Shown piece by piece: positions 1 through 56,823 of a DNA stretch of 56,823 nucleotides (its first letter is position 1; every line of letters begins with the position of its first letter). The stretch covers positions 1 to 56,823 of the forward strand of contig CAYRPX010000001.1 in assembly GCA_964426195.1 (NCBI GenBank), given 5' to 3'. Made by a program: the position numbers and the translations under genes. This stretch comes from an uncultured Salinivenus sp. (GTDB lineage: Bacteria > Bacteroidota > Rhodothermia > Rhodothermales > Salinibacteraceae). The notes beneath the pieces were generated by a model that had not been told where the DNA came from, did not search any database, and saw only the letters and a list, made by a program, of their open reading frames with translations.

Positions 1-2041
1 GTACTACGCCTCCGACTACTTCGAGCAGTTCTACCAGTACGCGGTGAAGCTCATCGAGCAGGGCGACGCGTACGTCGACAGCCTCGACGAAGAGGAAATC
101 CGGGAATACCGGGGGACGGTTGAGGAACCGGGTACACCGTCGCCCTACCGGGACCGATCCGTCGAAGAAAACCTGGAGCTGTTCCGGAAGATGCGAGAGG
201 GTGAATTCGAGGACGGGGAGCATGTGCTGCGAGCAAAAATCGACATGAGCTCCCCGCACATGATCATGCGGGACCCCCTCCTCTTCCGCATCAAACATGC
301 CCATCACTACCGACAGGAGGACGAGTGGTGCATCTATCCGATGTACGATTACGCCCATCCCCTGGAGGACGCGATCGAGGACGTCACCCACTCCCTCTGT
401 ACCCTCGAGTTCGACAACAACCGCCGCGTGTACGACTGGGTGCTGGAGCACTGTTTGGACGAGGAAGAGATCCCCTCCCGCCCTCGGCAGTATGAGTTTG
501 CGCGGCTCAACCTCGACTACACGGTGATGAGCAAGACCAAGCTGCGGCACCTGATCGAGGAGAACCTCGTGGGAGGCTGGGACGATCCGCGCCTTCCCAC
601 CATCGCGGGTCTTCGCCGCCGGGGCGTGCCGCCGAGTGCGATTCGCTCGTTCTGCCGAGAGGTAGGGGTCACGCGCTCCGAGAGCCGCGTCCAGATTAGT
701 CACCTCGAGCACGCCATCCGGGACGACCTCAATCCGAAAGCGCCGCGCGTGATGGCGGTCCTCGATCCACTGAAGGTCGTTGTTACGAACGTGGATGAGC
801 AAGCAGTCGAGTGGATCGACGCGCCCCACTGGCCACGAGACATCGACAAGGACGAGACGCGCCCGGTCCCCTTTACCCGCGAGTTCTACATCGAACGTGA
901 CGACTTCCGCGAAGCCCCCCCCGAGGACTTCATCCGGCTTGCTCCGGGCCGCGAAGTGCGCTTGCGTCACGCCTACTTCTTCACCTGTGAGGACGTCGTG
1001 CGGAACGAGGATGGAGAGGTGGTGGAGATCCGCGGCACCATCGATCCTGAAACACAGGGGGCTACCGCCCCCGACGGCCGCTCGCCTGAGGGGACGCTGC
1101 ACTGGGTGTCCGCCGCCCACGGCGTTCCGTTTGAGGCGCGCCTCTACGACCGCCTCTTCGAGATGCCCGCCCCTGACGAGGGGGACGAACCCTTCACGGA
1201 GCACCTCAACCCTGAGTCGCTGAACGTCCGCAAGGGAGTGCTCGAACCCGCTGTGCGGGACTTGGACGCCGACACGCGGGTGCAGTTCGAACGACAGGGC
1301 TACTTCTGGCCGGATCTCAAAGACTGCACGCCCGCCTCGCTCGTCTACAACCAGATCGTCCCCCTCCGCGACACCTGGAGTGAGGAGGAGGGCCTCACGC
1401 AGGAGGAGCTCGAACGACGTCGTCGCGAGAAGGAGAAGCGAAAACGGAAACAGCGGAAGCGGTCCCTCGAAGGAAAGACCGACCCCGTCGAGTACCTGGA
1501 CGCTGACCAGCAAGATCGGTTTGCGCGGTACCACGAGGACCTGGGGCTCTCTCGAAACGACGCCGCCATCATCGCTGGAGACGACGTCCTCACCGACTTC
1601 TTCGAAGCGGCCCTGGAGCACTACAACGCTCCGGCACCCCTTTCCAATTGGATCGTGAACGAGCTCCTTGGCACCCTCAAAGACCAGACCGTCGCGGAGC
1701 TGCCGTTCGGTCCCGAGGCATTTGCGGACCTTGTGCGCCTAGTGGACACAGACGTGATCTCCAGTCGCGGGGCCGACAAGGTCTTTCGCGTGCTCCTCAA
1801 GGACGGGGGGGATCCAGAGGCGATTGTGCACGCACGAGATCTTCGTCAGGTGGAAGACACCGATGCCCTTCGATCCGTCATTCAGAAAATCCTCGACGCT
1901 AATCCCGACGAGGTGGCCCGCTACCGGGATGGCAAGCAGAGCCTGATCGGCTTCTTTATGGGACAGGTCATGGAGGAAACCGACGGAACCGCCAATCCCA
2001 AGTTGGCTCGGGCCCTGCTAAAGGAGCAACTGGATAGGTAG
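1..2041 (+). CDS. glnS: Glutamine--tRNA ligase with C-terminal YqeY/GatB-like domain (5'-truncated by window edge)
   Basis: Frame is open from base 2 (YYASDYFEQFYQYAVKLIE). GlnRS motifs WCIYPMYDYAH, THSLCTLEF, VMSK, GWDDPRLPT, FERQGYF. GatB/YqeY-like tail NWIVNEL...GFFMGQVM...ANPK. Confidence 0.96.
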   Translation, partial: YYASDYFEQFYQYAVKLIEQGDAYVDSLDEEEIREYRGTVEEPGTPSPYRDRSVEENLELFRKMREGEFEDGEHVLRAKIDMSSPHMIMRDPLLFRIKHAHHYRQEDEWCIYPMYDYAHPLEDAIEDVTHSLCTLEFDNNRRVYDWVLEHCLDEEEIPSRPRQYEFARLNLDYTVMSKTKLRHLIEENLVGGWDDPRLPTIAGLRRRGVPPSAIRSFCREVGVTRSESRVQISHLEHAIRDDLNPKAPRVMAVLDPLKVVVTNVDEQAVEWIDAPHWPRDIDKDETRPVPFTREFYIERDDFREAPPEDFIRLAPGREVRLRHAYFFTCEDVVRNEDGEVVEIRGTIDPETQGATAPDGRSPEGTLHWVSAAHGVPFEARLYDRLFEMPAPDEGDEPFTEHLNPESLNVRKGVLEPAVRDLDADTRVQFERQGYFWPDLKDCTPASLVYNQIVPLRDTWSEEEGLTQEELERRRREKEKRKRKQRKRSLEGKTDPVEYLDADQQDRFARYHEDLGLSRNDAAIIAGDDVLTDFFEAALEHYNAPAPLSNWIVNELLGTLKDQTVAELPFGPEAFADLVRLVDTDVISSRGADKVFRVLLKDGGDPEAIVHARDLRQVEDTDALRSVIQKILDANPDEVARYRDGKQSLIGFFMGQVMEETDGTANPKLARALLKEQLDR

Positions 2042-2311
2042 TCGTTCCTTCGCCCATAATGGATCACGTCGTCTCAGACCGAGGTGCGAATTTTACTCTT
2101 ACTACTCCCTCGGACTGGTGGTATTTCTAATCTGGGGAGTGGGTAGCGTGCGGATCTCGTACGAACGGGTAGTTGAGCCACTGGCGGAAGTGGAGCCACA
2201 TCCTCTCCAAATGCTGACGTGGTTGGTCGCTACGGCTTTTTGCGTCGGAGTAGCCGCTCGAACCGTTCGGGAGATGAGCGGTGCCATCAATTGACCGAGA
2301 CAAAAGCAAAG

Positions 2312-3772
2312 CTATCCGAGTCGGTCGACCGCCGCGCGCATCCGGCGGATGCAGGCGTCCTTACCGACGGCGGCCATCAGTCCGAACACGCCTGGGCCAT
2401 AGGAGCGACCGCTCACGGAGAGACGGGCCGGATGGATGATGGCCCCGGCCCCTACCTCCTCCTCGTCAGCCAGGTCGCGGAGCTCCGATTCGACCGTCTC
2501 GGCGTCGAACGTGTCGGCGTCGTCCAGCCGCTCGGTGTAAGCTAAGAGGAGATCGGCGGACTCGTCTTTCCACCGCTTCTCCACCCCCGCCTCCTCGTAC
2601 TCCTCCGGGTCCTCGAAGAAGTAGCGGTTCTCGGTCACCACCTCGGGCACCACCTGAATGCGGTCCTGGACCAGCTCACAGATGGTCGTCAGTCGTTCAT
2701 CGCTCACCTCGTAGCCCTCCTCTTCCACGTAGGGACGGGCCTTCTCGGCGAGCTCGTCGACCGACAGGTCGCGGACGTAGTGCTCGTTCACCCAGCGGAG
2801 CTTGTCGAGATCGAACTGAACGCCGCTGGCCCCTACCCGATCCAGACTGAACGCCTCGATCATCTCGTCGAGCCCGAACAGCTCCTGCTCGGTGCCGGGA
2901 TTCCAGCCCAGCAGAGCAAGAAAATTGAGGAGGGCCCCGGGCTCATAGCCTGCCTCTCGGTAGTCGGTGACGTAGACGGGAATGCCGAGTTTGTTGGCAT
3001 CTCGCTTCGAGAGCTTGCCCCCCTCGGGACTCAGAATGAGGGGTAGGTGCGCAAAGGTCGGGGGCTCCCAATCGAGTGCGTCGTACATGAGCACGTGCTT
3101 CGGAGTAGACGAGAGCCACTCCTCCCCCCGGATCACGTGCGAAATATCCATCAGGTGGTCGTCGACAATGTTGGCCAGGTGATAGGTGGGCATCCCGTCG
3201 GACTTGAGGAGAACCTGGTCGTCGATTTCCGAGGTGTCAAACGAGACACGTCCCCGAATAACATCGTCGAACTGGACGGTCTCCTGAGCCGGAACCTTCA
3301 GTCGAATTACGTAATCCCCTTCATTAACGAGACGCTCGACCTCCTCGTCGGACAGTGTGAGGGAATTGCGCATCTGTCGACGAGTCGTGACGTCATACGC
3401 CCCCTGCTCGTCCCGCATCTCTTCGAGCTCCGCCTCTGTATCAAACGCATAGTAGGCCCGTCCCCTCTCGATGAGCTTCCGCGCATATGTTCGATAGTGA
3501 TCAGTCCGCTCAGACTGACGATAGGGGGCATAGTTGCCCTGTTCCGGACCTTCGTCGTACTCAAGTCCTACCCATGACAGCGCCTCGCGAATGTCGTCCT
3601 CGGCCTCCGGAACGTAGCGCGACTGGTCCGTATCTTCGATTCGTAGGACGAAATCCCCGCCATGCTTGCGGGCGAAGAGGTAATTGTAGAGGGCCGTCCG
3701 AAGTCCTCCGACGTGCAGACGACCGGTTGGACTTGGGGCGAAGCGAACACGGAAAGAACCAGAAGAGGCCAT
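2312..3772 (-). CDS. gltX: Glutamate--tRNA ligase
   Basis: [15 protein letters not shown] (HIGH-like), [23 protein letters not shown] motifs. Confidence 0.97.
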
Positions 3773-4157
3773 TGTGTGTGCAGCGTCGTTCAGTTTTCAG
3801 AAGCAGAGACCAACAGGAACAGCCAGAGCCTACACGGTAAATCGAGACTGCCCCTCCCCAGTTCGGGGACAATTCCGTTCAAAACCACGGTTTGTAGAAG
3901 GGCCCCTCCCCCCAGTTCCGCTGCCGCCCGGAATTGTCCGGGGCTTTGCGAAGCCCCTCTGCCCAAGTTCTCTTTCCTTCCGGAGAGCCCGTGCCGACAG
4001 AGACAAGTTCACAAATGTCAATCCCGGGTGCAATTTTTCCCTCGGGTTGAATTGCGCAAGGGTGGTTTGATAGTATGGGAATGTTTGGTTTTGCTTCCCA
4101 TTTCCGTTCAGGCTTCATTCTGTTCGTCCGTTCCCCTCGACAATCCTCTCCGCGTTC

Positions 4158-6164
4158 ATGGACATTCTCAAAACCCTAACTGGTCTTCTCGCCATCGCCG
4201 GCGTAATTGCCGCCTGCAGTGGCGTGCCTCAGGCCAGTGATTCGGAGACAGGCGGAACGCAGTCTTCTCCCCAAAATACCGTCGTTGCCCGGTATGCCGA
4301 CACAGCCATTACCCTGGCCGAGTTGGACTCCGCTTTCACCGAATCGGCGGGGAATCCAGAGAATGCAGCCGACAGCTCCTTTGGCGCCTACCGGACGTTT
4401 CTCGATCAGTACCTGAATTTTCGCCTGAAGATACGTGCCGCCCGCGACGCCGGACTGGACACCCTGCCGAGCATCCAGAAGGATGTCCAGAGCTACCGGC
4501 GGGAGGTGACTCGTCCCCTTCTCCTGCGGAAGAAGGTGTATGAACCCATCACACGGACCCTGTACGAACGCCGCACCCAGTCCGTCGACGTAAGCCACAT
4601 TTTGATTCGTACCTCCTCGAACCAGGACACCCTTTCTGCCTACCGGACGATTCAGAAGATTGCAGACTCGCTCGATCAGGGAATTCCCTTCGACGAACTC
4701 GCCCTCCGACACTCCGATGATCCTTCCGTCCAAAAAGAAGGAAGTCGCGGGTACAAGGGCCGCCTGGGTTACATTCGCGCTGGACAAATCGTCGAGTCGT
4801 TCGAGGATCGGATGTATGCGGTAGAGCCGGGAGAGGTCAGCACCATTTTCCGCACTCAGTATGGCTACCACCTCCTCAAAGTGCACGACCGGAAGCCCGT
4901 CCCGCCTCCCGTTCGTCTCTCACACATTCTGCGACGCCCCGAGGGCGACTCCGCTGCGACCCGACACTTTCTCGACTCCCTGCGGACTGAGATCACGGAC
5001 GGCCAACTTACGTTCGCGAAGGCGGCCGAGGCGCACTCTGAGGATCGCCAGTCCTCTCCAAAGGGAGGCGCTCTCGGCGAGGTCAATCCACAGGCTCTCC
5101 CCGAACGCCTTCAGACGGCCGTGTCGGAACTGGACAGCGTCGGGGCCGTCTCGGGAGTCGTTTCGAGTCGGTTTGGTTATCACCTCCTCAAACTCACTGG
5201 TCGGCAGGATCGCGAGTCGTTTGAGGACGCCTACGATGCTCTCAAGAAGAAGATCTCCGGCCAGGCCCGTGTAGATCGGCGCAAGTCGGCCTTTGCCCAC
5301 GAGGTCCGCACCGAGGAAGGAATCACGGTGGATACGACTCGCCTTCTTGAGGCGGCCGGGATCTCGTCGGTCGATTCGATGGCCCGTCCCCTCCTCTCCC
5401 TCACGGACTCTGCCTCGGTGCCCAATCGACACGTGGCCACCCTGGGCGACTCCACCTACACCCTGGGCCAGATAGCCCAGCACCTGATGCAGACCGACGG
5501 CGGTGCCCAAATGACACTCACCGCGCTCATCGAGTCGTTTCTGAACGAAAAGGCGATCCAATACGCCGTCACACGCCTCAGTCGTCGCGACCCCTCACTC
5601 GCCAAAAGAATGGAGGAGTACCGCGAAGGGGCGCTCCTGTTCCGCTACATGCAGGATTCAGTCTGGACGGCCGCCGCTCAGGACTCGGCGGGCCTCCGTG
5701 CCACCTATCGGCAGAATCGCGATCAGTATCGGTTCCCGGAACGTGTGCGGACAATCGTCCTCCGTGCTCCCAGTGACTCCCTACTACGGCCCTACCAGAC
5801 GAGCTACGAAGGGGGACGATCGCTCGGAAGCACCCTGGAAGCCGCCACGAAGGACTCCATCGTCTCGGTCGATACGGTTTTCATTTCCGACCGCTCCGCC
5901 GAGGTCTACCAGCCGGTCCGCGAGGTGGACGATCTCCAATCCGTGGGGCCGATGGCCCACGAAAACGAGTGGTTGCTGATGATCCGCGACACGCGCCTGC
6001 CCCCTCGTCCGAAAAGCTTCGCAGAGGCCCGAAGCAGCGTCGTGCAAGACCACCAGGAGGTCTACGAACAGAAGGTGATCCAGCGGCTGCGGGACCAGTA
6101 CGCTGCCGAAACCTACCCGGAACGCCTACGTCCCTTTTTCAGCGTTTCGTCGTCTACGCCGTAA
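4158..6164 (+). CDS. Parvulin-type peptidyl-prolyl isomerase lipoprotein (two PpiC domains)
   Basis: Lipobox IAAC. Parvulin motifs VSHIL...HSDDPS...GRLG...YGYHLLKV and a second LSHIL...HSED...GGALG...FGYHLLK. Confidence 0.9.
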   Translation: MDILKTLTGLLAIAGVIAACSGVPQASDSETGGTQSSPQNTVVARYADTAITLAELDSAFTESAGNPENAADSSFGAYRTFLDQYLNFRLKIRAARDAGLDTLPSIQKDVQSYRREVTRPLLLRKKVYEPITRTLYERRTQSVDVSHILIRTSSNQDTLSAYRTIQKIADSLDQGIPFDELALRHSDDPSVQKEGSRGYKGRLGYIRAGQIVESFEDRMYAVEPGEVSTIFRTQYGYHLLKVHDRKPVPPPVRLSHILRRPEGDSAATRHFLDSLRTEITDGQLTFAKAAEAHSEDRQSSPKGGALGEVNPQALPERLQTAVSELDSVGAVSGVVSSRFGYHLLKLTGRQDRESFEDAYDALKKKISGQARVDRRKSAFAHEVRTEEGITVDTTRLLEAAGISSVDSMARPLLSLTDSASVPNRHVATLGDSTYTLGQIAQHLMQTDGGAQMTLTALIESFLNEKAIQYAVTRLSRRDPSLAKRMEEYREGALLFRYMQDSVWTAAAQDSAGLRATYRQNRDQYRFPERVRTIVLRAPSDSLLRPYQTSYEGGRSLGSTLEAATKDSIVSVDTVFISDRSAEVYQPVREVDDLQSVGPMAHENEWLLMIRDTRLPPRPKSFAEARSSVVQDHQEVYEQKVIQRLRDQYAAETYPERLRPFFSVSSSTP

Positions 6165-6186
6165 CCCGTCGGTCCTGCTCTACGCT

Positions 6187-7062
6187 ATGAGTCTTTCCCC
6201 ACAGCGTATCACCTCGCGCCTGGGGGCCTTCTTAGGCCTCGTGCTCCTTGGAATCGGGATCGCTGCCTGCCAATCGGAGGACGTCTCTTCCTCGTACATC
6301 GCCCGCGTGGGATCACACCACCTGACCCAGAAGGATCTCGACCGCATGCTCGCCGACATGGGACCAATACCCGACAGCACGAAGGCCCGCCAACAAATTA
6401 TCGACCAGTGGGTCACCCGCACCCTCCTGTACCGAGAAGCTCAGCGGCGGAACCTTGAATCAATCGATGAAATCCAACGAGAGTTGAACCGCCAACGGCG
6501 CTCGATCCTTGTAACGGCTCTTAAAAATCGACTCTACGACGAGGCCGATCTCGCTCCCTCTCCACAGGAGGTGCGAGCCTACTTCGGGCAACATAAAGAG
6601 CAGATGCGACTCCGCCAACCCTATTTGAGCGTCCGATATTTGGCCACGGATCGCCCTGCCGCGGCGCAGACCGTCCGGCAGGCCCTTCGCACTCTTCCCC
6701 CTGAAGATGATTCAACCTGGATCCGCCTCGTCCGCGAGCACGCCACGGATACCCTTCGGGCGCGCCGCTTGTCCCAGCGTTTCCTTCCGGTGGATCGCCT
6801 GACCAAGCAACTTCCGTTTTCCGCCAAGCAGGTCGCTGCCCTCCGGGAGGGAGACACCGCCCCGATCGTGCAAAACAACGGTTGGCACCACGTCCTGCAA
6901 CTCGATCGCCGAATTCCGGAGGACACGATCCCGCAGCTCGAATGGTTCGAACCCGAAATCCGGCGCCGTCTCCGAATTCGTGCTCGGAAACAGATGTATG
7001 CACACGAGGTTCAACGACTCCGCAACGAAGCGCAGGCCAACGATGCGCTGGAAACGCCCTAG
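6187..7062 (+). CDS. PrsA/SurA-like foldase lipoprotein
   Basis: Lipobox IAAC, SurA-N-like helices (IIDQWVTRTLLYREA), degenerate rotamase domain, and position between two PPIase genes. Confidence 0.75.
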   Translation: MSLSPQRITSRLGAFLGLVLLGIGIAACQSEDVSSSYIARVGSHHLTQKDLDRMLADMGPIPDSTKARQQIIDQWVTRTLLYREAQRRNLESIDEIQRELNRQRRSILVTALKNRLYDEADLAPSPQEVRAYFGQHKEQMRLRQPYLSVRYLATDRPAAAQTVRQALRTLPPEDDSTWIRLVREHATDTLRARRLSQRFLPVDRLTKQLPFSAKQVAALREGDTAPIVQNNGWHHVLQLDRRIPEDTIPQLEWFEPEIRRRLRIRARKQMYAHEVQRLRNEAQANDALETP

Positions 7063-7102
7063 TCTTTTGAGCCCGTCATAGTCCGGGCTCTTCTTCTCGA
7101 AC

Positions 7103-8509
7103 ATGAGTTTTTTCCGGATGCACCGTATTTCCTCTGCCCTCCTCCGCTTCTCATCCCTTCTCCGGGGCTCTGTGCTAGGAGTCGTAATTCTCCTGGGCGC
7201 TTTTGCCTCTCCCGTCCAAGCCCAGAACGCCGAAGTAGTGGATCGCATCGCGGCGGTGGTCGACGACCAGATCATTTTGAAGTCCGAGGTCGACCAGCTC
7301 GTTCGCCGTCAAACCCAGCAGCAGAACGTGCCGTACTCCCGCGATCTGTGGATGGAGGCCCTCCAGCAGTTGATCGACCAACAGCTCCTGGCCGAAAAGG
7401 CCCGACGCGACACCACCATCACTGTGTCGGACCAGCAGCTGTCCAATCAGCTGAACCGTCGAATTGAACAGCTACAACAGCGTGCGGGGGGAGAGGAACA
7501 ACTGGAACGGGCCTATGGCAAGAGCATCCTCGAAATCAAGGAGAATTTTCGGGAAGACCTCCGGGGACAGATCCTTGCGCAGAAGCTACGGCAGAGCCGA
7601 ATGCAGAATATTAATATCACGCCCAGTGAGGTCCGACAGTGGTTCGAGAACATCCCGCAGGACTCCCTGCCCCGTCTGCCAAAGACTGTTCGGCTTTCCC
7701 ACATTGTGCGGTATCCCAAACCCACGGAAGACGCACGACAGGATGCCAAATCCCTCATCACCTCCATCCGTGATTCCATCGTCAACGCAGGGGCCTCCTT
7801 CGAAGCGATGGCCCGCCAGTTCTCAAACGCCAGCGGAGCGGGCTCCTCGTCGGGAGCCCTCAACAACGTGAACCTGGACGATCTCGTCCCCGAATTTGCC
7901 GCTGTAGCCTCACGCACGCCGGTCGGAGAAGTCTCTCAGGTCTTTTACAACGAGAGCCAGAACGGCTTTCACATTCTTCGGATCAATGAGAAAGATGGAA
8001 GTACCGTCGACCTCAATCACATTCTCATCAAGCCCGATGCGCCGAGCGGGGATCGCGCCGCTGAGTATTTGAGCGCCGTCCGCGACACCCTCCTCAACAA
8101 CGAGGACATTCCCTTCGAACTGATGGCCCGCCGGCATTCGGAAGACGAGCGAACGGCCGAAAATGGCGGCCGTGTGACCGATCCAGAATCTGGCGCCCGT
8201 GATCTCGTTCTCGACGCTCTGGGCCCCTCCTGGACCCGGACAATTCGGGAGCTAGATCCTGGCGACATCAGCGCACCAACGAAGGTCCAACTATTGAATG
8301 GAGACGAAGCCTATCACATCGTCCGGCTCGAACGTCGAGTGCCGGCCCATCGGGCGAGCCTCGAGAAAGACTACGAGCGCATCCGCCGACTTTCTCTACA
8401 AGACAAGAGAAACCGAAAAATGCGGGAGTGGATCGACCGGCTTCGGGACGAAATCTATGTCGACATCCGCATCTCTAAATCGGAATTGACCGCGATGCAG
8501 CGCCGCTGA
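7103..8509 (+). CDS. surA: Periplasmic chaperone/PPIase SurA
   Basis: Signal peptide, VVDRIAAVVDDQIILKSE SurA N-domain and two parvulin domains. Confidence 0.88.
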   Translation: MSFFRMHRISSALLRFSSLLRGSVLGVVILLGAFASPVQAQNAEVVDRIAAVVDDQIILKSEVDQLVRRQTQQQNVPYSRDLWMEALQQLIDQQLLAEKARRDTTITVSDQQLSNQLNRRIEQLQQRAGGEEQLERAYGKSILEIKENFREDLRGQILAQKLRQSRMQNINITPSEVRQWFENIPQDSLPRLPKTVRLSHIVRYPKPTEDARQDAKSLITSIRDSIVNAGASFEAMARQFSNASGAGSSSGALNNVNLDDLVPEFAAVASRTPVGEVSQVFYNESQNGFHILRINEKDGSTVDLNHILIKPDAPSGDRAAEYLSAVRDTLLNNEDIPFELMARRHSEDERTAENGGRVTDPESGARDLVLDALGPSWTRTIRELDPGDISAPTKVQLLNGDEAYHIVRLERRVPAHRASLEKDYERIRRLSLQDKRNRKMREWIDRLRDEIYVDIRISKSELTAMQRR

Positions 8510-8593
8510 TTTTCTCCCTCGGTGTCTCTTCCTCCCGGATCATCTCGATCACTCGGAGGGTCTGCGCTCGCTTCTGAGACCGAATTCCCCCCT

Positions 8594-9589
8594 ATGTCCC
8601 CTTCTCCGTCTCCCCCCGACGACCCGGAAACGATCGACGATCTTAGCAACGCCTACAACCGCCTTCGAGAGGAAATCGGCAAGGTTATCGTCGGACAGGA
8701 AGACATCATCGAGATGGTGGTGGTCTGCCTTATGGCCCGCGGTCACACTCTCTTGATTGGAGTGCCCGGACTTGCCAAGACCCTTCTCGTACGCACCCTC
8801 GCCGGTGTTCTCGATCTGGAATTCAGCCGCATCCAGTTTACGCCGGACCTGATGCCGAGCGACATTACCGGCACAGAAATTATTCAGGAGGGCCAGGGGG
8901 GCAGTCGGCACTTCGAGTTTGCGGCCGGCCCCATCTTTGCCAACGTCATTCTGGCCGACGAGATTAACCGCACGCCCCCCAAGACCCAAGCCGCCTTGCT
9001 CGAGGCCATGCAGGAGCAGCACGTGACTGCCGCGGGCGAGACGCACACGCTGGACGATCCGTTCTTCGTTCTCGCCACACAAAATCCCATCGAACAGGAG
9101 GGGACCTATCCCCTGCCGGAAGCCCAACTCGACCGGTTCATGTTGAACCTGTGGCTGGATTATCCCTCGTTCGACCAAGAGGTCGAAGTGGTCCGAAGCA
9201 CCACAGCCGGTCCCCTCGCCGACGTAAATCCGGTGATGTCCGCCGAAGAGCTGCAAACCTACCAGAACTTCGTACGGCAGATTCCGGTGGCCGACAATGT
9301 CATCGAATATGCCGTGCAGTTGGTCACTCGGACCCGCCCCGGTGCCGATCCGGCGCCCGAGTTCGTCAATGATTACCTCAGCTATGGCGCGGGTCCGCGA
9401 GCGTCGCAGTATCTGGTCCTGGGAGCTAAGACGCTCTCTGCCCTCGAAGGTCGCATGACACCGGTCGAGGAGGATATCCGACGCATGGCCGTGCCCGTGC
9501 TGCGGCACCGCATCGTTCCCAGTTTTAACGCTGAGGCGGACGATGTCTCCTCGGTTGATCTCATCGATCAGCTCCTCGACGAGGCCTAG
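8594..9589 (+). CDS. moxR: MoxR-family AAA+ ATPase
   Basis: GVPGLAKT, RIQFTPDLMPSDITG, LADEINRTPPKTQAALLEAM, ATQNPIEQEGTYPLPEAQLDRF. ATG at 8594 preferred over the upstream GTG. Confidence 0.95.
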   Translation: MSPSPSPPDDPETIDDLSNAYNRLREEIGKVIVGQEDIIEMVVVCLMARGHTLLIGVPGLAKTLLVRTLAGVLDLEFSRIQFTPDLMPSDITGTEIIQEGQGGSRHFEFAAGPIFANVILADEINRTPPKTQAALLEAMQEQHVTAAGETHTLDDPFFVLATQNPIEQEGTYPLPEAQLDRFMLNLWLDYPSFDQEVEVVRSTTAGPLADVNPVMSAEELQTYQNFVRQIPVADNVIEYAVQLVTRTRPGADPAPEFVNDYLSYGAGPRASQYLVLGAKTLSALEGRMTPVEEDIRRMAVPVLRHRIVPSFNAEADDVSSVDLIDQLLDEA

Positions 9590-9630
9590 CCCAAGGAGAC
9601 CGGGGCTTTGGGACATTTGCTTCGCTCCTC

Positions 9631-9646
9631 CGGCACGCTACTCGCA
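9631..9646 (+). promoter_or_regulatory. Possible sigma-54 -24/-12 element
   Basis: CGGCACGCTACTCGCA has GG-N10-GC spacing and resembles TGGCACG-N4-TTGCW. It lies about 320 bp upstream of the FNR gene. Confidence 0.25.
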
Positions 9647-9965
9647 ATGTAAGGGGGACCTTCTGATCCCGCCGCTTCGCGAGACGGAATGTTATCTCGC
9701 TCCCACTCTTGCACCCTCGCTCTCTCATGCTCTTCTGACGACATCCGTCCGTCGGAGGCCCGAACAATCCACCCGTTCGACCAGGATTTTAACCTCCGAT
9801 CGCTCCAGCTTCCCGCCCGGTACACAGAAAACCAGATCCCGCTCCGCCGGTAGAATTGGTTCTATGCGGAACGTTTTCCACTGGTCTTTTTCCACCGAGC
9901 GCCTCCCAGCCTTCACCGTTGAGGCGATTCACAATTAATTTTTATACGAAGCTGTCGGATGTCGA

Positions 9966-10733
9966 ATGGACCTTTCCCAGTATAGTCGACTCACTCTGTT
10001 GGAACGTGTTGACTTCTCGGAGGAACTGGCTCTTTTTCGTCTCCGGGCCGAGCAGCCTGTCGAGTTTACGCCTGGTCAATACGCCACGCTGGGCCTGATG
10101 GATGACGGCAATGATCGTCCCCTCCTTCGCCCCTACTCGGTAGCCTCGGCACCCGGGAAAACGGACCTCGAGTTTTTCATCGAACGCGTCGACGAAGGGG
10201 ATCTGACGCCGAAGCTCTGGAACCTGGAACAGGGCGCTGAGGTCTGGATGCGCGAAAAGCTCGTCGGCCGTTTCACTCTCGATGCCGGCTGCACCCACCA
10301 CCTGATGGCCGCCACGGTAACCGGCGTGGGCCCGTATATCAGCATCATCCGCGATCAGTTGCGGGCCCTGCGGAGCGGGACCCTGGATACCCCTCGGCCC
10401 ATCATGGTCCTGCACGGAGCCAGTCGCTCATGGGAGTTTGGAACCTACCTCGAAGAGCTCACAACCCTTGCCGAGCAGGCCGACTGGTTTGAGTACGTTC
10501 CCACGGTGAGCCGCCCGTGGGAGGATCCCGACTGGACTGGCGAGTGCGGACGTGTGGAAGACATCTTGCGAAAGTATTTGGACGCGACTCCGTTTGCGCC
10601 GGACGACACTGCTGCCTACACGTGCGGCCACCCTCAGATGATTGATAAAGCCCAGGGCATTCTTCGTCGAGCCGGCTTCTCGGAGGAGAATATCCACGAA
10701 GAGAAATACTTCGTAGAGCGTAACGGTGCGTGA
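9966..10733 (+). CDS. fpr: Ferredoxin/flavodoxin--NADP+ reductase
   Basis: FTPGQY, RPYSVAS (FAD), TVTGVGPY, YTCGHPQM, C-terminal HEEKYF. Confidence 0.9.
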   Translation: MDLSQYSRLTLLERVDFSEELALFRLRAEQPVEFTPGQYATLGLMDDGNDRPLLRPYSVASAPGKTDLEFFIERVDEGDLTPKLWNLEQGAEVWMREKLVGRFTLDAGCTHHLMAATVTGVGPYISIIRDQLRALRSGTLDTPRPIMVLHGASRSWEFGTYLEELTTLAEQADWFEYVPTVSRPWEDPDWTGECGRVEDILRKYLDATPFAPDDTAAYTCGHPQMIDKAQGILRRAGFSEENIHEEKYFVERNGA

Positions 10734-11026
10734 ACCAAAACTGCAGCCGCCAGCAGAGAGCCCTTTCTGCGGAGCCCCCCTTAGGGCGATTATCTGAAAA
10801 TTCTCAGCATCGATGTACCTTACACACCCCGCTCCGAATGGCGCAGATGCGCGTTGCGAAGAGCACCACTGTGGTCGCTCGACGCAATCAGAGTAACATG
10901 CGATTGCCCTGGCGCGCCTCCTCGTGATGGAACCGGAGGAGATTCGGCGGATTTGCCTAAATTGAGGTTTCGGCGGACGGTTGTCGAACCGGCGTTTCTC
11001 ACCGGTATGCTCTCCGAGGCACTGCC

Positions 11027-11572
11027 ATGCTTGGTCGCCTCATTCTCCTCTTTTTGCTCACGCCCGCGGTGGAGTTGGCGCTCCTCATCCAGGTGGACCG
11101 GCTCATTGGCTTTTGGCCGACGATCGGGCTCATCGTCGCGACCGGAATCGTGGGCAGCCACTTGGCCCGTCGCGAGGGACTCTCGACGTGGCGTCGCCTC
11201 AACAACCGACTTCGGACCGGTGACCTGCCCGGGACCGAGCTTGCAGATGGGGTCATCATCCTCGTTTCGGGGGCCCTGTTGATCACCCCCGGCATTTTGA
11301 CAGACGTGATTGGTTTCCTTGGACTCATTCCCTTTACACGGGCCCGTCTCCGCCGACTCGTCATGCGCTGGTTTCAACGCAAGATGGAACAGGGCACGAT
11401 GCAGGTCCAATTCGGCGTCTTCGGGGGCTCCCCCCCTCCGCCCGAGCCCCCGGGTCCCGAGTCCCCCTCCTCGGACACAGATTGGCAGGGCCACAGCCAA
11501 CAGGTCCCCGGCCACACCGACGATCCGCATGAAGACTCGCCCCGGTCCGATCGGAACCACCCCGGATCCTAG
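11027..11572 (+). CDS. fxsA: FxsA family membrane protein
   Basis: PAVELALLI, GFWPTIGLI, GALLITPGILTDVIG. Confidence 0.92.
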   Translation: MLGRLILLFLLTPAVELALLIQVDRLIGFWPTIGLIVATGIVGSHLARREGLSTWRRLNNRLRTGDLPGTELADGVIILVSGALLITPGILTDVIGFLGLIPFTRARLRRLVMRWFQRKMEQGTMQVQFGVFGGSPPPPEPPGPESPSSDTDWQGHSQQVPGHTDDPHEDSPRSDRNHPGS

Positions 11573-11677
11573 GCCCCTCTCCAAACCGTCACAAACGGGG
11601 CTCAACGCGCTCTCCTTTTCCCCGTCTGGCCCTGGCCCGTCCCCTTTCCCTCAGACGGAGAGAGAAGCGTACCGACC

Positions 11678-12478
11678 CTATTTCTGCCCGTTAAGCCGCA
11701 CCTTGACGTCCCAGGCCTGTGCAAGAGAGGTGATAAGCTGCCGTTCATTCCGTGTCAGCGTACCGTCGGCCTGGGCCACCGTGTGAAGGTCGTCGAGCAC
11801 CGTAAGACGCTGGGTACTGGGTAGTGCTTTTTTGAGTGCCTCGACGGAGTCGTGAATGAGATCCTGTTCCGGTTCGTCGGCGTACACCTGTAGGGCGTGA
11901 CGAACAACCTCGCGCACCTCCTCCTCCGAGAAATTGGGCTGCCACTCCTGCAACCGATTCTTGATCACGTCGATCGTGTCGGACGAGAGATCTTCCCCGT
12001 CACTGTGCCCGACGAGAATGTACAGGAAGGCTAGTTCGTGGATGAGCCCCCAGTTTTCTCCTCGGCGCTGCACGACTGCAGAGGTGTCTTCAAGAAGGTC
12101 TTCACTGAGCTGCTTTAGGGACCAAGCCTCCGCAAGGTCGTGAATAAATCCCTGCTCCCGCTCCAGCAACACGCCGTCGGCCTCAGCGATGCGGATCAAG
12201 TGCCGCACCGTATCGCGCCGTTCGTGGAGGGTCAGCGTCGATCGAAGCTCCTCCATCGCTCGCTGCACCTCGGCCTCAGCATCCGCTTCAACAAAGAGCG
12301 TTGCGACCTCTACGATAATCTCCCGAACGTCGGGGTCCTCCCGATCTTCCCAGGCCTGGAGGGCGTCCGTGAGCACCCGGAGCTCTTCGTCGCTCAGCTC
12401 GTGGTCGGTACCGTAAGCGAGGGCGATGTACACTACTGCAAGATCGTGAGTGGTCTTCCATTCGTCGGAGGGGGTCAT
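11678..12478 (-). CDS. TerB-family protein with two TerB-like domains
   Basis: Two internal repeats (HDLAVVYIALAYGTDHELSDEE...IAEADG...LAEAW; HELAFLYILVGHSDGEDLS...VAQADG...LAQAW). Start placed at MTPSDEWK. Confidence 0.8.
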   Translation of the reverse strand: MTPSDEWKTTHDLAVVYIALAYGTDHELSDEELRVLTDALQAWEDREDPDVREIIVEVATLFVEADAEAEVQRAMEELRSTLTLHERRDTVRHLIRIAEADGVLLEREQGFIHDLAEAWSLKQLSEDLLEDTSAVVQRRGENWGLIHELAFLYILVGHSDGEDLSSDTIDVIKNRLQEWQPNFSEEEVREVVRHALQVYADEPEQDLIHDSVEALKKALPSTQRLTVLDDLHTVAQADGTLTRNERQLITSLAQAWDVKVRLNGQK

Positions 12479-12746
12479 AACGTAAAAAATAGGCACATGT
12501 AATCGTCGACGATGATCGCGCTGCAATAATACAGAACGACCACCCCGAAACGCAATGGTACCCCTCAACAGGACAATCGTAGGGGAAGGCCCAGACAATA
12601 GGGCCGCTCTGCATCCCGAGCTTTTCCTGCGACACGATCCGGCGACCGCAACGCCCATGTTGCATTCGTCCGCCCCTGGTACCGATGTTTGAAGCCCATC
12701 ATGTGCTCCGCTCCCCTTGCCATACTGTCCGCCACCGCATTCCTCC

Positions 12747-13166
12747 ATGTCCGCCGTACAGACCGATACGATCCAATCTCAGGTGGTACGTCACCTCGAT
12801 TCCCACGGCAGTGAGGGAGTGCGCACGGCCTTTTCCGGCGTCGTAGACCTGAAAGCTCTAGAAGAGCAACAATATGAGGAAGTGCTCAGCGCCGTCGACC
12901 AGCGCCTTTCCCGCGCCCGATACTCGCTTCTGGCTATGATCGTCACCGGAATCTACTTTGGCCTCCTCGTGGGCCACTGGCTGGTGGACGGGTCCTCTTG
13001 GGACACCCATGCACTCTGGATCGTTCTGGTGCTCTTGGTCACGACCTACGGGCTTTATGCCACTCATCAAACTGTTCGGCAAATTCGCCACCTGTCCGAG
13101 GCCCGGGCTCTTCTCAGATTGTTACTGGATCGATCCTCCCCCGCAGAGGAACCGGGCAAGACCTGA
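12747..13166 (+). CDS. Hypothetical membrane protein (2 TM)
   Basis: Two hydrophobic segments (YSLLAMIVTGIYFGLLVG; ALWIVLVLLVTTYGLY). Fills the gap divergent from the terB-like gene. Confidence 0.65.
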   Translation: MSAVQTDTIQSQVVRHLDSHGSEGVRTAFSGVVDLKALEEQQYEEVLSAVDQRLSRARYSLLAMIVTGIYFGLLVGHWLVDGSSWDTHALWIVLVLLVTTYGLYATHQTVRQIRHLSEARALLRLLLDRSSPAEEPGKT

Positions 13167-13256
13167 GAAGCGTCCCTCTCACTATGCTCGCACTCTGGTC
13201 CTCTTCCGCGGCCAACTGTCGTCTCCGAACATTCCCTCGCGTAAGTTTACCACTCG

Positions 13257-14663
13257 ATGTTTGACGCCTCCACCTACCGCTCACGCCGCCACACGCTTCT
13301 TGACCAGGAGTTTCCCGACTCGGGCCTCGTGCTCCTCTTGGGCAATCGGCAGTCGCCCCGGAACTATGCGGCCAATCCGCACCCCTTCCGACAAGACAGC
13401 ACCTTTTTGTACTACTTCGGACTCGATCGGCCGGATCTGTACGGACTGATCGATCTGGATGCAGGCACCTCCACCCTCTACGGCGAAGACGAACCTCTCG
13501 AAGAGGTGATTTGGTCGGGGGAGCAACGCTCTCTCCACGCGGCAGCAGCCGCCGTGGGCATCGAGGCTGTGGCCCCCGTTTCGGACCTCGAACCGGACCT
13601 CACGACCGCCCGGGAGCGCGATCGACCGATCCACTTCCTCCCGCCCTATCGCACCGAGCATCGGACCCGATTTGAGGCCCTACTCGGCATTCAGCACCGG
13701 CGGCTCGATGCCTTCGTCTCGAAGCCTCTGATTCGAGCAGTGGTCCGCCAGCGTTCTGAAAAGACGGAAGCCGAGGTTGCTCAAATCGAAGAAGCCCTCG
13801 AACAAACGGCGCGCCTCCACGAATATGCACAGCGGAACGCCCTCCCTAGGACCACAGAACGCGAGCTTGTGGGCGGCATGACAGGCCTCGTCGAGGCGGA
13901 GGGGAGTTCATTCTCGTTCCCTCCGACCTGTTCTATACACGGTGAGGTACTCCACAACCACTCCTATACGAACACCCTCGCAAAAAACGATCTCCTTCTG
14001 GTCGACGTGGGAGCGACCTCATCTCTGCAGTATGCGGGGGACATCACCCGCGTCACACCAGTTGGGGGCACGTTTTCGGACCGACAACGAACCATCTACG
14101 AGGCAGTCTTAGCGGCCCAGAACGCCGCACTGAAGGCCCTGGCCCCCGGTGTGCCGTTCAAAGACGTGCACCTCCGTGCCGCACACACGTTGACGGAGCA
14201 CCTCATCGAGATCGGGCTGATGAACGGCGATCCCGCCGAGGCGGTGGCAGCGGGGGCGCACGCCCTCTTCTTCCCCCACGGACTGGGGCACATGATTGGA
14301 CTCGACGTGCACGACATGGAAAGCTTGGGCGAAGACTACGTGGGCTATGCGGACGACCAGACGCGATCCGATCAGTTCGGTCTCCACACCCTGCGTCTCG
14401 CACGCCCCGTCCGTCCGGGATTCGTCGTTAGCGTGGAGCCGGGCTGCTACTTCATTCCCCCATTTGTGGAGCGCTGGCACAGTGAACGCCGGCACGATGC
14501 CTTCATCAACTACGACCGGGTGACAGACTTTCTCGGCTTCGGGGGCATCCGAATCGAAGACAATGTGCTGATTACGGAGGACGGAGGCCAACTGCTGGGT
14601 CCCACGATCCCGAAGGCTCTCAATGAGGTAGAAGCACGAGCCGGCGCCGCCGGCGGAGCATGA
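13257..14663 (+). CDS. pepP: Xaa-Pro aminopeptidase (M24B)
   Basis: FRQDSTFLYYFG, LLVDVG, YAGDITR, FFPHGLGHMIGLDVHD, VEPGCYF, GGIRIEDN. Confidence 0.93.
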   Translation: MFDASTYRSRRHTLLDQEFPDSGLVLLLGNRQSPRNYAANPHPFRQDSTFLYYFGLDRPDLYGLIDLDAGTSTLYGEDEPLEEVIWSGEQRSLHAAAAAVGIEAVAPVSDLEPDLTTARERDRPIHFLPPYRTEHRTRFEALLGIQHRRLDAFVSKPLIRAVVRQRSEKTEAEVAQIEEALEQTARLHEYAQRNALPRTTERELVGGMTGLVEAEGSSFSFPPTCSIHGEVLHNHSYTNTLAKNDLLLVDVGATSSLQYAGDITRVTPVGGTFSDRQRTIYEAVLAAQNAALKALAPGVPFKDVHLRAAHTLTEHLIEIGLMNGDPAEAVAAGAHALFFPHGLGHMIGLDVHDMESLGEDYVGYADDQTRSDQFGLHTLRLARPVRPGFVVSVEPGCYFIPPFVERWHSERRHDAFINYDRVTDFLGFGGIRIEDNVLITEDGGQLLGPTIPKALNEVEARAGAAGGA

Positions 14664-15143
14664 AGCCTGCCGGCGCTCCGTAGAACCAGACAAGTCCGTT
14701 GCGCTGGCAAGCGGCCTCAGTCTCGGTCTCGTCGGACAAATGTCAGCGAAGGCGGCAGAATCGGATTGACGCACGGGGAGTTCCCTAAAACGAACTGCTC
14801 GCTCTGGCCCGGATCGCTTGGTGAGGAGTGGTCAGGTGCTGTTTCCGGATCTCTCCACTCCCAGCAGGGGGAAGTGCGAACGATCGTTAACTCCGGTTGA
14901 GCGCGTAGACGGGCACTCCCACGTCATTCCTGCCCCGCCCGAATGGGAGTCAAGACTGGGTGTCGGGTGACAAGATGACATTCTGCAGGCCCGCCACCCT
15001 CTTCAACACCCACACAGTTAGACCCCGCAGGCTCTGATTTCCCTGGCCCGACGCCGAACCAAATGGAGGGGATTCTGTTCAAGACGTAGGTGTCGTAAAA
15101 AAGATGTGACGCCCCCCGTTCCCCTTACCGACCCTCTGTAGCC

Positions 15144-15548
15144 ATGACCTTCACGCGAGGGATCCCCGCTCTCTGCCTCCTCTTCCTAGGCCTGACGGCC
15201 TGTGGCTCGTCCTCCTCAACCACTAAACCGGGGATCCAGCCAGACAAGATTGTTGTCAGCGAGCTGTCCGAGCCCATCCACGGATTGTCGGCGTACGAAG
15301 TCGTTCAGCAGTACAAGTCGAACTGGCTTCGGAAGCGCGGGCGTACAAGCATCAACAACCCAGTCCCAATCAAGGTCTATCTCGACGGGACGAATAGTCC
15401 CTTCGGAAACCTCTCGTCCCTCCGAAAACTCCGGGCGGTTAACATCGTCTCTATTACGCGGTTCACCGCCAACGAAGCGCAGTTTAAATTCGGCCTGGGA
15501 AATGTCGCGGGGGCGATTCTCGTGAAGACCAAACCCGCAGGGGACTAG
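15144..15548 (+). CDS. Lipoprotein resembling an isolated TonB-receptor plug domain
   Basis: Lipobox LTAC; PIKVYLDG...LRKLRAVNIVSI...AQFKFG...GAILVKTK resembles plug-domain C-terminal motifs. Confidence 0.65.
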   Translation: MTFTRGIPALCLLFLGLTACGSSSSTTKPGIQPDKIVVSELSEPIHGLSAYEVVQQYKSNWLRKRGRTSINNPVPIKVYLDGTNSPFGNLSSLRKLRAVNIVSITRFTANEAQFKFGLGNVAGAILVKTKPAGD

Positions 15549-15770
15549 ACCCAGGGGACTTAGACCGTGCTGGCGGCAATTGGATTCGTCCTATTGGCGG
15601 TCCCGACCGACGAACCGACGCAACATCCAATTCCCTATTCGGGATGCCCGCGTGAACAGGCGGTGGAGCGAATGTCGGCTTGAAGAAAATGTCGCCCGGA
15701 CGATGGCGGAGGCGGAACGTTGGAATCCCTGACTCCTCCCTCTTCTCTCCTCTAGAGGCAGGAGCGGACC

Positions 15771-17036
15771 TCAGGACCTGTCTTCCGGCAAATCTCCCTC
15801 TCGATCCGTCGGCGTTTCGGGGCTCTGTGATAGATGTTTTTGAACCCGACGAAAGAAGTCAGAGTCGGCAAGCAAACGCAATTGAAAACCTTTGTCCAAG
15901 CTGGTTTGAACGACGTGATAAAACAGCCCGATCGGGAGATCCTCCAAAAAGAGTGAGACGACCCGGGGAGGCCGATCGGTGCTATATCGGATGTATCCGA
16001 CAAAACTGATGATGCCCGGCATCGCTCCTACGTGGGTCCCGAGAGCCTCGATCGGCGCATCTAACGAGTCGGGCTCGATCGGCGACTCGATCTGGCGCTG
16101 CACAAAGTTTGCGACGGAGGTAGAACCCAGGTCCCCTTCGACGCTACGGGCTAATAGAGTGGCATAATCAGCCGCAGTCCCTTTCGCATAAGTAGCTTGT
16201 GCGAGGGCCCGCTGCTCGCGGATACTGAGTCCGCTGCCTCGTTGTCGCAGCTGCCGTCGTTCTCGTTCACGAAAGGAGGAGTCGCGTCGCAGCCTCCGAA
16301 CCAGCCGGTAGACACGGTCCGCATAAGCCTCACGAGACCACGAGTCGAAGTCTTCCGCTGCGCCCACGGAATCGCCCTGAGGCGACGTGGTCCAACTGAG
16401 ATGGATCCCACTGCTCGGTAGGGGCTGTTCGCTCCTTTCGAGTCCCCAACGCCTGGGCAGGACTTGCACTTGCGAACGCCCGAGCGCGGTCAAGAACCAG
16501 TCGGCCGCAGCCTCGTCCCTAAATTGAGCGATGGCCTCGACAACCTGCCGGAGAGCAACGGTACTGTCCCGTCGGACCTTATTCGTTGTGCGCCAGTGAG
16601 CAACTGCTTCCTCGTGGTTGCTGAGACCGGCCCCCGGAAGCGCATAGATCGCCACCGAGTCGAGAGGGACGCGGCGGCTGGAATCCAACTGACCGGTCTC
16701 AATCTGACGGGCATATTCGGCCAGCAACAGGAGGTGGGTCGTGTTTACCACGGGTCGCTGAACCGCAGGTCGGTAGAAGATGCCCTCCTCCTGCGCGCCG
16801 ACATCATACGCGACGAGGGATGCCTTCTCGGGGTGAGACGAGAGGTAACTCAACAAATCCTCGGGGCGGCGCATCTTCTCGGCCACCTCTTTCCCTTCGT
16901 TCATCGCCGCCACATTGGCGTACATGAGCGTAAACGTACCCCAGTTCTGAACGACGAGAAAGACACAAACCCCGAGCAGCAAACCGACTGCAATGAGAAG
17001 GTGTCTCCCAAAACTGAAATTTCCAAAAGAGGCCAT
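15771..17036 (-). CDS. Class A beta-lactamase-fold (serine hydrolase family) protein, catalytic motifs apparently lost
   Basis: N-terminal TM anchor. LAEYARQIETGQLD..RRVPL resembles the beta-lactamase2 family. The expected SxxK position reads NTTH. Confidence 0.65.
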   Translation of the reverse strand: MASFGNFSFGRHLLIAVGLLLGVCVFLVVQNWGTFTLMYANVAAMNEGKEVAEKMRRPEDLLSYLSSHPEKASLVAYDVGAQEEGIFYRPAVQRPVVNTTHLLLLAEYARQIETGQLDSSRRVPLDSVAIYALPGAGLSNHEEAVAHWRTTNKVRRDSTVALRQVVEAIAQFRDEAAADWFLTALGRSQVQVLPRRWGLERSEQPLPSSGIHLSWTTSPQGDSVGAAEDFDSWSREAYADRVYRLVRRLRRDSSFRERERRQLRQRGSGLSIREQRALAQATYAKGTAADYATLLARSVEGDLGSTSVANFVQRQIESPIEPDSLDAPIEALGTHVGAMPGIISFVGYIRYSTDRPPRVVSLFLEDLPIGLFYHVVQTSLDKGFQLRLLADSDFFRRVQKHLSQSPETPTDREGDLPEDRS

Positions 17037-17103
17037 GATGTCGAGAGATCAGGAAGCCCATGAGGACTCGGGCGAGGGTCACCGTGTACGGGCGAACGTC
17101 CCC

Positions 17104-18792
17104 TTACGTCTCGACGGGTATTTCGCTCAACTCCTCGGATGACAGTTCGCGAGGATACCGGATCTGTTCGACAATGTCCTGAACTTCTTGAGGGGGAGCG
17201 GGCGTTGCCCGCGTCACTACGTAGGTGACGACGAAGTTCAGCACCATTCCGACGATCCCGATACCCTGCGCGTTAACGCCGAAGAAGTCGCGAAGGAACG
17301 GATCCTCAAGGCCAGGCACCACCACGTGGGCGCGCATCAGCACGATCATCACGAAGGTGAAGAGAAGACCCGTGACGAGTCCGGCGACGGCCCCCTCTTG
17401 ATTACATCGCTTCCAGAAGATGCCCATCACTAATATGGGGAAGAAGCTCGCGGCGGCAAGGCCAAAGGCAAAGGCCACCACCTCTGCCACAAAGCCTGGC
17501 GGATAGATGCCGAGGAGGCCGGCTACGACAATGCCCCCGAGAATTGCTCCGCGTCCCACGAACAGTCGCTTCTCCTCCGACGCCTCTGGGTTTACAATCT
17601 CCCCGTAAATGTCGTGTGCCAGCGACGAGCTGATCACGACCATCAGGCCCGAAGCGGTGGACAGCGCCGCCGCCAGTCCTCCAGCAGCTACGAGGCCGAC
17701 GACCCAGTTCGAGAGATTGGCGAGTTCAGGGGTTGCAAGCACGATGATGTCACGGTCAATTGAACCGAGCACCTGTTGGATCGTGGTGTCGGATCCCCAC
17801 CCTGACGTCTCAATGAGTCCGGTTTGCGCCCAGTTTTGGATCCACCCCAATTCCGTCATGCCGCCCGCGCCGACTTGGGAAAAGGATTGAAGAATCTCGA
17901 AGCGTGCGAACATAGCGACGGCGGGGGCCACGGTGTACAGGATTCCAATGAAAACAAGGGCCCAAACCGCCGACCAGCGTGCGCTCTCCACGGACTTTAC
18001 CGTATAGAACCGAACGATCACGTGAGGCAGGCCCGCTGTTCCTGCCATCAGCACCAATGTGATGCACGCGACGTTCAACATTGATAAATTACTGAACGGC
18101 CCGGTGTAAGGATCGAGTCCAAGATCGGTCTGCAGCTGATCGAGTCGGGGCACAACCTCACCGATCGCGATGTGAGGAATGGGGTTGCCTGTTAGAGTAT
18201 ACGCGATTGCCACAGCCGGAATCAGATAGGCGACGATGAGCACGCAGTACTGCGCGACCTGCGTCCACGTTACTCCCTTCATCCCGCCGAGCACGGCGTA
18301 GATCGCCACGATAACCATGCCAATGATAACTCCCCACGTGACGGGAACCTCTAGAAATCGACCGAACACTACGCCCACTCCACGCATCTGCCCGGCCACG
18401 TAGGTAAACGACACAAAAACCGCCGCAATCGCCGCCACAGCACGAGCCGTATTGGAATAATAACGCTTCCCAACGAAGTCGGGAACCGTGTACTCTCCAA
18501 ACTTTCGGAGGAAGGGAGCGAGGAGAATGGCAAGAAGAACATATCCTCCCGTCCATCCCATCAGATAGACGGATCCGTCGAAGCCCATGAAGGAGACGAG
18601 CCCCGCCATCGAGATAAAGCTCGCTGCACTCATCCAGTCGGCCCCGACGGCCATGCCGTTTGCGAGCGCGGGAACCCGCTGTCCGGCAATGTAAAATCCG
18701 GCGGTGTGCGAGACGCGACTCCAGACCGCAATTCCGATGTAGACGGAAAATGTGATTCCGACCCAGAAAAAGGTCCAACCAATGATCCCCAT
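17104..18792 (-). CDS. actP: Sodium:solute symporter, ActP-like (cation/acetate type)
   Basis: NGMAVGADWMSAASFISMAG, GGMKGVTWTQVAQY, GTAGLPHVIVRFYT, GGLAAALSTASGL; downstream of a DUF4212 gene. Confidence 0.9.
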   Translation of the reverse strand: MGIIGWTFFWVGITFSVYIGIAVWSRVSHTAGFYIAGQRVPALANGMAVGADWMSAASFISMAGLVSFMGFDGSVYLMGWTGGYVLLAILLAPFLRKFGEYTVPDFVGKRYYSNTARAVAAIAAVFVSFTYVAGQMRGVGVVFGRFLEVPVTWGVIIGMVIVAIYAVLGGMKGVTWTQVAQYCVLIVAYLIPAVAIAYTLTGNPIPHIAIGEVVPRLDQLQTDLGLDPYTGPFSNLSMLNVACITLVLMAGTAGLPHVIVRFYTVKSVESARWSAVWALVFIGILYTVAPAVAMFARFEILQSFSQVGAGGMTELGWIQNWAQTGLIETSGWGSDTTIQQVLGSIDRDIIVLATPELANLSNWVVGLVAAGGLAAALSTASGLMVVISSSLAHDIYGEIVNPEASEEKRLFVGRGAILGGIVVAGLLGIYPPGFVAEVVAFAFGLAAASFFPILVMGIFWKRCNQEGAVAGLVTGLLFTFVMIVLMRAHVVVPGLEDPFLRDFFGVNAQGIGIVGMVLNFVVTYVVTRATPAPPQEVQDIVEQIRYPRELSSEELSEIPVET

Positions 18793-18852
18793 TACGACAA
18801 CCTATTTTTTTCCTTTTCGAGTAAACAGCAGTTCTTCGTCTTCTTCAGGGGA

Positions 18853-19152
18853 TCATTGCCCCTCTTGTGGGGACGACCCCGAATCGCTATCCGATGCGAC
18901 CCCCGCACGGCGATCGAGCCGACCAGTCATGACGGCATAGGCAATGACCAGACCAACAAAGACGAAGATGCTTCCCTGCTGAGCCATCCAGAACCCAAAG
19001 GGCATTCCTAGAAAGGTAATCCCGTTGAGCCATTCCACGAGGAAAATGCTCATTAGGAATCCCGCGACAAACCAGATAATAAGGAGGCCGACTGTTCGGC
19101 GAACTTGGATCTTCCAGTACGTCTCTCGATCAATTTCAGGCTCCGAAGACAT
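18853..19152 (-). CDS. DUF4212 small subunit of solute symporter
   Basis: YWK...LLIIWF...LNGITFLGMPFGFWMAQQGSI; directly upstream of actP. Confidence 0.9.
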   Translation of the reverse strand: MSSEPEIDRETYWKIQVRRTVGLLIIWFVAGFLMSIFLVEWLNGITFLGMPFGFWMAQQGSIFVFVGLVIAYAVMTGRLDRRAGVASDSDSGSSPQEGQ

Positions 19153-19222
19153 AAGAATGAGGGCTCTTGCGTGGGTGAATGAACGTGCGTCTGCCTTCCT
19201 CGATGTCTGTTGCACCTCGGGC

Positions 19223-19256
19223 GCGCAGTGAAAAACAAAGCGCAGTGAAAAACAAA
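19223..19256. repeat. Perfect 17-bp tandem direct repeat (GCGCAGTGAAAAACAAA x2)
   Basis: Copies at 19223-19239 and 19240-19256, about 70 bp upstream of the DUF4212 start. Confidence 0.9.
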
Positions 19257-19271
19257 TACGTCGGTCCCCAG

Positions 19272-19525
19272 TGGTACGTCAATCGTGGTTAATCGGGGCG
19301 AGAAGCGCGCTCTCAAAATCCAATGGAACGGACGTCATTTCGAGCGCACCCTGAAAGCACTTCTTCGCTTGCGCTCAGGGCGCAGTCGAGACACGAGCGA
19401 AGTGACTGACGGAATAGATCTTACAGCGGATTGCCGACGTTGGGGAGGGTTCTCGACTTCACTCGAACAGCCCGCCAGGGGGTTTTGAAAGCGCACTGGC
19501 ATTGAAATTGAGGTTTGACAGTCCA
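19272..19525. mobile_element. Possible degenerate MITE/IS scar
   Basis: Imperfect inverted ends AGTGGTACGTCAA (19270-19282) and TTGACAGTCCACT (19515-19527), 10/13 match; flanks CCAG and CTAG. Confidence 0.3.
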
Positions 19526-19715
19526 CTAGGGCTCCAAACAATCGCAATCCGGTCCTTCAGCGCGCCTCTCCACGATCGCCCCCCGACACTTCCCAAGCAG
19601 ATCGCTGGCACACTTCTCCTTGGGACTGACAGCAGTCGACCGATCGCTCCACAAATCAATCACAGGGAACTGGACATTTCCCTTCTTCGACAAATCCCGA
19701 GAGGCTCCATTGAAG

Positions 19716-20279
19716 CTACTCCGTTTCAATTTCCACGATCATATCGACCTCGATCGGAATGTTGCTCGGAAGAGATCCCATCCCTACGGCAGCGCGGGCG
19801 TGTTTTCCACGGTCCTCAAACACTTCCGTCATCAAATCGGAGAACCCGTTTACAACCTCGGACTGCTGCGTAAACGTAGGGGTGGCATTCACCATTCCCT
19901 TGACTTTCACGACCTGTTCGACCCGGTTCAGGTCCCCGAGCTCCCGCTTCAAGGTGGAAAGTATTGAGATGCCGGTGAGACGTGCCGCTTCCTGGGCTTC
20001 CTCAACCGACAGTTCCTCCCCCACCTTTCCCGTCACAATCCCACCATCGGGCGTATCGGGGCCGTGACCCGAAAGAAAGATAAGGTCATCTTTCTGCACG
20101 GCCTTCACGTAGTTCGCGGTTGGCGCGGAGGGCTCCCCCAATTCGATGCCCATCTCCTGCAAGCGCTCTTCAATGTCGTATCCGTAGTCCGGCCCCTCCG
20201 TTTGACTCTGGTTCGTCTCCCCAGAGGTACACGCTAGGGAAAACAGAAGAAAAGGTACAAACAGAACGTACTTTTTCAT
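19716..20279 (-). CDS. Rid (YjgF/YER057c/UK114) family protein with lipoprotein signal
   Basis: MKKYVLFVPFLLFSLAC lipobox. ANYV, LSGHGP, VNGFSDL, GKHARAAVG (conserved Arg), PIEVD. Confidence 0.9.
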   Translation of the reverse strand: MKKYVLFVPFLLFSLACTSGETNQSQTEGPDYGYDIEERLQEMGIELGEPSAPTANYVKAVQKDDLIFLSGHGPDTPDGGIVTGKVGEELSVEEAQEAARLTGISILSTLKRELGDLNRVEQVVKVKGMVNATPTFTQQSEVVNGFSDLMTEVFEDRGKHARAAVGMGSLPSNIPIEVDMIVEIETE

Positions 20280-20395
20280 AGTATTCTTTCTTGGTTAAGA
20301 GTTATGTCTAGACGAAAGTTACCTGAATAATCAGAGGAAGAAAGCGAGCCAGTACCTTCGCCAGACGGGGCGGGGAGCAACTGAGCCCGCCGTCC

Positions 20396-22183
20396 CTACG
20401 GAGCAGCGGATGATGTATCCCGAACCTGTCTGACTTCTTTCACACTGACAGTGCTGGCTTCATTTCCGAAGTTCTGTCGCACATAGGTCGCCACTTGGGC
20501 GACCTCCTCGTCGCTCAAGAAGTCGTTCGCCGGCATTTCCCCATTGTAGCTTTCCCCGTTTACCTCAATGGGCCCCTCAAGGCCATTCACAATCACCGAG
20601 ATCAATCGCTCTTTGTCCCCAGTCACCCATTCGGTGCTCGACAACGGGGGATACCGCGGCGGCGCCCCACCGCCATCAGTCTGATGGCAGGACGCACAGT
20701 TTTGAACGTAGATCTTCTCTCCCCCGGAGAGCATTTCCTCACGCAGATTATCCTTCTCTTTGTGCGGAGTCCGGACGTTGGTCGCCGTCTGCTTCCGTTT
20801 CCGCATCTTGGCGATGTCGGATTCGCCAAACGTCCCTCCAGTGTAGATCACCCGCCAGATCTTTCCCTTATTATCCTCGGTGATGTACAGGGAGCCGTCC
20901 GGACCCGTAGCCAATCCTCCGGGTCGATGTTCGGCGTCGCTCGTGTGCACGATAGGATCAACACCAGCAAACCCATTCGCAAACACCTCCCATTCTCCTG
21001 ACTGCTTTCCATTCTCAAACGGCACGAACGCGATGAAGTACCCGAACTGGGGATAGGGATCCCGGATGGTGGATCCGTGAGAAGCGACAAAGGCTCCATT
21101 CTGAAAGTGACTGGGAAATTGCTCCCCCTGATAAAACATCAGGTCATTAGGTGCAAAGTGCCCCGGGAACCCGACCACTGGATCGTCGAACTGATCGCAT
21201 CTGCCAACTTTGTCCCCGTCCCCTCCATATTCAGGGGCCAGCACCTTCTTTTCCTGAAGTTGATCGTAGTAACAATAGGGCCATCCAACGTTTGACCCCT
21301 CGGTGTTTCGAACAAACTCCCCGGCCGGAAGCATCGCATTTTCCCAGGCCGTATACAAGTCCGGCCACAACCGGTCCAAATTATCTCGACCGTGCACGAC
21401 GCTGTATAACTGCCCGTCAGCCGGATTCCAGTCCATCGCGACGATGCTCCGGAGGCCAGTCGAAAACAACCGGCCGTCGGCCTGCGTCTGGTGGGTCTCA
21501 CTATCGTCAAACTGCCAGATTCCCCCGTGGTCCTCAAGGTACGGACAGGGATCCAAGCCCTCAACCCCTGGGGTCCGCTTGGGATCTTGGCAGGCATTAT
21601 TCGGAGCCCCGAACGGAATATACATATTCCCCTGCTTATCAAAAGCAATGGGCTTTGTGATGTGCTCGTGGGTCCCATGTTCGTGGTTGTCGACCACGAG
21701 GGTATCCGGCGGCCCTTCTGGGACCAATTTCCCGGGGGTCAACTCATACCGATAAACGTTAAGATCCGTGCTCACATAAAGATGTCCATTGTGAATCTGA
21801 GCCCCGGTGTGAAAATTCCCCTCATCCTCATCAAAGACCCCAAATTTACGGGTGATATCTGCCTTGCCATCTCCCGTCGTGTCGCGGAGCGCGACAATGC
21901 TCCCATCGTCGTAGCTTTGTTTTAGCTTGGCATAAATGTCTCCGTTATCGTTCACCGCCAAGTGCCGGGCTGGGCCAATACTATCCGCCACCACGAGGGC
22001 CTCAAACCCGTCCGGCAACGTCAAACCGCCATCATCTGGATCTCCGGAAAGCCTGCTGTCCCTCCCACAGCCGGAGAAAACCACGGCAATCAGAACCCCA
22101 AAACTGAATAGAAAAACGAATGGTATCTCCTGGAAATCGATGTAGTACCTAATCTCTCTATAAGAGTCTGTTCGTTTATTGAT
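20396..22183 (-). CDS. Glucose/sorbosone-type beta-propeller sugar dehydrogenase fused to C-terminal cytochrome c (lipoprotein; start uncertain)
   Basis: PARHLAV, TGLRS, GWPYCY, PGHFAPNDL, HRPGGLATGPDGSLYITED; CASCH heme motif with distal Met (EMPA); lipobox FSGC. The frame stays open upstream of GTG 22084 and includes ATC 22183, but has no ATG. Confidence 0.85.
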   Translation of the reverse strand: MNKRTDSYREIRYYIDFQEIPFVFLFSFGVLIAVVFSGCGRDSRLSGDPDDGGLTLPDGFEALVVADSIGPARHLAVNDNGDIYAKLKQSYDDGSIVALRDTTGDGKADITRKFGVFDEDEGNFHTGAQIHNGHLYVSTDLNVYRYELTPGKLVPEGPPDTLVVDNHEHGTHEHITKPIAFDKQGNMYIPFGAPNNACQDPKRTPGVEGLDPCPYLEDHGGIWQFDDSETHQTQADGRLFSTGLRSIVAMDWNPADGQLYSVVHGRDNLDRLWPDLYTAWENAMLPAGEFVRNTEGSNVGWPYCYYDQLQEKKVLAPEYGGDGDKVGRCDQFDDPVVGFPGHFAPNDLMFYQGEQFPSHFQNGAFVASHGSTIRDPYPQFGYFIAFVPFENGKQSGEWEVFANGFAGVDPIVHTSDAEHRPGGLATGPDGSLYITEDNKGKIWRVIYTGGTFGESDIAKMRKRKQTATNVRTPHKEKDNLREEMLSGGEKIYVQNCASCHQTDGGGAPPRYPPLSSTEWVTGDKERLISVIVNGLEGPIEVNGESYNGEMPANDFLSDEEVAQVATYVRQNFGNEASTVSVKEVRQVRDTSSAAP

Positions 22184-22198
22184 GACGTATCCTCACTG

Positions 22199-25100
22199 TT
22201 AACGATTAACCCTGAACAGTTTTACGGAGTCGTCATTGCGAGCGACGAGAATAAAAACCTCTCCATCGTGCTCCAATGACCGAATCGCGCGGGCCTCTCC
22301 CGGCACTGTAAATCCACTTTTTTGAGAGGCAATCTCTTCGTATCGACGGGCTGAATCCCGCCGGAGGGCAGCTCCGTAGCTTGCGTCATACGCCCCTGCC
22401 TGGGGCTTGACGGTCGTGAGATTTCCCCCCATCAGAATTTCTGCCCCCTGCTGATCGTCCACATCCTGCGCCAGGAGTCCGTACATCGGGGCCAATTGGG
22501 CCCGGAAAGGAAGGGAATCGAGGCGGAAGCTCCCATCCCCGTTATTCCACCCAACCATACTGGCCATCTGCCCGGTCCGGTAGTGGTGGGCTCGATCAAG
22601 CTGGTTCTGGTCGAACACGTCCGTGACCGTTTCTCCCGCGTACTCACTGAAGGTGGGGTACCGATTCTTCATCGACGGAAGCTCCTGAATAAGATTTTGG
22701 CGCAGCGCCATTGGAAACGGACCCTCCCCATCTCGATAGGTGGTTATAATCTGTTCAATTCCTTCGTCGGACCCAAAATCACCCGTCCACATCTGCAACG
22801 GGTGCTCTGGCCGAGCCCGAAACCGGGAATTCATTCCGTGATTTCCGGCGATGAGATCCAACGATCCATCCTCGTCCAAATCTGCCAGCGCTACGCTCTG
22901 CCACCACCCGTAGGTATCTTTTAGTCCGGTCGACTCCAAATCGGCCCGTTCAAGTTGTCCGTTCCGATTCCAGAAAATGGTGAGTGGCATCCACTCCCCT
23001 ACCACCACCAGATCCAAGTGCCCATTCCCATTGAGATCTCCCCAGGCCGCATCGGTCACTCCGGGGGTGTTCAGGTCCGGAGCTCGCAGCTCCGGCGCTC
23101 GCTGATTTGTAACTTCCCGAAATGTCCCTGTCCCATCGTTTTCCAGAAGAATCCCGCCAACGGGCATCCCATATCCAGCGGTGTCGCTCCTCAGAGTCAT
23201 CCGCACGCCTATGAAAAGGTCCTGGTCCCCATCTCCGTCAACATCCCCGGCTCGAACGGTGCCCGTCGGAATGTGCCCAACCTCCGGCCGTGGAAGTGCC
23301 TCCTCAGAGCGAACCAGCGTTCCTTCTCCGTCCGTCTGGTAGAAGCGATCGGCGAGGTGCGAGCTGCCCGCCGGAAACTCACTGCTTCCACTTGCCACAT
23401 AGAGCTCGGAAACGCCGTCCCTATCGGCGTCAAAGAGCACACAGCCGGTATCCTCGGAGGCTCGGTCGCCCTCCAGCACCGGTTGAGAAACACGCTCAAA
23501 TTGGTCACTGTCTCCGCGCACAAACAACGCGCCGGGCTGTCCGGCAGCCCCTCCCACGTACACGTCGTCGTGGCCATCCCCAGTTACGTCCCCGACACAG
23601 AGCGGAGGCCCCTCGGTGGAGCGCATGTGAAAGAGCAACGGGGACCGGCCAAAGTCACTGTGTGAGGATTCGTCGTGTTCCCAGTCAAATCCAACCTCTC
23701 CCGTAACGTCCTTCAGAAGTGCTTCATTCTTCTCCGTACGACGAGCAGGCAATACCCGGAAGTCGGTCCGGTTGGGGGAACGAGCCTCCTCCTGCCGAAG
23801 TGTGATCCGCTGATTCGTCTCCACATCCGTCCGGAGACCAAGACGACCGTCCGGCCAGCGGACCTTTAGAGTGTCAATCGTCGAAATTCCTGCGCCCAGT
23901 CCAAAGTGCAAGCGGGGATCCATCGACGACTGAAACCCCCGCTGCGGCATCTGCTCAGCGTAGAAGCGACGGTCATCGACGACAGCCTCGACCTGGGCGC
24001 CAACCCCAAACGTATTCGAGGACGCCCCGTCCAGGCCGACTTGGATCCAGCTGCGGTCCGGATGCTGCTCGCGAGTCCGGTTCCGGTAGACGAAGGGCCT
24101 CCCGTTGACGTTGTTAACGACCAGATCAAGGTCCCCATCCTGATCCAAATCCCCGTAGGCCGACCCGGTGGAAAAACCCGGCTCCCCGATCCCCCACTCG
24201 GACGCCCGGTTCTCAAACTGCAAATCGCCCTGATTCACGAACATATAGTTCGAAAGCGGCACCGAGGGCGTCTTCTGAGTGAGCTTCCCATAATCAATTC
24301 GGTTGTTTGAGATGACAGAACGCATGAACTCTTTCTGGTTCAGGCGCACCAAAAGATCCTTATCGGTGACGTCCCGATAAAACCCGTTCGGGACGAAGAT
24401 TTCGCGAGACCCATCGAGCGTAAAGTCCGCAATGAGCCCACCCCAACTCCAGCCGCTGGCGTCAAGCCCGGCATAGCGCCCAATCTCACTAAACGTCCCG
24501 TCGCCGTTGTTGTATTGAAGCGTATTTCGGGGAAACTTACGATGGTATCCCATCTCCACCTCGGACTGAAACTGCTTCCAGCCCACAAAATCAGCGACTG
24601 TTTTCACTCGCTCCTCACTCTTGGGGAGCATGTCCGTGACAAAAATCTCGGGATACCCATCCGTATTCAGATCAGCAATGTCCCCGCCCATGGATGTCGT
24701 ACTGATGCTGCTGAGCGTGTCCGACAGCACCTCACTGAATGTGCCATCCCCGTTATTTACGTAGAAGTAGTCCCGCTCGAAAAAATCGTTGGAGACATAA
24801 AGGTCCATCCATCCGTCTCGATTCACATCCCCCACGGACACCCCTAGACCAAAGCCAATCTCACTACTATATATCCCTGAACCCTCAGTAGCCTCTACGA
24901 ACTCACCTCCTTCATTTCTGTAGAGTCGATCTCCACCCCTGTCGTCTCTTATGTTTCTTAAATTATTTTTTACATTGTACTTTTCTACTGGCTTTGATGC
25001 ATAGTTGTTTAGAATATACAGGTCCAAATCTCCGTCATTGTCATAGTCGAAAAACGCAGAGTGGATAGTATTTCCAACGTTAGAGATCCCAAACTCTTCA

Positions 25101-25615
25101 GCTCGCTCGGTAAACGTTTCATCCCCATTGTTGATGAACAATTCGTTTTCTCGCCGCGGTTCCACAAAAGGGCCGGAGTTGGCAACATATATATCCAATA
25201 GACCATCCCCGTTCACGTCCGCCATACTGACGCCAGTAGACCACGGCATCTCTCCTCCCACTCCTGCTTCCTCAGTGATGTCCTCGAATTCAAAGCCGCC
25301 CTTATTGAGATAGAGTTTATTGCTCGTCTGATTTGCAACCAAATAGAGATCGGGACGACCGTCACCATTTACATCTCCAATAGCGACCCCACCGCCAGCA
25401 TAAAAGTTTCGATATGTAAATACGTTGAATGAATTATTATATGTCAGATTGTTTGAGAACTCTATGTTGGTTGATGGTTGATACAGCCGCTCAAACACCT
25501 CCGGTTCGGTACCGGGAACGTACCGACACCCGGAAACAACCAACAGAACACATAGAGTCAGGGCAGAAGCGCAAAAACGGCTTCTCCACCACCTCCTTCC
25601 TCGACGAGAGGACAT
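22199..25615 (-). CDS. VCBS/FG-GAP repeat protein with ASPIC/UnbV domain (CRTAC1-like lipoprotein)
   Basis: Many DxNxDGxxD repeats; FGVGAQV...RGFQSS..PRLHFGLG...VRWPDG ASPIC motif; lipobox VSGC. Confidence 0.9.
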   Translation of the reverse strand: MSSRRGRRWWRSRFCASALTLCVLLVVSGCRYVPGTEPEVFERLYQPSTNIEFSNNLTYNNSFNVFTYRNFYAGGGVAIGDVNGDGRPDLYLVANQTSNKLYLNKGGFEFEDITEEAGVGGEMPWSTGVSMADVNGDGLLDIYVANSGPFVEPRRENELFINNGDETFTERAEEFGISNVGNTIHSAFFDYDNDGDLDLYILNNYASKPVEKYNVKNNLRNIRDDRGGDRLYRNEGGEFVEATEGSGIYSSEIGFGLGVSVGDVNRDGWMDLYVSNDFFERDYFYVNNGDGTFSEVLSDTLSSISTTSMGGDIADLNTDGYPEIFVTDMLPKSEERVKTVADFVGWKQFQSEVEMGYHRKFPRNTLQYNNGDGTFSEIGRYAGLDASGWSWGGLIADFTLDGSREIFVPNGFYRDVTDKDLLVRLNQKEFMRSVISNNRIDYGKLTQKTPSVPLSNYMFVNQGDLQFENRASEWGIGEPGFSTGSAYGDLDQDGDLDLVVNNVNGRPFVYRNRTREQHPDRSWIQVGLDGASSNTFGVGAQVEAVVDDRRFYAEQMPQRGFQSSMDPRLHFGLGAGISTIDTLKVRWPDGRLGLRTDVETNQRITLRQEEARSPNRTDFRVLPARRTEKNEALLKDVTGEVGFDWEHDESSHSDFGRSPLLFHMRSTEGPPLCVGDVTGDGHDDVYVGGAAGQPGALFVRGDSDQFERVSQPVLEGDRASEDTGCVLFDADRDGVSELYVASGSSEFPAGSSHLADRFYQTDGEGTLVRSEEALPRPEVGHIPTGTVRAGDVDGDGDQDLFIGVRMTLRSDTAGYGMPVGGILLENDGTGTFREVTNQRAPELRAPDLNTPGVTDAAWGDLNGNGHLDLVVVGEWMPLTIFWNRNGQLERADLESTGLKDTYGWWQSVALADLDEDGSLDLIAGNHGMNSRFRARPEHPLQMWTGDFGSDEGIEQIITTYRDGEGPFPMALRQNLIQELPSMKNRYPTFSEYAGETVTDVFDQNQLDRAHHYRTGQMASMVGWNNGDGSFRLDSLPFRAQLAPMYGLLAQDVDDQQGAEILMGGNLTTVKPQAGAYDASYGAALRRDSARRYEEIASQKSGFTVPGEARAIRSLEHDGEVFILVARNDDSVKLFRVNR

Positions 25616-25818
25616 CAACCGACACAGTTCTTTCTAGAGAGCCGCAAGGAGCCTATCTACTCCCCAAACCCTTTCCTCTCTGAGTTACATAGATTCGAGA
25701 AGGGCGAAGTGGGGTCCCTGTCACTCCTTCGGAACCGCTCACTAAGAGTTCGGTGGGGAAGCAGGAACTACTCACACGTGTCCAAAGGCAGGACAGTCCC
25801 CCAAGAGATTCGTCATTT

Positions 25819-25933
25819 CACCTCGTCCGAGATCGGTCCCAGTGCCTGTGGCACCCCTACAGAAATCGATCACGGCCAACAGAACGCGATCCAATTTCGG
25901 AGGGATGCCACAGGCTTTGGGAACGACGAGGTG
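25819..25933. other. Long imperfect stem-loop downstream of the amidohydrolase gene
   Basis: CACCTCGTC/GACGAGGTG outer arms, plus TCCCAGTGCCTGTGGCACCCCT paired with AGGGATGCCACAGGCTTTGGGA. Confidence 0.7.
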
Positions 25934-25939
25934 CACTAT

Positions 25940-27256
25940 CTACTCACTCCACTCAGAGGCGGCGATGCCATTGAGATCCCAGACGACATCTCCTGCGCGC
26001 ACCGTGAGCTCCGTCACGAACTTCTGTGACCCTTCCCGCCGGTCGCCGTCCACGTCGACAAAGCCAAAGTTGCCCTCCCGGAGATCAAGGACAGCCACGT
26101 CCGCCGGGGCGCCCACGTCGAGGTTTCCGAGCTCCGGACGCTGAATGATCTGGGCCGGCTTCCAGGTGGACGCTCGAATGACTTCTTCCAGTCCCATGCC
26201 CAACTCCATCATCTTCGACATGACGTTCGCCATGTTCTTCATGCCATCGTTCATGCTGCCCGAGTGCAGGTCCGTACTGATCGCATCTGGCCAGAGGCCC
26301 GCCTGAGTGGCGGGCACGGCCGCATCGTAGTCAAAACTTCCACCTCCATGCCCGACATCGAATATGATGCCTCGGTCCTGCGCCTCCGGTACAAAGGACC
26401 GCAGCTCATGCTGCTGATCCACAATCGACTGTCGTCGATCCTCCTGATCCAGAAGCGCGTACGCGTGGGTGAAGATGTCCCCGGGGCGGAAGTAGTCAAA
26501 GAAGAGCTTTTCAATGGAGAGGGGAGGGGAGGCCCCACCAAAGTCGACCATCACGGGGATGTCAGCGCGCTCGCCCGCTTCAACAGCCCGCTCGGTCGGT
26601 GTCCAGTCGTGCCCTCGATAGTGGGCGAGCTTCACCCCGACCACGACATCCGAGTATTGCTCCGCCGCCATCGCCGTCATCCGCGGATTCATGTCTCGCG
26701 GATCTTGCTCGGGCAGTCCCTTCATGCCCGCGCCGACAATGTTGATGAATGCCAGCACCCGCGTATCGGCGTGCCGGACCGTCTGGTCGATGAAGGTTTG
26801 CATGTTGCGCCATCCGGGTCCGCCCACATCTACAATCGTCGTGACCCCGGAGCGAAACGTATGTGCATCGGGTTGGAGGGAGGAGAAGCTATTGCTGAGG
26901 TAGGCATTCTCCTGCGTGCCATAAAACACGTGGGCGTGAAGGTCAATGAGCCCCGGCGTCACGTACCGCCCGGAGGCATCCACGACCTTCTCGGCACGGG
27001 ACGGAGAAATGTCCGACGCCACGGTGGCGATCGTATCTCCCGCAATGCCGATGTCCATGACTTCGTCGACGTCGTTCTTCGGATCGATGACGTGTCCGTC
27101 ATTGACGAGCAGGTCCAGGTCCTGCGCCTGGGCCGACCCGACAAGTCCCAGCATGCCGACGGCAAGCGCCACGGCCAGGAGCGCCGTGGAGAAGGAAGAC
27201 CTTAAAATCGTAACGAGCACGCCCGTGCCCGCCTCGAATGAATTCGCAATGTCCAT
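25940..27256 (-). CDS. Secreted amidohydrolase/deacetylase, COG3964 (EF_0837/Atu3266-like), paralog 2
   Basis: PGLIDLHAH, GVTTIVDVG, GVKLAH, PGDIFTH, DVGHGGGSF, ISTDLH; Sec signal ending AQA. Confidence 0.88.
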   Translation of the reverse strand: MDIANSFEAGTGVLVTILRSSFSTALLAVALAVGMLGLVGSAQAQDLDLLVNDGHVIDPKNDVDEVMDIGIAGDTIATVASDISPSRAEKVVDASGRYVTPGLIDLHAHVFYGTQENAYLSNSFSSLQPDAHTFRSGVTTIVDVGGPGWRNMQTFIDQTVRHADTRVLAFINIVGAGMKGLPEQDPRDMNPRMTAMAAEQYSDVVVGVKLAHYRGHDWTPTERAVEAGERADIPVMVDFGGASPPLSIEKLFFDYFRPGDIFTHAYALLDQEDRRQSIVDQQHELRSFVPEAQDRGIIFDVGHGGGSFDYDAAVPATQAGLWPDAISTDLHSGSMNDGMKNMANVMSKMMELGMGLEEVIRASTWKPAQIIQRPELGNLDVGAPADVAVLDLREGNFGFVDVDGDRREGSQKFVTELTVRAGDVVWDLNGIAASEWSE

Positions 27257-27531
27257 GGTGGATCGAATGTGGTTGATAAAAAAGCAGCTGGCTAGGAAAA
27301 TCACCGACGGATTCCACGAGAGCGAGATCTCGGGGATCGTGGCTCGGTGCTCTCGGTACTCTCGATAATTGAGATTTTCCTTGTACAAACGGCCGTCGCC
27401 CCGAGAGGAGCTCCCCTGTCCGCCCCGAATCCCGGGGATCCAGAGCGACGACACAAAATTGGCACTCTCGGGCAGCAGAACACTCCGCGTCTCCCCTCGG
27501 ACCGAATCCAACATCCCAGTCGAACTGGGAC

Positions 27532-28845
27532 TTACTCCCACTCGGAGGCAGCGAGTCCGTTAAGGTCCCACACGACGTCGCCCGCCCGGACGGTCAATTC
27601 CGTCACGAGCTTCTGCGAGCCTCTTCTCACGTCCCCGTCCACGTCCATAAACCCGAAGTCTCCCTTCCGAAGATCAAGCACCGCCACGTCCGCCGGGGCG
27701 CCCACCTCGAGGTTTCCGAGCTCCGGACGCTGGATGACCTGGGCCGGCTCCCACGTCGAGGCCCGAACGACTTCGTCGAGCCCCATGCCCAGCTCCATCA
27801 TCTTCGACATCACGTTCGTCATGTTCTTCATCTCGTCGTTCATGCTCCCAACGTGCAGGTCGGTGCTGATGACGTCCGGCCAGAGCCCCGCCTGCGTCGC
27901 CGGCACTGCCGCGTCGTAGTCAAAGCTTCCGCCGCCGTGACCCACGTCGCACACGATGCCTCGCTCCTGGGCCCTCGGCATGTAGGGACGGAGCTCTCCC
28001 TGCTGGTTTACGATCGACTGCCGGCTGTCCTGGTCCCCCAGAAGGGCGTAGCAGTGAGTGAAGATGTCCCCCGGTCGCAGGTAATCGAAAAACAGCTTTT
28101 CGAGGGACAGCGGAGGCGAGGCCCCTCCAAAATCGACCATCACCGGAATGTCGGCCCGCTCGCCCGCTTCAACGGCCCGTTCGGTCGGCGTCCAGTCGTG
28201 CCCTCGATAGTGGGCAAGCTTCACCCCGACCACGACGTCGGAGTACTGCTCCGCCGCCATCGCCGTCATCCGCGGATTCATGTCTCGCAGATCTTGCTCG
28301 GGCAGTCCCTTCATGCCTACCCCCACGATGTTGAGCAGGGCCAGCACCCGCGTCTTCGAGTGAGCAACCACGTTGTCCACAAAGGTTTGAATATTCCTCC
28401 AGCCGGGTCCGCCCGGATCCACAACCGTGGTTGTCCCCGACCGAAAGGTGTGCCCGTCCGGCTTGACACTATTATAACTGTTGCTATAGGCCTCTCCTTC
28501 TTCCGTGCCATGGAATACGTGGGCGTGGATGTCAATCAGGCCGGGCGTCACGTACAGCCCTGACGCGTCGACGACCTTCTCGGCGCGGGAAGAGGAAATG
28601 TCCGACGCCACGGTGGCGATCGTATCTCCCGCAATGCCGACGTCCATGACTTCGTCAACGTTGTTCTTCGGATCCATGACATGCCCGTCATCGATGAGCA
28701 GGTCCAATTCCTGCGCCTGGGCCGACCCGACAAGTCCCAGCGTGCCGACAGCAACCGCCACGGCCAGGAGTGCCGCGGAGAAGAAAGACCCTACTCTCGC
28801 ACCGAGCACGTCCGTGCCCGCCTCAAATGGATTCGCAAGGCTCAT
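27532..28845 (-). CDS. Secreted amidohydrolase/deacetylase, COG3964-like, paralog 1
   Basis: Same motifs as paralog 2 (DIHAH, GVKLAH, THCY, DVGHGGGSF, ISTDLH), with long stretches identical to it; signal ending AQA. Confidence 0.88.
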   Translation of the reverse strand: MSLANPFEAGTDVLGARVGSFFSAALLAVAVAVGTLGLVGSAQAQELDLLIDDGHVMDPKNNVDEVMDVGIAGDTIATVASDISSSRAEKVVDASGLYVTPGLIDIHAHVFHGTEEGEAYSNSYNSVKPDGHTFRSGTTTVVDPGGPGWRNIQTFVDNVVAHSKTRVLALLNIVGVGMKGLPEQDLRDMNPRMTAMAAEQYSDVVVGVKLAHYRGHDWTPTERAVEAGERADIPVMVDFGGASPPLSLEKLFFDYLRPGDIFTHCYALLGDQDSRQSIVNQQGELRPYMPRAQERGIVCDVGHGGGSFDYDAAVPATQAGLWPDVISTDLHVGSMNDEMKNMTNVMSKMMELGMGLDEVVRASTWEPAQVIQRPELGNLEVGAPADVAVLDLRKGDFGFMDVDGDVRRGSQKLVTELTVRAGDVVWDLNGLAASEWE

Positions 28846-29003
28846 AGTGGAACAGATGTAGGTAATGAAAAAGCAACTGGCTAGGAAAACCCCCGTCGGA
28901 AGAGGAAGTTCAACTGAACCTTCACCTTGGGTCAATTCTAATGGTCCTCTAACCTGCCCTACGACAGGGGAGAGGCTGCCCCAATAGCCGGTATGCAGCG
29001 GCC

Positions 29004-30236
29004 TTACACAGCGGACTCCGCCAAAACGTCGTGGAGGCGGCGCGCCACGTGCCCCACTTCTTCGGGCCGCATCATCCACGTCGTCAAGTTTATATTCTCT
29101 CCTCCGCCCGACACCGCAATCGAGGGATGCCCCTCCCGAAGACGCTGTTGAACGTCCGCCGGAGAAATGGCAACCTGATCCTGATCCCAGGTGATTCGGA
29201 GAGACGGGACGTGATTCGCAATGTCCGGCACATAATACTCAGTGTCTACGCTCTGGACAGCCGCCACAGTCTCCTGGATGTGCTCGATCTGCGACTTCCA
29301 GCGATTCCACCGCTTATCGGCATCCGCCTCCACGAACCGCTCAACCGCAACCAGCATCGCCACGATTTCTTCCTTGTTCACCTTCATTCCCCGGCCAATC
29401 GTGTCGCCGTACGGCACGTGTTGACGCCTTGCGGCCTCAATTAAATCTTCGCGTCCGAAGAGCAATCCGGCACTCTGCGGCCCCCGAAGCCCTTTTCCAC
29501 CGGAGAACACGACGAGATCGAAGCCCATCTCGTTGTATTTCCACAAATTCTCCACGGGAGGAACGTCCGCGGCGCAGTCGTTCATCGTGGGAATGCCGTG
29601 TTTCTTCCCCAAGTCGACGAACTCCTCGACCTGGATTTGCCCATCCGGATTGTGCTTATTGATAAAGAACATCATCACGGTGTTCTCATTGACCGCGTTT
29701 TCCAGCTCCTGGCGGCTTTCCACCTCGACCATCTTTGCGCCGGTGTTTCGGATGGCGTGATCGTATCCGGAACGGTGGCTCGTTTGAACGATCACCTCGG
29801 GCCGGGGGCCCGGAAGGTTCGGAAGCTTGCGGATTTTTTCCTCGTCGGTCCCTGTGACCGCCGCTGCCGCGCCAAGCGTGAGTGCGGAAGCAGCCCCGGC
29901 CGACACCAACGCATCTTCACTGTGGCCCATCTCGGCAAGCCGCTCGCCGACCTTCTCCTGCAGGGCGGTCAACTCCACGTAATGATGTGCGGCAAAATCC
30001 CAGGCCTCTCGAACCTCGGGAGGCATCAGCGAGCCCGTGAGAGACGTGTACGTCCCCCTTGCATTGATGATTTTTCGCAGGCCAAGCTCGTTAAAGTAGG
30101 CCTGATACTCATCATCCAAATACTCGAACTGGGAGGTGCTGGTCTCAAGGCTTTCTCCGAGGGCAACCCCTCCGAGCATGCTTCCGACCAGAGGAAGACT
30201 CGAAAGCTTCCGAAGAACCTGTCGTCTACTTAACAT
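29004..30236 (-). CDS. SelA-like/DgaE-like PLP-dependent enzyme with Tat signal, paralog 2
   Basis: MLSRRQVLRK twin-Arg signal. INARGTYT.L.GS, DCAAD, FSGGKGLRGPQSAG (PLP Lys), IGRGMKVNKEE. Confidence 0.88.
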   Translation of the reverse strand: MLSRRQVLRKLSSLPLVGSMLGGVALGESLETSTSQFEYLDDEYQAYFNELGLRKIINARGTYTSLTGSLMPPEVREAWDFAAHHYVELTALQEKVGERLAEMGHSEDALVSAGAASALTLGAAAAVTGTDEEKIRKLPNLPGPRPEVIVQTSHRSGYDHAIRNTGAKMVEVESRQELENAVNENTVMMFFINKHNPDGQIQVEEFVDLGKKHGIPTMNDCAADVPPVENLWKYNEMGFDLVVFSGGKGLRGPQSAGLLFGREDLIEAARRQHVPYGDTIGRGMKVNKEEIVAMLVAVERFVEADADKRWNRWKSQIEHIQETVAAVQSVDTEYYVPDIANHVPSLRITWDQDQVAISPADVQQRLREGHPSIAVSGGGENINLTTWMMRPEEVGHVARRLHDVLAESAV

Positions 30237-30426
30237 AGGTTGTGTGCGATCCGTAATTTAGAAGAACTTGAGCCTGAACACTTGAGACTGGCATTTGGGC
30301 CGTGACCCTCACGTCGCAGACGTCCACAGTCGCTCATCTCAAGCGTGTGTCGGGATTCCCGAAGCCGGGCAGGGCCCCTCTCTCCCATAGGACCCTTCCG
30401 TCGGCCATTCAATGCAATGATCCCCC

Positions 30427-31653
30427 TTACGCCGCAGCGTTTTCCAGCACCTCGCGAATGCGATAGGCGACCGTGTTCACTTCCTCGTCCCCCATCATCC
30501 ACGTCGCTACGCTTATGCCGTTGGACCCGCCCCCGGTTTCAATCGAGGGATGCCCCTGCTTCAATTGCTCGTCGGCTTCAGACGGCGTAATCTGTACCTG
30601 ATCTTGGTCCCAGGTGATTCGGAGGGAGGGCACGTGATTCGCAATGTCCGGCACGTAGTACTCCGTCTCCACTCCCGGAATGGGGTCGACGGTTTCCTGA
30701 ATGGACTCGATCTGCGACTTCCAGTGGGCCCACTGCTCCTCGTGGTCCAGCTCCAGGTACCGCTCTACCGCCACCATCATCGCGAGGACCTCCTCCTTGT
30801 TCACTTTCATGCCGCGCCCAATGTTGTTTCCCCGAGGAGGCGCGTGCAGCCGGGCTGCCCGAATTAGGTCCTCTCGACCGAGCAGAAGCCCAGCGCTCTG
30901 GGGGCCGCGCAGTCCTTTTCCTCCGGAAAAGGCAACCAGATCGAAGCCCATGTCCGTGTACTGCCACAGACGACGCTTCGGCGGCACGTCCGCGGCACAG
31001 TCGTTAAAGGTGGGAATGTCGTGCTTCTCCCCGACGGCCACCAGTTCCTCCTTGTCGACCGAGGAGCCGTTGTAGGCATTGAGGACGAAAAGCATCGCCG
31101 TATTCTCATTGATCGCTTCCTCCAGCTCCTGGCGATTCTCGACCTCAATGAGCGTGGCCCCGGTATTTTTTAGGGCATGGACGTAGCCGATGGAATGGGG
31201 CGGTTTCAGGACAATCACCTCATCCTTGAGTCCGTCCGTATTGGGAAGTTGACTGACCTTGTCCCGGTCCTGCCTGCACATGACGCCGGCCAGGCCCAGG
31301 GTCATTGCGCTGAATGCTCCAGAGGTAACGGTGGCATATTCACACCCGATCATCTCGGCGATCCGCTCCCCAGCTTTGTCCTGGATCGCATCGAGATTCA
31401 CGTAATGATGGGTGGCGTAATTCCAGGCATCCCGAACCTCGGGGGGCATCCGGGAGCCCGACAACGCGGTGATCGTTCCGTGAGCGTTGATAAAGGTCCG
31501 CAGCCCCAGCTCGTTGAAATAGTCTCGGTACGCCCCCGTCGACGCCGCGGATTGGGCAAGATCTGAGTCAAAGTCGGCCCCCAGCCCGCCCAAAAAGCCT
31601 CCCACGAGGGGGAGGCTTGCGAGCTTCTGAAGGACTTGCCGTCTGCTAATCAT
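30427..31653 (-). CDS. SelA-like/DgaE-like PLP-dependent enzyme with Tat signal, paralog 1
   Basis: MISRRQVLQK twin-Arg signal. INAHGTIT, DCAAD, FSGGKGLRGPQSAG, IGRGMKVNKEE. Confidence 0.88.
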   Translation of the reverse strand: MISRRQVLQKLASLPLVGGFLGGLGADFDSDLAQSAASTGAYRDYFNELGLRTFINAHGTITALSGSRMPPEVRDAWNYATHHYVNLDAIQDKAGERIAEMIGCEYATVTSGAFSAMTLGLAGVMCRQDRDKVSQLPNTDGLKDEVIVLKPPHSIGYVHALKNTGATLIEVENRQELEEAINENTAMLFVLNAYNGSSVDKEELVAVGEKHDIPTFNDCAADVPPKRRLWQYTDMGFDLVAFSGGKGLRGPQSAGLLLGREDLIRAARLHAPPRGNNIGRGMKVNKEEVLAMMVAVERYLELDHEEQWAHWKSQIESIQETVDPIPGVETEYYVPDIANHVPSLRITWDQDQVQITPSEADEQLKQGHPSIETGGGSNGISVATWMMGDEEVNTVAYRIREVLENAAA

Positions 31654-31759
31654 GGGGTAACAAGAGATGAACTCGGAAATAGTGCAGCTGCAACCGCCCC
31701 CTTCCACACAACGATTCCAACACGCCGCGCTGTGGAAGAAAACGTTCCTCAAAGAGAGA

Positions 31760-32266
31760 CTACTCTTCGAGGGCCGCAATCACGTCCATCTCCACGAGCG
31801 AATCGCCGGGGACGCCGCCGTACGTCGCAACCGTCGAGCGCACCGGGGGATTTTCCCCAAACCGGCCCCGAAAGACCTCGTTCATGGGATCATAATCCTT
31901 TAGGTCGTGCAGATACACCGTTACTTTCAGGGCCTGCTCCATGGACGAGCCCGCCTTTTCGAGCCGTTCTTGCATTTGATTCAGGACGTGATCGGTATGG
32001 TCCTGCACATCCCCGTCGAAATGGGCGCCGATGCCGGCCAGATACACCAATCCATCGTGAACGATGACGCCAGAAAAGAGAGGATCATCCTGATGCGTCA
32101 CGACCTTTCCCTCCCGTTGCTTTCCCAACTTACTCTCGTCCCGAGATGACGCCTCAGCCGACTGCGAGGTCACGGCGCCGAGACCGAAGGAGGCCAAATA
32201 CGCCCCCGCCTGCTTAAAAAACGAGCGGCGGTTCTCGTCGGAGTTGTCCTGTGTGGATTGACTCAT
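31760..32266 (-). CDS. RidA-family enamine/imine deaminase with Tat signal
   Basis: NRRSFFKQ twin-Arg motif, hydrophobic stretch and AEA site. KVTVYL, MNEVF, PPVRSTV (catalytic Arg), LVEMD. Confidence 0.9.
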   Translation of the reverse strand: MSQSTQDNSDENRRSFFKQAGAYLASFGLGAVTSQSAEASSRDESKLGKQREGKVVTHQDDPLFSGVIVHDGLVYLAGIGAHFDGDVQDHTDHVLNQMQERLEKAGSSMEQALKVTVYLHDLKDYDPMNEVFRGRFGENPPVRSTVATYGGVPGDSLVEMDVIAALEE

Positions 32267-32334
32267 AGTAATCGGCAGTGTCCAAAGTAGTTATTACAGT
32301 GATAGACTTTCCTTTTTCATTCCTCACGTAACTT

Positions 32335-33357
32335 CTAGTCCGTTCTTTCTTGACGCAACTTCCAGCTCCGACCCGGCCGCTCGACCCGAAATGTCTCAAT
32401 GTTTCCTTGGTCGGCCACAGTGACGTAGGCCCGTCGTCCCTCCTCCCCTCCAAAGGCAATGTTGGTCGGCTCCTTTCCGGCCAATTCGATTTCCCGCAGC
32501 ACCTCTCCCTCCGGTGACACCTTCGCAACCGTGCCCTTTCCGTGCCGGGTAATGTAGAGATTGCCGTCTACGTCGGTGCGCATTCCATCCATGCCATAGT
32601 CGGAGAATTCAGTCAGCAACCGCTTGTTGCTAACCTCTCCCTCCTCAGAAAGATCATACGCCCACACGTTCCGCTGGACCGACTCGTTCACGTAGAGCGT
32701 CTCCTCGTCCGGACCGACCTCGATCCCGTTGGTCGTTCCCATGTCGGCCTCCAGGAGGGTTGTACTCCCGTCCGGGCCGATCCGCCAGATCTGACCGGTG
32801 TCTTCGCCCCAGTTCGGATCGCTGGCGTAAATCAGGTCATTGGCCCCAATCGCGAGGTCGTTCGGCTGATTCATGCGCGGCTCGTGGGCAAATACCTCCA
32901 CGTCGCGGGCGTCCATCTCAATAGCCAGCACATTGTGGCCCGTGTAATCGGCCACGAACATCGTCCCCTCGCTATCGAAGCGGATGCCATTGCCCCGGCT
33001 TCCCTCCGGAAGGTCGACGAAGACGCTCGCCGCACCGGACGGCGTTACCTGCCCGATGGTGTGATTTCGTTCGTAATCGACCGCATAGACATTTCCTTTA
33101 GCATCCACCGCCGGTCCCTCCACGCCCGAGGTAAAACTGCCGGGGGGCGTAAGAGCGCTGCTCGTATATAGGTTCCCATTGGTCCCGGTGCTCGGAGAAC
33201 CGTTGCCGTCAGCCGTCTCGTTGTCTCCTCCACAGCCTCCTATCAAGAGGCCGATCCCGATGAGGAGAGACAGGGAACCCAGAACAAATGGAATCTCTAG
33301 GAAGCTTGTCTCGGAGAGCCCGCTACTACTCGAGAATCTCCAACAGAAAGGACGCAT
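32335..33357 (-). CDS. SMP-30/gluconolactonase family lipoprotein
   Basis: VEGPA, GNG, QPNDL, TNGI, GMDGMRTDVDGNLY, PTNIAFGG; lipobox IGGC. Confidence 0.92.
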   Translation of the reverse strand: MRPFCWRFSSSSGLSETSFLEIPFVLGSLSLLIGIGLLIGGCGGDNETADGNGSPSTGTNGNLYTSSALTPPGSFTSGVEGPAVDAKGNVYAVDYERNHTIGQVTPSGAASVFVDLPEGSRGNGIRFDSEGTMFVADYTGHNVLAIEMDARDVEVFAHEPRMNQPNDLAIGANDLIYASDPNWGEDTGQIWRIGPDGSTTLLEADMGTTNGIEVGPDEETLYVNESVQRNVWAYDLSEEGEVSNKRLLTEFSDYGMDGMRTDVDGNLYITRHGKGTVAKVSPEGEVLREIELAGKEPTNIAFGGEEGRRAYVTVADQGNIETFRVERPGRSWKLRQERTD

Positions 33358-33600
33358 AGGGAACAGTGATCGAGGTGGGGGAATGGGTTCAGGGAAAAAC
33401 CCAGATCAGAGACATTTTCCGGTTCCGGAACGAACAAGTCGCTCCCGTAAATTTCAAACCGGTCAGCTCAAAAACTCCCGCATGCCAGAGTCACTCCGCC
33501 ACCGGCCGGTACCGAATCACGCTCGTGAGTACGGTAAATACTGTCAAGCGCACCTGAGAGGATAAGGGCTCTCCAAGTGGTTATCAAGGAGGAGTTAAAC

Positions 33601-33614
33601 TGGAATCGGTTCCA
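33601..33614. promoter_or_regulatory. LacI-type operator-like palindrome TGGAATCGGTTCCA
   Basis: One mismatch from the perfect palindrome TGGAACCGGTTCCA. Lies 244 bp upstream of the gluconolactonase start; a sister site lies upstream of susC. Confidence 0.6.
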
Positions 33615-33701
33615 TATCGCAGTATACGACCGCACCAAATAACGAATGTCACGTTCGGTGACGGTAGCGGACTCCCCCCCTTATCCTCGCGCTCCAGGTG
33701 T

Positions 33702-33729
33702 TGCGTGTCGCATTGTGCGTGTCGCATTG
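33702..33729. repeat. Perfect 14-bp tandem repeat (TGCGTGTCGCATTG x2)
   Basis: Copies at 33702-33715 and 33716-33729. Confidence 0.9.
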
Positions 33730-33965
33730 TTAAACAGTGTGTGGACGGTCGCCGGTTTTTACGCCGCGACAAAGGATTGGCGCTCCGAAAGAAGCAGTCA
33801 TTCTCGGTAGCACCACTGTTCATCGGCCAGTTGGAGCCGGTAGTTGAGGGTCAAGTGCAATTTGTGCGGATTTCATCCCTCCTCAGTCGAAGACACCAAG
33901 GCGCGCTTCCAGGGGCAGTAGGAGCCACAAAGCTCCCCCTCCAACGAGAAAGCGAAAAGTTTTTC

Positions 33966-36212
33966 CTACCAGTTAAACGTATAGGTGTACTTGAGCATCA
34001 CGGCCCGCTGACTGCTAAGGGGAAGTCGAGGCCCCATTTCGACGAACCGGCCGGTGTTGAGCCGCTCGTTATAGACGAGGTACAGGTCGTTGCCCTGCCT
34101 CGGGTTGTACCGGAACCGGAGGTTGCCGATGGCCACCTCCCGGGCGCTGTTATACTGAACAAACGCCGAAATCGAGTACTCGACGTTCGGAGTAACCTCG
34201 GCGCGGAGGCGCCCGACGTGGGCAGTAAGTTGTTGGTTCCGGTCCGGAAATCCGATTCGATTCAGCTGATAAAAGCCGCTGATCCGCAGGTAGCGGGAGA
34301 CATTCCAGGTGGGGTTGACCTCGAGGATGGAGCGCCATCCGTCGTAGAAGCTCCCCCCGATCACTTCGATGTCGGTTCGCAGGTCCCACCCGCTGGGCAT
34401 CCCGTAGCTGATTTCCCCATTATAGAAGGCGTAGCGGCCCGCCGGCACGCGCGCCCCTTCCGGCAAAGCAAAGGCTCCCCGCAGGTCCTCCACCCGGCGG
34501 GTGGCCTCGAGAATGAGGCTGTGGCCGGCATTGCCCGTCATCTCCCACTCCGGGCCAAGCTCCAGAGACTGAAGCGTCCCGTCTGCGTTCCGGACATAGA
34601 CCTCTCCCTCCAGATTGAGTCGGTGCCGCTGGATCGAGGAGCCCTCACCAGGGACCCAGCCGTAGCCAATCCGGTCGCCGAACCGAAAGTAGTTGTCTCT
34701 CAGCTCCAGCCCCACACCCGGCTCGTAGCGACGGCCGGCCCGGTCGTACCGCAGATTGTAGTTGAATCCGCTGTAGGCGCGGTCCTCCCACCGGAGGTGC
34801 ATCCGCGTTGGATCGAGAGAGGCAAACTCGTTGGGGATTCCGTCTTGGAAGGTCTGCGCCCACTTGGCCGTCAGGTACTGCTGGCTCTCGACTCGAAAGA
34901 GGCCGTCGAGCCCGTAGGCGACGTTGTAGGTGCCGTCCAGTCCCAGTCGTGGAATCAGGATGCCGCCAACGTGCGAATCTTCGTTCATAACGTCCCGCTG
35001 GACACGCACCACCCCGAAGTTCTCCGACGGCAGCGTCTCCCCGCCCGTCCCAATCTGGGACTCACGGGCCGTTTGCATGTCCAAAATTCCGATGTCCCAG
35101 GGCCCTTGGCGGCCGACCATGCGGGCTCCCCCCAGGATGCGGACCTGTTTCCCCTGGTGGAGCCCAATGCGGCGGCTGTAAAAAAGGCGGTTGGGCTGGC
35201 CGAAGCCGAAAGCGAAGGTGCTGGCCCGCTCGAGGAAAAACCGCCGTTTCTCCGGGAAGAAGAGAGGGAACCGGGTGAGGTTCACCTGCTCGTCGTCGGC
35301 CTCGACCTGGGCGAAGTCGGTGTTGAGCGTCAGGTCGAGGGTAAAGTTGGAGGTAAGCCCGTACTTGACATCCAGCCCGGCGTCATAGGTCGGGTCGGTC
35401 TGTCGCTCATAGGCGGTCTCAGCGTTGTTCAAGACGGACTGCTGGCCAACTCCGCCCAGCAGGTAGGGCGTCACGCGAAGAGGCGGTCTCGGCTCAACAT
35501 CTTCAAAGACGATGTCCTGAAATTGCGAAGGCTTGTACCTGCTCCAGTTTCCCCATTCGGGCGGAATTTCGGGGAACACAATCCATTCCGACTCCCGGGC
35601 CACAAATCGCAACATTGAAAGGCCCATTGTAACGTGGGCCTTCTCTACAGTAAAGCGAAGACTGGAAACCGGAATGCGCATTTCAGCGAACCAGCCGTCC
35701 TCGTGTTGGCGAACCTCCACGCTCCAGAAGGTATCCCGGTCAAAATCGATCGGACGATCTCCAGAAGCGTCGTTGAAGACGGCCAGGTCCGTTCGCAGTC
35801 CGGTGGGCGTCGTCAAAAACCCCAGCGCGTTCTCGTTGTCGTTAAAGGTGTCCAGTACGAGCCCGAAATAGTCCGAATCCCCCTCAAAGTAGTCCCGACG
35901 AAAAGATGGAGTCGAGGGGGCGAGGCGATCGTAGCACCGGCAGGCCGCGTAGAGATAATCCTCTGTATAGCCGATGAGTAATTCCGTGTTCTCGGTGGGA
36001 TCCGCCCCAAAATTGGGCATGTGCTGGACGGCCGGAAGCCGCCGCGCATCCGTCCAGGCGGACTCCTCAATCCGGCCATCCAACTCGATCTCGCCCTTAA
36101 TCTTTGGAATGACCAGCTCATCCGGGCTGGATTGGCCAGAGGCTTCAGGAGCGAAGCCCGCTACCATCATCGGAACCACCAATATTACTACGAGCCGGGT
36201 CCTGTGACGCAT
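33966..36212 (-). CDS. CBM9-like + DUF5916 outer-membrane protein
   Basis: IELDG.IEE..W, LDTFND, GWFAEMRIP.SSLRF, LDLTLNTDFAQVEAD...NLTRFPLFFPEKRRFFLE, FYSRRIG; aromatic C-terminus KYTYTFNW. Confidence 0.88.
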   Translation of the reverse strand: MRHRTRLVVILVVPMMVAGFAPEASGQSSPDELVIPKIKGEIELDGRIEESAWTDARRLPAVQHMPNFGADPTENTELLIGYTEDYLYAACRCYDRLAPSTPSFRRDYFEGDSDYFGLVLDTFNDNENALGFLTTPTGLRTDLAVFNDASGDRPIDFDRDTFWSVEVRQHEDGWFAEMRIPVSSLRFTVEKAHVTMGLSMLRFVARESEWIVFPEIPPEWGNWSRYKPSQFQDIVFEDVEPRPPLRVTPYLLGGVGQQSVLNNAETAYERQTDPTYDAGLDVKYGLTSNFTLDLTLNTDFAQVEADDEQVNLTRFPLFFPEKRRFFLERASTFAFGFGQPNRLFYSRRIGLHQGKQVRILGGARMVGRQGPWDIGILDMQTARESQIGTGGETLPSENFGVVRVQRDVMNEDSHVGGILIPRLGLDGTYNVAYGLDGLFRVESQQYLTAKWAQTFQDGIPNEFASLDPTRMHLRWEDRAYSGFNYNLRYDRAGRRYEPGVGLELRDNYFRFGDRIGYGWVPGEGSSIQRHRLNLEGEVYVRNADGTLQSLELGPEWEMTGNAGHSLILEATRRVEDLRGAFALPEGARVPAGRYAFYNGEISYGMPSGWDLRTDIEVIGGSFYDGWRSILEVNPTWNVSRYLRISGFYQLNRIGFPDRNQQLTAHVGRLRAEVTPNVEYSISAFVQYNSAREVAIGNLRFRYNPRQGNDLYLVYNERLNTGRFVEMGPRLPLSSQRAVMLKYTYTFNW

Positions 36213-36488
36213 ATCCCACACCCTTTCCCCTAGAGAATCATGGAGGGAAAATATCGCACGGATTGCCTCTAAAGATAAACCCGACCTAAACACGTTCATT
36301 AGAACGGTGTCTCAAAAGTGCCATTCGAACCGGGCATTAACACCGAGACTGCTGTTTGCGACGGCTCAGGTGGGTGTCAACAACGGCATATACACGAAAC
36401 CCCTCTTTTGACCGGCCTGCTGACACAATGTCAATCGTGATGGATCGGGTCGAGAAGTGCGCTCTCAAAGAGGGGGGCAATAACGAAA

Positions 36489-36561
36489 AGAAGGCTTCCT
36501 CTACAACCGGCCGCGGAAGAAACTGAGTAGCCGCCGGGCTTGGTTGCAGAGGAAGCCTTCT
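36489..36561 (-). terminator. Long hairpin followed by T-run (terminator-like)
   Basis: AGAAGGCTTCCTCTACAACC / GGTTGCAGAGGAAGCCTTCT, 19/20 complementary; minus-strand 3' tail is T-rich. Confidence 0.6.
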
Positions 36562-36670
36562 ATGTCCACCGATCCAAGTCTACCGATCCAACTATCGGGG
36601 ACTTCGTTCCAATGGGTGCCGGGGTGAATCCGACACCACTACACACGTGAGACGCCAGAACTACGCCCGT

Positions 36671-36705
36671 GAAAAGAGTGCCAGCGGGGGGAACCGCTGG
36701 CACTC
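36671..36705 (-). terminator. Rho-independent terminator downstream of susD
   Basis: 12-bp perfect stem GAGTGCCAGCGG/CCGCTGGCACTC followed by TTTT on the minus strand. Confidence 0.7.
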
Positions 36706-36806
36706 CTTGGGCACGAACGGGAAGGAAAAAACCTTGCCTAAGGAGAGAGGGAGACAGGTCGTCTCGTCCCTCTCACCTCATCGGGGCATAGGGGTTTGAT
36801 CTCCCG

Positions 36807-38438
36807 CTATTGTTGATCTCCCAGCCCTTCAGAGGCCGCGGCATCTCGAGCATCCCACCACACCTTTGTGTTATTCTGATCGGGACCATTCACCAGGAGG
36901 TCACTCGCATTTTCCGTGGCCTGCGTATTGTTATTGTACTCACTGGTCGTAAAGCTCATCCTTCTGAAGATGTCGTCCTCCTCAAGATTCGGGTTGCGGG
37001 AGCTAATGATGGGGTAGAGCTTCGGATACCCGGTGCGTCGAAGCTCCGCGAACGCCTCCAGGGAGACGGGATAGAGGGCCAGCCACTTCTGGGTGATGAT
37101 CTGCTCCAGCTTCGTCTCGAAGTCGGCGCTCGACTGAAACTTCACCGGAATGTCGCTCATCGGCCCGGAATTCCACCGATCATCCGGATCTGCAGGAGTA
37201 CTGGTCCGATTGAGATACGCATCAACCTCGCTTGAAGAGGCCCCCGTCCTGTCCTCCGTAAGGGACATTCGGATTCCCTCTTCGTACATGTCTTGGGCCG
37301 ACCCTCCCATGTTCCAGCCAAGGAGGGCTCCCTCGGCGCGCAGGAGGTAAATCTCCGCCGCGTGCATGACCTCCACCGGAGGGTTCGTTCCGCCCCGTCC
37401 CGGCGGCAGGTACGGCTCCGCCATGTCGGAATAGGTGGAATTAAGCTCCGTTCCTTTGTCTTCCCGGTCGAGACCATTCCTCATGCCCTCGAACAGGCTC
37501 CCATCGCCATCCTGGTCCTGCCCACTCTGCGCGGGACTAAAGAACGCGTCGATTCGAGGATCGTCGTATCCCTCGAGCAGGCTTTCCATCGACGCACTCA
37601 TCCGGAACTCTCCCCAGTTGGTGATGACGTTGTAGGCGTTTTCATTATTCTGACTCGTAAAGAGATTCGCGTTGTGGGCATTGCTCTCCATCACGCCCGG
37701 GCCTCGAGTAATCGCCTCTTCGGCCTCCGTCTGGGCCTTATCCGGCATCTGGTGCCGGATGCGCATCGCCGCCCGGAGCTGGAGGGAATTCGCAAACCGC
37801 ATCCACTTGTTTATCGCATTATCGACGTAAATCAGGTCATTGCTTCCAAACCCGCTGGCCCCTGAATTATTTTGCAACGTACTGACGGCACTGTCCAGCC
37901 GGTCGAAGAAATCCAGATAAATGTCTTCCTGCGCATCGTAGGGCACGGTTTCCTCTCCGTTCCCGAACTCCGAATATGGGATTGGCCCCCAGTAGTCCGT
38001 CATGCGCTGATAGATTTCAACCCTCCAGATATTTGCAATTGCAAGCCGCGCCGGCAAGTCATTCTCTGCAGCGAAGTCCCTGACAAATTTCAGCTGGGGA
38101 GCCGCCGTGCCGTAGAAGTTATTCCAGCCCGAATCGATCCAGTCGGCCACCTCGATGTACTGGTCGGAATCAAAATACGGGGCCGTGGTCGCAAAATACT
38201 GGGTATAGAGATCGCCAAATAACGACTTGTGGATCTGATGCCCGACGCCGGCTCCGGCGTGCATCCCGGCCCACTGGGATCGGGCGAAGGCCTGGCCAAG
38301 CGTGGTGGCATCCACGTTCGCCGCCGAAAGTTGCCGATCCGGGGTATTCAACTCCTCGTAGTGATCCGTACATCCGGGGAGGAAGACGAACAGTGCCAGA
38401 ATGAAGAGACTCGCGAGTTTTGTCGTAATACTTTTCAT
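36807..38438 (-). CDS. susD: SusD/RagB family lipoprotein (SusD-like 2 type)
   Basis: Lipobox LPGC; TDYWGPIPYS, KWMRFANSL.LR, DDPR, AEIYLLRAE, IITQKWLA, RRTGYP, KVWWD; follows susC. Confidence 0.93.
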   Translation of the reverse strand: MKSITTKLASLFILALFVFLPGCTDHYEELNTPDRQLSAANVDATTLGQAFARSQWAGMHAGAGVGHQIHKSLFGDLYTQYFATTAPYFDSDQYIEVADWIDSGWNNFYGTAAPQLKFVRDFAAENDLPARLAIANIWRVEIYQRMTDYWGPIPYSEFGNGEETVPYDAQEDIYLDFFDRLDSAVSTLQNNSGASGFGSNDLIYVDNAINKWMRFANSLQLRAAMRIRHQMPDKAQTEAEEAITRGPGVMESNAHNANLFTSQNNENAYNVITNWGEFRMSASMESLLEGYDDPRIDAFFSPAQSGQDQDGDGSLFEGMRNGLDREDKGTELNSTYSDMAEPYLPPGRGGTNPPVEVMHAAEIYLLRAEGALLGWNMGGSAQDMYEEGIRMSLTEDRTGASSSEVDAYLNRTSTPADPDDRWNSGPMSDIPVKFQSSADFETKLEQIITQKWLALYPVSLEAFAELRRTGYPKLYPIISSRNPNLEEDDIFRRMSFTTSEYNNNTQATENASDLLVNGPDQNNTKVWWDARDAAASEGLGDQQ

Positions 38439-38644
38439 GATAACAAACCCTATTTGGTAGAGATCTCAGAATAATGCTGCCGTCGAACAGTCGTCAGTGC
38501 AGGCGATCCGAAGCCCCTTCTACCCTCCCCTGCTGTCGTGAATGCGACCCTGTTCACATGGTTCGCACCCGAAAACAGGGGAGGGCAGAATGTTACATTC
38601 AAGCTCTCCCTCGGATGGCTTGTGAGGATTGCCTCAATCGGCAC

Positions 38645-41600
38645 TTAGAACTGAATGTTAAGGTTGGCACCGAACGATCGGGTCGTGGGCGGCTGGAAGG
38701 ACTCAAAGCCTTCGGCTCCTTTACCCGTATTGGTCAGGATATCCGGATCGACCCGGCTCGAGGCTCTGTAGATCCACAACAGATTTCTTCCTACGAGACT
38801 GACGTTCACGGCCGACACAGGAAGCTCACCCAGCTGGGACTGGTCAAACTGGTATCCCAGCGTCACCTCTCGGAGCTTGGTGGCCGTAGCATCCGCCGAG
38901 AAGGCCTCGCCCACCGGCGTATTCCGTCCCCCCATGTTGCGCCAGAAGTTCTGGGCAGTCGTCGAGGGCACCTCTCCTCCATCCGCCGCTACGGCCTCCT
39001 CGTCAGAAAAGGCGGTCTCTCCAAAGACGAATCCGCCGCCTCTCCCGTCGAGCGTTCGCTGGAGATTACCGTCCCCGGCAAGCACGGCATTCGTAAAGGA
39101 ACCAACCTGGCCTCCCTGTCGGTGATCAATCAGGAAGCTGAGATTGACGTTCTGAAAGGAGAGATTGCTCCTGAAGCTTCCTTCCCAATCGGGATTGAAG
39201 TCGGCGATCTTCACCGTCTCTCCATCCGTGAGGCGCGGAATCCCATTGGGTTCTACGATCACACGGCCCTGATCGTCCCGGGCAAACCCTCGGGAGAAGT
39301 ACTGCTGGAAGGGTTTCCCCTCTTCGATGAAGTTCGTTCCCAAGAACGATCCCCCGATGGCGACCCTCGGCCGCTGTTCGGAAATTTTCTTGACCAGATT
39401 CTGGTTGTGAGAGAAGTTGACCGTCGACGTCCACTCAAAGCCCTCCGTCCGGACCGGAGTGCCCGTCAGGGTCAGCTCGATCCCCTGGTTCCGAATGTTT
39501 CCTCCATTGGTGAAGGCGTTGCTCGCACCCGAAGCGACCGGAAGCTGGAGGGTAAACAGCTGATTTCGCGTCTCCGTGTGATAAACACTGGCATTCAGCT
39601 CGAGCCGGTTCTGCAGGGTCCGAATTTGCGCCCCAAACTCCCAGGACTCCGTCTCCTCCGGTTTCAGGTCCTCGGCCGGCAGGGTACCACTCAGCTCAAG
39701 GAATCCTGTTCGCCCCCCCGCAGAGAAGCTCGCGGAGCGAGTCAACTGAAAGGGTGGGGCTTCATTTCCGACTCGTGCCCACGAGCCCCTAAGCTGAAAG
39801 TAATCGATGGCATCCGGGAAGGAGATCAGATCGGTAAGAACCGCTGAGAGTCCAACCGAGGGGTAAAAGAAGGACCAGTTGTCGGGAGGCAGGGTCGAGC
39901 TCCAGTCATTCCGACCGGTCAGGGTCAGGAACACCGCGTCCTGCCAACCGATCTCACCCCGGCCATAGAGCGACTGCACGTCCCGGGGCGACCCTTCCGA
40001 TTCGCCGACGCCAACATTCTGCGTATTCCCCAGCGAGAAGAAGTTGGGAACGACCATTCGGGCTCCGGTACTTGCACTCAAATACCGGTTGCGTTCCTGA
40101 GTAATGGTTGCACCGCCCGTGAGGTCAAGGCTGAAGTCCTCAAGAACGTCGTCGTTCGCATAGTTCAGGATCGCATCCCCAGTCCATTTCGTGCCAAAGC
40201 TTTTGCTTTCACTAAACTGACCCTGAGGGGAGATAATGTAGGTGTTGTTGTAATGCCTCGTCTGATCTTGTGAGGCCCCAATGTCCGCCGATGCCCGGAG
40301 CTGGAAATTAAGCTGATCGGTGAAATCGTAGGTCGCCGAGGCGAGCCCCAGAACCCGATTGCTTTCGTTCTCGTTCAGGTTGCGATTGAGAGTCCAGTAG
40401 GGATTGGCGCCTCCGTTCGACCCGGGATTCCAGAAGTGCTGACGGAGCAGACCGTCTTGGTTCGTGTACTCGAATTTCTCCACGTGGGCCGTGCGGATGT
40501 TTCGTGGCAGGCGAAGGGCATGCCGCATGGGGTTCGAGAAGCTCTCTCCCGTCGACAATTCATTTTCAATGGTTTCATTGATGTAGTTCAGCTTGCCGTC
40601 CATCGACAAGTTGTCGGTGGGCTGCCCATTTACCCGCACCTGAAAATTGTGCTTCCGGATCGAATTGTTCGGCACCGTTCCGGTCGCCTCAGTCAGCGTG
40701 TAAGAAACGACCCCCTGCAGGTTCTCCTGGCCGGCCCGGTATTTCAGGTTGGTCGACGAGTTATATCCAATCTGAAACACGTCCCGGACGTTGTCCGGCT
40801 GGGGAGTAAAGGAGTACTCCTGCGGGACCGACCCTTGTTCTTCCGGCGTCCCATTGTCGAGCGCCGGCGACCAGTGTTCGACGGTCTGCCCGTTCATTTC
40901 CGGGCCCCAGGAGGCCTCGGACGACGGATTGTAATTCCCGTTGAGGCCCTGGCCGTACTGATTCTGATAATTGGTGGTGATGATCGGCTGTCGGGCCATG
41001 ATGTTCTGCGTGAAGCTAAACTGCCGGGTCCCTTCCTCCGCCGTTTCGGTGGTAACGAGGATGGCGCCATTCTGGGCTTCATTTCCATATAGCGCCGCTG
41101 CATTGGGACCCTTCAGGACCTCAATGCTCTCGATGTCGTCCTGATTGAGGTCTCCAAGCCCTCCCCGAGTGGGAACGCCGTCAACCACAATGAGGGGCTG
41201 GCTGGAGCCAGAAATGGAACGGTTTCCTCGAATAATGAGCCGGACATTGCCGCCGACGCCCGTCCCCGCCCGATTTACTCGCAGCCCGGAGACCCGCCCT
41301 GCCAGGGAGTTTCCGACGTTCAACTCTCGAGCCTCCTGGATGTCCGCCCCTTCTACGTCCTGCGTACCATAGGAGAGAGATCGTTCTTCCCGTTCCACTC
41401 CCAGGGCAGTGACGACCACATCCTCGAGCGCCACCTCGGCGGGCTGCAGCTCAAAGTCCGCAACCACCGTTTCACCGGCCTCGACGTCTACTTCTTGCGA
41501 TTGTGCTTCGAAGCCGACAAACGAGGCATTCAGCACATACGTGCCGGGGTCCACGTCTATGGAATAACTCCCTTCGGTGTCCGTCGTCGTGCCTCGCTGG

Positions 41601-41788
41601 GTCCCCTGGATGACGATGTTGACGCCAGGAAGCGTCTCTCCCGAGGAGCCGTCGACGACCGTGCCCTCAATCGTTCCCTGCTGCGCCAGAGCCGTCGAGC
41701 AGAAGAACAGGGATCCGAGAAGAACGGCGGCAACCAGGGAAAGCACTCTTGAAACCCCAAAAGCACGATCCGGAACGTCCGTTGCCAT
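38645..41788 (-). CDS. susC: SusC/RagA TonB-dependent transporter
   Basis: TLPGVNI, VVVTALG, IRGNRS, DIESIEVLKGPNAAALYG, GRNDWSSTLP, DLKPEET, terminal NIQF. Confidence 0.96.
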   Translation of the reverse strand: MATDVPDRAFGVSRVLSLVAAVLLGSLFFCSTALAQQGTIEGTVVDGSSGETLPGVNIVIQGTQRGTTTDTEGSYSIDVDPGTYVLNASFVGFEAQSQEVDVEAGETVVADFELQPAEVALEDVVVTALGVEREERSLSYGTQDVEGADIQEARELNVGNSLAGRVSGLRVNRAGTGVGGNVRLIIRGNRSISGSSQPLIVVDGVPTRGGLGDLNQDDIESIEVLKGPNAAALYGNEAQNGAILVTTETAEEGTRQFSFTQNIMARQPIITTNYQNQYGQGLNGNYNPSSEASWGPEMNGQTVEHWSPALDNGTPEEQGSVPQEYSFTPQPDNVRDVFQIGYNSSTNLKYRAGQENLQGVVSYTLTEATGTVPNNSIRKHNFQVRVNGQPTDNLSMDGKLNYINETIENELSTGESFSNPMRHALRLPRNIRTAHVEKFEYTNQDGLLRQHFWNPGSNGGANPYWTLNRNLNENESNRVLGLASATYDFTDQLNFQLRASADIGASQDQTRHYNNTYIISPQGQFSESKSFGTKWTGDAILNYANDDVLEDFSLDLTGGATITQERNRYLSASTGARMVVPNFFSLGNTQNVGVGESEGSPRDVQSLYGRGEIGWQDAVFLTLTGRNDWSSTLPPDNWSFFYPSVGLSAVLTDLISFPDAIDYFQLRGSWARVGNEAPPFQLTRSASFSAGGRTGFLELSGTLPAEDLKPEETESWEFGAQIRTLQNRLELNASVYHTETRNQLFTLQLPVASGASNAFTNGGNIRNQGIELTLTGTPVRTEGFEWTSTVNFSHNQNLVKKISEQRPRVAIGGSFLGTNFIEEGKPFQQYFSRGFARDDQGRVIVEPNGIPRLTDGETVKIADFNPDWEGSFRSNLSFQNVNLSFLIDHRQGGQVGSFTNAVLAGDGNLQRTLDGRGGGFVFGETAFSDEEAVAADGGEVPSTTAQNFWRNMGGRNTPVGEAFSADATATKLREVTLGYQFDQSQLGELPVSAVNVSLVGRNLLWIYRASSRVDPDILTNTGKGAEGFESFQPPTTRSFGANLNIQF

Positions 41789-41970
41789 GTTTCGGCCCTG
41801 GCCAGAAAGAAAATGTTGTTTGCCGGTGTTCTTTGTAACGCAGGATGTCATTTCACACATGGGTCCTGAATACATAATATTGCGAAAGGCGCTGACCGAC
41901 AGTCCGGCCGTTTGTATTGACCTGCTTTCTGATACAGCCCTCACGCTAATGTTGAGATCGTCAGAAGTCA

Positions 41971-41988
41971 ATTGGAACCGGTCCCAAT
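41971..41988. promoter_or_regulatory. LacI-type operator-like palindrome ATTGGAACCGGTCCCAAT in the divergent susC/GH promoter region
   Basis: 18-bp near-perfect palindrome. Its core TGGAACCGGTCCCA is one mismatch from TGGAACCGGTTCCA. Confidence 0.62.
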
Positions 41989-42207
41989 CTTTACAGCCCC
42001 TCCAAAACCGATTTGAACAGTGAATGTCGGGATCGACCTACAGGACGATTCGCCCCGAATCACACTTTTTCCCCTTTTGGCCGGACTCTCTCCCTTGAAG
42101 ATTGGCAAGATGTTTCCATTCTTATTTGCCTGGATGTGAGCGCTTCCTGCTTTCTTCGTGTGCACAGGTGATTTTCCGCTTTTTCTGTAAACTCAGCTGT
42201 TTGATTC

Positions 42208-43101
42208 ATGAAGAGGACCTTGCAGTTTTTTGTCGGGCTTCTTACAGCGGTCTTGCTCGGGGGCTGCACGTCGTCTCCCGCCCCCGACGTCGGGGAAGGG
42301 GTGATCCTTCCGGACGTTTCGGAGATCGAAGAGTGGGAGTGGACCGAGAAAGGACCCTCCGTCGGGGCCACGGACCCGGTCCTCTTTGTAGAGTCCGAGC
42401 GGGAATTCCCGTATCGAATGTATGTGCACGCGGAAGGGGGGCAAGACCTCTACAAATCGAAGGATGCTGCGAACTGGACGAAGGTGGCGAGCGACGTTTT
42501 GTCGGCCGGCGGCGGCACGAACTTCAACTGGGGGCGGAAGGGACCAGACGGTCGGTACTACCTCTACCGCACGGTCCAGGACAGCGTGACGGAACTTTGG
42601 AGGGGAGAGACGCTCACGGAGCTGGAGAACGAGGGAACTGTGCTGGAGGACCCCGACACGGGAGGATACTACGATCCCGAAACCGATACGTGGCACATGT
42701 ATTACGAGATGTATCCAGCCGAGGGCTCCCCGTGCGGGCGCGGCCTCGGCCACGCGGTGTCGGAGGACGGGGTACACTGGGAGAAAAGAGGGGTCGCCCT
42801 CGACCTCCGCACCAAGACGTGGAAGACGGGAGATCCGGACGTAGTGCGCATTGGGGACACGTACCACATGTTCATCGACTACACCGTCCCCGATCATCCC
42901 CGCTACAAGATTGCCGTCGCCACCGGCTCAGATCTGTCCTCCTTTTCGCTTCGGGGAGAGCAGCCCGTCACCGACTGGCTTGGCGGCGACGCCTGTGTCC
43001 GGTACGTACCGGACCAAGACCGATTCCTGATGTACCAGGAGTTTTACGGGGAGGACACCCACGGCGTGGGATGGGCCGTAAGTCAGCAGGTCCCACGGTG
43101 A
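42208..43101 (+). CDS. Five-bladed beta-propeller glycoside hydrolase-like lipoprotein (GH43/32/117-like; family unresolved)
   Basis: Lipobox LGGC; blade motifs ATDPV, KSKDAANW, WHMYYE, HAVSEDGVHWEK, GDPDVV..GDTYHMF. Confidence 0.7.
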   Translation: MKRTLQFFVGLLTAVLLGGCTSSPAPDVGEGVILPDVSEIEEWEWTEKGPSVGATDPVLFVESEREFPYRMYVHAEGGQDLYKSKDAANWTKVASDVLSAGGGTNFNWGRKGPDGRYYLYRTVQDSVTELWRGETLTELENEGTVLEDPDTGGYYDPETDTWHMYYEMYPAEGSPCGRGLGHAVSEDGVHWEKRGVALDLRTKTWKTGDPDVVRIGDTYHMFIDYTVPDHPRYKIAVATGSDLSSFSLRGEQPVTDWLGGDACVRYVPDQDRFLMYQEFYGEDTHGVGWAVSQQVPR

Positions 43102-43236
43102 TCTCGATCGCGCCCGCCTCCCGACATGCCGTGCTGGAACACAGAGTTCGGAATAGCACGGGCATCGGATGAACACCGACCGCCTATCAGCCATTGCCTC
43201 GTTTTTCTTCTTTTGCCTCAACATCCCGTGTCTGAA

Positions 43237-44607
43237 ATGTCAATATTCCCGTGCCCTCCCCGACTCCGCGCCCTCCTGCTCCTGCTCGTTGTTGTCCTTG
43301 TGGGAACGGTGGGGCCTTCTCGTCCTGTCGTTGCCCAACCCCAGGAGCCGGATCCGCGTCCGAACCTGATCGTGATCATGGCGGACGACCTGGGCTGGAA
43401 CGATATTGGGTACCACGGCTCGGAAATCGAAACCCCGAACCTCGACCGGCTCGCGCGAGAGGGGGTTCGGCTTCAGCAGCACTATGCCTATTCCACATGC
43501 TCTCCCACGCGGGCCGCGCTGCTCACCGGCCAGAATCCCGCTCGCTTTAACATACACGGTCCGTTGGGGACCTCCGCCGAGGTGACGCCGGAGGACATGC
43601 ATTTGACCTCCGGCCTTCGGGAGGCGGGCTACTCCACACACATCAGTGGCAAGTGGCACCTCGGAGAAGAGCCCGCGGATCGTCCCCTGCGGTACGGGTT
43701 CGACACCTCCTACGGCTACCTGCGTGGCCAGATCGACCCCTACACGCACCGCTACAAGTTCGGCGACCACGTCACGTGGCATCGGAACGACCACTTCGTC
43801 GAGGAGGAGGGCCACGTCACCGACCTGATCACCGACGAAGCCATCCGCGTCGTTGAAACCGCCGGATCGCTGCGCGAGGAGCCGTTTTTTCTGTACGTCG
43901 CCCACCACAGCCCCCACTTTCCCCTCAATGAACCGCCATCGTGGATCGAGCCCTACGAAGACGTCTTCGACAGCGCCTTTCGCCGCCACTTCGCCGCCGC
44001 GGTGACCCACCTCGACCACAGCGTCGGCCGGCTCGTCGAGGCGCTCGAACGGACCGGTCTGCGGGAAAATACGATGGTCGTCTTTCTCTCCGACAACGGA
44101 GGACAGGAGAACTGGAACGCCCCCGACACGCAATACAACGGCCGGTATGCGGCCCACACTCGGCTCGGGGACAACACGCCTTTGCGGGGATGGAAGAAGG
44201 ACCTCTACGAAGGGGGCATCCGCGTCCCTGCCTTCATCAACTGGCCGGAGCAACTGGAGGCCGGACACCGCGTCGACGTGCCCACTCACGTGCTGGACCT
44301 GAGCGCTACCCTCTTAGAGCAGGCCGGCGCCGAGCCGCCCGCCGACCTGGACGGAACCAACCTCTGGCCCCTCTTGACGGGCCCCTCTGCCCCCTCCCAG
44401 TGGCACGATCGACGCTTCTACTGGCGGCAAAGCGACCTCCAGGCCGTGCGCGAAGGGGACTGGAAGCTCATTGCCCCTTCTCCGGATCTCGAAGGGCTTG
44501 AGCTCTACAACCTCGCGGAGGACCCTCACGAAACCAACGACCTCGCCGATCAGCGCTCCGACAAGCGAGAGGCCCTCCGACAACAGCTGGAAGCCTGGCC
44601 CTGGTGA
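43237..44607 (+). CDS. Secreted Cys-type sulfatase (S1)
   Basis: PNLIVIMADDLG, CSPTRAALLTG, GKWHLG, SDNGG, LYEGGIRVP; signal peptide. Confidence 0.95.
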   Translation: MSIFPCPPRLRALLLLLVVVLVGTVGPSRPVVAQPQEPDPRPNLIVIMADDLGWNDIGYHGSEIETPNLDRLAREGVRLQQHYAYSTCSPTRAALLTGQNPARFNIHGPLGTSAEVTPEDMHLTSGLREAGYSTHISGKWHLGEEPADRPLRYGFDTSYGYLRGQIDPYTHRYKFGDHVTWHRNDHFVEEEGHVTDLITDEAIRVVETAGSLREEPFFLYVAHHSPHFPLNEPPSWIEPYEDVFDSAFRRHFAAAVTHLDHSVGRLVEALERTGLRENTMVVFLSDNGGQENWNAPDTQYNGRYAAHTRLGDNTPLRGWKKDLYEGGIRVPAFINWPEQLEAGHRVDVPTHVLDLSATLLEQAGAEPPADLDGTNLWPLLTGPSAPSQWHDRRFYWRQSDLQAVREGDWKLIAPSPDLEGLELYNLAEDPHETNDLADQRSDKREALRQQLEAWPW

Positions 44608-44687
44608 GGATCCGAGTCCTCACGACAGGGCGTTCGCGGGGACCTCTGACCGTTGGAGTCGTCCTGGAGCCCCAACAGCAATCACGA

Positions 44688-46874
44688 TCAGGGAGACGCC
44701 GTGAGCCAGTCGAGCATGAGCGACCGTTTCTCCCCTCTCTCGACGGTGCGTTCCACCCGTAGTCGTACCGCGCGTCCCCGCTGCGCGTACGACCGGCGCC
44801 CCGCTTCGTAGGCGGTCTCAACGGCCTCGGCGCTGGCCCGTTGACTCCGGTGATCGAGCGGACGAGTGACGAGAACGGGCCGGGGCGCAAGACTGGCCAG
44901 AAGATCTGGAAGGTCGTACCCCTTGAGGGCACCGGCGACAGAGACGGGAATAAACTGAGGATCATACCGCTCGTGGACGGCGAGCGAGCCGTACGAGAGC
45001 AGCGGCCCGTGGAGGGCCACGCGTCCAATTCGATCGTCGAAGGCCGCTGCGTGGAGGAGTGCAGGCGCGGTGGTTCCCTGGGCCACCGCTGCCACCGCTT
45101 CGTCTGCCCCTCCAGATCGCTCCTGAAGGAGGGTCGTCAGTCGCACCAGATCCCGAGCCCGAAGGCCGACAATGCTCCGTCCGGTGAGCACCGACGCAAA
45201 CCACTGATTGTACGAGACTCCATCGATGTAGGAGTCCCCGCGGAGCTGTCCCGGTTCCGTCTCCCCCCGTCCCACGAGGTCCGGCGCCAACACCACGTGT
45301 CCCTGTTTCGCGAGGCGCTCGATGGCCTCCCCTTCCCCTGCCTGGGCGGTCTTCCCCTCGGGGTGAAGGTAGAGCAGTCCAGGATGGGGTCCGTCCTCAT
45401 TCGGCACCGCGAGCAAGAAGGGGATTGGATACGTCTCCTTCCGGTCGAGAACGTATTTCTCAATCATGTGGCCCGATCGCTGGTGCCGACCGGTGAACAG
45501 AAGCGTCCCCTCTTCCGCCGGTGGCCGAAATCCTGATTGGCTTTTTGCGGCCCGGACGGCCGCGGGGAGATGAGACTCCAGATCGCGGCGTGAAGAGTCA
45601 AGCGCGGCGAGCTGACGTTCGGCCCGCGCCTTTACGAGGGAAAAGACCGTCCGCCCGTCGAGACTGGTGACGACCTGACCGGTGTCCGTGACGTGGAGCG
45701 CCGAGGCCGACAACGGCGAAACGTCCTCGTCCTCCGGGGAGCCCGGACGGTCGAGGTGACGCTGAAAGAAGGCGTAGAGCGCCTCCCGATTGGCCGTCGT
45801 TGAGGCGTGTGCGGCATCGTCCTCGACCCGTTTAAAGCGATCCCGGGCCCCGAACGCCGCGTAGGCGCGCTCCACCTCGCGGGCCGTTTCTTGGGCCCCC
45901 TGGATCGAGAAGAAGTCTCGGGTGGTCGTGATCATTAGGGTCGGGCGAGGGGCCCGTACTGTCAGCAGATCTGCGTGGTCGAGCCCACGCGCCAAGCCGT
46001 GGAAGATGTTTTGCTCTGCATCCTGCGGCCCGATCGACTGGAGCAGTCGCTGGAAGCTGGTAATGTAGTTTTCGGGGGCCGCGGCTCGGACACGTTCGTC
46101 CAGGGCGCTGACATAAGCGGTCTGAGTGCCCCCGCCCGATCGGCCGGTGACCCCGATGCGGCGGGGATCAACCTCTGGGCGCTCTACGAGGTAGTCGATG
46201 GCCCGGATGCCGTCCCACGCGAACAGCCAGGCCGGGGACCGGCCCGTCAGGAATGACTGCGCCCCCACGTACGAGTGCTCGTCGGTTGCCCCCTCAATCG
46301 GAAATTGACCGGCGTCCGCGCCCGCATACTGGCGCCGTTCGCCCTGTCCGATGGGGTCAATGGCCATCACCACGAACCCCTTTGCCACCAGATTGAGAAT
46401 AACGCGCTGGTACGTGTCGCTCCGGTACGCCTCCCCGGCGTGTCCGCTCAGGTAGAGGACGGCTGGGGCCGGCGTCTCGATGTTCTTCGGGACAAAGAGA
46501 GAACCCGTCACGTGAATCCCGGGCACCGACTCGTAAATGAGGTTCTCCACCCGGTACCCGGGCCGGTCGAGGATGTCGACGACGCGGGTCCGAAGAGGCG
46601 TGCGGTCCGGAAAGGGCCCAATCGCGTTCCGGAGACGTTCACGCACCTCTTTCTGCCGTCGACGCCAGTCGGCGCGAGAGACAAGCTCTTCCACCCGTTG
46701 ATCCCTCCGACCGAGCTGCTGCTGGCCCACCGCGGACAAGTGGTGATAGAGGGAATTTTCAACGTCTGAAAAGGCCATCCAGTCCGCCACTACGGAGAGA
46801 TCGTCCTGGGCCCGACTGCTCTCGGGGGCGCCCACGACCAGGAGACCGGCAAGCAAGACAAACACAACACGCAT
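44688..46874 (-). CDS. Secreted acetylxylan esterase-like alpha/beta hydrolase (two domains)
   Basis: YESVPG, GH...Y, DPIGQGER, WDGIRAIDYL..RPEVDP.RIGVTGRSGGGTQT nucleophile elbow; second degenerate hydrolase domain. Confidence 0.85.
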   Translation of the reverse strand: MRVVFVLLAGLLVVGAPESSRAQDDLSVVADWMAFSDVENSLYHHLSAVGQQQLGRRDQRVEELVSRADWRRRQKEVRERLRNAIGPFPDRTPLRTRVVDILDRPGYRVENLIYESVPGIHVTGSLFVPKNIETPAPAVLYLSGHAGEAYRSDTYQRVILNLVAKGFVVMAIDPIGQGERRQYAGADAGQFPIEGATDEHSYVGAQSFLTGRSPAWLFAWDGIRAIDYLVERPEVDPRRIGVTGRSGGGTQTAYVSALDERVRAAAPENYITSFQRLLQSIGPQDAEQNIFHGLARGLDHADLLTVRAPRPTLMITTTRDFFSIQGAQETAREVERAYAAFGARDRFKRVEDDAAHASTTANREALYAFFQRHLDRPGSPEDEDVSPLSASALHVTDTGQVVTSLDGRTVFSLVKARAERQLAALDSSRRDLESHLPAAVRAAKSQSGFRPPAEEGTLLFTGRHQRSGHMIEKYVLDRKETYPIPFLLAVPNEDGPHPGLLYLHPEGKTAQAGEGEAIERLAKQGHVVLAPDLVGRGETEPGQLRGDSYIDGVSYNQWFASVLTGRSIVGLRARDLVRLTTLLQERSGGADEAVAAVAQGTTAPALLHAAAFDDRIGRVALHGPLLSYGSLAVHERYDPQFIPVSVAGALKGYDLPDLLASLAPRPVLVTRPLDHRSQRASAEAVETAYEAGRRSYAQRGRAVRLRVERTVERGEKRSLMLDWLTASP

Positions 46875-47077
46875 CGGCTGCGAGTGGGGTCTATGGCGGG
46901 AAAACGGCTGCAGGGTCTGGAGATGCCGGGAGTGCCCACGAGAATGAACCCCTTGGTAGCCCGCTCGCGAGCGAGCGTTGGGTCTACGTCGAGCTACAGA
47001 CCGAAAGACCCCTCCCAGCTCCGTCGCGACGACCAAGAGTCCATCCCAATCGTTTCCGGGAAGCCGTCTAGAACGAG

Positions 47078-48475
47078 CTACGTCTGCACCTCTCGGGGTT
47101 TCAGGTCCGTGAGGCTCGAGATGTGAACCTCCTCGCCGGTTTCAATGCTGTTCCGGGCGGCAACGCCGATCAGGATCGACATGGCCCCATCCCGGCTGTC
47201 GGCCATGTGTCCCAGCGGGTCCGGACTATCCGGTTCCCGAAAAATCTTGTCTTGCAGCCGCTCGTCTCCGCCTCCGTGTCCTCCCCGCTGAAAGGTCACG
47301 GGAATGACCTCGTGGTCCTCCCAAAGGTTGTGCAGGATAATGGGCTGCTGAGTCATCTGCTCCGCATCCTGATCCATCTCCATTTCGTGCAGATCCTCCT
47401 GACTGAGCTCACCCTCCTCCATCCAGGGAATGTCCTGCCATGCTTCGATGCGGCCATCGGTCCCATTGAAGGCAATACGCCACCCCTCAAAGGGGGAGTA
47501 GGTGGTGAGCGAGTAGTTCACGGTAACATTGTTGGCGTACCGAATTTGGGCCGACATCTTATCGTAAATATTAATGTCGTGCCGGAAGAGACAGTTGTCC
47601 CGAATGTACCCGTCGTGGTGCTCGTGGTCGACGTAAAGGTTCATGTAGTGCTCGTTCTCCGTAATGTCCCAGTAGAAGTCGCACTTGTCGGTATGCGGGC
47701 ACGTGCGGCATTTGTCTCCGCGGAAGGAATTATTGCTTCCGTAGTGCTCGAGGTCGCCGTACGCCGTCACCTTGCTCGGCTCGGATTGCAGCCACCAGTT
47801 CAGGAGGTCAAAGTGGTGGGTCGCCTTGTGCACCAGGAGGGTGCCGCTGTGCTCCCGCTGGCCGTGCCAGCGACGAAAATAAGAGGCGCCGTGATAGGTG
47901 TTTAGGTACCAGTGAAAGTCGACTGAAGTCACCTTTCCGATTGCATTGTCGTGAAGCAGCTCCCGGATCCTGGTCATGTACGGGCCCCATCGGTAGTTGA
48001 ATCCAACGACGAGATCCTTGTCGGATCGTCGTTCGGCGTCGAGGATGGCCTGGCACTTTTCCTCGTCGATGGTCATGGGCTTTTCAGTAAGTACGTCGCA
48101 GCCCATCTCCAGGCCCTGGATGATAAATTGATGATGGGTGGCGTCCGTCGTCGTGACAATCACCAAATCCGGCTCCTCCTCCCGCACCATTGCTTCAAAG
48201 TCGGTGTACGTGTCGCACGACACCCCCATGTAGCCTCGGGCGAACTCCAGTCGGCCCGGGTTGTGATCACAGAGCCCCACAAATTCTAGAATATCCCCGT
48301 ACCGGTTTACCAAGTCCCGCCCCCAGAACCCAGTGCCCCGAACGCCCGTGCCGACGAGAGCAACCTTGAGCTTGCGATCCGGAAAAAAGCTGAACGCCGA
48401 GGATGGAACCCAGGCGCCAGCGGCGAGCATGCTGATGGACGCGAGAAAGCTTCTGCGAGACTGAGTCGTGGGCAT
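47078..48475 (-). CDS. Tat-exported Gfo/Idh/MocA oxidoreductase
   Basis: SRRSFL twin-Arg signal; VGTGVRG, EKPM, FNYR, HKATHHFD, GHGGGD. Confidence 0.92.
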   Translation of the reverse strand: MPTTQSRRSFLASISMLAAGAWVPSSAFSFFPDRKLKVALVGTGVRGTGFWGRDLVNRYGDILEFVGLCDHNPGRLEFARGYMGVSCDTYTDFEAMVREEEPDLVIVTTTDATHHQFIIQGLEMGCDVLTEKPMTIDEEKCQAILDAERRSDKDLVVGFNYRWGPYMTRIRELLHDNAIGKVTSVDFHWYLNTYHGASYFRRWHGQREHSGTLLVHKATHHFDLLNWWLQSEPSKVTAYGDLEHYGSNNSFRGDKCRTCPHTDKCDFYWDITENEHYMNLYVDHEHHDGYIRDNCLFRHDINIYDKMSAQIRYANNVTVNYSLTTYSPFEGWRIAFNGTDGRIEAWQDIPWMEEGELSQEDLHEMEMDQDAEQMTQQPIILHNLWEDHEVIPVTFQRGGHGGGDERLQDKIFREPDSPDPLGHMADSRDGAMSILIGVAARNSIETGEEVHISSLTDLKPREVQT

Positions 48476-48577
48476 TGGTTGATTCGGACTCTTCGTAAAC
48501 CGACCGATAGAGGGAGCGTCGCATTCACGCACTCTATAAAAAATGAACAAGGGAGTCAACTTCTCTCAGAGGACCGG

Positions 48578-48619
48578 CACGGCAATCGCGTCTTGACGAT
48601 GGCGGTCTGCTCGTGCCGT
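48578..48619. repeat. 42-bp dispersed repeat, copy 1
   Basis: 35/42 ungapped identity to 51600-51641; self-complementary ends ACGGCA...TGCCGT. Confidence 0.8.
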
Positions 48620-48899
48620 GCTGCCGGACGAAACGGCTGAGCACCCGCGCTCCCACGCCCCCGCAACCTGGGCTCGTTCCGCACCTCAGAACCAATAGCG
48701 CCTCCGCACGCTCGACCAGAATCTTAACAGGCAATCGCCCTGCAGTGGACCGGCCGCAGAATCACCCGCCCGTATTCGGCCGCCCGATCCCGCTCTCCGC
48801 CCAACCACACCCTTTTCTTGATAAAAGACTCTCGTGGTGGACGACTCTCCCACGGGTCCTTCCTGCGAACACGCCTTCGGGGTTGCTTCACGGAGCCAA

Positions 48900-49084
48900 C
48901 CGTGAGGTAGCTCGCCCTATACTCGTAGACGGTTCCGTCGTGTCTCCGCGCGGCGGCGCGGTCACAGATCTCCGCGCGACTTCTCGAAGACCGTGGTTTC
49001 GATACCAGGGAGAGCGTTGCCAACCACGTACGTCGCGGCTGCGGCACCACCGCCCGCGCCGATCACGCCCAGTTTAACTGTCAT
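48900..49084 (-). pseudogene. Renalase-like (COG3380) FAD oxidoreductase 5' remnant
   Basis: MTVKLGVIGAGGGAAAATY...TTVFEKSRG, then a one-base frameshift near 48970 to ICDRAAARRHDGTVYEYRASYL. Resembles GxGxxG...FEKSRGxxGRxATRR...YDYGANY. Confidence 0.75.
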
Positions 49085-49220
49085 ACTTCTATGTCGGGAC
49101 GAAGTCGCCGATGGGCCTTGGGAGGAAAACAGAAGAAGCCTGCCTCTGTGGCAACCTTCAATTTTGAGGATTAGCTAACTTTCCGTTCGGACCTTCCTCT
49201 CTCAACAGAGCATCCCCTCA

Positions 49221-49417
49221 GAACCTGTTTGGCGAGCGAATGAGACGCCGAGACACAGTGGGCGACGCCGCAATGAGCCGCTCAAATGAACCTTATAGCG
49301 GAGCTACCAGGTGATATGCCGAAGGGTTATTGCGCAAGATCCACGAAGTCGCAGCGCTGGGAACGGAGTGACCGAGTACTCCCCGGGGTGGCCGCAGACG
49401 TCTCGCCAAACAGGTTC
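49221..49417. mobile_element. 197-bp MITE, IS5-family-like
   Basis: Perfect 16-bp TIRs GAACCTGTTTGGCGAG (49221-49236) / CTCGCCAAACAGGTTC (49402-49417); TCA direct repeat on both sides; no transposase. Confidence 0.85.
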
Positions 49418-49493
49418 TCAGGGTGTGACCGAGACTCGAAGTGGAGGGCGGTAGGCGTTTCGGATCAGTTTGGGACCACCTCGGGGGGGGATA

Positions 49494-51497
49494 CTACGGC
49501 TGCGCGCCGACTCCTCCGAACTCGAACCGCGCTCCGCCTTCCGATCCCTCCGTCAGAGTAAGATCCCAGGTGTGGGCCTCTGCGATCGATTGAACGATCG
49601 AAAGCCCCAGTCCCGTCCCCTCCTCCCGCGTGGAAATCCCTTCCTTCAAGACCTTATCGCGTTTCTCCTCGGGAATGCCGGGCCCGTCGTCTTCGACGTA
49701 GAATCCGTTTGGGAGCGTCCCGACCGTGACCGTTACGGACTCTCCCCCGTGTTCTACCGCGTTGCGAAACAAGTTTTCGAGCAAGCGCACCAGACGAGAC
49801 TTATCGGCCCGCAGTTCCACGTCCCCTTCGATGCGAAGCTCGGCGTTGCCCGTCTCGACGTGCGACCAGCCCTCCCGGATCACAGCCTCCAGACGGAGCG
49901 AATCAAGCTCCTCGGGACACACCTCTTCCTGGTCCCGGGTAAACGTGAGCACGTCCTCGACGATCCGGTCCATGCGGTCCAGGACTTCCCCGAGGACCTC
50001 CAGGTGAGACGGGTCTTCCTCTTCCTTTGCCAGCTCGTGGCGCATCATCGCCACGTGAAGAGGATTACGGAGGTCGTGGGAGAGCACGCATGCAAAGCGG
50101 TCGAGCCGTTCATTCTGGCGCTTTAGACGCTCTTTGGTCCGCTTCTTCTCGAGCTCCCCCCCGGCCCACTGACTGAGAAGCTCGAGGAACGCTCGTTCGC
50201 CACTCGTAAACGGCTTTTCGCGGGGCACCGGCCCGGCAAAACAGAAGGTCCCGAATAGCTCCCCCTCCACCCGCACCTTCGCTCCAAGGTACGTCCCGAA
50301 CTCAAGCGCCCGTTGCGCCGCCACGTCCTTCCATTCGCCCGAGGGATGGTGCACGGCAAGAAGGCCTTCGGTCTGCAGGGTCTTCTGACAATGAGACTGC
50401 GAGAGCAGGCAGGTCATTCCGGTCTCAAGACGGGGATGTCCCCCGGTGCTCTGGACAATCTGGAGCCGATCGTCCGATATGCGGCTCAGATAGCCGTAGG
50501 GAAGCCCCAGATAGTCCCGTCCCAGATCTAGAAGCCACTGGACCTTCTTTTCGAACTGTGCCTCGGAATCGGCCGTGATGCGCTGCAGTCGACGAAGAGC
50601 GAGCCGTTCCTGCTCTCGCTCGGAGGGCTCGCCCTCCCGCTTCTGCCCCTGCCTCTCCCGATCGGGCTTTTCCAGAAGATCTCCGATGGCCCGGGCGATC
50701 AAGGCCAAAAAGGTGGCGTCCGCCTCATCGAACGGCTTCTCCCGCGGCGACTGGTCCGTAAAGCAGACGGTGCCGAAAAGCTCTCCGCTGGCAAACACCC
50801 TCGCGCCGAGATAGGTCGAAAATCCGAACTTCTCATAGGCCGGATCCTCTGCCCACCCTTGCTCCTCGGCGTCGTCTATGGCCAGGCCTTTCCCCTCCGC
50901 CAGGACCGCCCGGCAATTTGTCGTCCAGAGATCCTTGGTAGCGGGCCCCTCCGCCGGGCACGGGCCGCCAGCCCCCACTGTCTTGTGAACGGCGGCTTCC
51001 ACGTCGATGCGATTGAGGTAGCCCCCTTCCACGCCCAGTCGTTCGGCCCCCAAGTCCAGGAGCTTCCGGATCTTCTCGAAGGGGGACAGCTCCTCAGCCC
51101 GCATAATGCCACGAAAGCGACGAAGATATTGGATGTCGTCGGTGTCCTCTCCCTCCGGAGAAGTCCTCTGGACCGAAGAACTCTTTTCTGGAAGGCCCCG
51201 ATCGGCAGTTGCCCCTTCCGAAGAGGGCACATCTTCGCCTTGATCGGGAAGGGCGTCCGATAGAACATTTGGACTCACGCTGAGCGCCCCCTTCCCGGAA
51301 GAAGACGATCCAGAAGAAGACGATCCAGACGAGGACGATTTAGAAGCAGCCGCCTTAGAAGCAGAGTTTTCGGAAGGACCTCCTGATTCGGGGAGAGATC
51401 CTGATGAGAGGTTTCTCTCCTCGAAAGCCTCTTCCTCCGAGTAGATGGAAAAAAAGACGCCGCCAAGTCCGGTGGAGGATCCCTCTGCGCTGGCCAT
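49494..51497 (-). CDS. GAF-GAF sensor histidine kinase, haloarchaeal-like kinase core
   Basis: Two GAF repeats (YLGA.V...GELFGT.CF), SHDLRNPL H-box, ENLFRNAVEHG, FYVEDDGPGIP, GTGLGLSIV, GGARFEF; Ser-rich N-terminus. Confidence 0.92.
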   Translation of the reverse strand: MASAEGSSTGLGGVFFSIYSEEEAFEERNLSSGSLPESGGPSENSASKAAASKSSSSGSSSSGSSSSGKGALSVSPNVLSDALPDQGEDVPSSEGATADRGLPEKSSSVQRTSPEGEDTDDIQYLRRFRGIMRAEELSPFEKIRKLLDLGAERLGVEGGYLNRIDVEAAVHKTVGAGGPCPAEGPATKDLWTTNCRAVLAEGKGLAIDDAEEQGWAEDPAYEKFGFSTYLGARVFASGELFGTVCFTDQSPREKPFDEADATFLALIARAIGDLLEKPDRERQGQKREGEPSEREQERLALRRLQRITADSEAQFEKKVQWLLDLGRDYLGLPYGYLSRISDDRLQIVQSTGGHPRLETGMTCLLSQSHCQKTLQTEGLLAVHHPSGEWKDVAAQRALEFGTYLGAKVRVEGELFGTFCFAGPVPREKPFTSGERAFLELLSQWAGGELEKKRTKERLKRQNERLDRFACVLSHDLRNPLHVAMMRHELAKEEEDPSHLEVLGEVLDRMDRIVEDVLTFTRDQEEVCPEELDSLRLEAVIREGWSHVETGNAELRIEGDVELRADKSRLVRLLENLFRNAVEHGGESVTVTVGTLPNGFYVEDDGPGIPEEKRDKVLKEGISTREEGTGLGLSIVQSIAEAHTWDLTLTEGSEGGARFEFGGVGAQP

Positions 51498-51599
51498 GGT
51501 GCGGGCCGTATGTGGATGAACTGAGAAGAGAATGGTTAAAAAAATAAAGGGACAGGGAGATCCCACTCAGTGGCTGATTTCATCTACGAAGCCCCTCCT

Positions 51600-51641
51600 C
51601 ACGGCAATCCCATCTGGGCGACGGTGGACTGCTCGTGCCGT
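51600..51641. repeat. 42-bp dispersed repeat, copy 2
   Basis: 35/42 ungapped identity to 48578-48619. Confidence 0.8.
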
Positions 51642-51759
51642 TTTACTGGGGCAGCGCGTTCATGTCCCCACGCCCCCTCCCGCTCCACATTCGGGTGTGA
51701 GGAAGTTCGTGAACTGTTTTTGCCTAAGTAGACCCGAGAAACTACGTTCATCGGAAGCT

Positions 51760-51982
51760 GTCATTTCGAGCGGAGCGCTGGAAGCGAATGCGAGGGCCGG
51801 AGGTCATGCTGCTTGCAGCACGAGTCCTCCTGGGGTGCGAAGCGGAGTCGAGAACTCTTATCGAGGACCGGTATTGGCCGTTTTTTCGACGCTCCCGCTT
51901 GCCTCGGGAAGATTCCCAGAGGATGACCCTGCGGGCCCCTTCGACTCCCTCTTCCTTTCGCTTGTCGGTTGCTCAGAATGAC
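51760..51982. repeat. REP/REPIN-like palindromic element
   Basis: GTCATTTCGAGC...GCTCAGAATGAC ends (10/12 complementary) with inner arms GGAGTCGA/TCGACTCC. Confidence 0.55.
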
Positions 51983-52010
51983 TGCCGTTAACATACCTTT
52001 TCGGGGCTAC

Positions 52011-53765
52011 TTAGTACGCCGCATCGAGAAGGGCGGCTACGTAGACGAGCGGAGCGTTCCAGTTGATCGCGATCTCGTTCGAGGCGTAGCTACACAGATG
52101 ATCGACGTACGAGCGGGCCGGCCGGTCCGACGGGTACTCGACGCCGCTGGCGGTGCAGTTGTCTCGATCCTGCTGTCCCGGGTTGGGACCGCCTGCCAGC
52201 AGCCCCGGCACGGGAGCGGTCACGGTGTCGGCCTCGGAGGGGCGGTGGTGAATGTGCATCGGCGTTCGGTTGCCCCTTCCCGTGAGGAAGCTGTAGCCGG
52301 TGGCGTTGCGGCCCAACAGATAGTCCAGGTTGGCGAGGGTAGCGTCGCGATAGGCAGGGTCCCCCGTGAGACGATACGCCTGAAGGAGTGCCATTCCCTG
52401 ATTGCCAGCCACGCTGTTGCTTCCCCACTCGAAGTCGCTTTCCTGGTGCCCCATGACGGTGCCGTAGGGGACCTGCTTTCGGGCTTCGGCGAGCCGATCG
52501 GCGAAGCGGAGGAAGCGGTCTCGGAGCATTGTCGTGTCGACGGCCGAGGCCACGGCCTGCCGGTGCTCCAGCAGCGTGTACCAGCCGAGGGCGCCCACGT
52601 CGGGCCAGGACGGCACGGAGACATCCAGGTCCAGCGGCGAGGCGGCGACGAGAAAGCTGTCCGCCCCGGTGGTGACGGCCAGCTCGGCGGCGGCCCAAGC
52701 AAACTCGTCCTCGAACCTGCGGTCCCCGTACGCGCCGGTCGTCACGTCCGGATCGTACTCATCGTTGAGGCCCTGCTGGTCGTATGGCACGTCGGGGTGG
52801 CGGCGCGCCCAATCCCAGGCGTTGAGCGCGGCGACGCGCATCGAATCGGCCAGGCCCGGAACACTCTCTTCGTAGTCCGCAAAAAGCCGGGACGCCTGGG
52901 CCATGACGGCGGCGAAGTCCAGGGCCGCCGCGGTGCCCTTTCGCACCACGTAGCGCGGGGCGGTCGCCTCGTGCGGCATCACCATCTCCGAAAAGGAGGC
53001 GTGCGTGAGCTTGTGGTAGATGCCGCCGTCGGGCGCCTGCATGTCCAGCATCCAGCGCAGGTTCCAAAGCGCCTCGTCCAGGATGTCGGGCACGTCGTTG
53101 CCACTCTCGGGAATGTCGGTCTCCAGCCCCTCCGCCACGGCCGGCGCGTGCTCGGCGAGCGCCAGCAGGGTGTAGGTGCTGATGCCCGAGTTGACAACGT
53201 ACTTGTTGTAGTCGCCCGCGTCGTACCAGCCCTTCGGCGCCGCGATGCGGGTGCCCGCCGGACGGGCGTCGGAGGCAGCGGACGGGTGGACGCGGACGCT
53301 GTCATCGGGGTGCCCTGCGGGACGGGCCCACCGTCCGGCGTAGCTCTCCGGCAGCGCGGTGGAGCCCCGCTCGAAATAGTAGCCCTTGAGGGCGGACCGC
53401 GCGACCGACTGAAGTATGTGCGGCTCGATCGCAAACGCATGCGACGTGCCCACCCCCGGCACCACGAGCCGGTACGAGCCGGTGTCCGTCAGACTCGAAA
53501 AGTCGGCCGTTCGCACGGTCTCGCCCGAGAGCTCCCAGCGGCGGGCTCTCCCGAGCGATCCACTCTGCACGGTGTCGTCGGAGGCAGCTCGGACGACGTG
53601 GAACGAAGTGTCCGATGCCCCTACGACGACGGCCGTCTTCGGGGCATTGGGCAAGAATCCGACCTGATTTAAGCGGAGGCGGTCGGGGCCCTCGAGAGGC
53701 TCGGAGCCGGAGCATCCGGCCATCAACAACAGAAGTCCGGCGAACAAGGGAAGGCGGTTGAGCAT
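52011..53765 (-). CDS. GH9 endoglucanase lipoprotein with N-terminal Ig-like domain
   Basis: Lipobox MAGC; RLNQVGF, GWYDAGDYNKY, YLLGRN..GYSF.TG, HHRPS, YASNEIAINWNA. Confidence 0.94.
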   Translation of the reverse strand: MLNRLPLFAGLLLLMAGCSGSEPLEGPDRLRLNQVGFLPNAPKTAVVVGASDTSFHVVRAASDDTVQSGSLGRARRWELSGETVRTADFSSLTDTGSYRLVVPGVGTSHAFAIEPHILQSVARSALKGYYFERGSTALPESYAGRWARPAGHPDDSVRVHPSAASDARPAGTRIAAPKGWYDAGDYNKYVVNSGISTYTLLALAEHAPAVAEGLETDIPESGNDVPDILDEALWNLRWMLDMQAPDGGIYHKLTHASFSEMVMPHEATAPRYVVRKGTAAALDFAAVMAQASRLFADYEESVPGLADSMRVAALNAWDWARRHPDVPYDQQGLNDEYDPDVTTGAYGDRRFEDEFAWAAAELAVTTGADSFLVAASPLDLDVSVPSWPDVGALGWYTLLEHRQAVASAVDTTMLRDRFLRFADRLAEARKQVPYGTVMGHQESDFEWGSNSVAGNQGMALLQAYRLTGDPAYRDATLANLDYLLGRNATGYSFLTGRGNRTPMHIHHRPSEADTVTAPVPGLLAGGPNPGQQDRDNCTASGVEYPSDRPARSYVDHLCSYASNEIAINWNAPLVYVAALLDAAY

Positions 53766-53789
53766 GAAGATAAGGGTCGATTCGAGGAG

Positions 53790-53976
53790 AGAGATCAGGA
53801 TTCCATTCCTTCCACAGCTCGACTTCATCGAGCGTGAGGGTCGGCTCGTAGTCGTAGACGGCCTGCACGCGGCCCTCCGGGTGGGCGTCGAGCCACTCCG
53901 ACCACACCATGAACCAGGCCCATCGCGACTGGGCGTCGAGGATTTCGGGGCGGGGCAGGTGGCCGACCTCCCCCCT
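53790..53976 (-). pseudogene. GH26 beta-mannanase C-terminal remnant
   Basis: GEVGHLPRPEILDAQSRWAWFMVWSEWL...VQAVY...TLTLDEV resembles the GH26 nucleophile/C-terminal region; the N-terminal part is absent. Confidence 0.7.
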
Positions 53977-54460
53977 ATCCATCGACCATCTCTAATACCA
54001 TCTGACGAGGATCGGTGTGCAGGATCTCCGGTTCGGGGCAATCCAGTCAATCGATTTTCATCTTGCTATTTCCTCCTTCGGTCGAGAAAGAACGGCGGTA
54101 TCAAAAAGTACATACTGGACTTTGGGAGTTGGTATAAGGCCGGCTTGTGATATGGGGAAAGATGTGTGCAAAGTCCTGAAAACGAGCTCTTCTTGGGAGA
54201 AAAGCTCACCTACGTCGCTCTGAGCTCGATTCAGAGCCTATCAACTGGGGAAGAAGGCGAACGAGAGGCGTCGTCGTAGCCGACACGCTCGATCCAACGA
54301 AGAGCCCCCACCCATCAACAGCACAGGCACGAGACGATACCTCAAAGAACCAACTTGGATGGCGTGGACCGTCTATGACCACCGATCTTCTCCCCTCTAC
54401 CTCTGCTCGTCTTACAAGCAATCGGACCGCTGTACGTGCTTGGCTCACCCCTGAAGCAGA

Positions 54461-55375
54461 CTAATTCTCCGACCCAGTCGGGAAGAGCTCTTTCAAGCGC
54501 TCAATCGAAACCTGACGACCGTACTGCCCGAGCTCGAACGCCTCGGCGTATTCGACCTCACGAGCTCGCTCTTCCCCATACAATTGGGCGAGCCGATCTC
54601 GGTACTCGTCAGCAATTGCAGCCGATCTCTTCTTCACGGTATTCACGAGATACTGCTCCCGGGCTTCCGGATCGTCCGGCACCTCCGGGTTGGTCTGGGC
54701 CTGCCAGGACCCGGCGTCTCCGAACTGCGAAGGCATCGAGTGGACACACTTCCACTTCTTCTCGGCAACCTCGTCGAAGCCAAGCACGATGTCGGGCTGG
54801 AAGGGATACGGTTTCTGGAATCCGTCGTGCAGATGGAGGAAGATCGGATTCTGATCGAGCGCCTCGGTGAGCGGTAGAAAGTTTTTTGCCATCACCATGA
54901 CCGAGGCGTCGTGCGCGAGTTCGCCTGTATACCGATGATCGGGGTGGTAGTCGTAGGGGCGATGCGAGAGGACGATGTCCGCGTCCCATTCCCGAATGAG
55001 CCGCACAAACGTTTTTCGGTTCTCAAGACTGGGCATCAGCTCTCCGTCGTGGATGTCGAGAACCTCGGTCTCGATGCCGAAGACCTTCGCACAGTCCTGG
55101 ACCTCGTTCTCGCGGCGACGGGCGAGAGGACCGCCAGCCATCGTAAAGTGCCCGATGTCGCCGTTGGTCGTAGAGACGAACTTCACCGCAGCCCCTCGCC
55201 GTGCCCATTTGGCCGCCACTCCTCCGGCGTCCAACTCGCAGTCGTCCGGATGCGCTCCGAAGGCGATGACCCGAAGCGTGTCGTAGGGGGCTTGGGCAGA
55301 GGAGGAATTGGGCAGGAGAACGGCCGCAACCAGAAGAACGAATACGGTCGATAAAACACGCCTACAGCAATTCAT
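54461..55375 (-). CDS. Secreted PIG-L/LmbE family deacetylase
   Basis: GAHPDDCE, TNGDIG, RRENE, HDGEL, DYHPDH; signal peptide ending SSA. Confidence 0.92.
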   Translation of the reverse strand: MNCCRRVLSTVFVLLVAAVLLPNSSSAQAPYDTLRVIAFGAHPDDCELDAGGVAAKWARRGAAVKFVSTTNGDIGHFTMAGGPLARRRENEVQDCAKVFGIETEVLDIHDGELMPSLENRKTFVRLIREWDADIVLSHRPYDYHPDHRYTGELAHDASVMVMAKNFLPLTEALDQNPIFLHLHDGFQKPYPFQPDIVLGFDEVAEKKWKCVHSMPSQFGDAGSWQAQTNPEVPDDPEAREQYLVNTVKKRSAAIADEYRDRLAQLYGEERAREVEYAEAFELGQYGRQVSIERLKELFPTGSEN

Positions 55376-55393
55376 ACCGATCGATCTGTTAGT

Positions 55394-55592
55394 ACTGAGC
55401 GCCTCCGTGAAAGTCGGAAGTCCAAGGCCAGGGGAAAGCGGCCCCGCTATCAGCGAAGCCCCATATGGCTGCGAAAGATGCTGGAGGGCGAACTCGAACC
55501 TGACCCAGATACTGGCTCGATCGTGCGCCGGATCTTTGGTCTCCGAGACCAAGAGGAGAACTTTCCGCTCGATTGCCGAGACTCTGAACGCC
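55394..55592 (+). pseudogene. Serine recombinase (recombinase-domain) remnant, frameshifted
   Basis: Across frames: TERLRESRKSKARG / EAPYGC / EGELEPDPDTGSIVRRIFGLRDQ / TFRSIAETLN, resembling the ER..G..KA..G..PYGY...IVRRIF...IA..LN pattern. Confidence 0.65.
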
Positions 55593-55692
55593 CCCAGCTC
55601 CCTGGAACTCAACATCATTCTCACCGGACCACTCTCCTTGCGACCAAGCTGGTATTCGGCAGCTGACGGGGAGCGGATGAGACGAATACAAA

Positions 55693-56823
55693 CTACTCTG
55701 CGCCCTTCTCAATGCCGCGCAATGTCTCTTGAAGCGTGCGGTACGCCTCCCCCGCGCTCGGACCCATTGCACTTTTAGATATTGGACTCTCCTCGGCGGG
55801 GTCGTTCCTGACGTCGTAGAACTCGCCGGTATTGTACAATTTCCAGCGCTGGGTGCGCACAAATCGTCTGCCCTCGGAGTCCGCGTGGGGACGGGACTCC
55901 GAATAGGCCCAGGTTCGGGGCGCCTCTCCCGTTCCCCGCATCAAGGGAGCAAAGCTTTTTCCGTCGTAGGCGCCCTCGTCGATCTCAGTGTCGGCGAGGT
56001 CGGCGAAGAGCGGGAGGAAATCGCTAAAGTCGACCAGCGCGTCGGTTTCGCCGGGGGATGTAGTGCCGGGCCACGAAACAATAAGGGGCACGTTTACGCC
56101 CGCGTCGGTCAGTTGCCCTTTTCCACCCGCACGCTCGATCGGTTCGGAGACGAAGCTGCCCTCCCGGTAGGCGAGGTGCTGGGTCTGATCCGTCCCGTTG
56201 TCGCTCGTGAGAACGACGACGGTCTCCTCCCGCAGATTCATCTGTTCGAGGGCCCAGACCAACTGCCCAATTTTATCGTCGGCCTCCGCCAGCATTTCCT
56301 CGAAGGACTCGTAGCGTCCCTGCGGTCCGTGCGGCGGCGGCACCGACGGGGTCCACGACTCTAGGTTCCAGTCGTCGCCGACCTTGTGGACCAGCGTCAT
56401 CGAATAGAACGCGAAGAAGGGCCGCGCCCTCTTCTTCTGCTCGCGCATGAAGTCGAGAAGGAAGTCCACATATTGATCGGGGCCGTAAGCACCGGTTTCG
56501 GTGCGCTTCTCTCCGTTTTCCCAGAGGAGCGGACTCCAGTATCGGGGGCCTTCGTGCCAGCCGTACAGGAGATACTCGTCAAAGCCCATTTCGTGCGGAT
56601 GGGTCGGGGTTTCCTGCAGCAGTTCGAGCTGCCATTTCCCGGCTACCGCCGTGGCGTAGCCCGCGTTCTGCAAAATTCGGCCCACCGTCCGGGTCAAGTC
56701 GTAGCCCTCCGGAAACTGGCCCCATTCGAGATCGCTCAGGCGAATGGGGTATTGCCCCGACATCAGCGTCGTGCGCGAAGGGTAACAGGTCGGAAGGCTG
56801 TACGCGTGATGAAACGTGAGACC
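55693..56823 (-). CDS. Cys-type sulfatase (5'-truncated by window edge)
   Basis: Frame open to the window end: GLTFHHAYSLPTCYPSRTTLMSG; GKWQL, TSDNG, GGKG...GVNVP. Confidence 0.92.
   Translation of the reverse strand, partial: GLTFHHAYSLPTCYPSRTTLMSGQYPIRLSDLEWGQFPEGYDLTRTVGRILQNAGYATAVAGKWQLELLQETPTHPHEMGFDEYLLYGWHEGPRYWSPLLWENGEKRTETGAYGPDQYVDFLLDFMREQKKRARPFFAFYSMTLVHKVGDDWNLESWTPSVPPPHGPQGRYESFEEMLAEADDKIGQLVWALEQMNLREETVVVLTSDNGTDQTQHLAYREGSFVSEPIERAGGKGQLTDAGVNVPLIVSWPGTTSPGETDALVDFSDFLPLFADLADTEIDEGAYDGKSFAPLMRGTGEAPRTWAYSESRPHADSEGRRFVRTQRWKLYNTGEFYDVRNDPAEESPISKSAMGPSAGEAYRTLQETLRGIEKGAE

What the first reader, a model, noticed from the sequence alone, without database searches (positions are those of the whole stretch)
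19716..41788. SusC/D locus without glycoside hydrolases that may encode a fully periplasmic oxidative amino-sugar pathway
Seen: 11 co-oriented genes (susC, susD, DUF5916, lactonase, Rid, two SelA/DgaE-like PLP enzymes, two COG3964 amidohydrolases, VCBS protein, sugar dehydrogenase-cytochrome c, Rid). None is a recognisable GH, and every enzyme has a Tat, Sec or lipoprotein signal. No PTS, sugar kinase, KDG kinase or aldolase is present. Established: Salmonella DgaE is a cytoplasmic SelA-like D-glucosaminate-6-P ammonia-lyase fed by a PTS; COG3964 enzymes such as Atu3266 are deacetylases; RidA hydrolyses enamine/imine products of PLP lyases; the Pseudoalteromonas ong pathway converts oxidised GlcNAc to KDG by deacetylation then deamination. 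Inference: N-acetylhexosamine -> lactone (dehydrogenase, electrons to cytochrome c) -> aldonate (lactonase) -> hexosaminate (deacetylase) -> enamine (PLP lyase) -> 2-keto-3-deoxy acid + NH3 (Rid), all outside the cytoplasm and without phosphorylation. I know of no described periplasmic version.
Basis: partly seen in the sequence, partly recalled or inferred. Interest (0 to 1): 0.9.

Follow-up and report, generated by a model that had tools for sequence, protein, structure and literature searches.

The report
Periplasmic amino-sugar deamination pathway
A salt-loving bacterium carries a transporter-linked cluster of sugar-acid enzymes whose export signals are conserved across several phyla, and which likely strips acetate and ammonia from an oxidised amino sugar outside the cytoplasm, chemistry so far described only inside the cell.

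Summary
The locus is real: 12 (not 11) co-oriented genes in a Salinibacter genome. Its core (twin-arginine DgaE-like PLP enzyme, signal-peptide COG3964 amidohydrolase, exported Rid) recurs in 57 of 85 loci from Bacteroidota, Balneolota, Rhodothermia, Acidobacteriota and Planctomycetota. Export signals are conserved (RR plus hydrophobic stretch in 93 of 96 PLP enzymes; heuristic, not SignalP) and absent from 4 of 4 rhizobial/haloarchaeal homologues. The PLP enzymes lack DgaE's phosphate-binding arginines and enamine-protonating His163, which fits an unphosphorylated substrate and a need for Rid. A lactonase–Rid fusion (89 clusters), chitin-binding SusDs among the nearest solved relatives, and KDG/KDGal kinase and GalNAc genes beside some copies point to an oxidised N-acetylhexosamine ending as a 2-keto-3-deoxy acid. 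Weak points: no substrate is shown; the dehydrogenase is AA12-like (preferring other sugars), occurs in only 34 of 85 loci and here lacks a standard start before its lipobox; Cap15, an oxygenase-decarboxylase, is as close a structural relative as DgaE. Verdict: new variant of the cytoplasmic ong pathway, built from non-homologous enzymes and likely periplasmic.

The parts
38645..41788 (-). SusC-type TonB-dependent transporter (1047 aa from ATG 41788)
   Evidence: TIGR04056 580 bits, cut-off 368; start chosen
36807..38438 (-). SusD-like lipoprotein; nearest solved relatives include chitin/GlcNAc-binding AqSusD (8J0P) and CusD-I (5J90)
   Evidence: PF12741; E 1e-77 and 2e-74; CusD-I ligands from PMC5127042 passages
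33966..36212 (-). DUF5916 protein with Sec-like signal; an insertion that is not part of the conserved module
   Evidence: PF19313; no homologue in the other loci; 72% paralogue on C157
32335..33357 (-). SMP-30/gluconolactonase lipoprotein; predicted aldonolactonase
   Evidence: PF08450 E 2e-42; five putative metal-site residues invariant in 16 of 16 (residue roles recalled)
31760..32266 (-). Rid-family imine/enamine deaminase with twin-arginine signal (RRSFFK)
   Evidence: PF01042; Arg143 and Glu159 invariant in 53 of 53 aligned members (equivalence to RidA Arg105/Glu120 recalled)
30427..31653 (-). SelA/DgaE-like PLP enzyme 1 (408 aa), twin-arginine signal
   Evidence: TIGR01437 168 bits, below cut-off 385; own subclade
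29004..30236 (-). SelA/DgaE-like PLP enzyme 2 (410 aa), twin-arginine signal, PLP Lys248; 59.5% identical to enzyme 1
   Evidence: TIGR01437 182 bits, below cut-off; fold nearest Cap15 8T7J and DgaE 7LC0
27532..28845 (-). COG3964 amidohydrolase 1 with Sec signal; predicted de-N-acylase
   Evidence: PRK09237 422 bits, cut-off 371; nearest folds 8JE0, 8WZY, 2ICS, 2OGJ
25940..27256 (-). COG3964 amidohydrolase 2 with Sec signal; 82% identical tandem duplicate
   Evidence: PRK09237 418 bits; single copy in G031 and G033
22199..25615 (-). FG-GAP/ASPIC-UnbV lipoprotein, likely a surface binding partner of SusC/D
   Evidence: PF13517, PF07593; family in 14 of 85 loci, mostly beside SusC/D
20396..22084 (-). 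AA12/sorbosone-dehydrogenase-like beta-propeller fused to class I cytochrome c; lipoprotein signal needs a non-standard start upstream of 22084
   Evidence: PF07995, PF00034; TrAA12 6I1Q E 2e-8
19716..20279 (-). Rid-family lipoprotein; 58% identical to the Rid part of a lactonase-Rid fusion
   Evidence: PF14588; Arg162 and Glu177 invariant in 29 of 29

Best explanation
This is a conserved cluster of exported enzymes that likely converts an unphosphorylated N-acyl amino-sugar acid, probably from GlcNAc or GalNAc, into a 2-keto-3-deoxy sugar acid plus acetate and ammonia in the periplasm. Steps: (1) SusC/D takes up a small HexNAc-containing ligand (inferred). (2) The PQQ-type dehydrogenase-cytochrome c and the lactonase make the aldonate, or it arrives already oxidised (inferred, weakest step). 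(3) The COG3964 amidohydrolase removes the N-acetyl group, leaving a D-configured amino acid (inferred from family). (4) The Tat-exported DgaE-like PLP enzyme eliminates the C3 oxygen; without His163 it would release free enamine (inferred from the DgaE H163A mutant). (5) Exported Rid proteins hydrolyse the enamine/imine (inferred). (6) The keto-deoxy acid is imported (BASS/TRAP in relatives) for KdgK/Eda, or is cleaved by an exported RraA aldolase that this genome encodes elsewhere (inferred). Shown here: gene content, synteny, conserved export-signal-like N-termini and active-site residues. The two PLP subtypes and duplicated deacylases may split gluco- and galacto-substrates (guess).
For: Module: Rid in 63, amidohydrolase plus Rid in 57, plus dehydrogenase in 33 of 85 loci, many cut by contig ends. 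Signals: PLP enzyme RR+h 93 of 96; Tat Rid 58 of 61; amidohydrolase 60 of 69 (7 incomplete or at a contig edge); Rid lipoprotein 29 of 29; RraA 22 of 22; lactonase 15 of 16; none in 4 of 4 PLP and 2 of 2 scored Rid controls; TatC present. DgaE residues named in PMC9529869, mapped: Arg at the 301/332/346 sites in 1, 14 and 0 of 96; His163 in 0 of 96; HH loop in 0 of 96, while the Rhizobium control keeps HH, R301 and R332. PLP Lys and Asp in 96 of 96. H163A DgaE releases free enamine. Lactonase-Rid fusion inside the module in G414 and in 89 of 92 clusters returned. Chitin-binding SusDs rank first and third among solved relatives. Eda and a KdgK-like gene directly upstream of a PLP gene, DgoK, AgaS, GH109, AGE and NagA beside copies in G435; KdgK-like gene downstream in G033. 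Cytoplasmic haloarchaeal homologues sit with a PIG-L deacetylase, sugar dehydrogenases and Rid. The ong pathway does this chemistry and also needs a Rid.
Against: No activity, growth or expression data. Both PLP enzymes score far below the DgaE cut-offs and are as close to Cap15 (26% identity, TM 0.76) as to DgaE (27%, 0.74). The dehydrogenase is in only 34 and the SGL lactonase in 16 of 85 loci. The characterised AA12 enzyme prefers D-glucosone and L-fucose and needs an equatorial C2 hydroxyl, which HexNAc lacks. In this genome the dehydrogenase has no standard start before its signal. No GH18, GH20 or LPMO among 198 neighbouring proteins scanned at E<=1e-20. Only one of CusD-I's two platform tryptophans is kept (W280 as W275; W65 as V65, by a numbering offset I inferred), and SusD similarity is a weak guide to ligand. 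18 of 31 module genomes also have NagA. The kinase and GalNAc neighbours come from two genomes. The signal test is a permissive heuristic: 1 of 5 cytoplasmic control N-termini passed its hydrophobicity cut. A family-specific His342 (86 of 96) might replace His163.
Confidence: 0.55

Rival explanations
1. The core (deacylase, PLP lyase, Rid) scavenges N-acyl-D-amino acids or other beta-hydroxy or thio D-amino acids in the periplasm, giving simple 2-keto acids; the dehydrogenase and lactonase serve an unrelated sugar or aldehyde.
For: The core is far more frequent than the oxidation genes (57 vs 33 of 85 loci). OngC also deaminates D-serine and D-threonine. Atu3266's reported substrates are non-sugar acetylated acids (recalled; paper not held). 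Peptidases and beta-lactamase-fold hydrolases are sporadic neighbours.
Against: The lactonase-Rid fusion, the RraA aldolase in 22 loci (needs a 4-hydroxy-2-keto acid), the HexNAc-type SusD and the KDG/KDGal kinase neighbours all point to a polyhydroxy acid.
Confidence: 0.15
2. The same pathway, but the PLP lyase removes a 3-O substituent rather than water: a (1->3)-linked sugar (Gal-beta-1,3-HexNAc, uronosyl-beta-1,3-HexNAc) or the lactyl ether of MurNAc, so it would cut a glycan bond without any glycoside hydrolase.
For: After C1 oxidation and deacetylation, C3 is the beta carbon of a D-amino acid (chemistry). This would explain SusC/D, the periplasmic site and the conserved lack of GHs. DgaE's phosphate pocket is replaced by an open set of residues with a Trp in 85 of 96. 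Sulfatases occur in 11 of 85 loci; a muramoyl amidase and a lactate racemase are neighbours in one locus each.
Against: No direct evidence. MurQ is not lost in module genomes: 25 of 31 over cut-off vs 271 of 401 in the phylum sample. SusC/D are present in only 15 of 85 loci. The model was not available for pocket analysis.
Confidence: 0.12
3. The PLP enzyme works like Cap15: O2-dependent decarboxylation of the amino-sugar acid to a shorter aldonamide, which the amidohydrolase then hydrolyses as an amidase.
For: Cap15 (8T7J) is the top fold match and acts on a beta-hydroxy amino acid (PMC7497351 passages). The nearest solved amidohydrolase, 8JE0, is labelled 'Amidase'.
Against: It gives no role to Rid, which keeps its Arg in all 82 aligned members and lies in 63 of 85 loci. 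It does not explain KDG/KDGal kinase neighbours, and no dehydratase is part of the core.
Confidence: 0.1
4. The N-terminal extensions are not working export signals, and the enzymes act in the cytoplasm or on the cell surface.
For: No SignalP run and no fractionation; many Tat motifs deviate from S/T-R-R-x-F-L-K. Bacteroidota lipoproteins can be surface-exposed (recalled).
Against: RR is nearly invariant, followed by a hydrophobic stretch. Three signal types co-occur consistently across phyla, and a c-type heme motif in 29 of 29 dehydrogenases implies export (heme c attachment outside the cytoplasm is established knowledge).
Confidence: 0.05

Closest known systems
Pseudoalteromonas prydzensis ong pathway (OngB/OngC/OngD/KdgK; PMC9537276)
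   Same: TonB-dependent uptake, then deacetylation and PLP deamination of an unphosphorylated HexNAc aldonate to KDG, with a required Rid protein.
   Different: Ong acts in the cytoplasm and uses a D-aminoacylase-like OngB and a fold-type III OngC, fed by LPMO and GH20. Here the enzymes are COG3964 and fold-type I DgaE-like, carry export signals, and come with a dehydrogenase and lactonase, without LPMO or GH20 in the locus.
[quoted passage not shown]
   Same: Same PLP fold and family (TM 0.74, 27% identity); PLP Lys/Asp and His112/Tyr116 positions kept.
   Different: Below the NCBIfam cut-offs; no PTS; phosphate-binding Arg301/332/346 and His162/His163 not conserved; twin-arginine signal present.
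Cap15 O2- and PLP-dependent monooxygenase-decarboxylase (8T7J)
   Same: Top fold match (TM 0.76, 26% identity); substrate is a beta-hydroxy amino acid.
   Different: Cap15 is a cytoplasmic antibiotic-biosynthesis enzyme; here the context is catabolic and includes Rid.
COG3964 amidohydrolases (Atu3266 2OGJ, EF0837 2ICS, 8JE0, 8WZY)
   Same: PRK09237 passed; HxH, Lys, His, Asp metal site and GHGGGSF loop kept; TM 0.82-0.85.
   Different: Sec signal; the His that follows strand 5 in 2OGJ is Asp in 59 of 60; natural substrate of the family not known to me (recalled).
AA12 PQQ-dependent pyranose dehydrogenase (CcPDH, TrAA12 6I1Q)
   Same: Six-blade propeller joined to a cytochrome; motifs matching the PQQ and Ca ligands are invariant.
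   Different: Bacterial lipoprotein with a C-terminal c-type heme; Asn431 position is Ser; substrate unknown.
Bacteroidota polysaccharide utilization loci (SusC/D; F. johnsoniae ChiUL, PMC5127042)
   Same: SusC/SusD pair, with SusD in the group containing CusD-I.
   Different: No GH, lyase or esterase CAZyme in the locus; the enzyme module often stands without SusC/D (15 of 85 loci have both).

Membership tests
DgaE (D-glucosaminate-6-P ammonia-lyase) | NF047797 score >= 600 / TIGR01437 >= 385 | tested here: not met
   150-161 and 168-182 bits
DgaE (D-glucosaminate-6-P ammonia-lyase) | Strictly conserved His162/His163 | tested here: not met
   HH in 0 of 96; His at the 163 site in 0 of 96; enzyme 2 has His only at the 162 site
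DgaE (D-glucosaminate-6-P ammonia-lyase) | Arg301/332/346 phosphate cluster | tested here: not met
   Ser/Ser/Trp and Ser/Gly/Trp in the window enzymes; Arg in 1, 14, 0 of 96 (mapped)
DgaE (D-glucosaminate-6-P ammonia-lyase) | Fold-type I PLP site (Lys, Asp) and DgaE-like fold | tested here: met
   K248 and D220 in 96 of 96; TM 0.74 to 7LC0
DgaE (D-glucosaminate-6-P ammonia-lyase) | Linked PTS and DgaF aldolase | tested here: not met
   None in the locus or among recurring neighbours
Selenocysteine synthase SelA | TIGR00474 >= 268 | tested here: not met
   45-49 bits
Cap15-type oxygenase-decarboxylase | O2-dependent decarboxylation activity | not testable with these tools
   Fold similarity only
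COG3964 / PRK09237 amidohydrolase | PRK09237 >= 371 and binuclear metal ligands | tested here: met
   418-422 bits; ligands kept, one His->Asp change
COG3964 / PRK09237 amidohydrolase | Deacetylase activity on an N-acetyl amino-sugar acid | not testable with these tools
   No assay; the Atu3266 paper could not be read
ong pathway | OngB (D-aminoacylase-like) and OngC (fold-type III) homologues | tested here: not met
   Amidohydrolases score 64 vs cut-off 340 on PRK09061 and pass PRK09237 instead; PLP enzymes are fold-type I whereas OngC is type III
ong pathway | Cytoplasmic location; LPMO and GH20 supply | tested here: not met
   Export signals; no GH20 or LPMO in the locus or among 198 neighbours; a GH20 and a GH18 exist elsewhere in the genome
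Rid imine/enamine deaminases | Active-site Arg (RidA Arg105) and Glu120 | tested here: met
   53 of 53 and 29 of 29 aligned members; numbering recalled
AA12-like PQQ dehydrogenase | PQQ/Ca ligands (R430, D451, H539, H560; R273, H363, R621) | tested here: inconclusive
   Matching residues invariant in 27-29 of 29, but assigned by motif through TrAA12 without the CcPDH sequence; N431 is Ser
Classical PUL | SusC/SusD pair plus CAZymes | tested here: not met
   SusC/D present; no GH, PL or CE family hit among the 12 genes

The most novel reading that the evidence does not exclude
A GH-free way of taking glycans apart: the periplasmic module oxidises and deacetylates a reducing-end N-acetylhexosamine, and the Tat-exported PLP enzyme then cleaves the 3-O-linked sugar (or the lactyl ether of MurNAc) by beta-elimination. 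Rid releases the ammonia and an exported RraA aldolase splits the KDG, giving a PLP-dependent glycan lyase inside a complete phosphorylation-free periplasmic Entner-Doudoroff-like route.
Probability: 0.13. Interest if true: 0.92.

Novelty: new variant of a known kind. Interest (0 to 1): 0.68.

Why it matters
If right, it assigns a physiological role to two orphan families (DgaE-like PLP enzymes without the phosphate site, and COG3964 amidohydrolases) and shows Rid-type enamine control and PLP catabolism operating in the periplasm. It would give aquatic and soil Bacteroidota, Balneolota, Rhodothermia and Acidobacteriota (9 of 400 near-complete genomes in the phylum sample) a route to release ammonia and respire electrons from amino sugars without importing or phosphorylating them, which matters for nitrogen remineralisation from chitin, peptidoglycan and glycoproteins. 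It also explains a class of SusC/D loci that PUL tools miss because they hold no CAZyme. Cultured carriers exist (Flagellimonas, Maribacter, Arenibacter, Catalinimonas, Ohtaekwangia), so the test is direct.

Tried and rejected
MurQ-replacement idea: rejected as the main role, since MurQ is kept in module genomes. NagA-replacement: not supported (18 of 31); none over cut-off in this 68%-complete genome. PQQ synthesis: pqqC not found in 0 of 1, 0 of 31 and 0 of 5 genomes, but no positive control rang, so inconclusive. A linked chitinase or hexosaminidase: none among 198 of the 209 neighbour families chosen within 2.5 kb of the core; the other 11 had been scanned; only single GH123, GH3 and GH63-like hits. 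Assembly error upstream of the dehydrogenase: not supported. Promoter/terminator scan: at chance level (8 vs 6.4 and 15 vs 18.3). Expression: no RNA holder listed. Earlier scan findings: three look-ups, none returned. ESM Atlas for DUF5916 and the profile search of representatives were not available. The DgaE structure paper and the Atu3266 paper are not held. One literature search was swamped by an unrelated term. In one search I tallied the Arg332 site one column off; one search corrects it. No complex prediction was run, as no binding claim is made.

Full report
What is there. Between 19716 and 41788 lie 12 minus-strand genes: susC, susD, DUF5916, an SGL lactonase, a Rid, two SelA/DgaE-like PLP enzymes (59.5% identical), two COG3964 amidohydrolases (82%), an FG-GAP/ASPIC lipoprotein, a GSDH-cytochrome c fusion and a second Rid. 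The genome is a 68%-complete assembly. Its nearest named homologue (77%) is labelled Salinibacter sp., and 12-17% of residues are acidic. No GH, PTS, kinase or aldolase family hits in the span. A GH32-like propeller is divergently placed next to susC, and sulfatases, an esterase, a GH9 and a PIG-L protein follow.

Signals. Both PLP enzymes and the first Rid begin with twin-arginine sequences, both amidohydrolases with Sec-type leaders ending AQA/Q, and the lactonase, FG-GAP protein and second Rid with lipoboxes. The dehydrogenase is the exception: its hydrophobic stretch and FSGC are in frame, but no ATG, GTG or TTG precedes them. Contigs from four runs of one study show no difference there, so it uses an ATC/ATT/ATA start or is mis-targeted in this lineage; the G031 and G033 orthologues start with ATG. 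SignalP was not available, so I scored the sequence upstream of each fold with a heuristic. RR plus a hydrophobic stretch: 93 of 96 PLP enzymes (two others have RK, one looks frameshifted) and 55 of 61 Tat-type Rids (3 more hydrophobic only). Hydrophobic leader: 60 of 69 amidohydrolases (2 none, 7 incomplete or at a contig edge) and 22 of 22 RraA proteins. Lipobox or leader: 28 of 36 dehydrogenases (2 none, 6 incomplete), 29 of 29 Rid lipoproteins and 15 of 16 lactonases. Homologues from Rhizobium, Mesorhizobium and two haloarchaea start 8-10 residues before the fold (4 of 4), and 2 of 2 scored Rid controls have no signal; a third Rid control did not align. One of 5 cytoplasmic control N-termini passed the hydrophobicity cut, so the test is permissive. 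TatC is present.

Distribution. One of 32 other genomes of the genus has the PLP enzyme, and 9 of 400 near-complete genomes of the phylum sample. I compared 85 loci: the window, four relatives and the 80 best of 595 GTDB hits; many are cut by contig ends, and kin are not independent. Counts by single-linkage family: Tat Rid 60, amidohydrolase 60, dehydrogenase-cytochrome 34, Rid lipoprotein 28, BASS transporter 23, RraA aldolase 22, SusD 18, SGL 16, CBM9-like 15, FG-GAP 14, sulfatase 11. Amidohydrolase plus Rid occur in 57, with the dehydrogenase in 33, with SGL as well in 10; SusC with SusD in 15. G031 and G033 keep the window's order without DUF5916, and DUF5916 has no homologue in any other locus held. 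Nine further genomes repeat the module, one of 2.6 Mb with four PLP genes. A 40-row tree (27 of the loci, chosen by hand) puts the two window enzymes in separate parts; enzyme 2 lies in a supported seven-row clade spanning five families, so the pair is an old duplication. This genome also holds a third, longer subtype with an amidohydrolase on C352, RraA with two twin-arginine enolase-type dehydratases and BASS on C152, and kdgK-like and eda genes on C62.

The PLP enzyme. The model (pLDDT 81.5) matches Cap15 (TM 0.76) and DgaE (0.74) about equally, and both enzymes fall far below the DgaE cut-offs. PMC9529869 (parts 1-2 of 3 read) places the substrate phosphate at Arg301/332/346 (manual docking) and shows that His163 protonates the enamine; the H163A mutant stays active but releases free enamine. 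Mapped through the HMMER alignment (that paper numbers the PLP lysine 217 where the chain gives 213, the other numbers agree), these sites hold Arg in 1, 14 and 0 of 96 family members and His163 in none. The Rhizobium control keeps HH, R301 and R332. The PLP Lys and Asp are invariant. This predicts an unphosphorylated substrate and free enamine release, which fits the Rid genes, whose catalytic Arg is kept in 53 of 53 and 29 of 29 aligned members. A conserved His342 could take over His163's role; I could not inspect the pocket.

The other enzymes. The amidohydrolases pass PRK09237, fold like 8JE0, 8WZY, 2ICS and 2OGJ and keep the metal site, with one His replaced by Asp in 59 of 60. That Atu3266 is a deacetylase of D/R-configured acids is recalled; the paper is not held. 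The dehydrogenase's only enzyme relative among solved structures is TrAA12. Residues matching the PQQ and calcium ligands of CcPDH (PMC6881789 passages) are invariant by motif, but CcPDH prefers D-glucosone and L-fucose and needs an equatorial C2 hydroxyl (PMC4332668 passages). Direct oxidation of HexNAc is therefore the weakest step.

What points to an amino sugar. First, in G414 a lactonase is fused to the Rid orthologue (58% identical to the window's) inside the module; 89 of 92 clusters returned have both domains, and the named ones are Chitinophagaceae or Chitinophagia, so this may be one event. It ties lactone hydrolysis to imine hydrolysis. Second, chitin-binding AqSusD and CusD-I rank first and third among SusD's solved relatives; CusD-I binds GlcNAc to chitohexaose (PMC5127042 passages), and one of its two tryptophans is kept. 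Third, in G435 eda and a kdgK-like gene directly precede one PLP gene, DgoK lies near another, and AgaS, tagatose-pathway genes, GH109, AGE and NagA flank others; G033 has a KdgK-like gene downstream (below cut-off). Fourth, cytoplasmic haloarchaeal homologues sit with PIG-L deacetylase, sugar dehydrogenase and Rid genes. Against: no GH18, GH20 or LPMO among 198 scanned neighbours; MurQ is not depleted; NagA is present in 18 of 31.

Mechanism. I commit to: uptake of a small HexNAc-containing ligand; oxidation and lactone opening (or arrival already oxidised); de-N-acetylation; PLP beta-elimination at C3; Rid hydrolysis to KDG or KDGal and ammonia in the periplasm; then import, or aldol cleavage by the exported RraA protein. 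Location about 0.9, elimination chemistry about 0.65, whole statement 0.55. No step is shown experimentally.

Known systems and novelty. It works like the cytoplasmic ong pathway (PMC9537276: part 1 of 9 and passages read) but shares neither OngB nor OngC, and it fails the DgaE membership tests. Ten full-text searches of the open library listed no description of an exported version. Passages of the OngB follow-up (PMC12017989), an Aeromonas chitin study (PMC11653859) and a Bacteroidota fitness study (PMC13440311) do not mention it; PMC7497351 (passages) served for Cap15 and PMC12524618 (passages) only for a reference. Subscription papers and all supplements were not seen. I rate it a new variant of a known kind, interest 0.68. 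The bolder reading, PLP cleavage of a 3-O-linked sugar or lactyl ether, is not excluded (0.13).

Noticed in passing
G000:C152:726-7339 and C2:38331-41417: Twin-arginine enolase-superfamily (galactonate-dehydratase-like) genes sit with a signal-peptide RraA aldolase, BASS and SusC/D (C152) and with a second dehydrogenase-cytochrome c (C2), suggesting a wider set of exported, phosphorylation-free sugar-acid pathways in this genome.
   Followed up: partly
L119:11514-13079 (G414); P0122-P0210: Lactonase-Rid fusion protein of about 520 aa, 89 clusters, named members in Chitinophagaceae or Chitinophagia.
   Followed up: yes
G000:C352:1-1668; L014:9992-11617; L060:13025-14668: A third, long PLP subtype with a C-terminal domain of about 136 aa that has no Pfam hit.
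   Followed up: partly
window 22084-22200: The dehydrogenase lipoprotein signal has no ATG/GTG/TTG start; candidate ATC, ATT or ATA codons lie in frame upstream.
   Followed up: partly
G435 (L105-L110): A 2.6-Mb, 98%-complete genome with four PLP genes above E 1e-80, at least seven amidohydrolases and five Rid genes in two regions, beside GalNAc and KDG/KDGal genes.
   Followed up: partly
window 42208-56763: Neighbouring carbohydrate genes: GH32-like propeller, two sulfatases, AXE-like esterase, Gfo/Idh/MocA oxidoreductase, GH9, PIG-L protein, GAF histidine kinase; their link to the locus was not tested.
   Followed up: no
window 33966-36212: DUF5916 gene flanked by two 600-bp gaps; it has several paralogues in the genome and draws many unlike contigs when runs are laid.
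   Followed up: partly
L100, L103 (haloarchaeal plasmids): Cytoplasmic DgaE-like genes with PIG-L deacetylase, sugar dehydrogenases, glutamine amidotransferase and Rid: a possible unphosphorylated amino-sugar pathway in haloarchaea.
   Followed up: no
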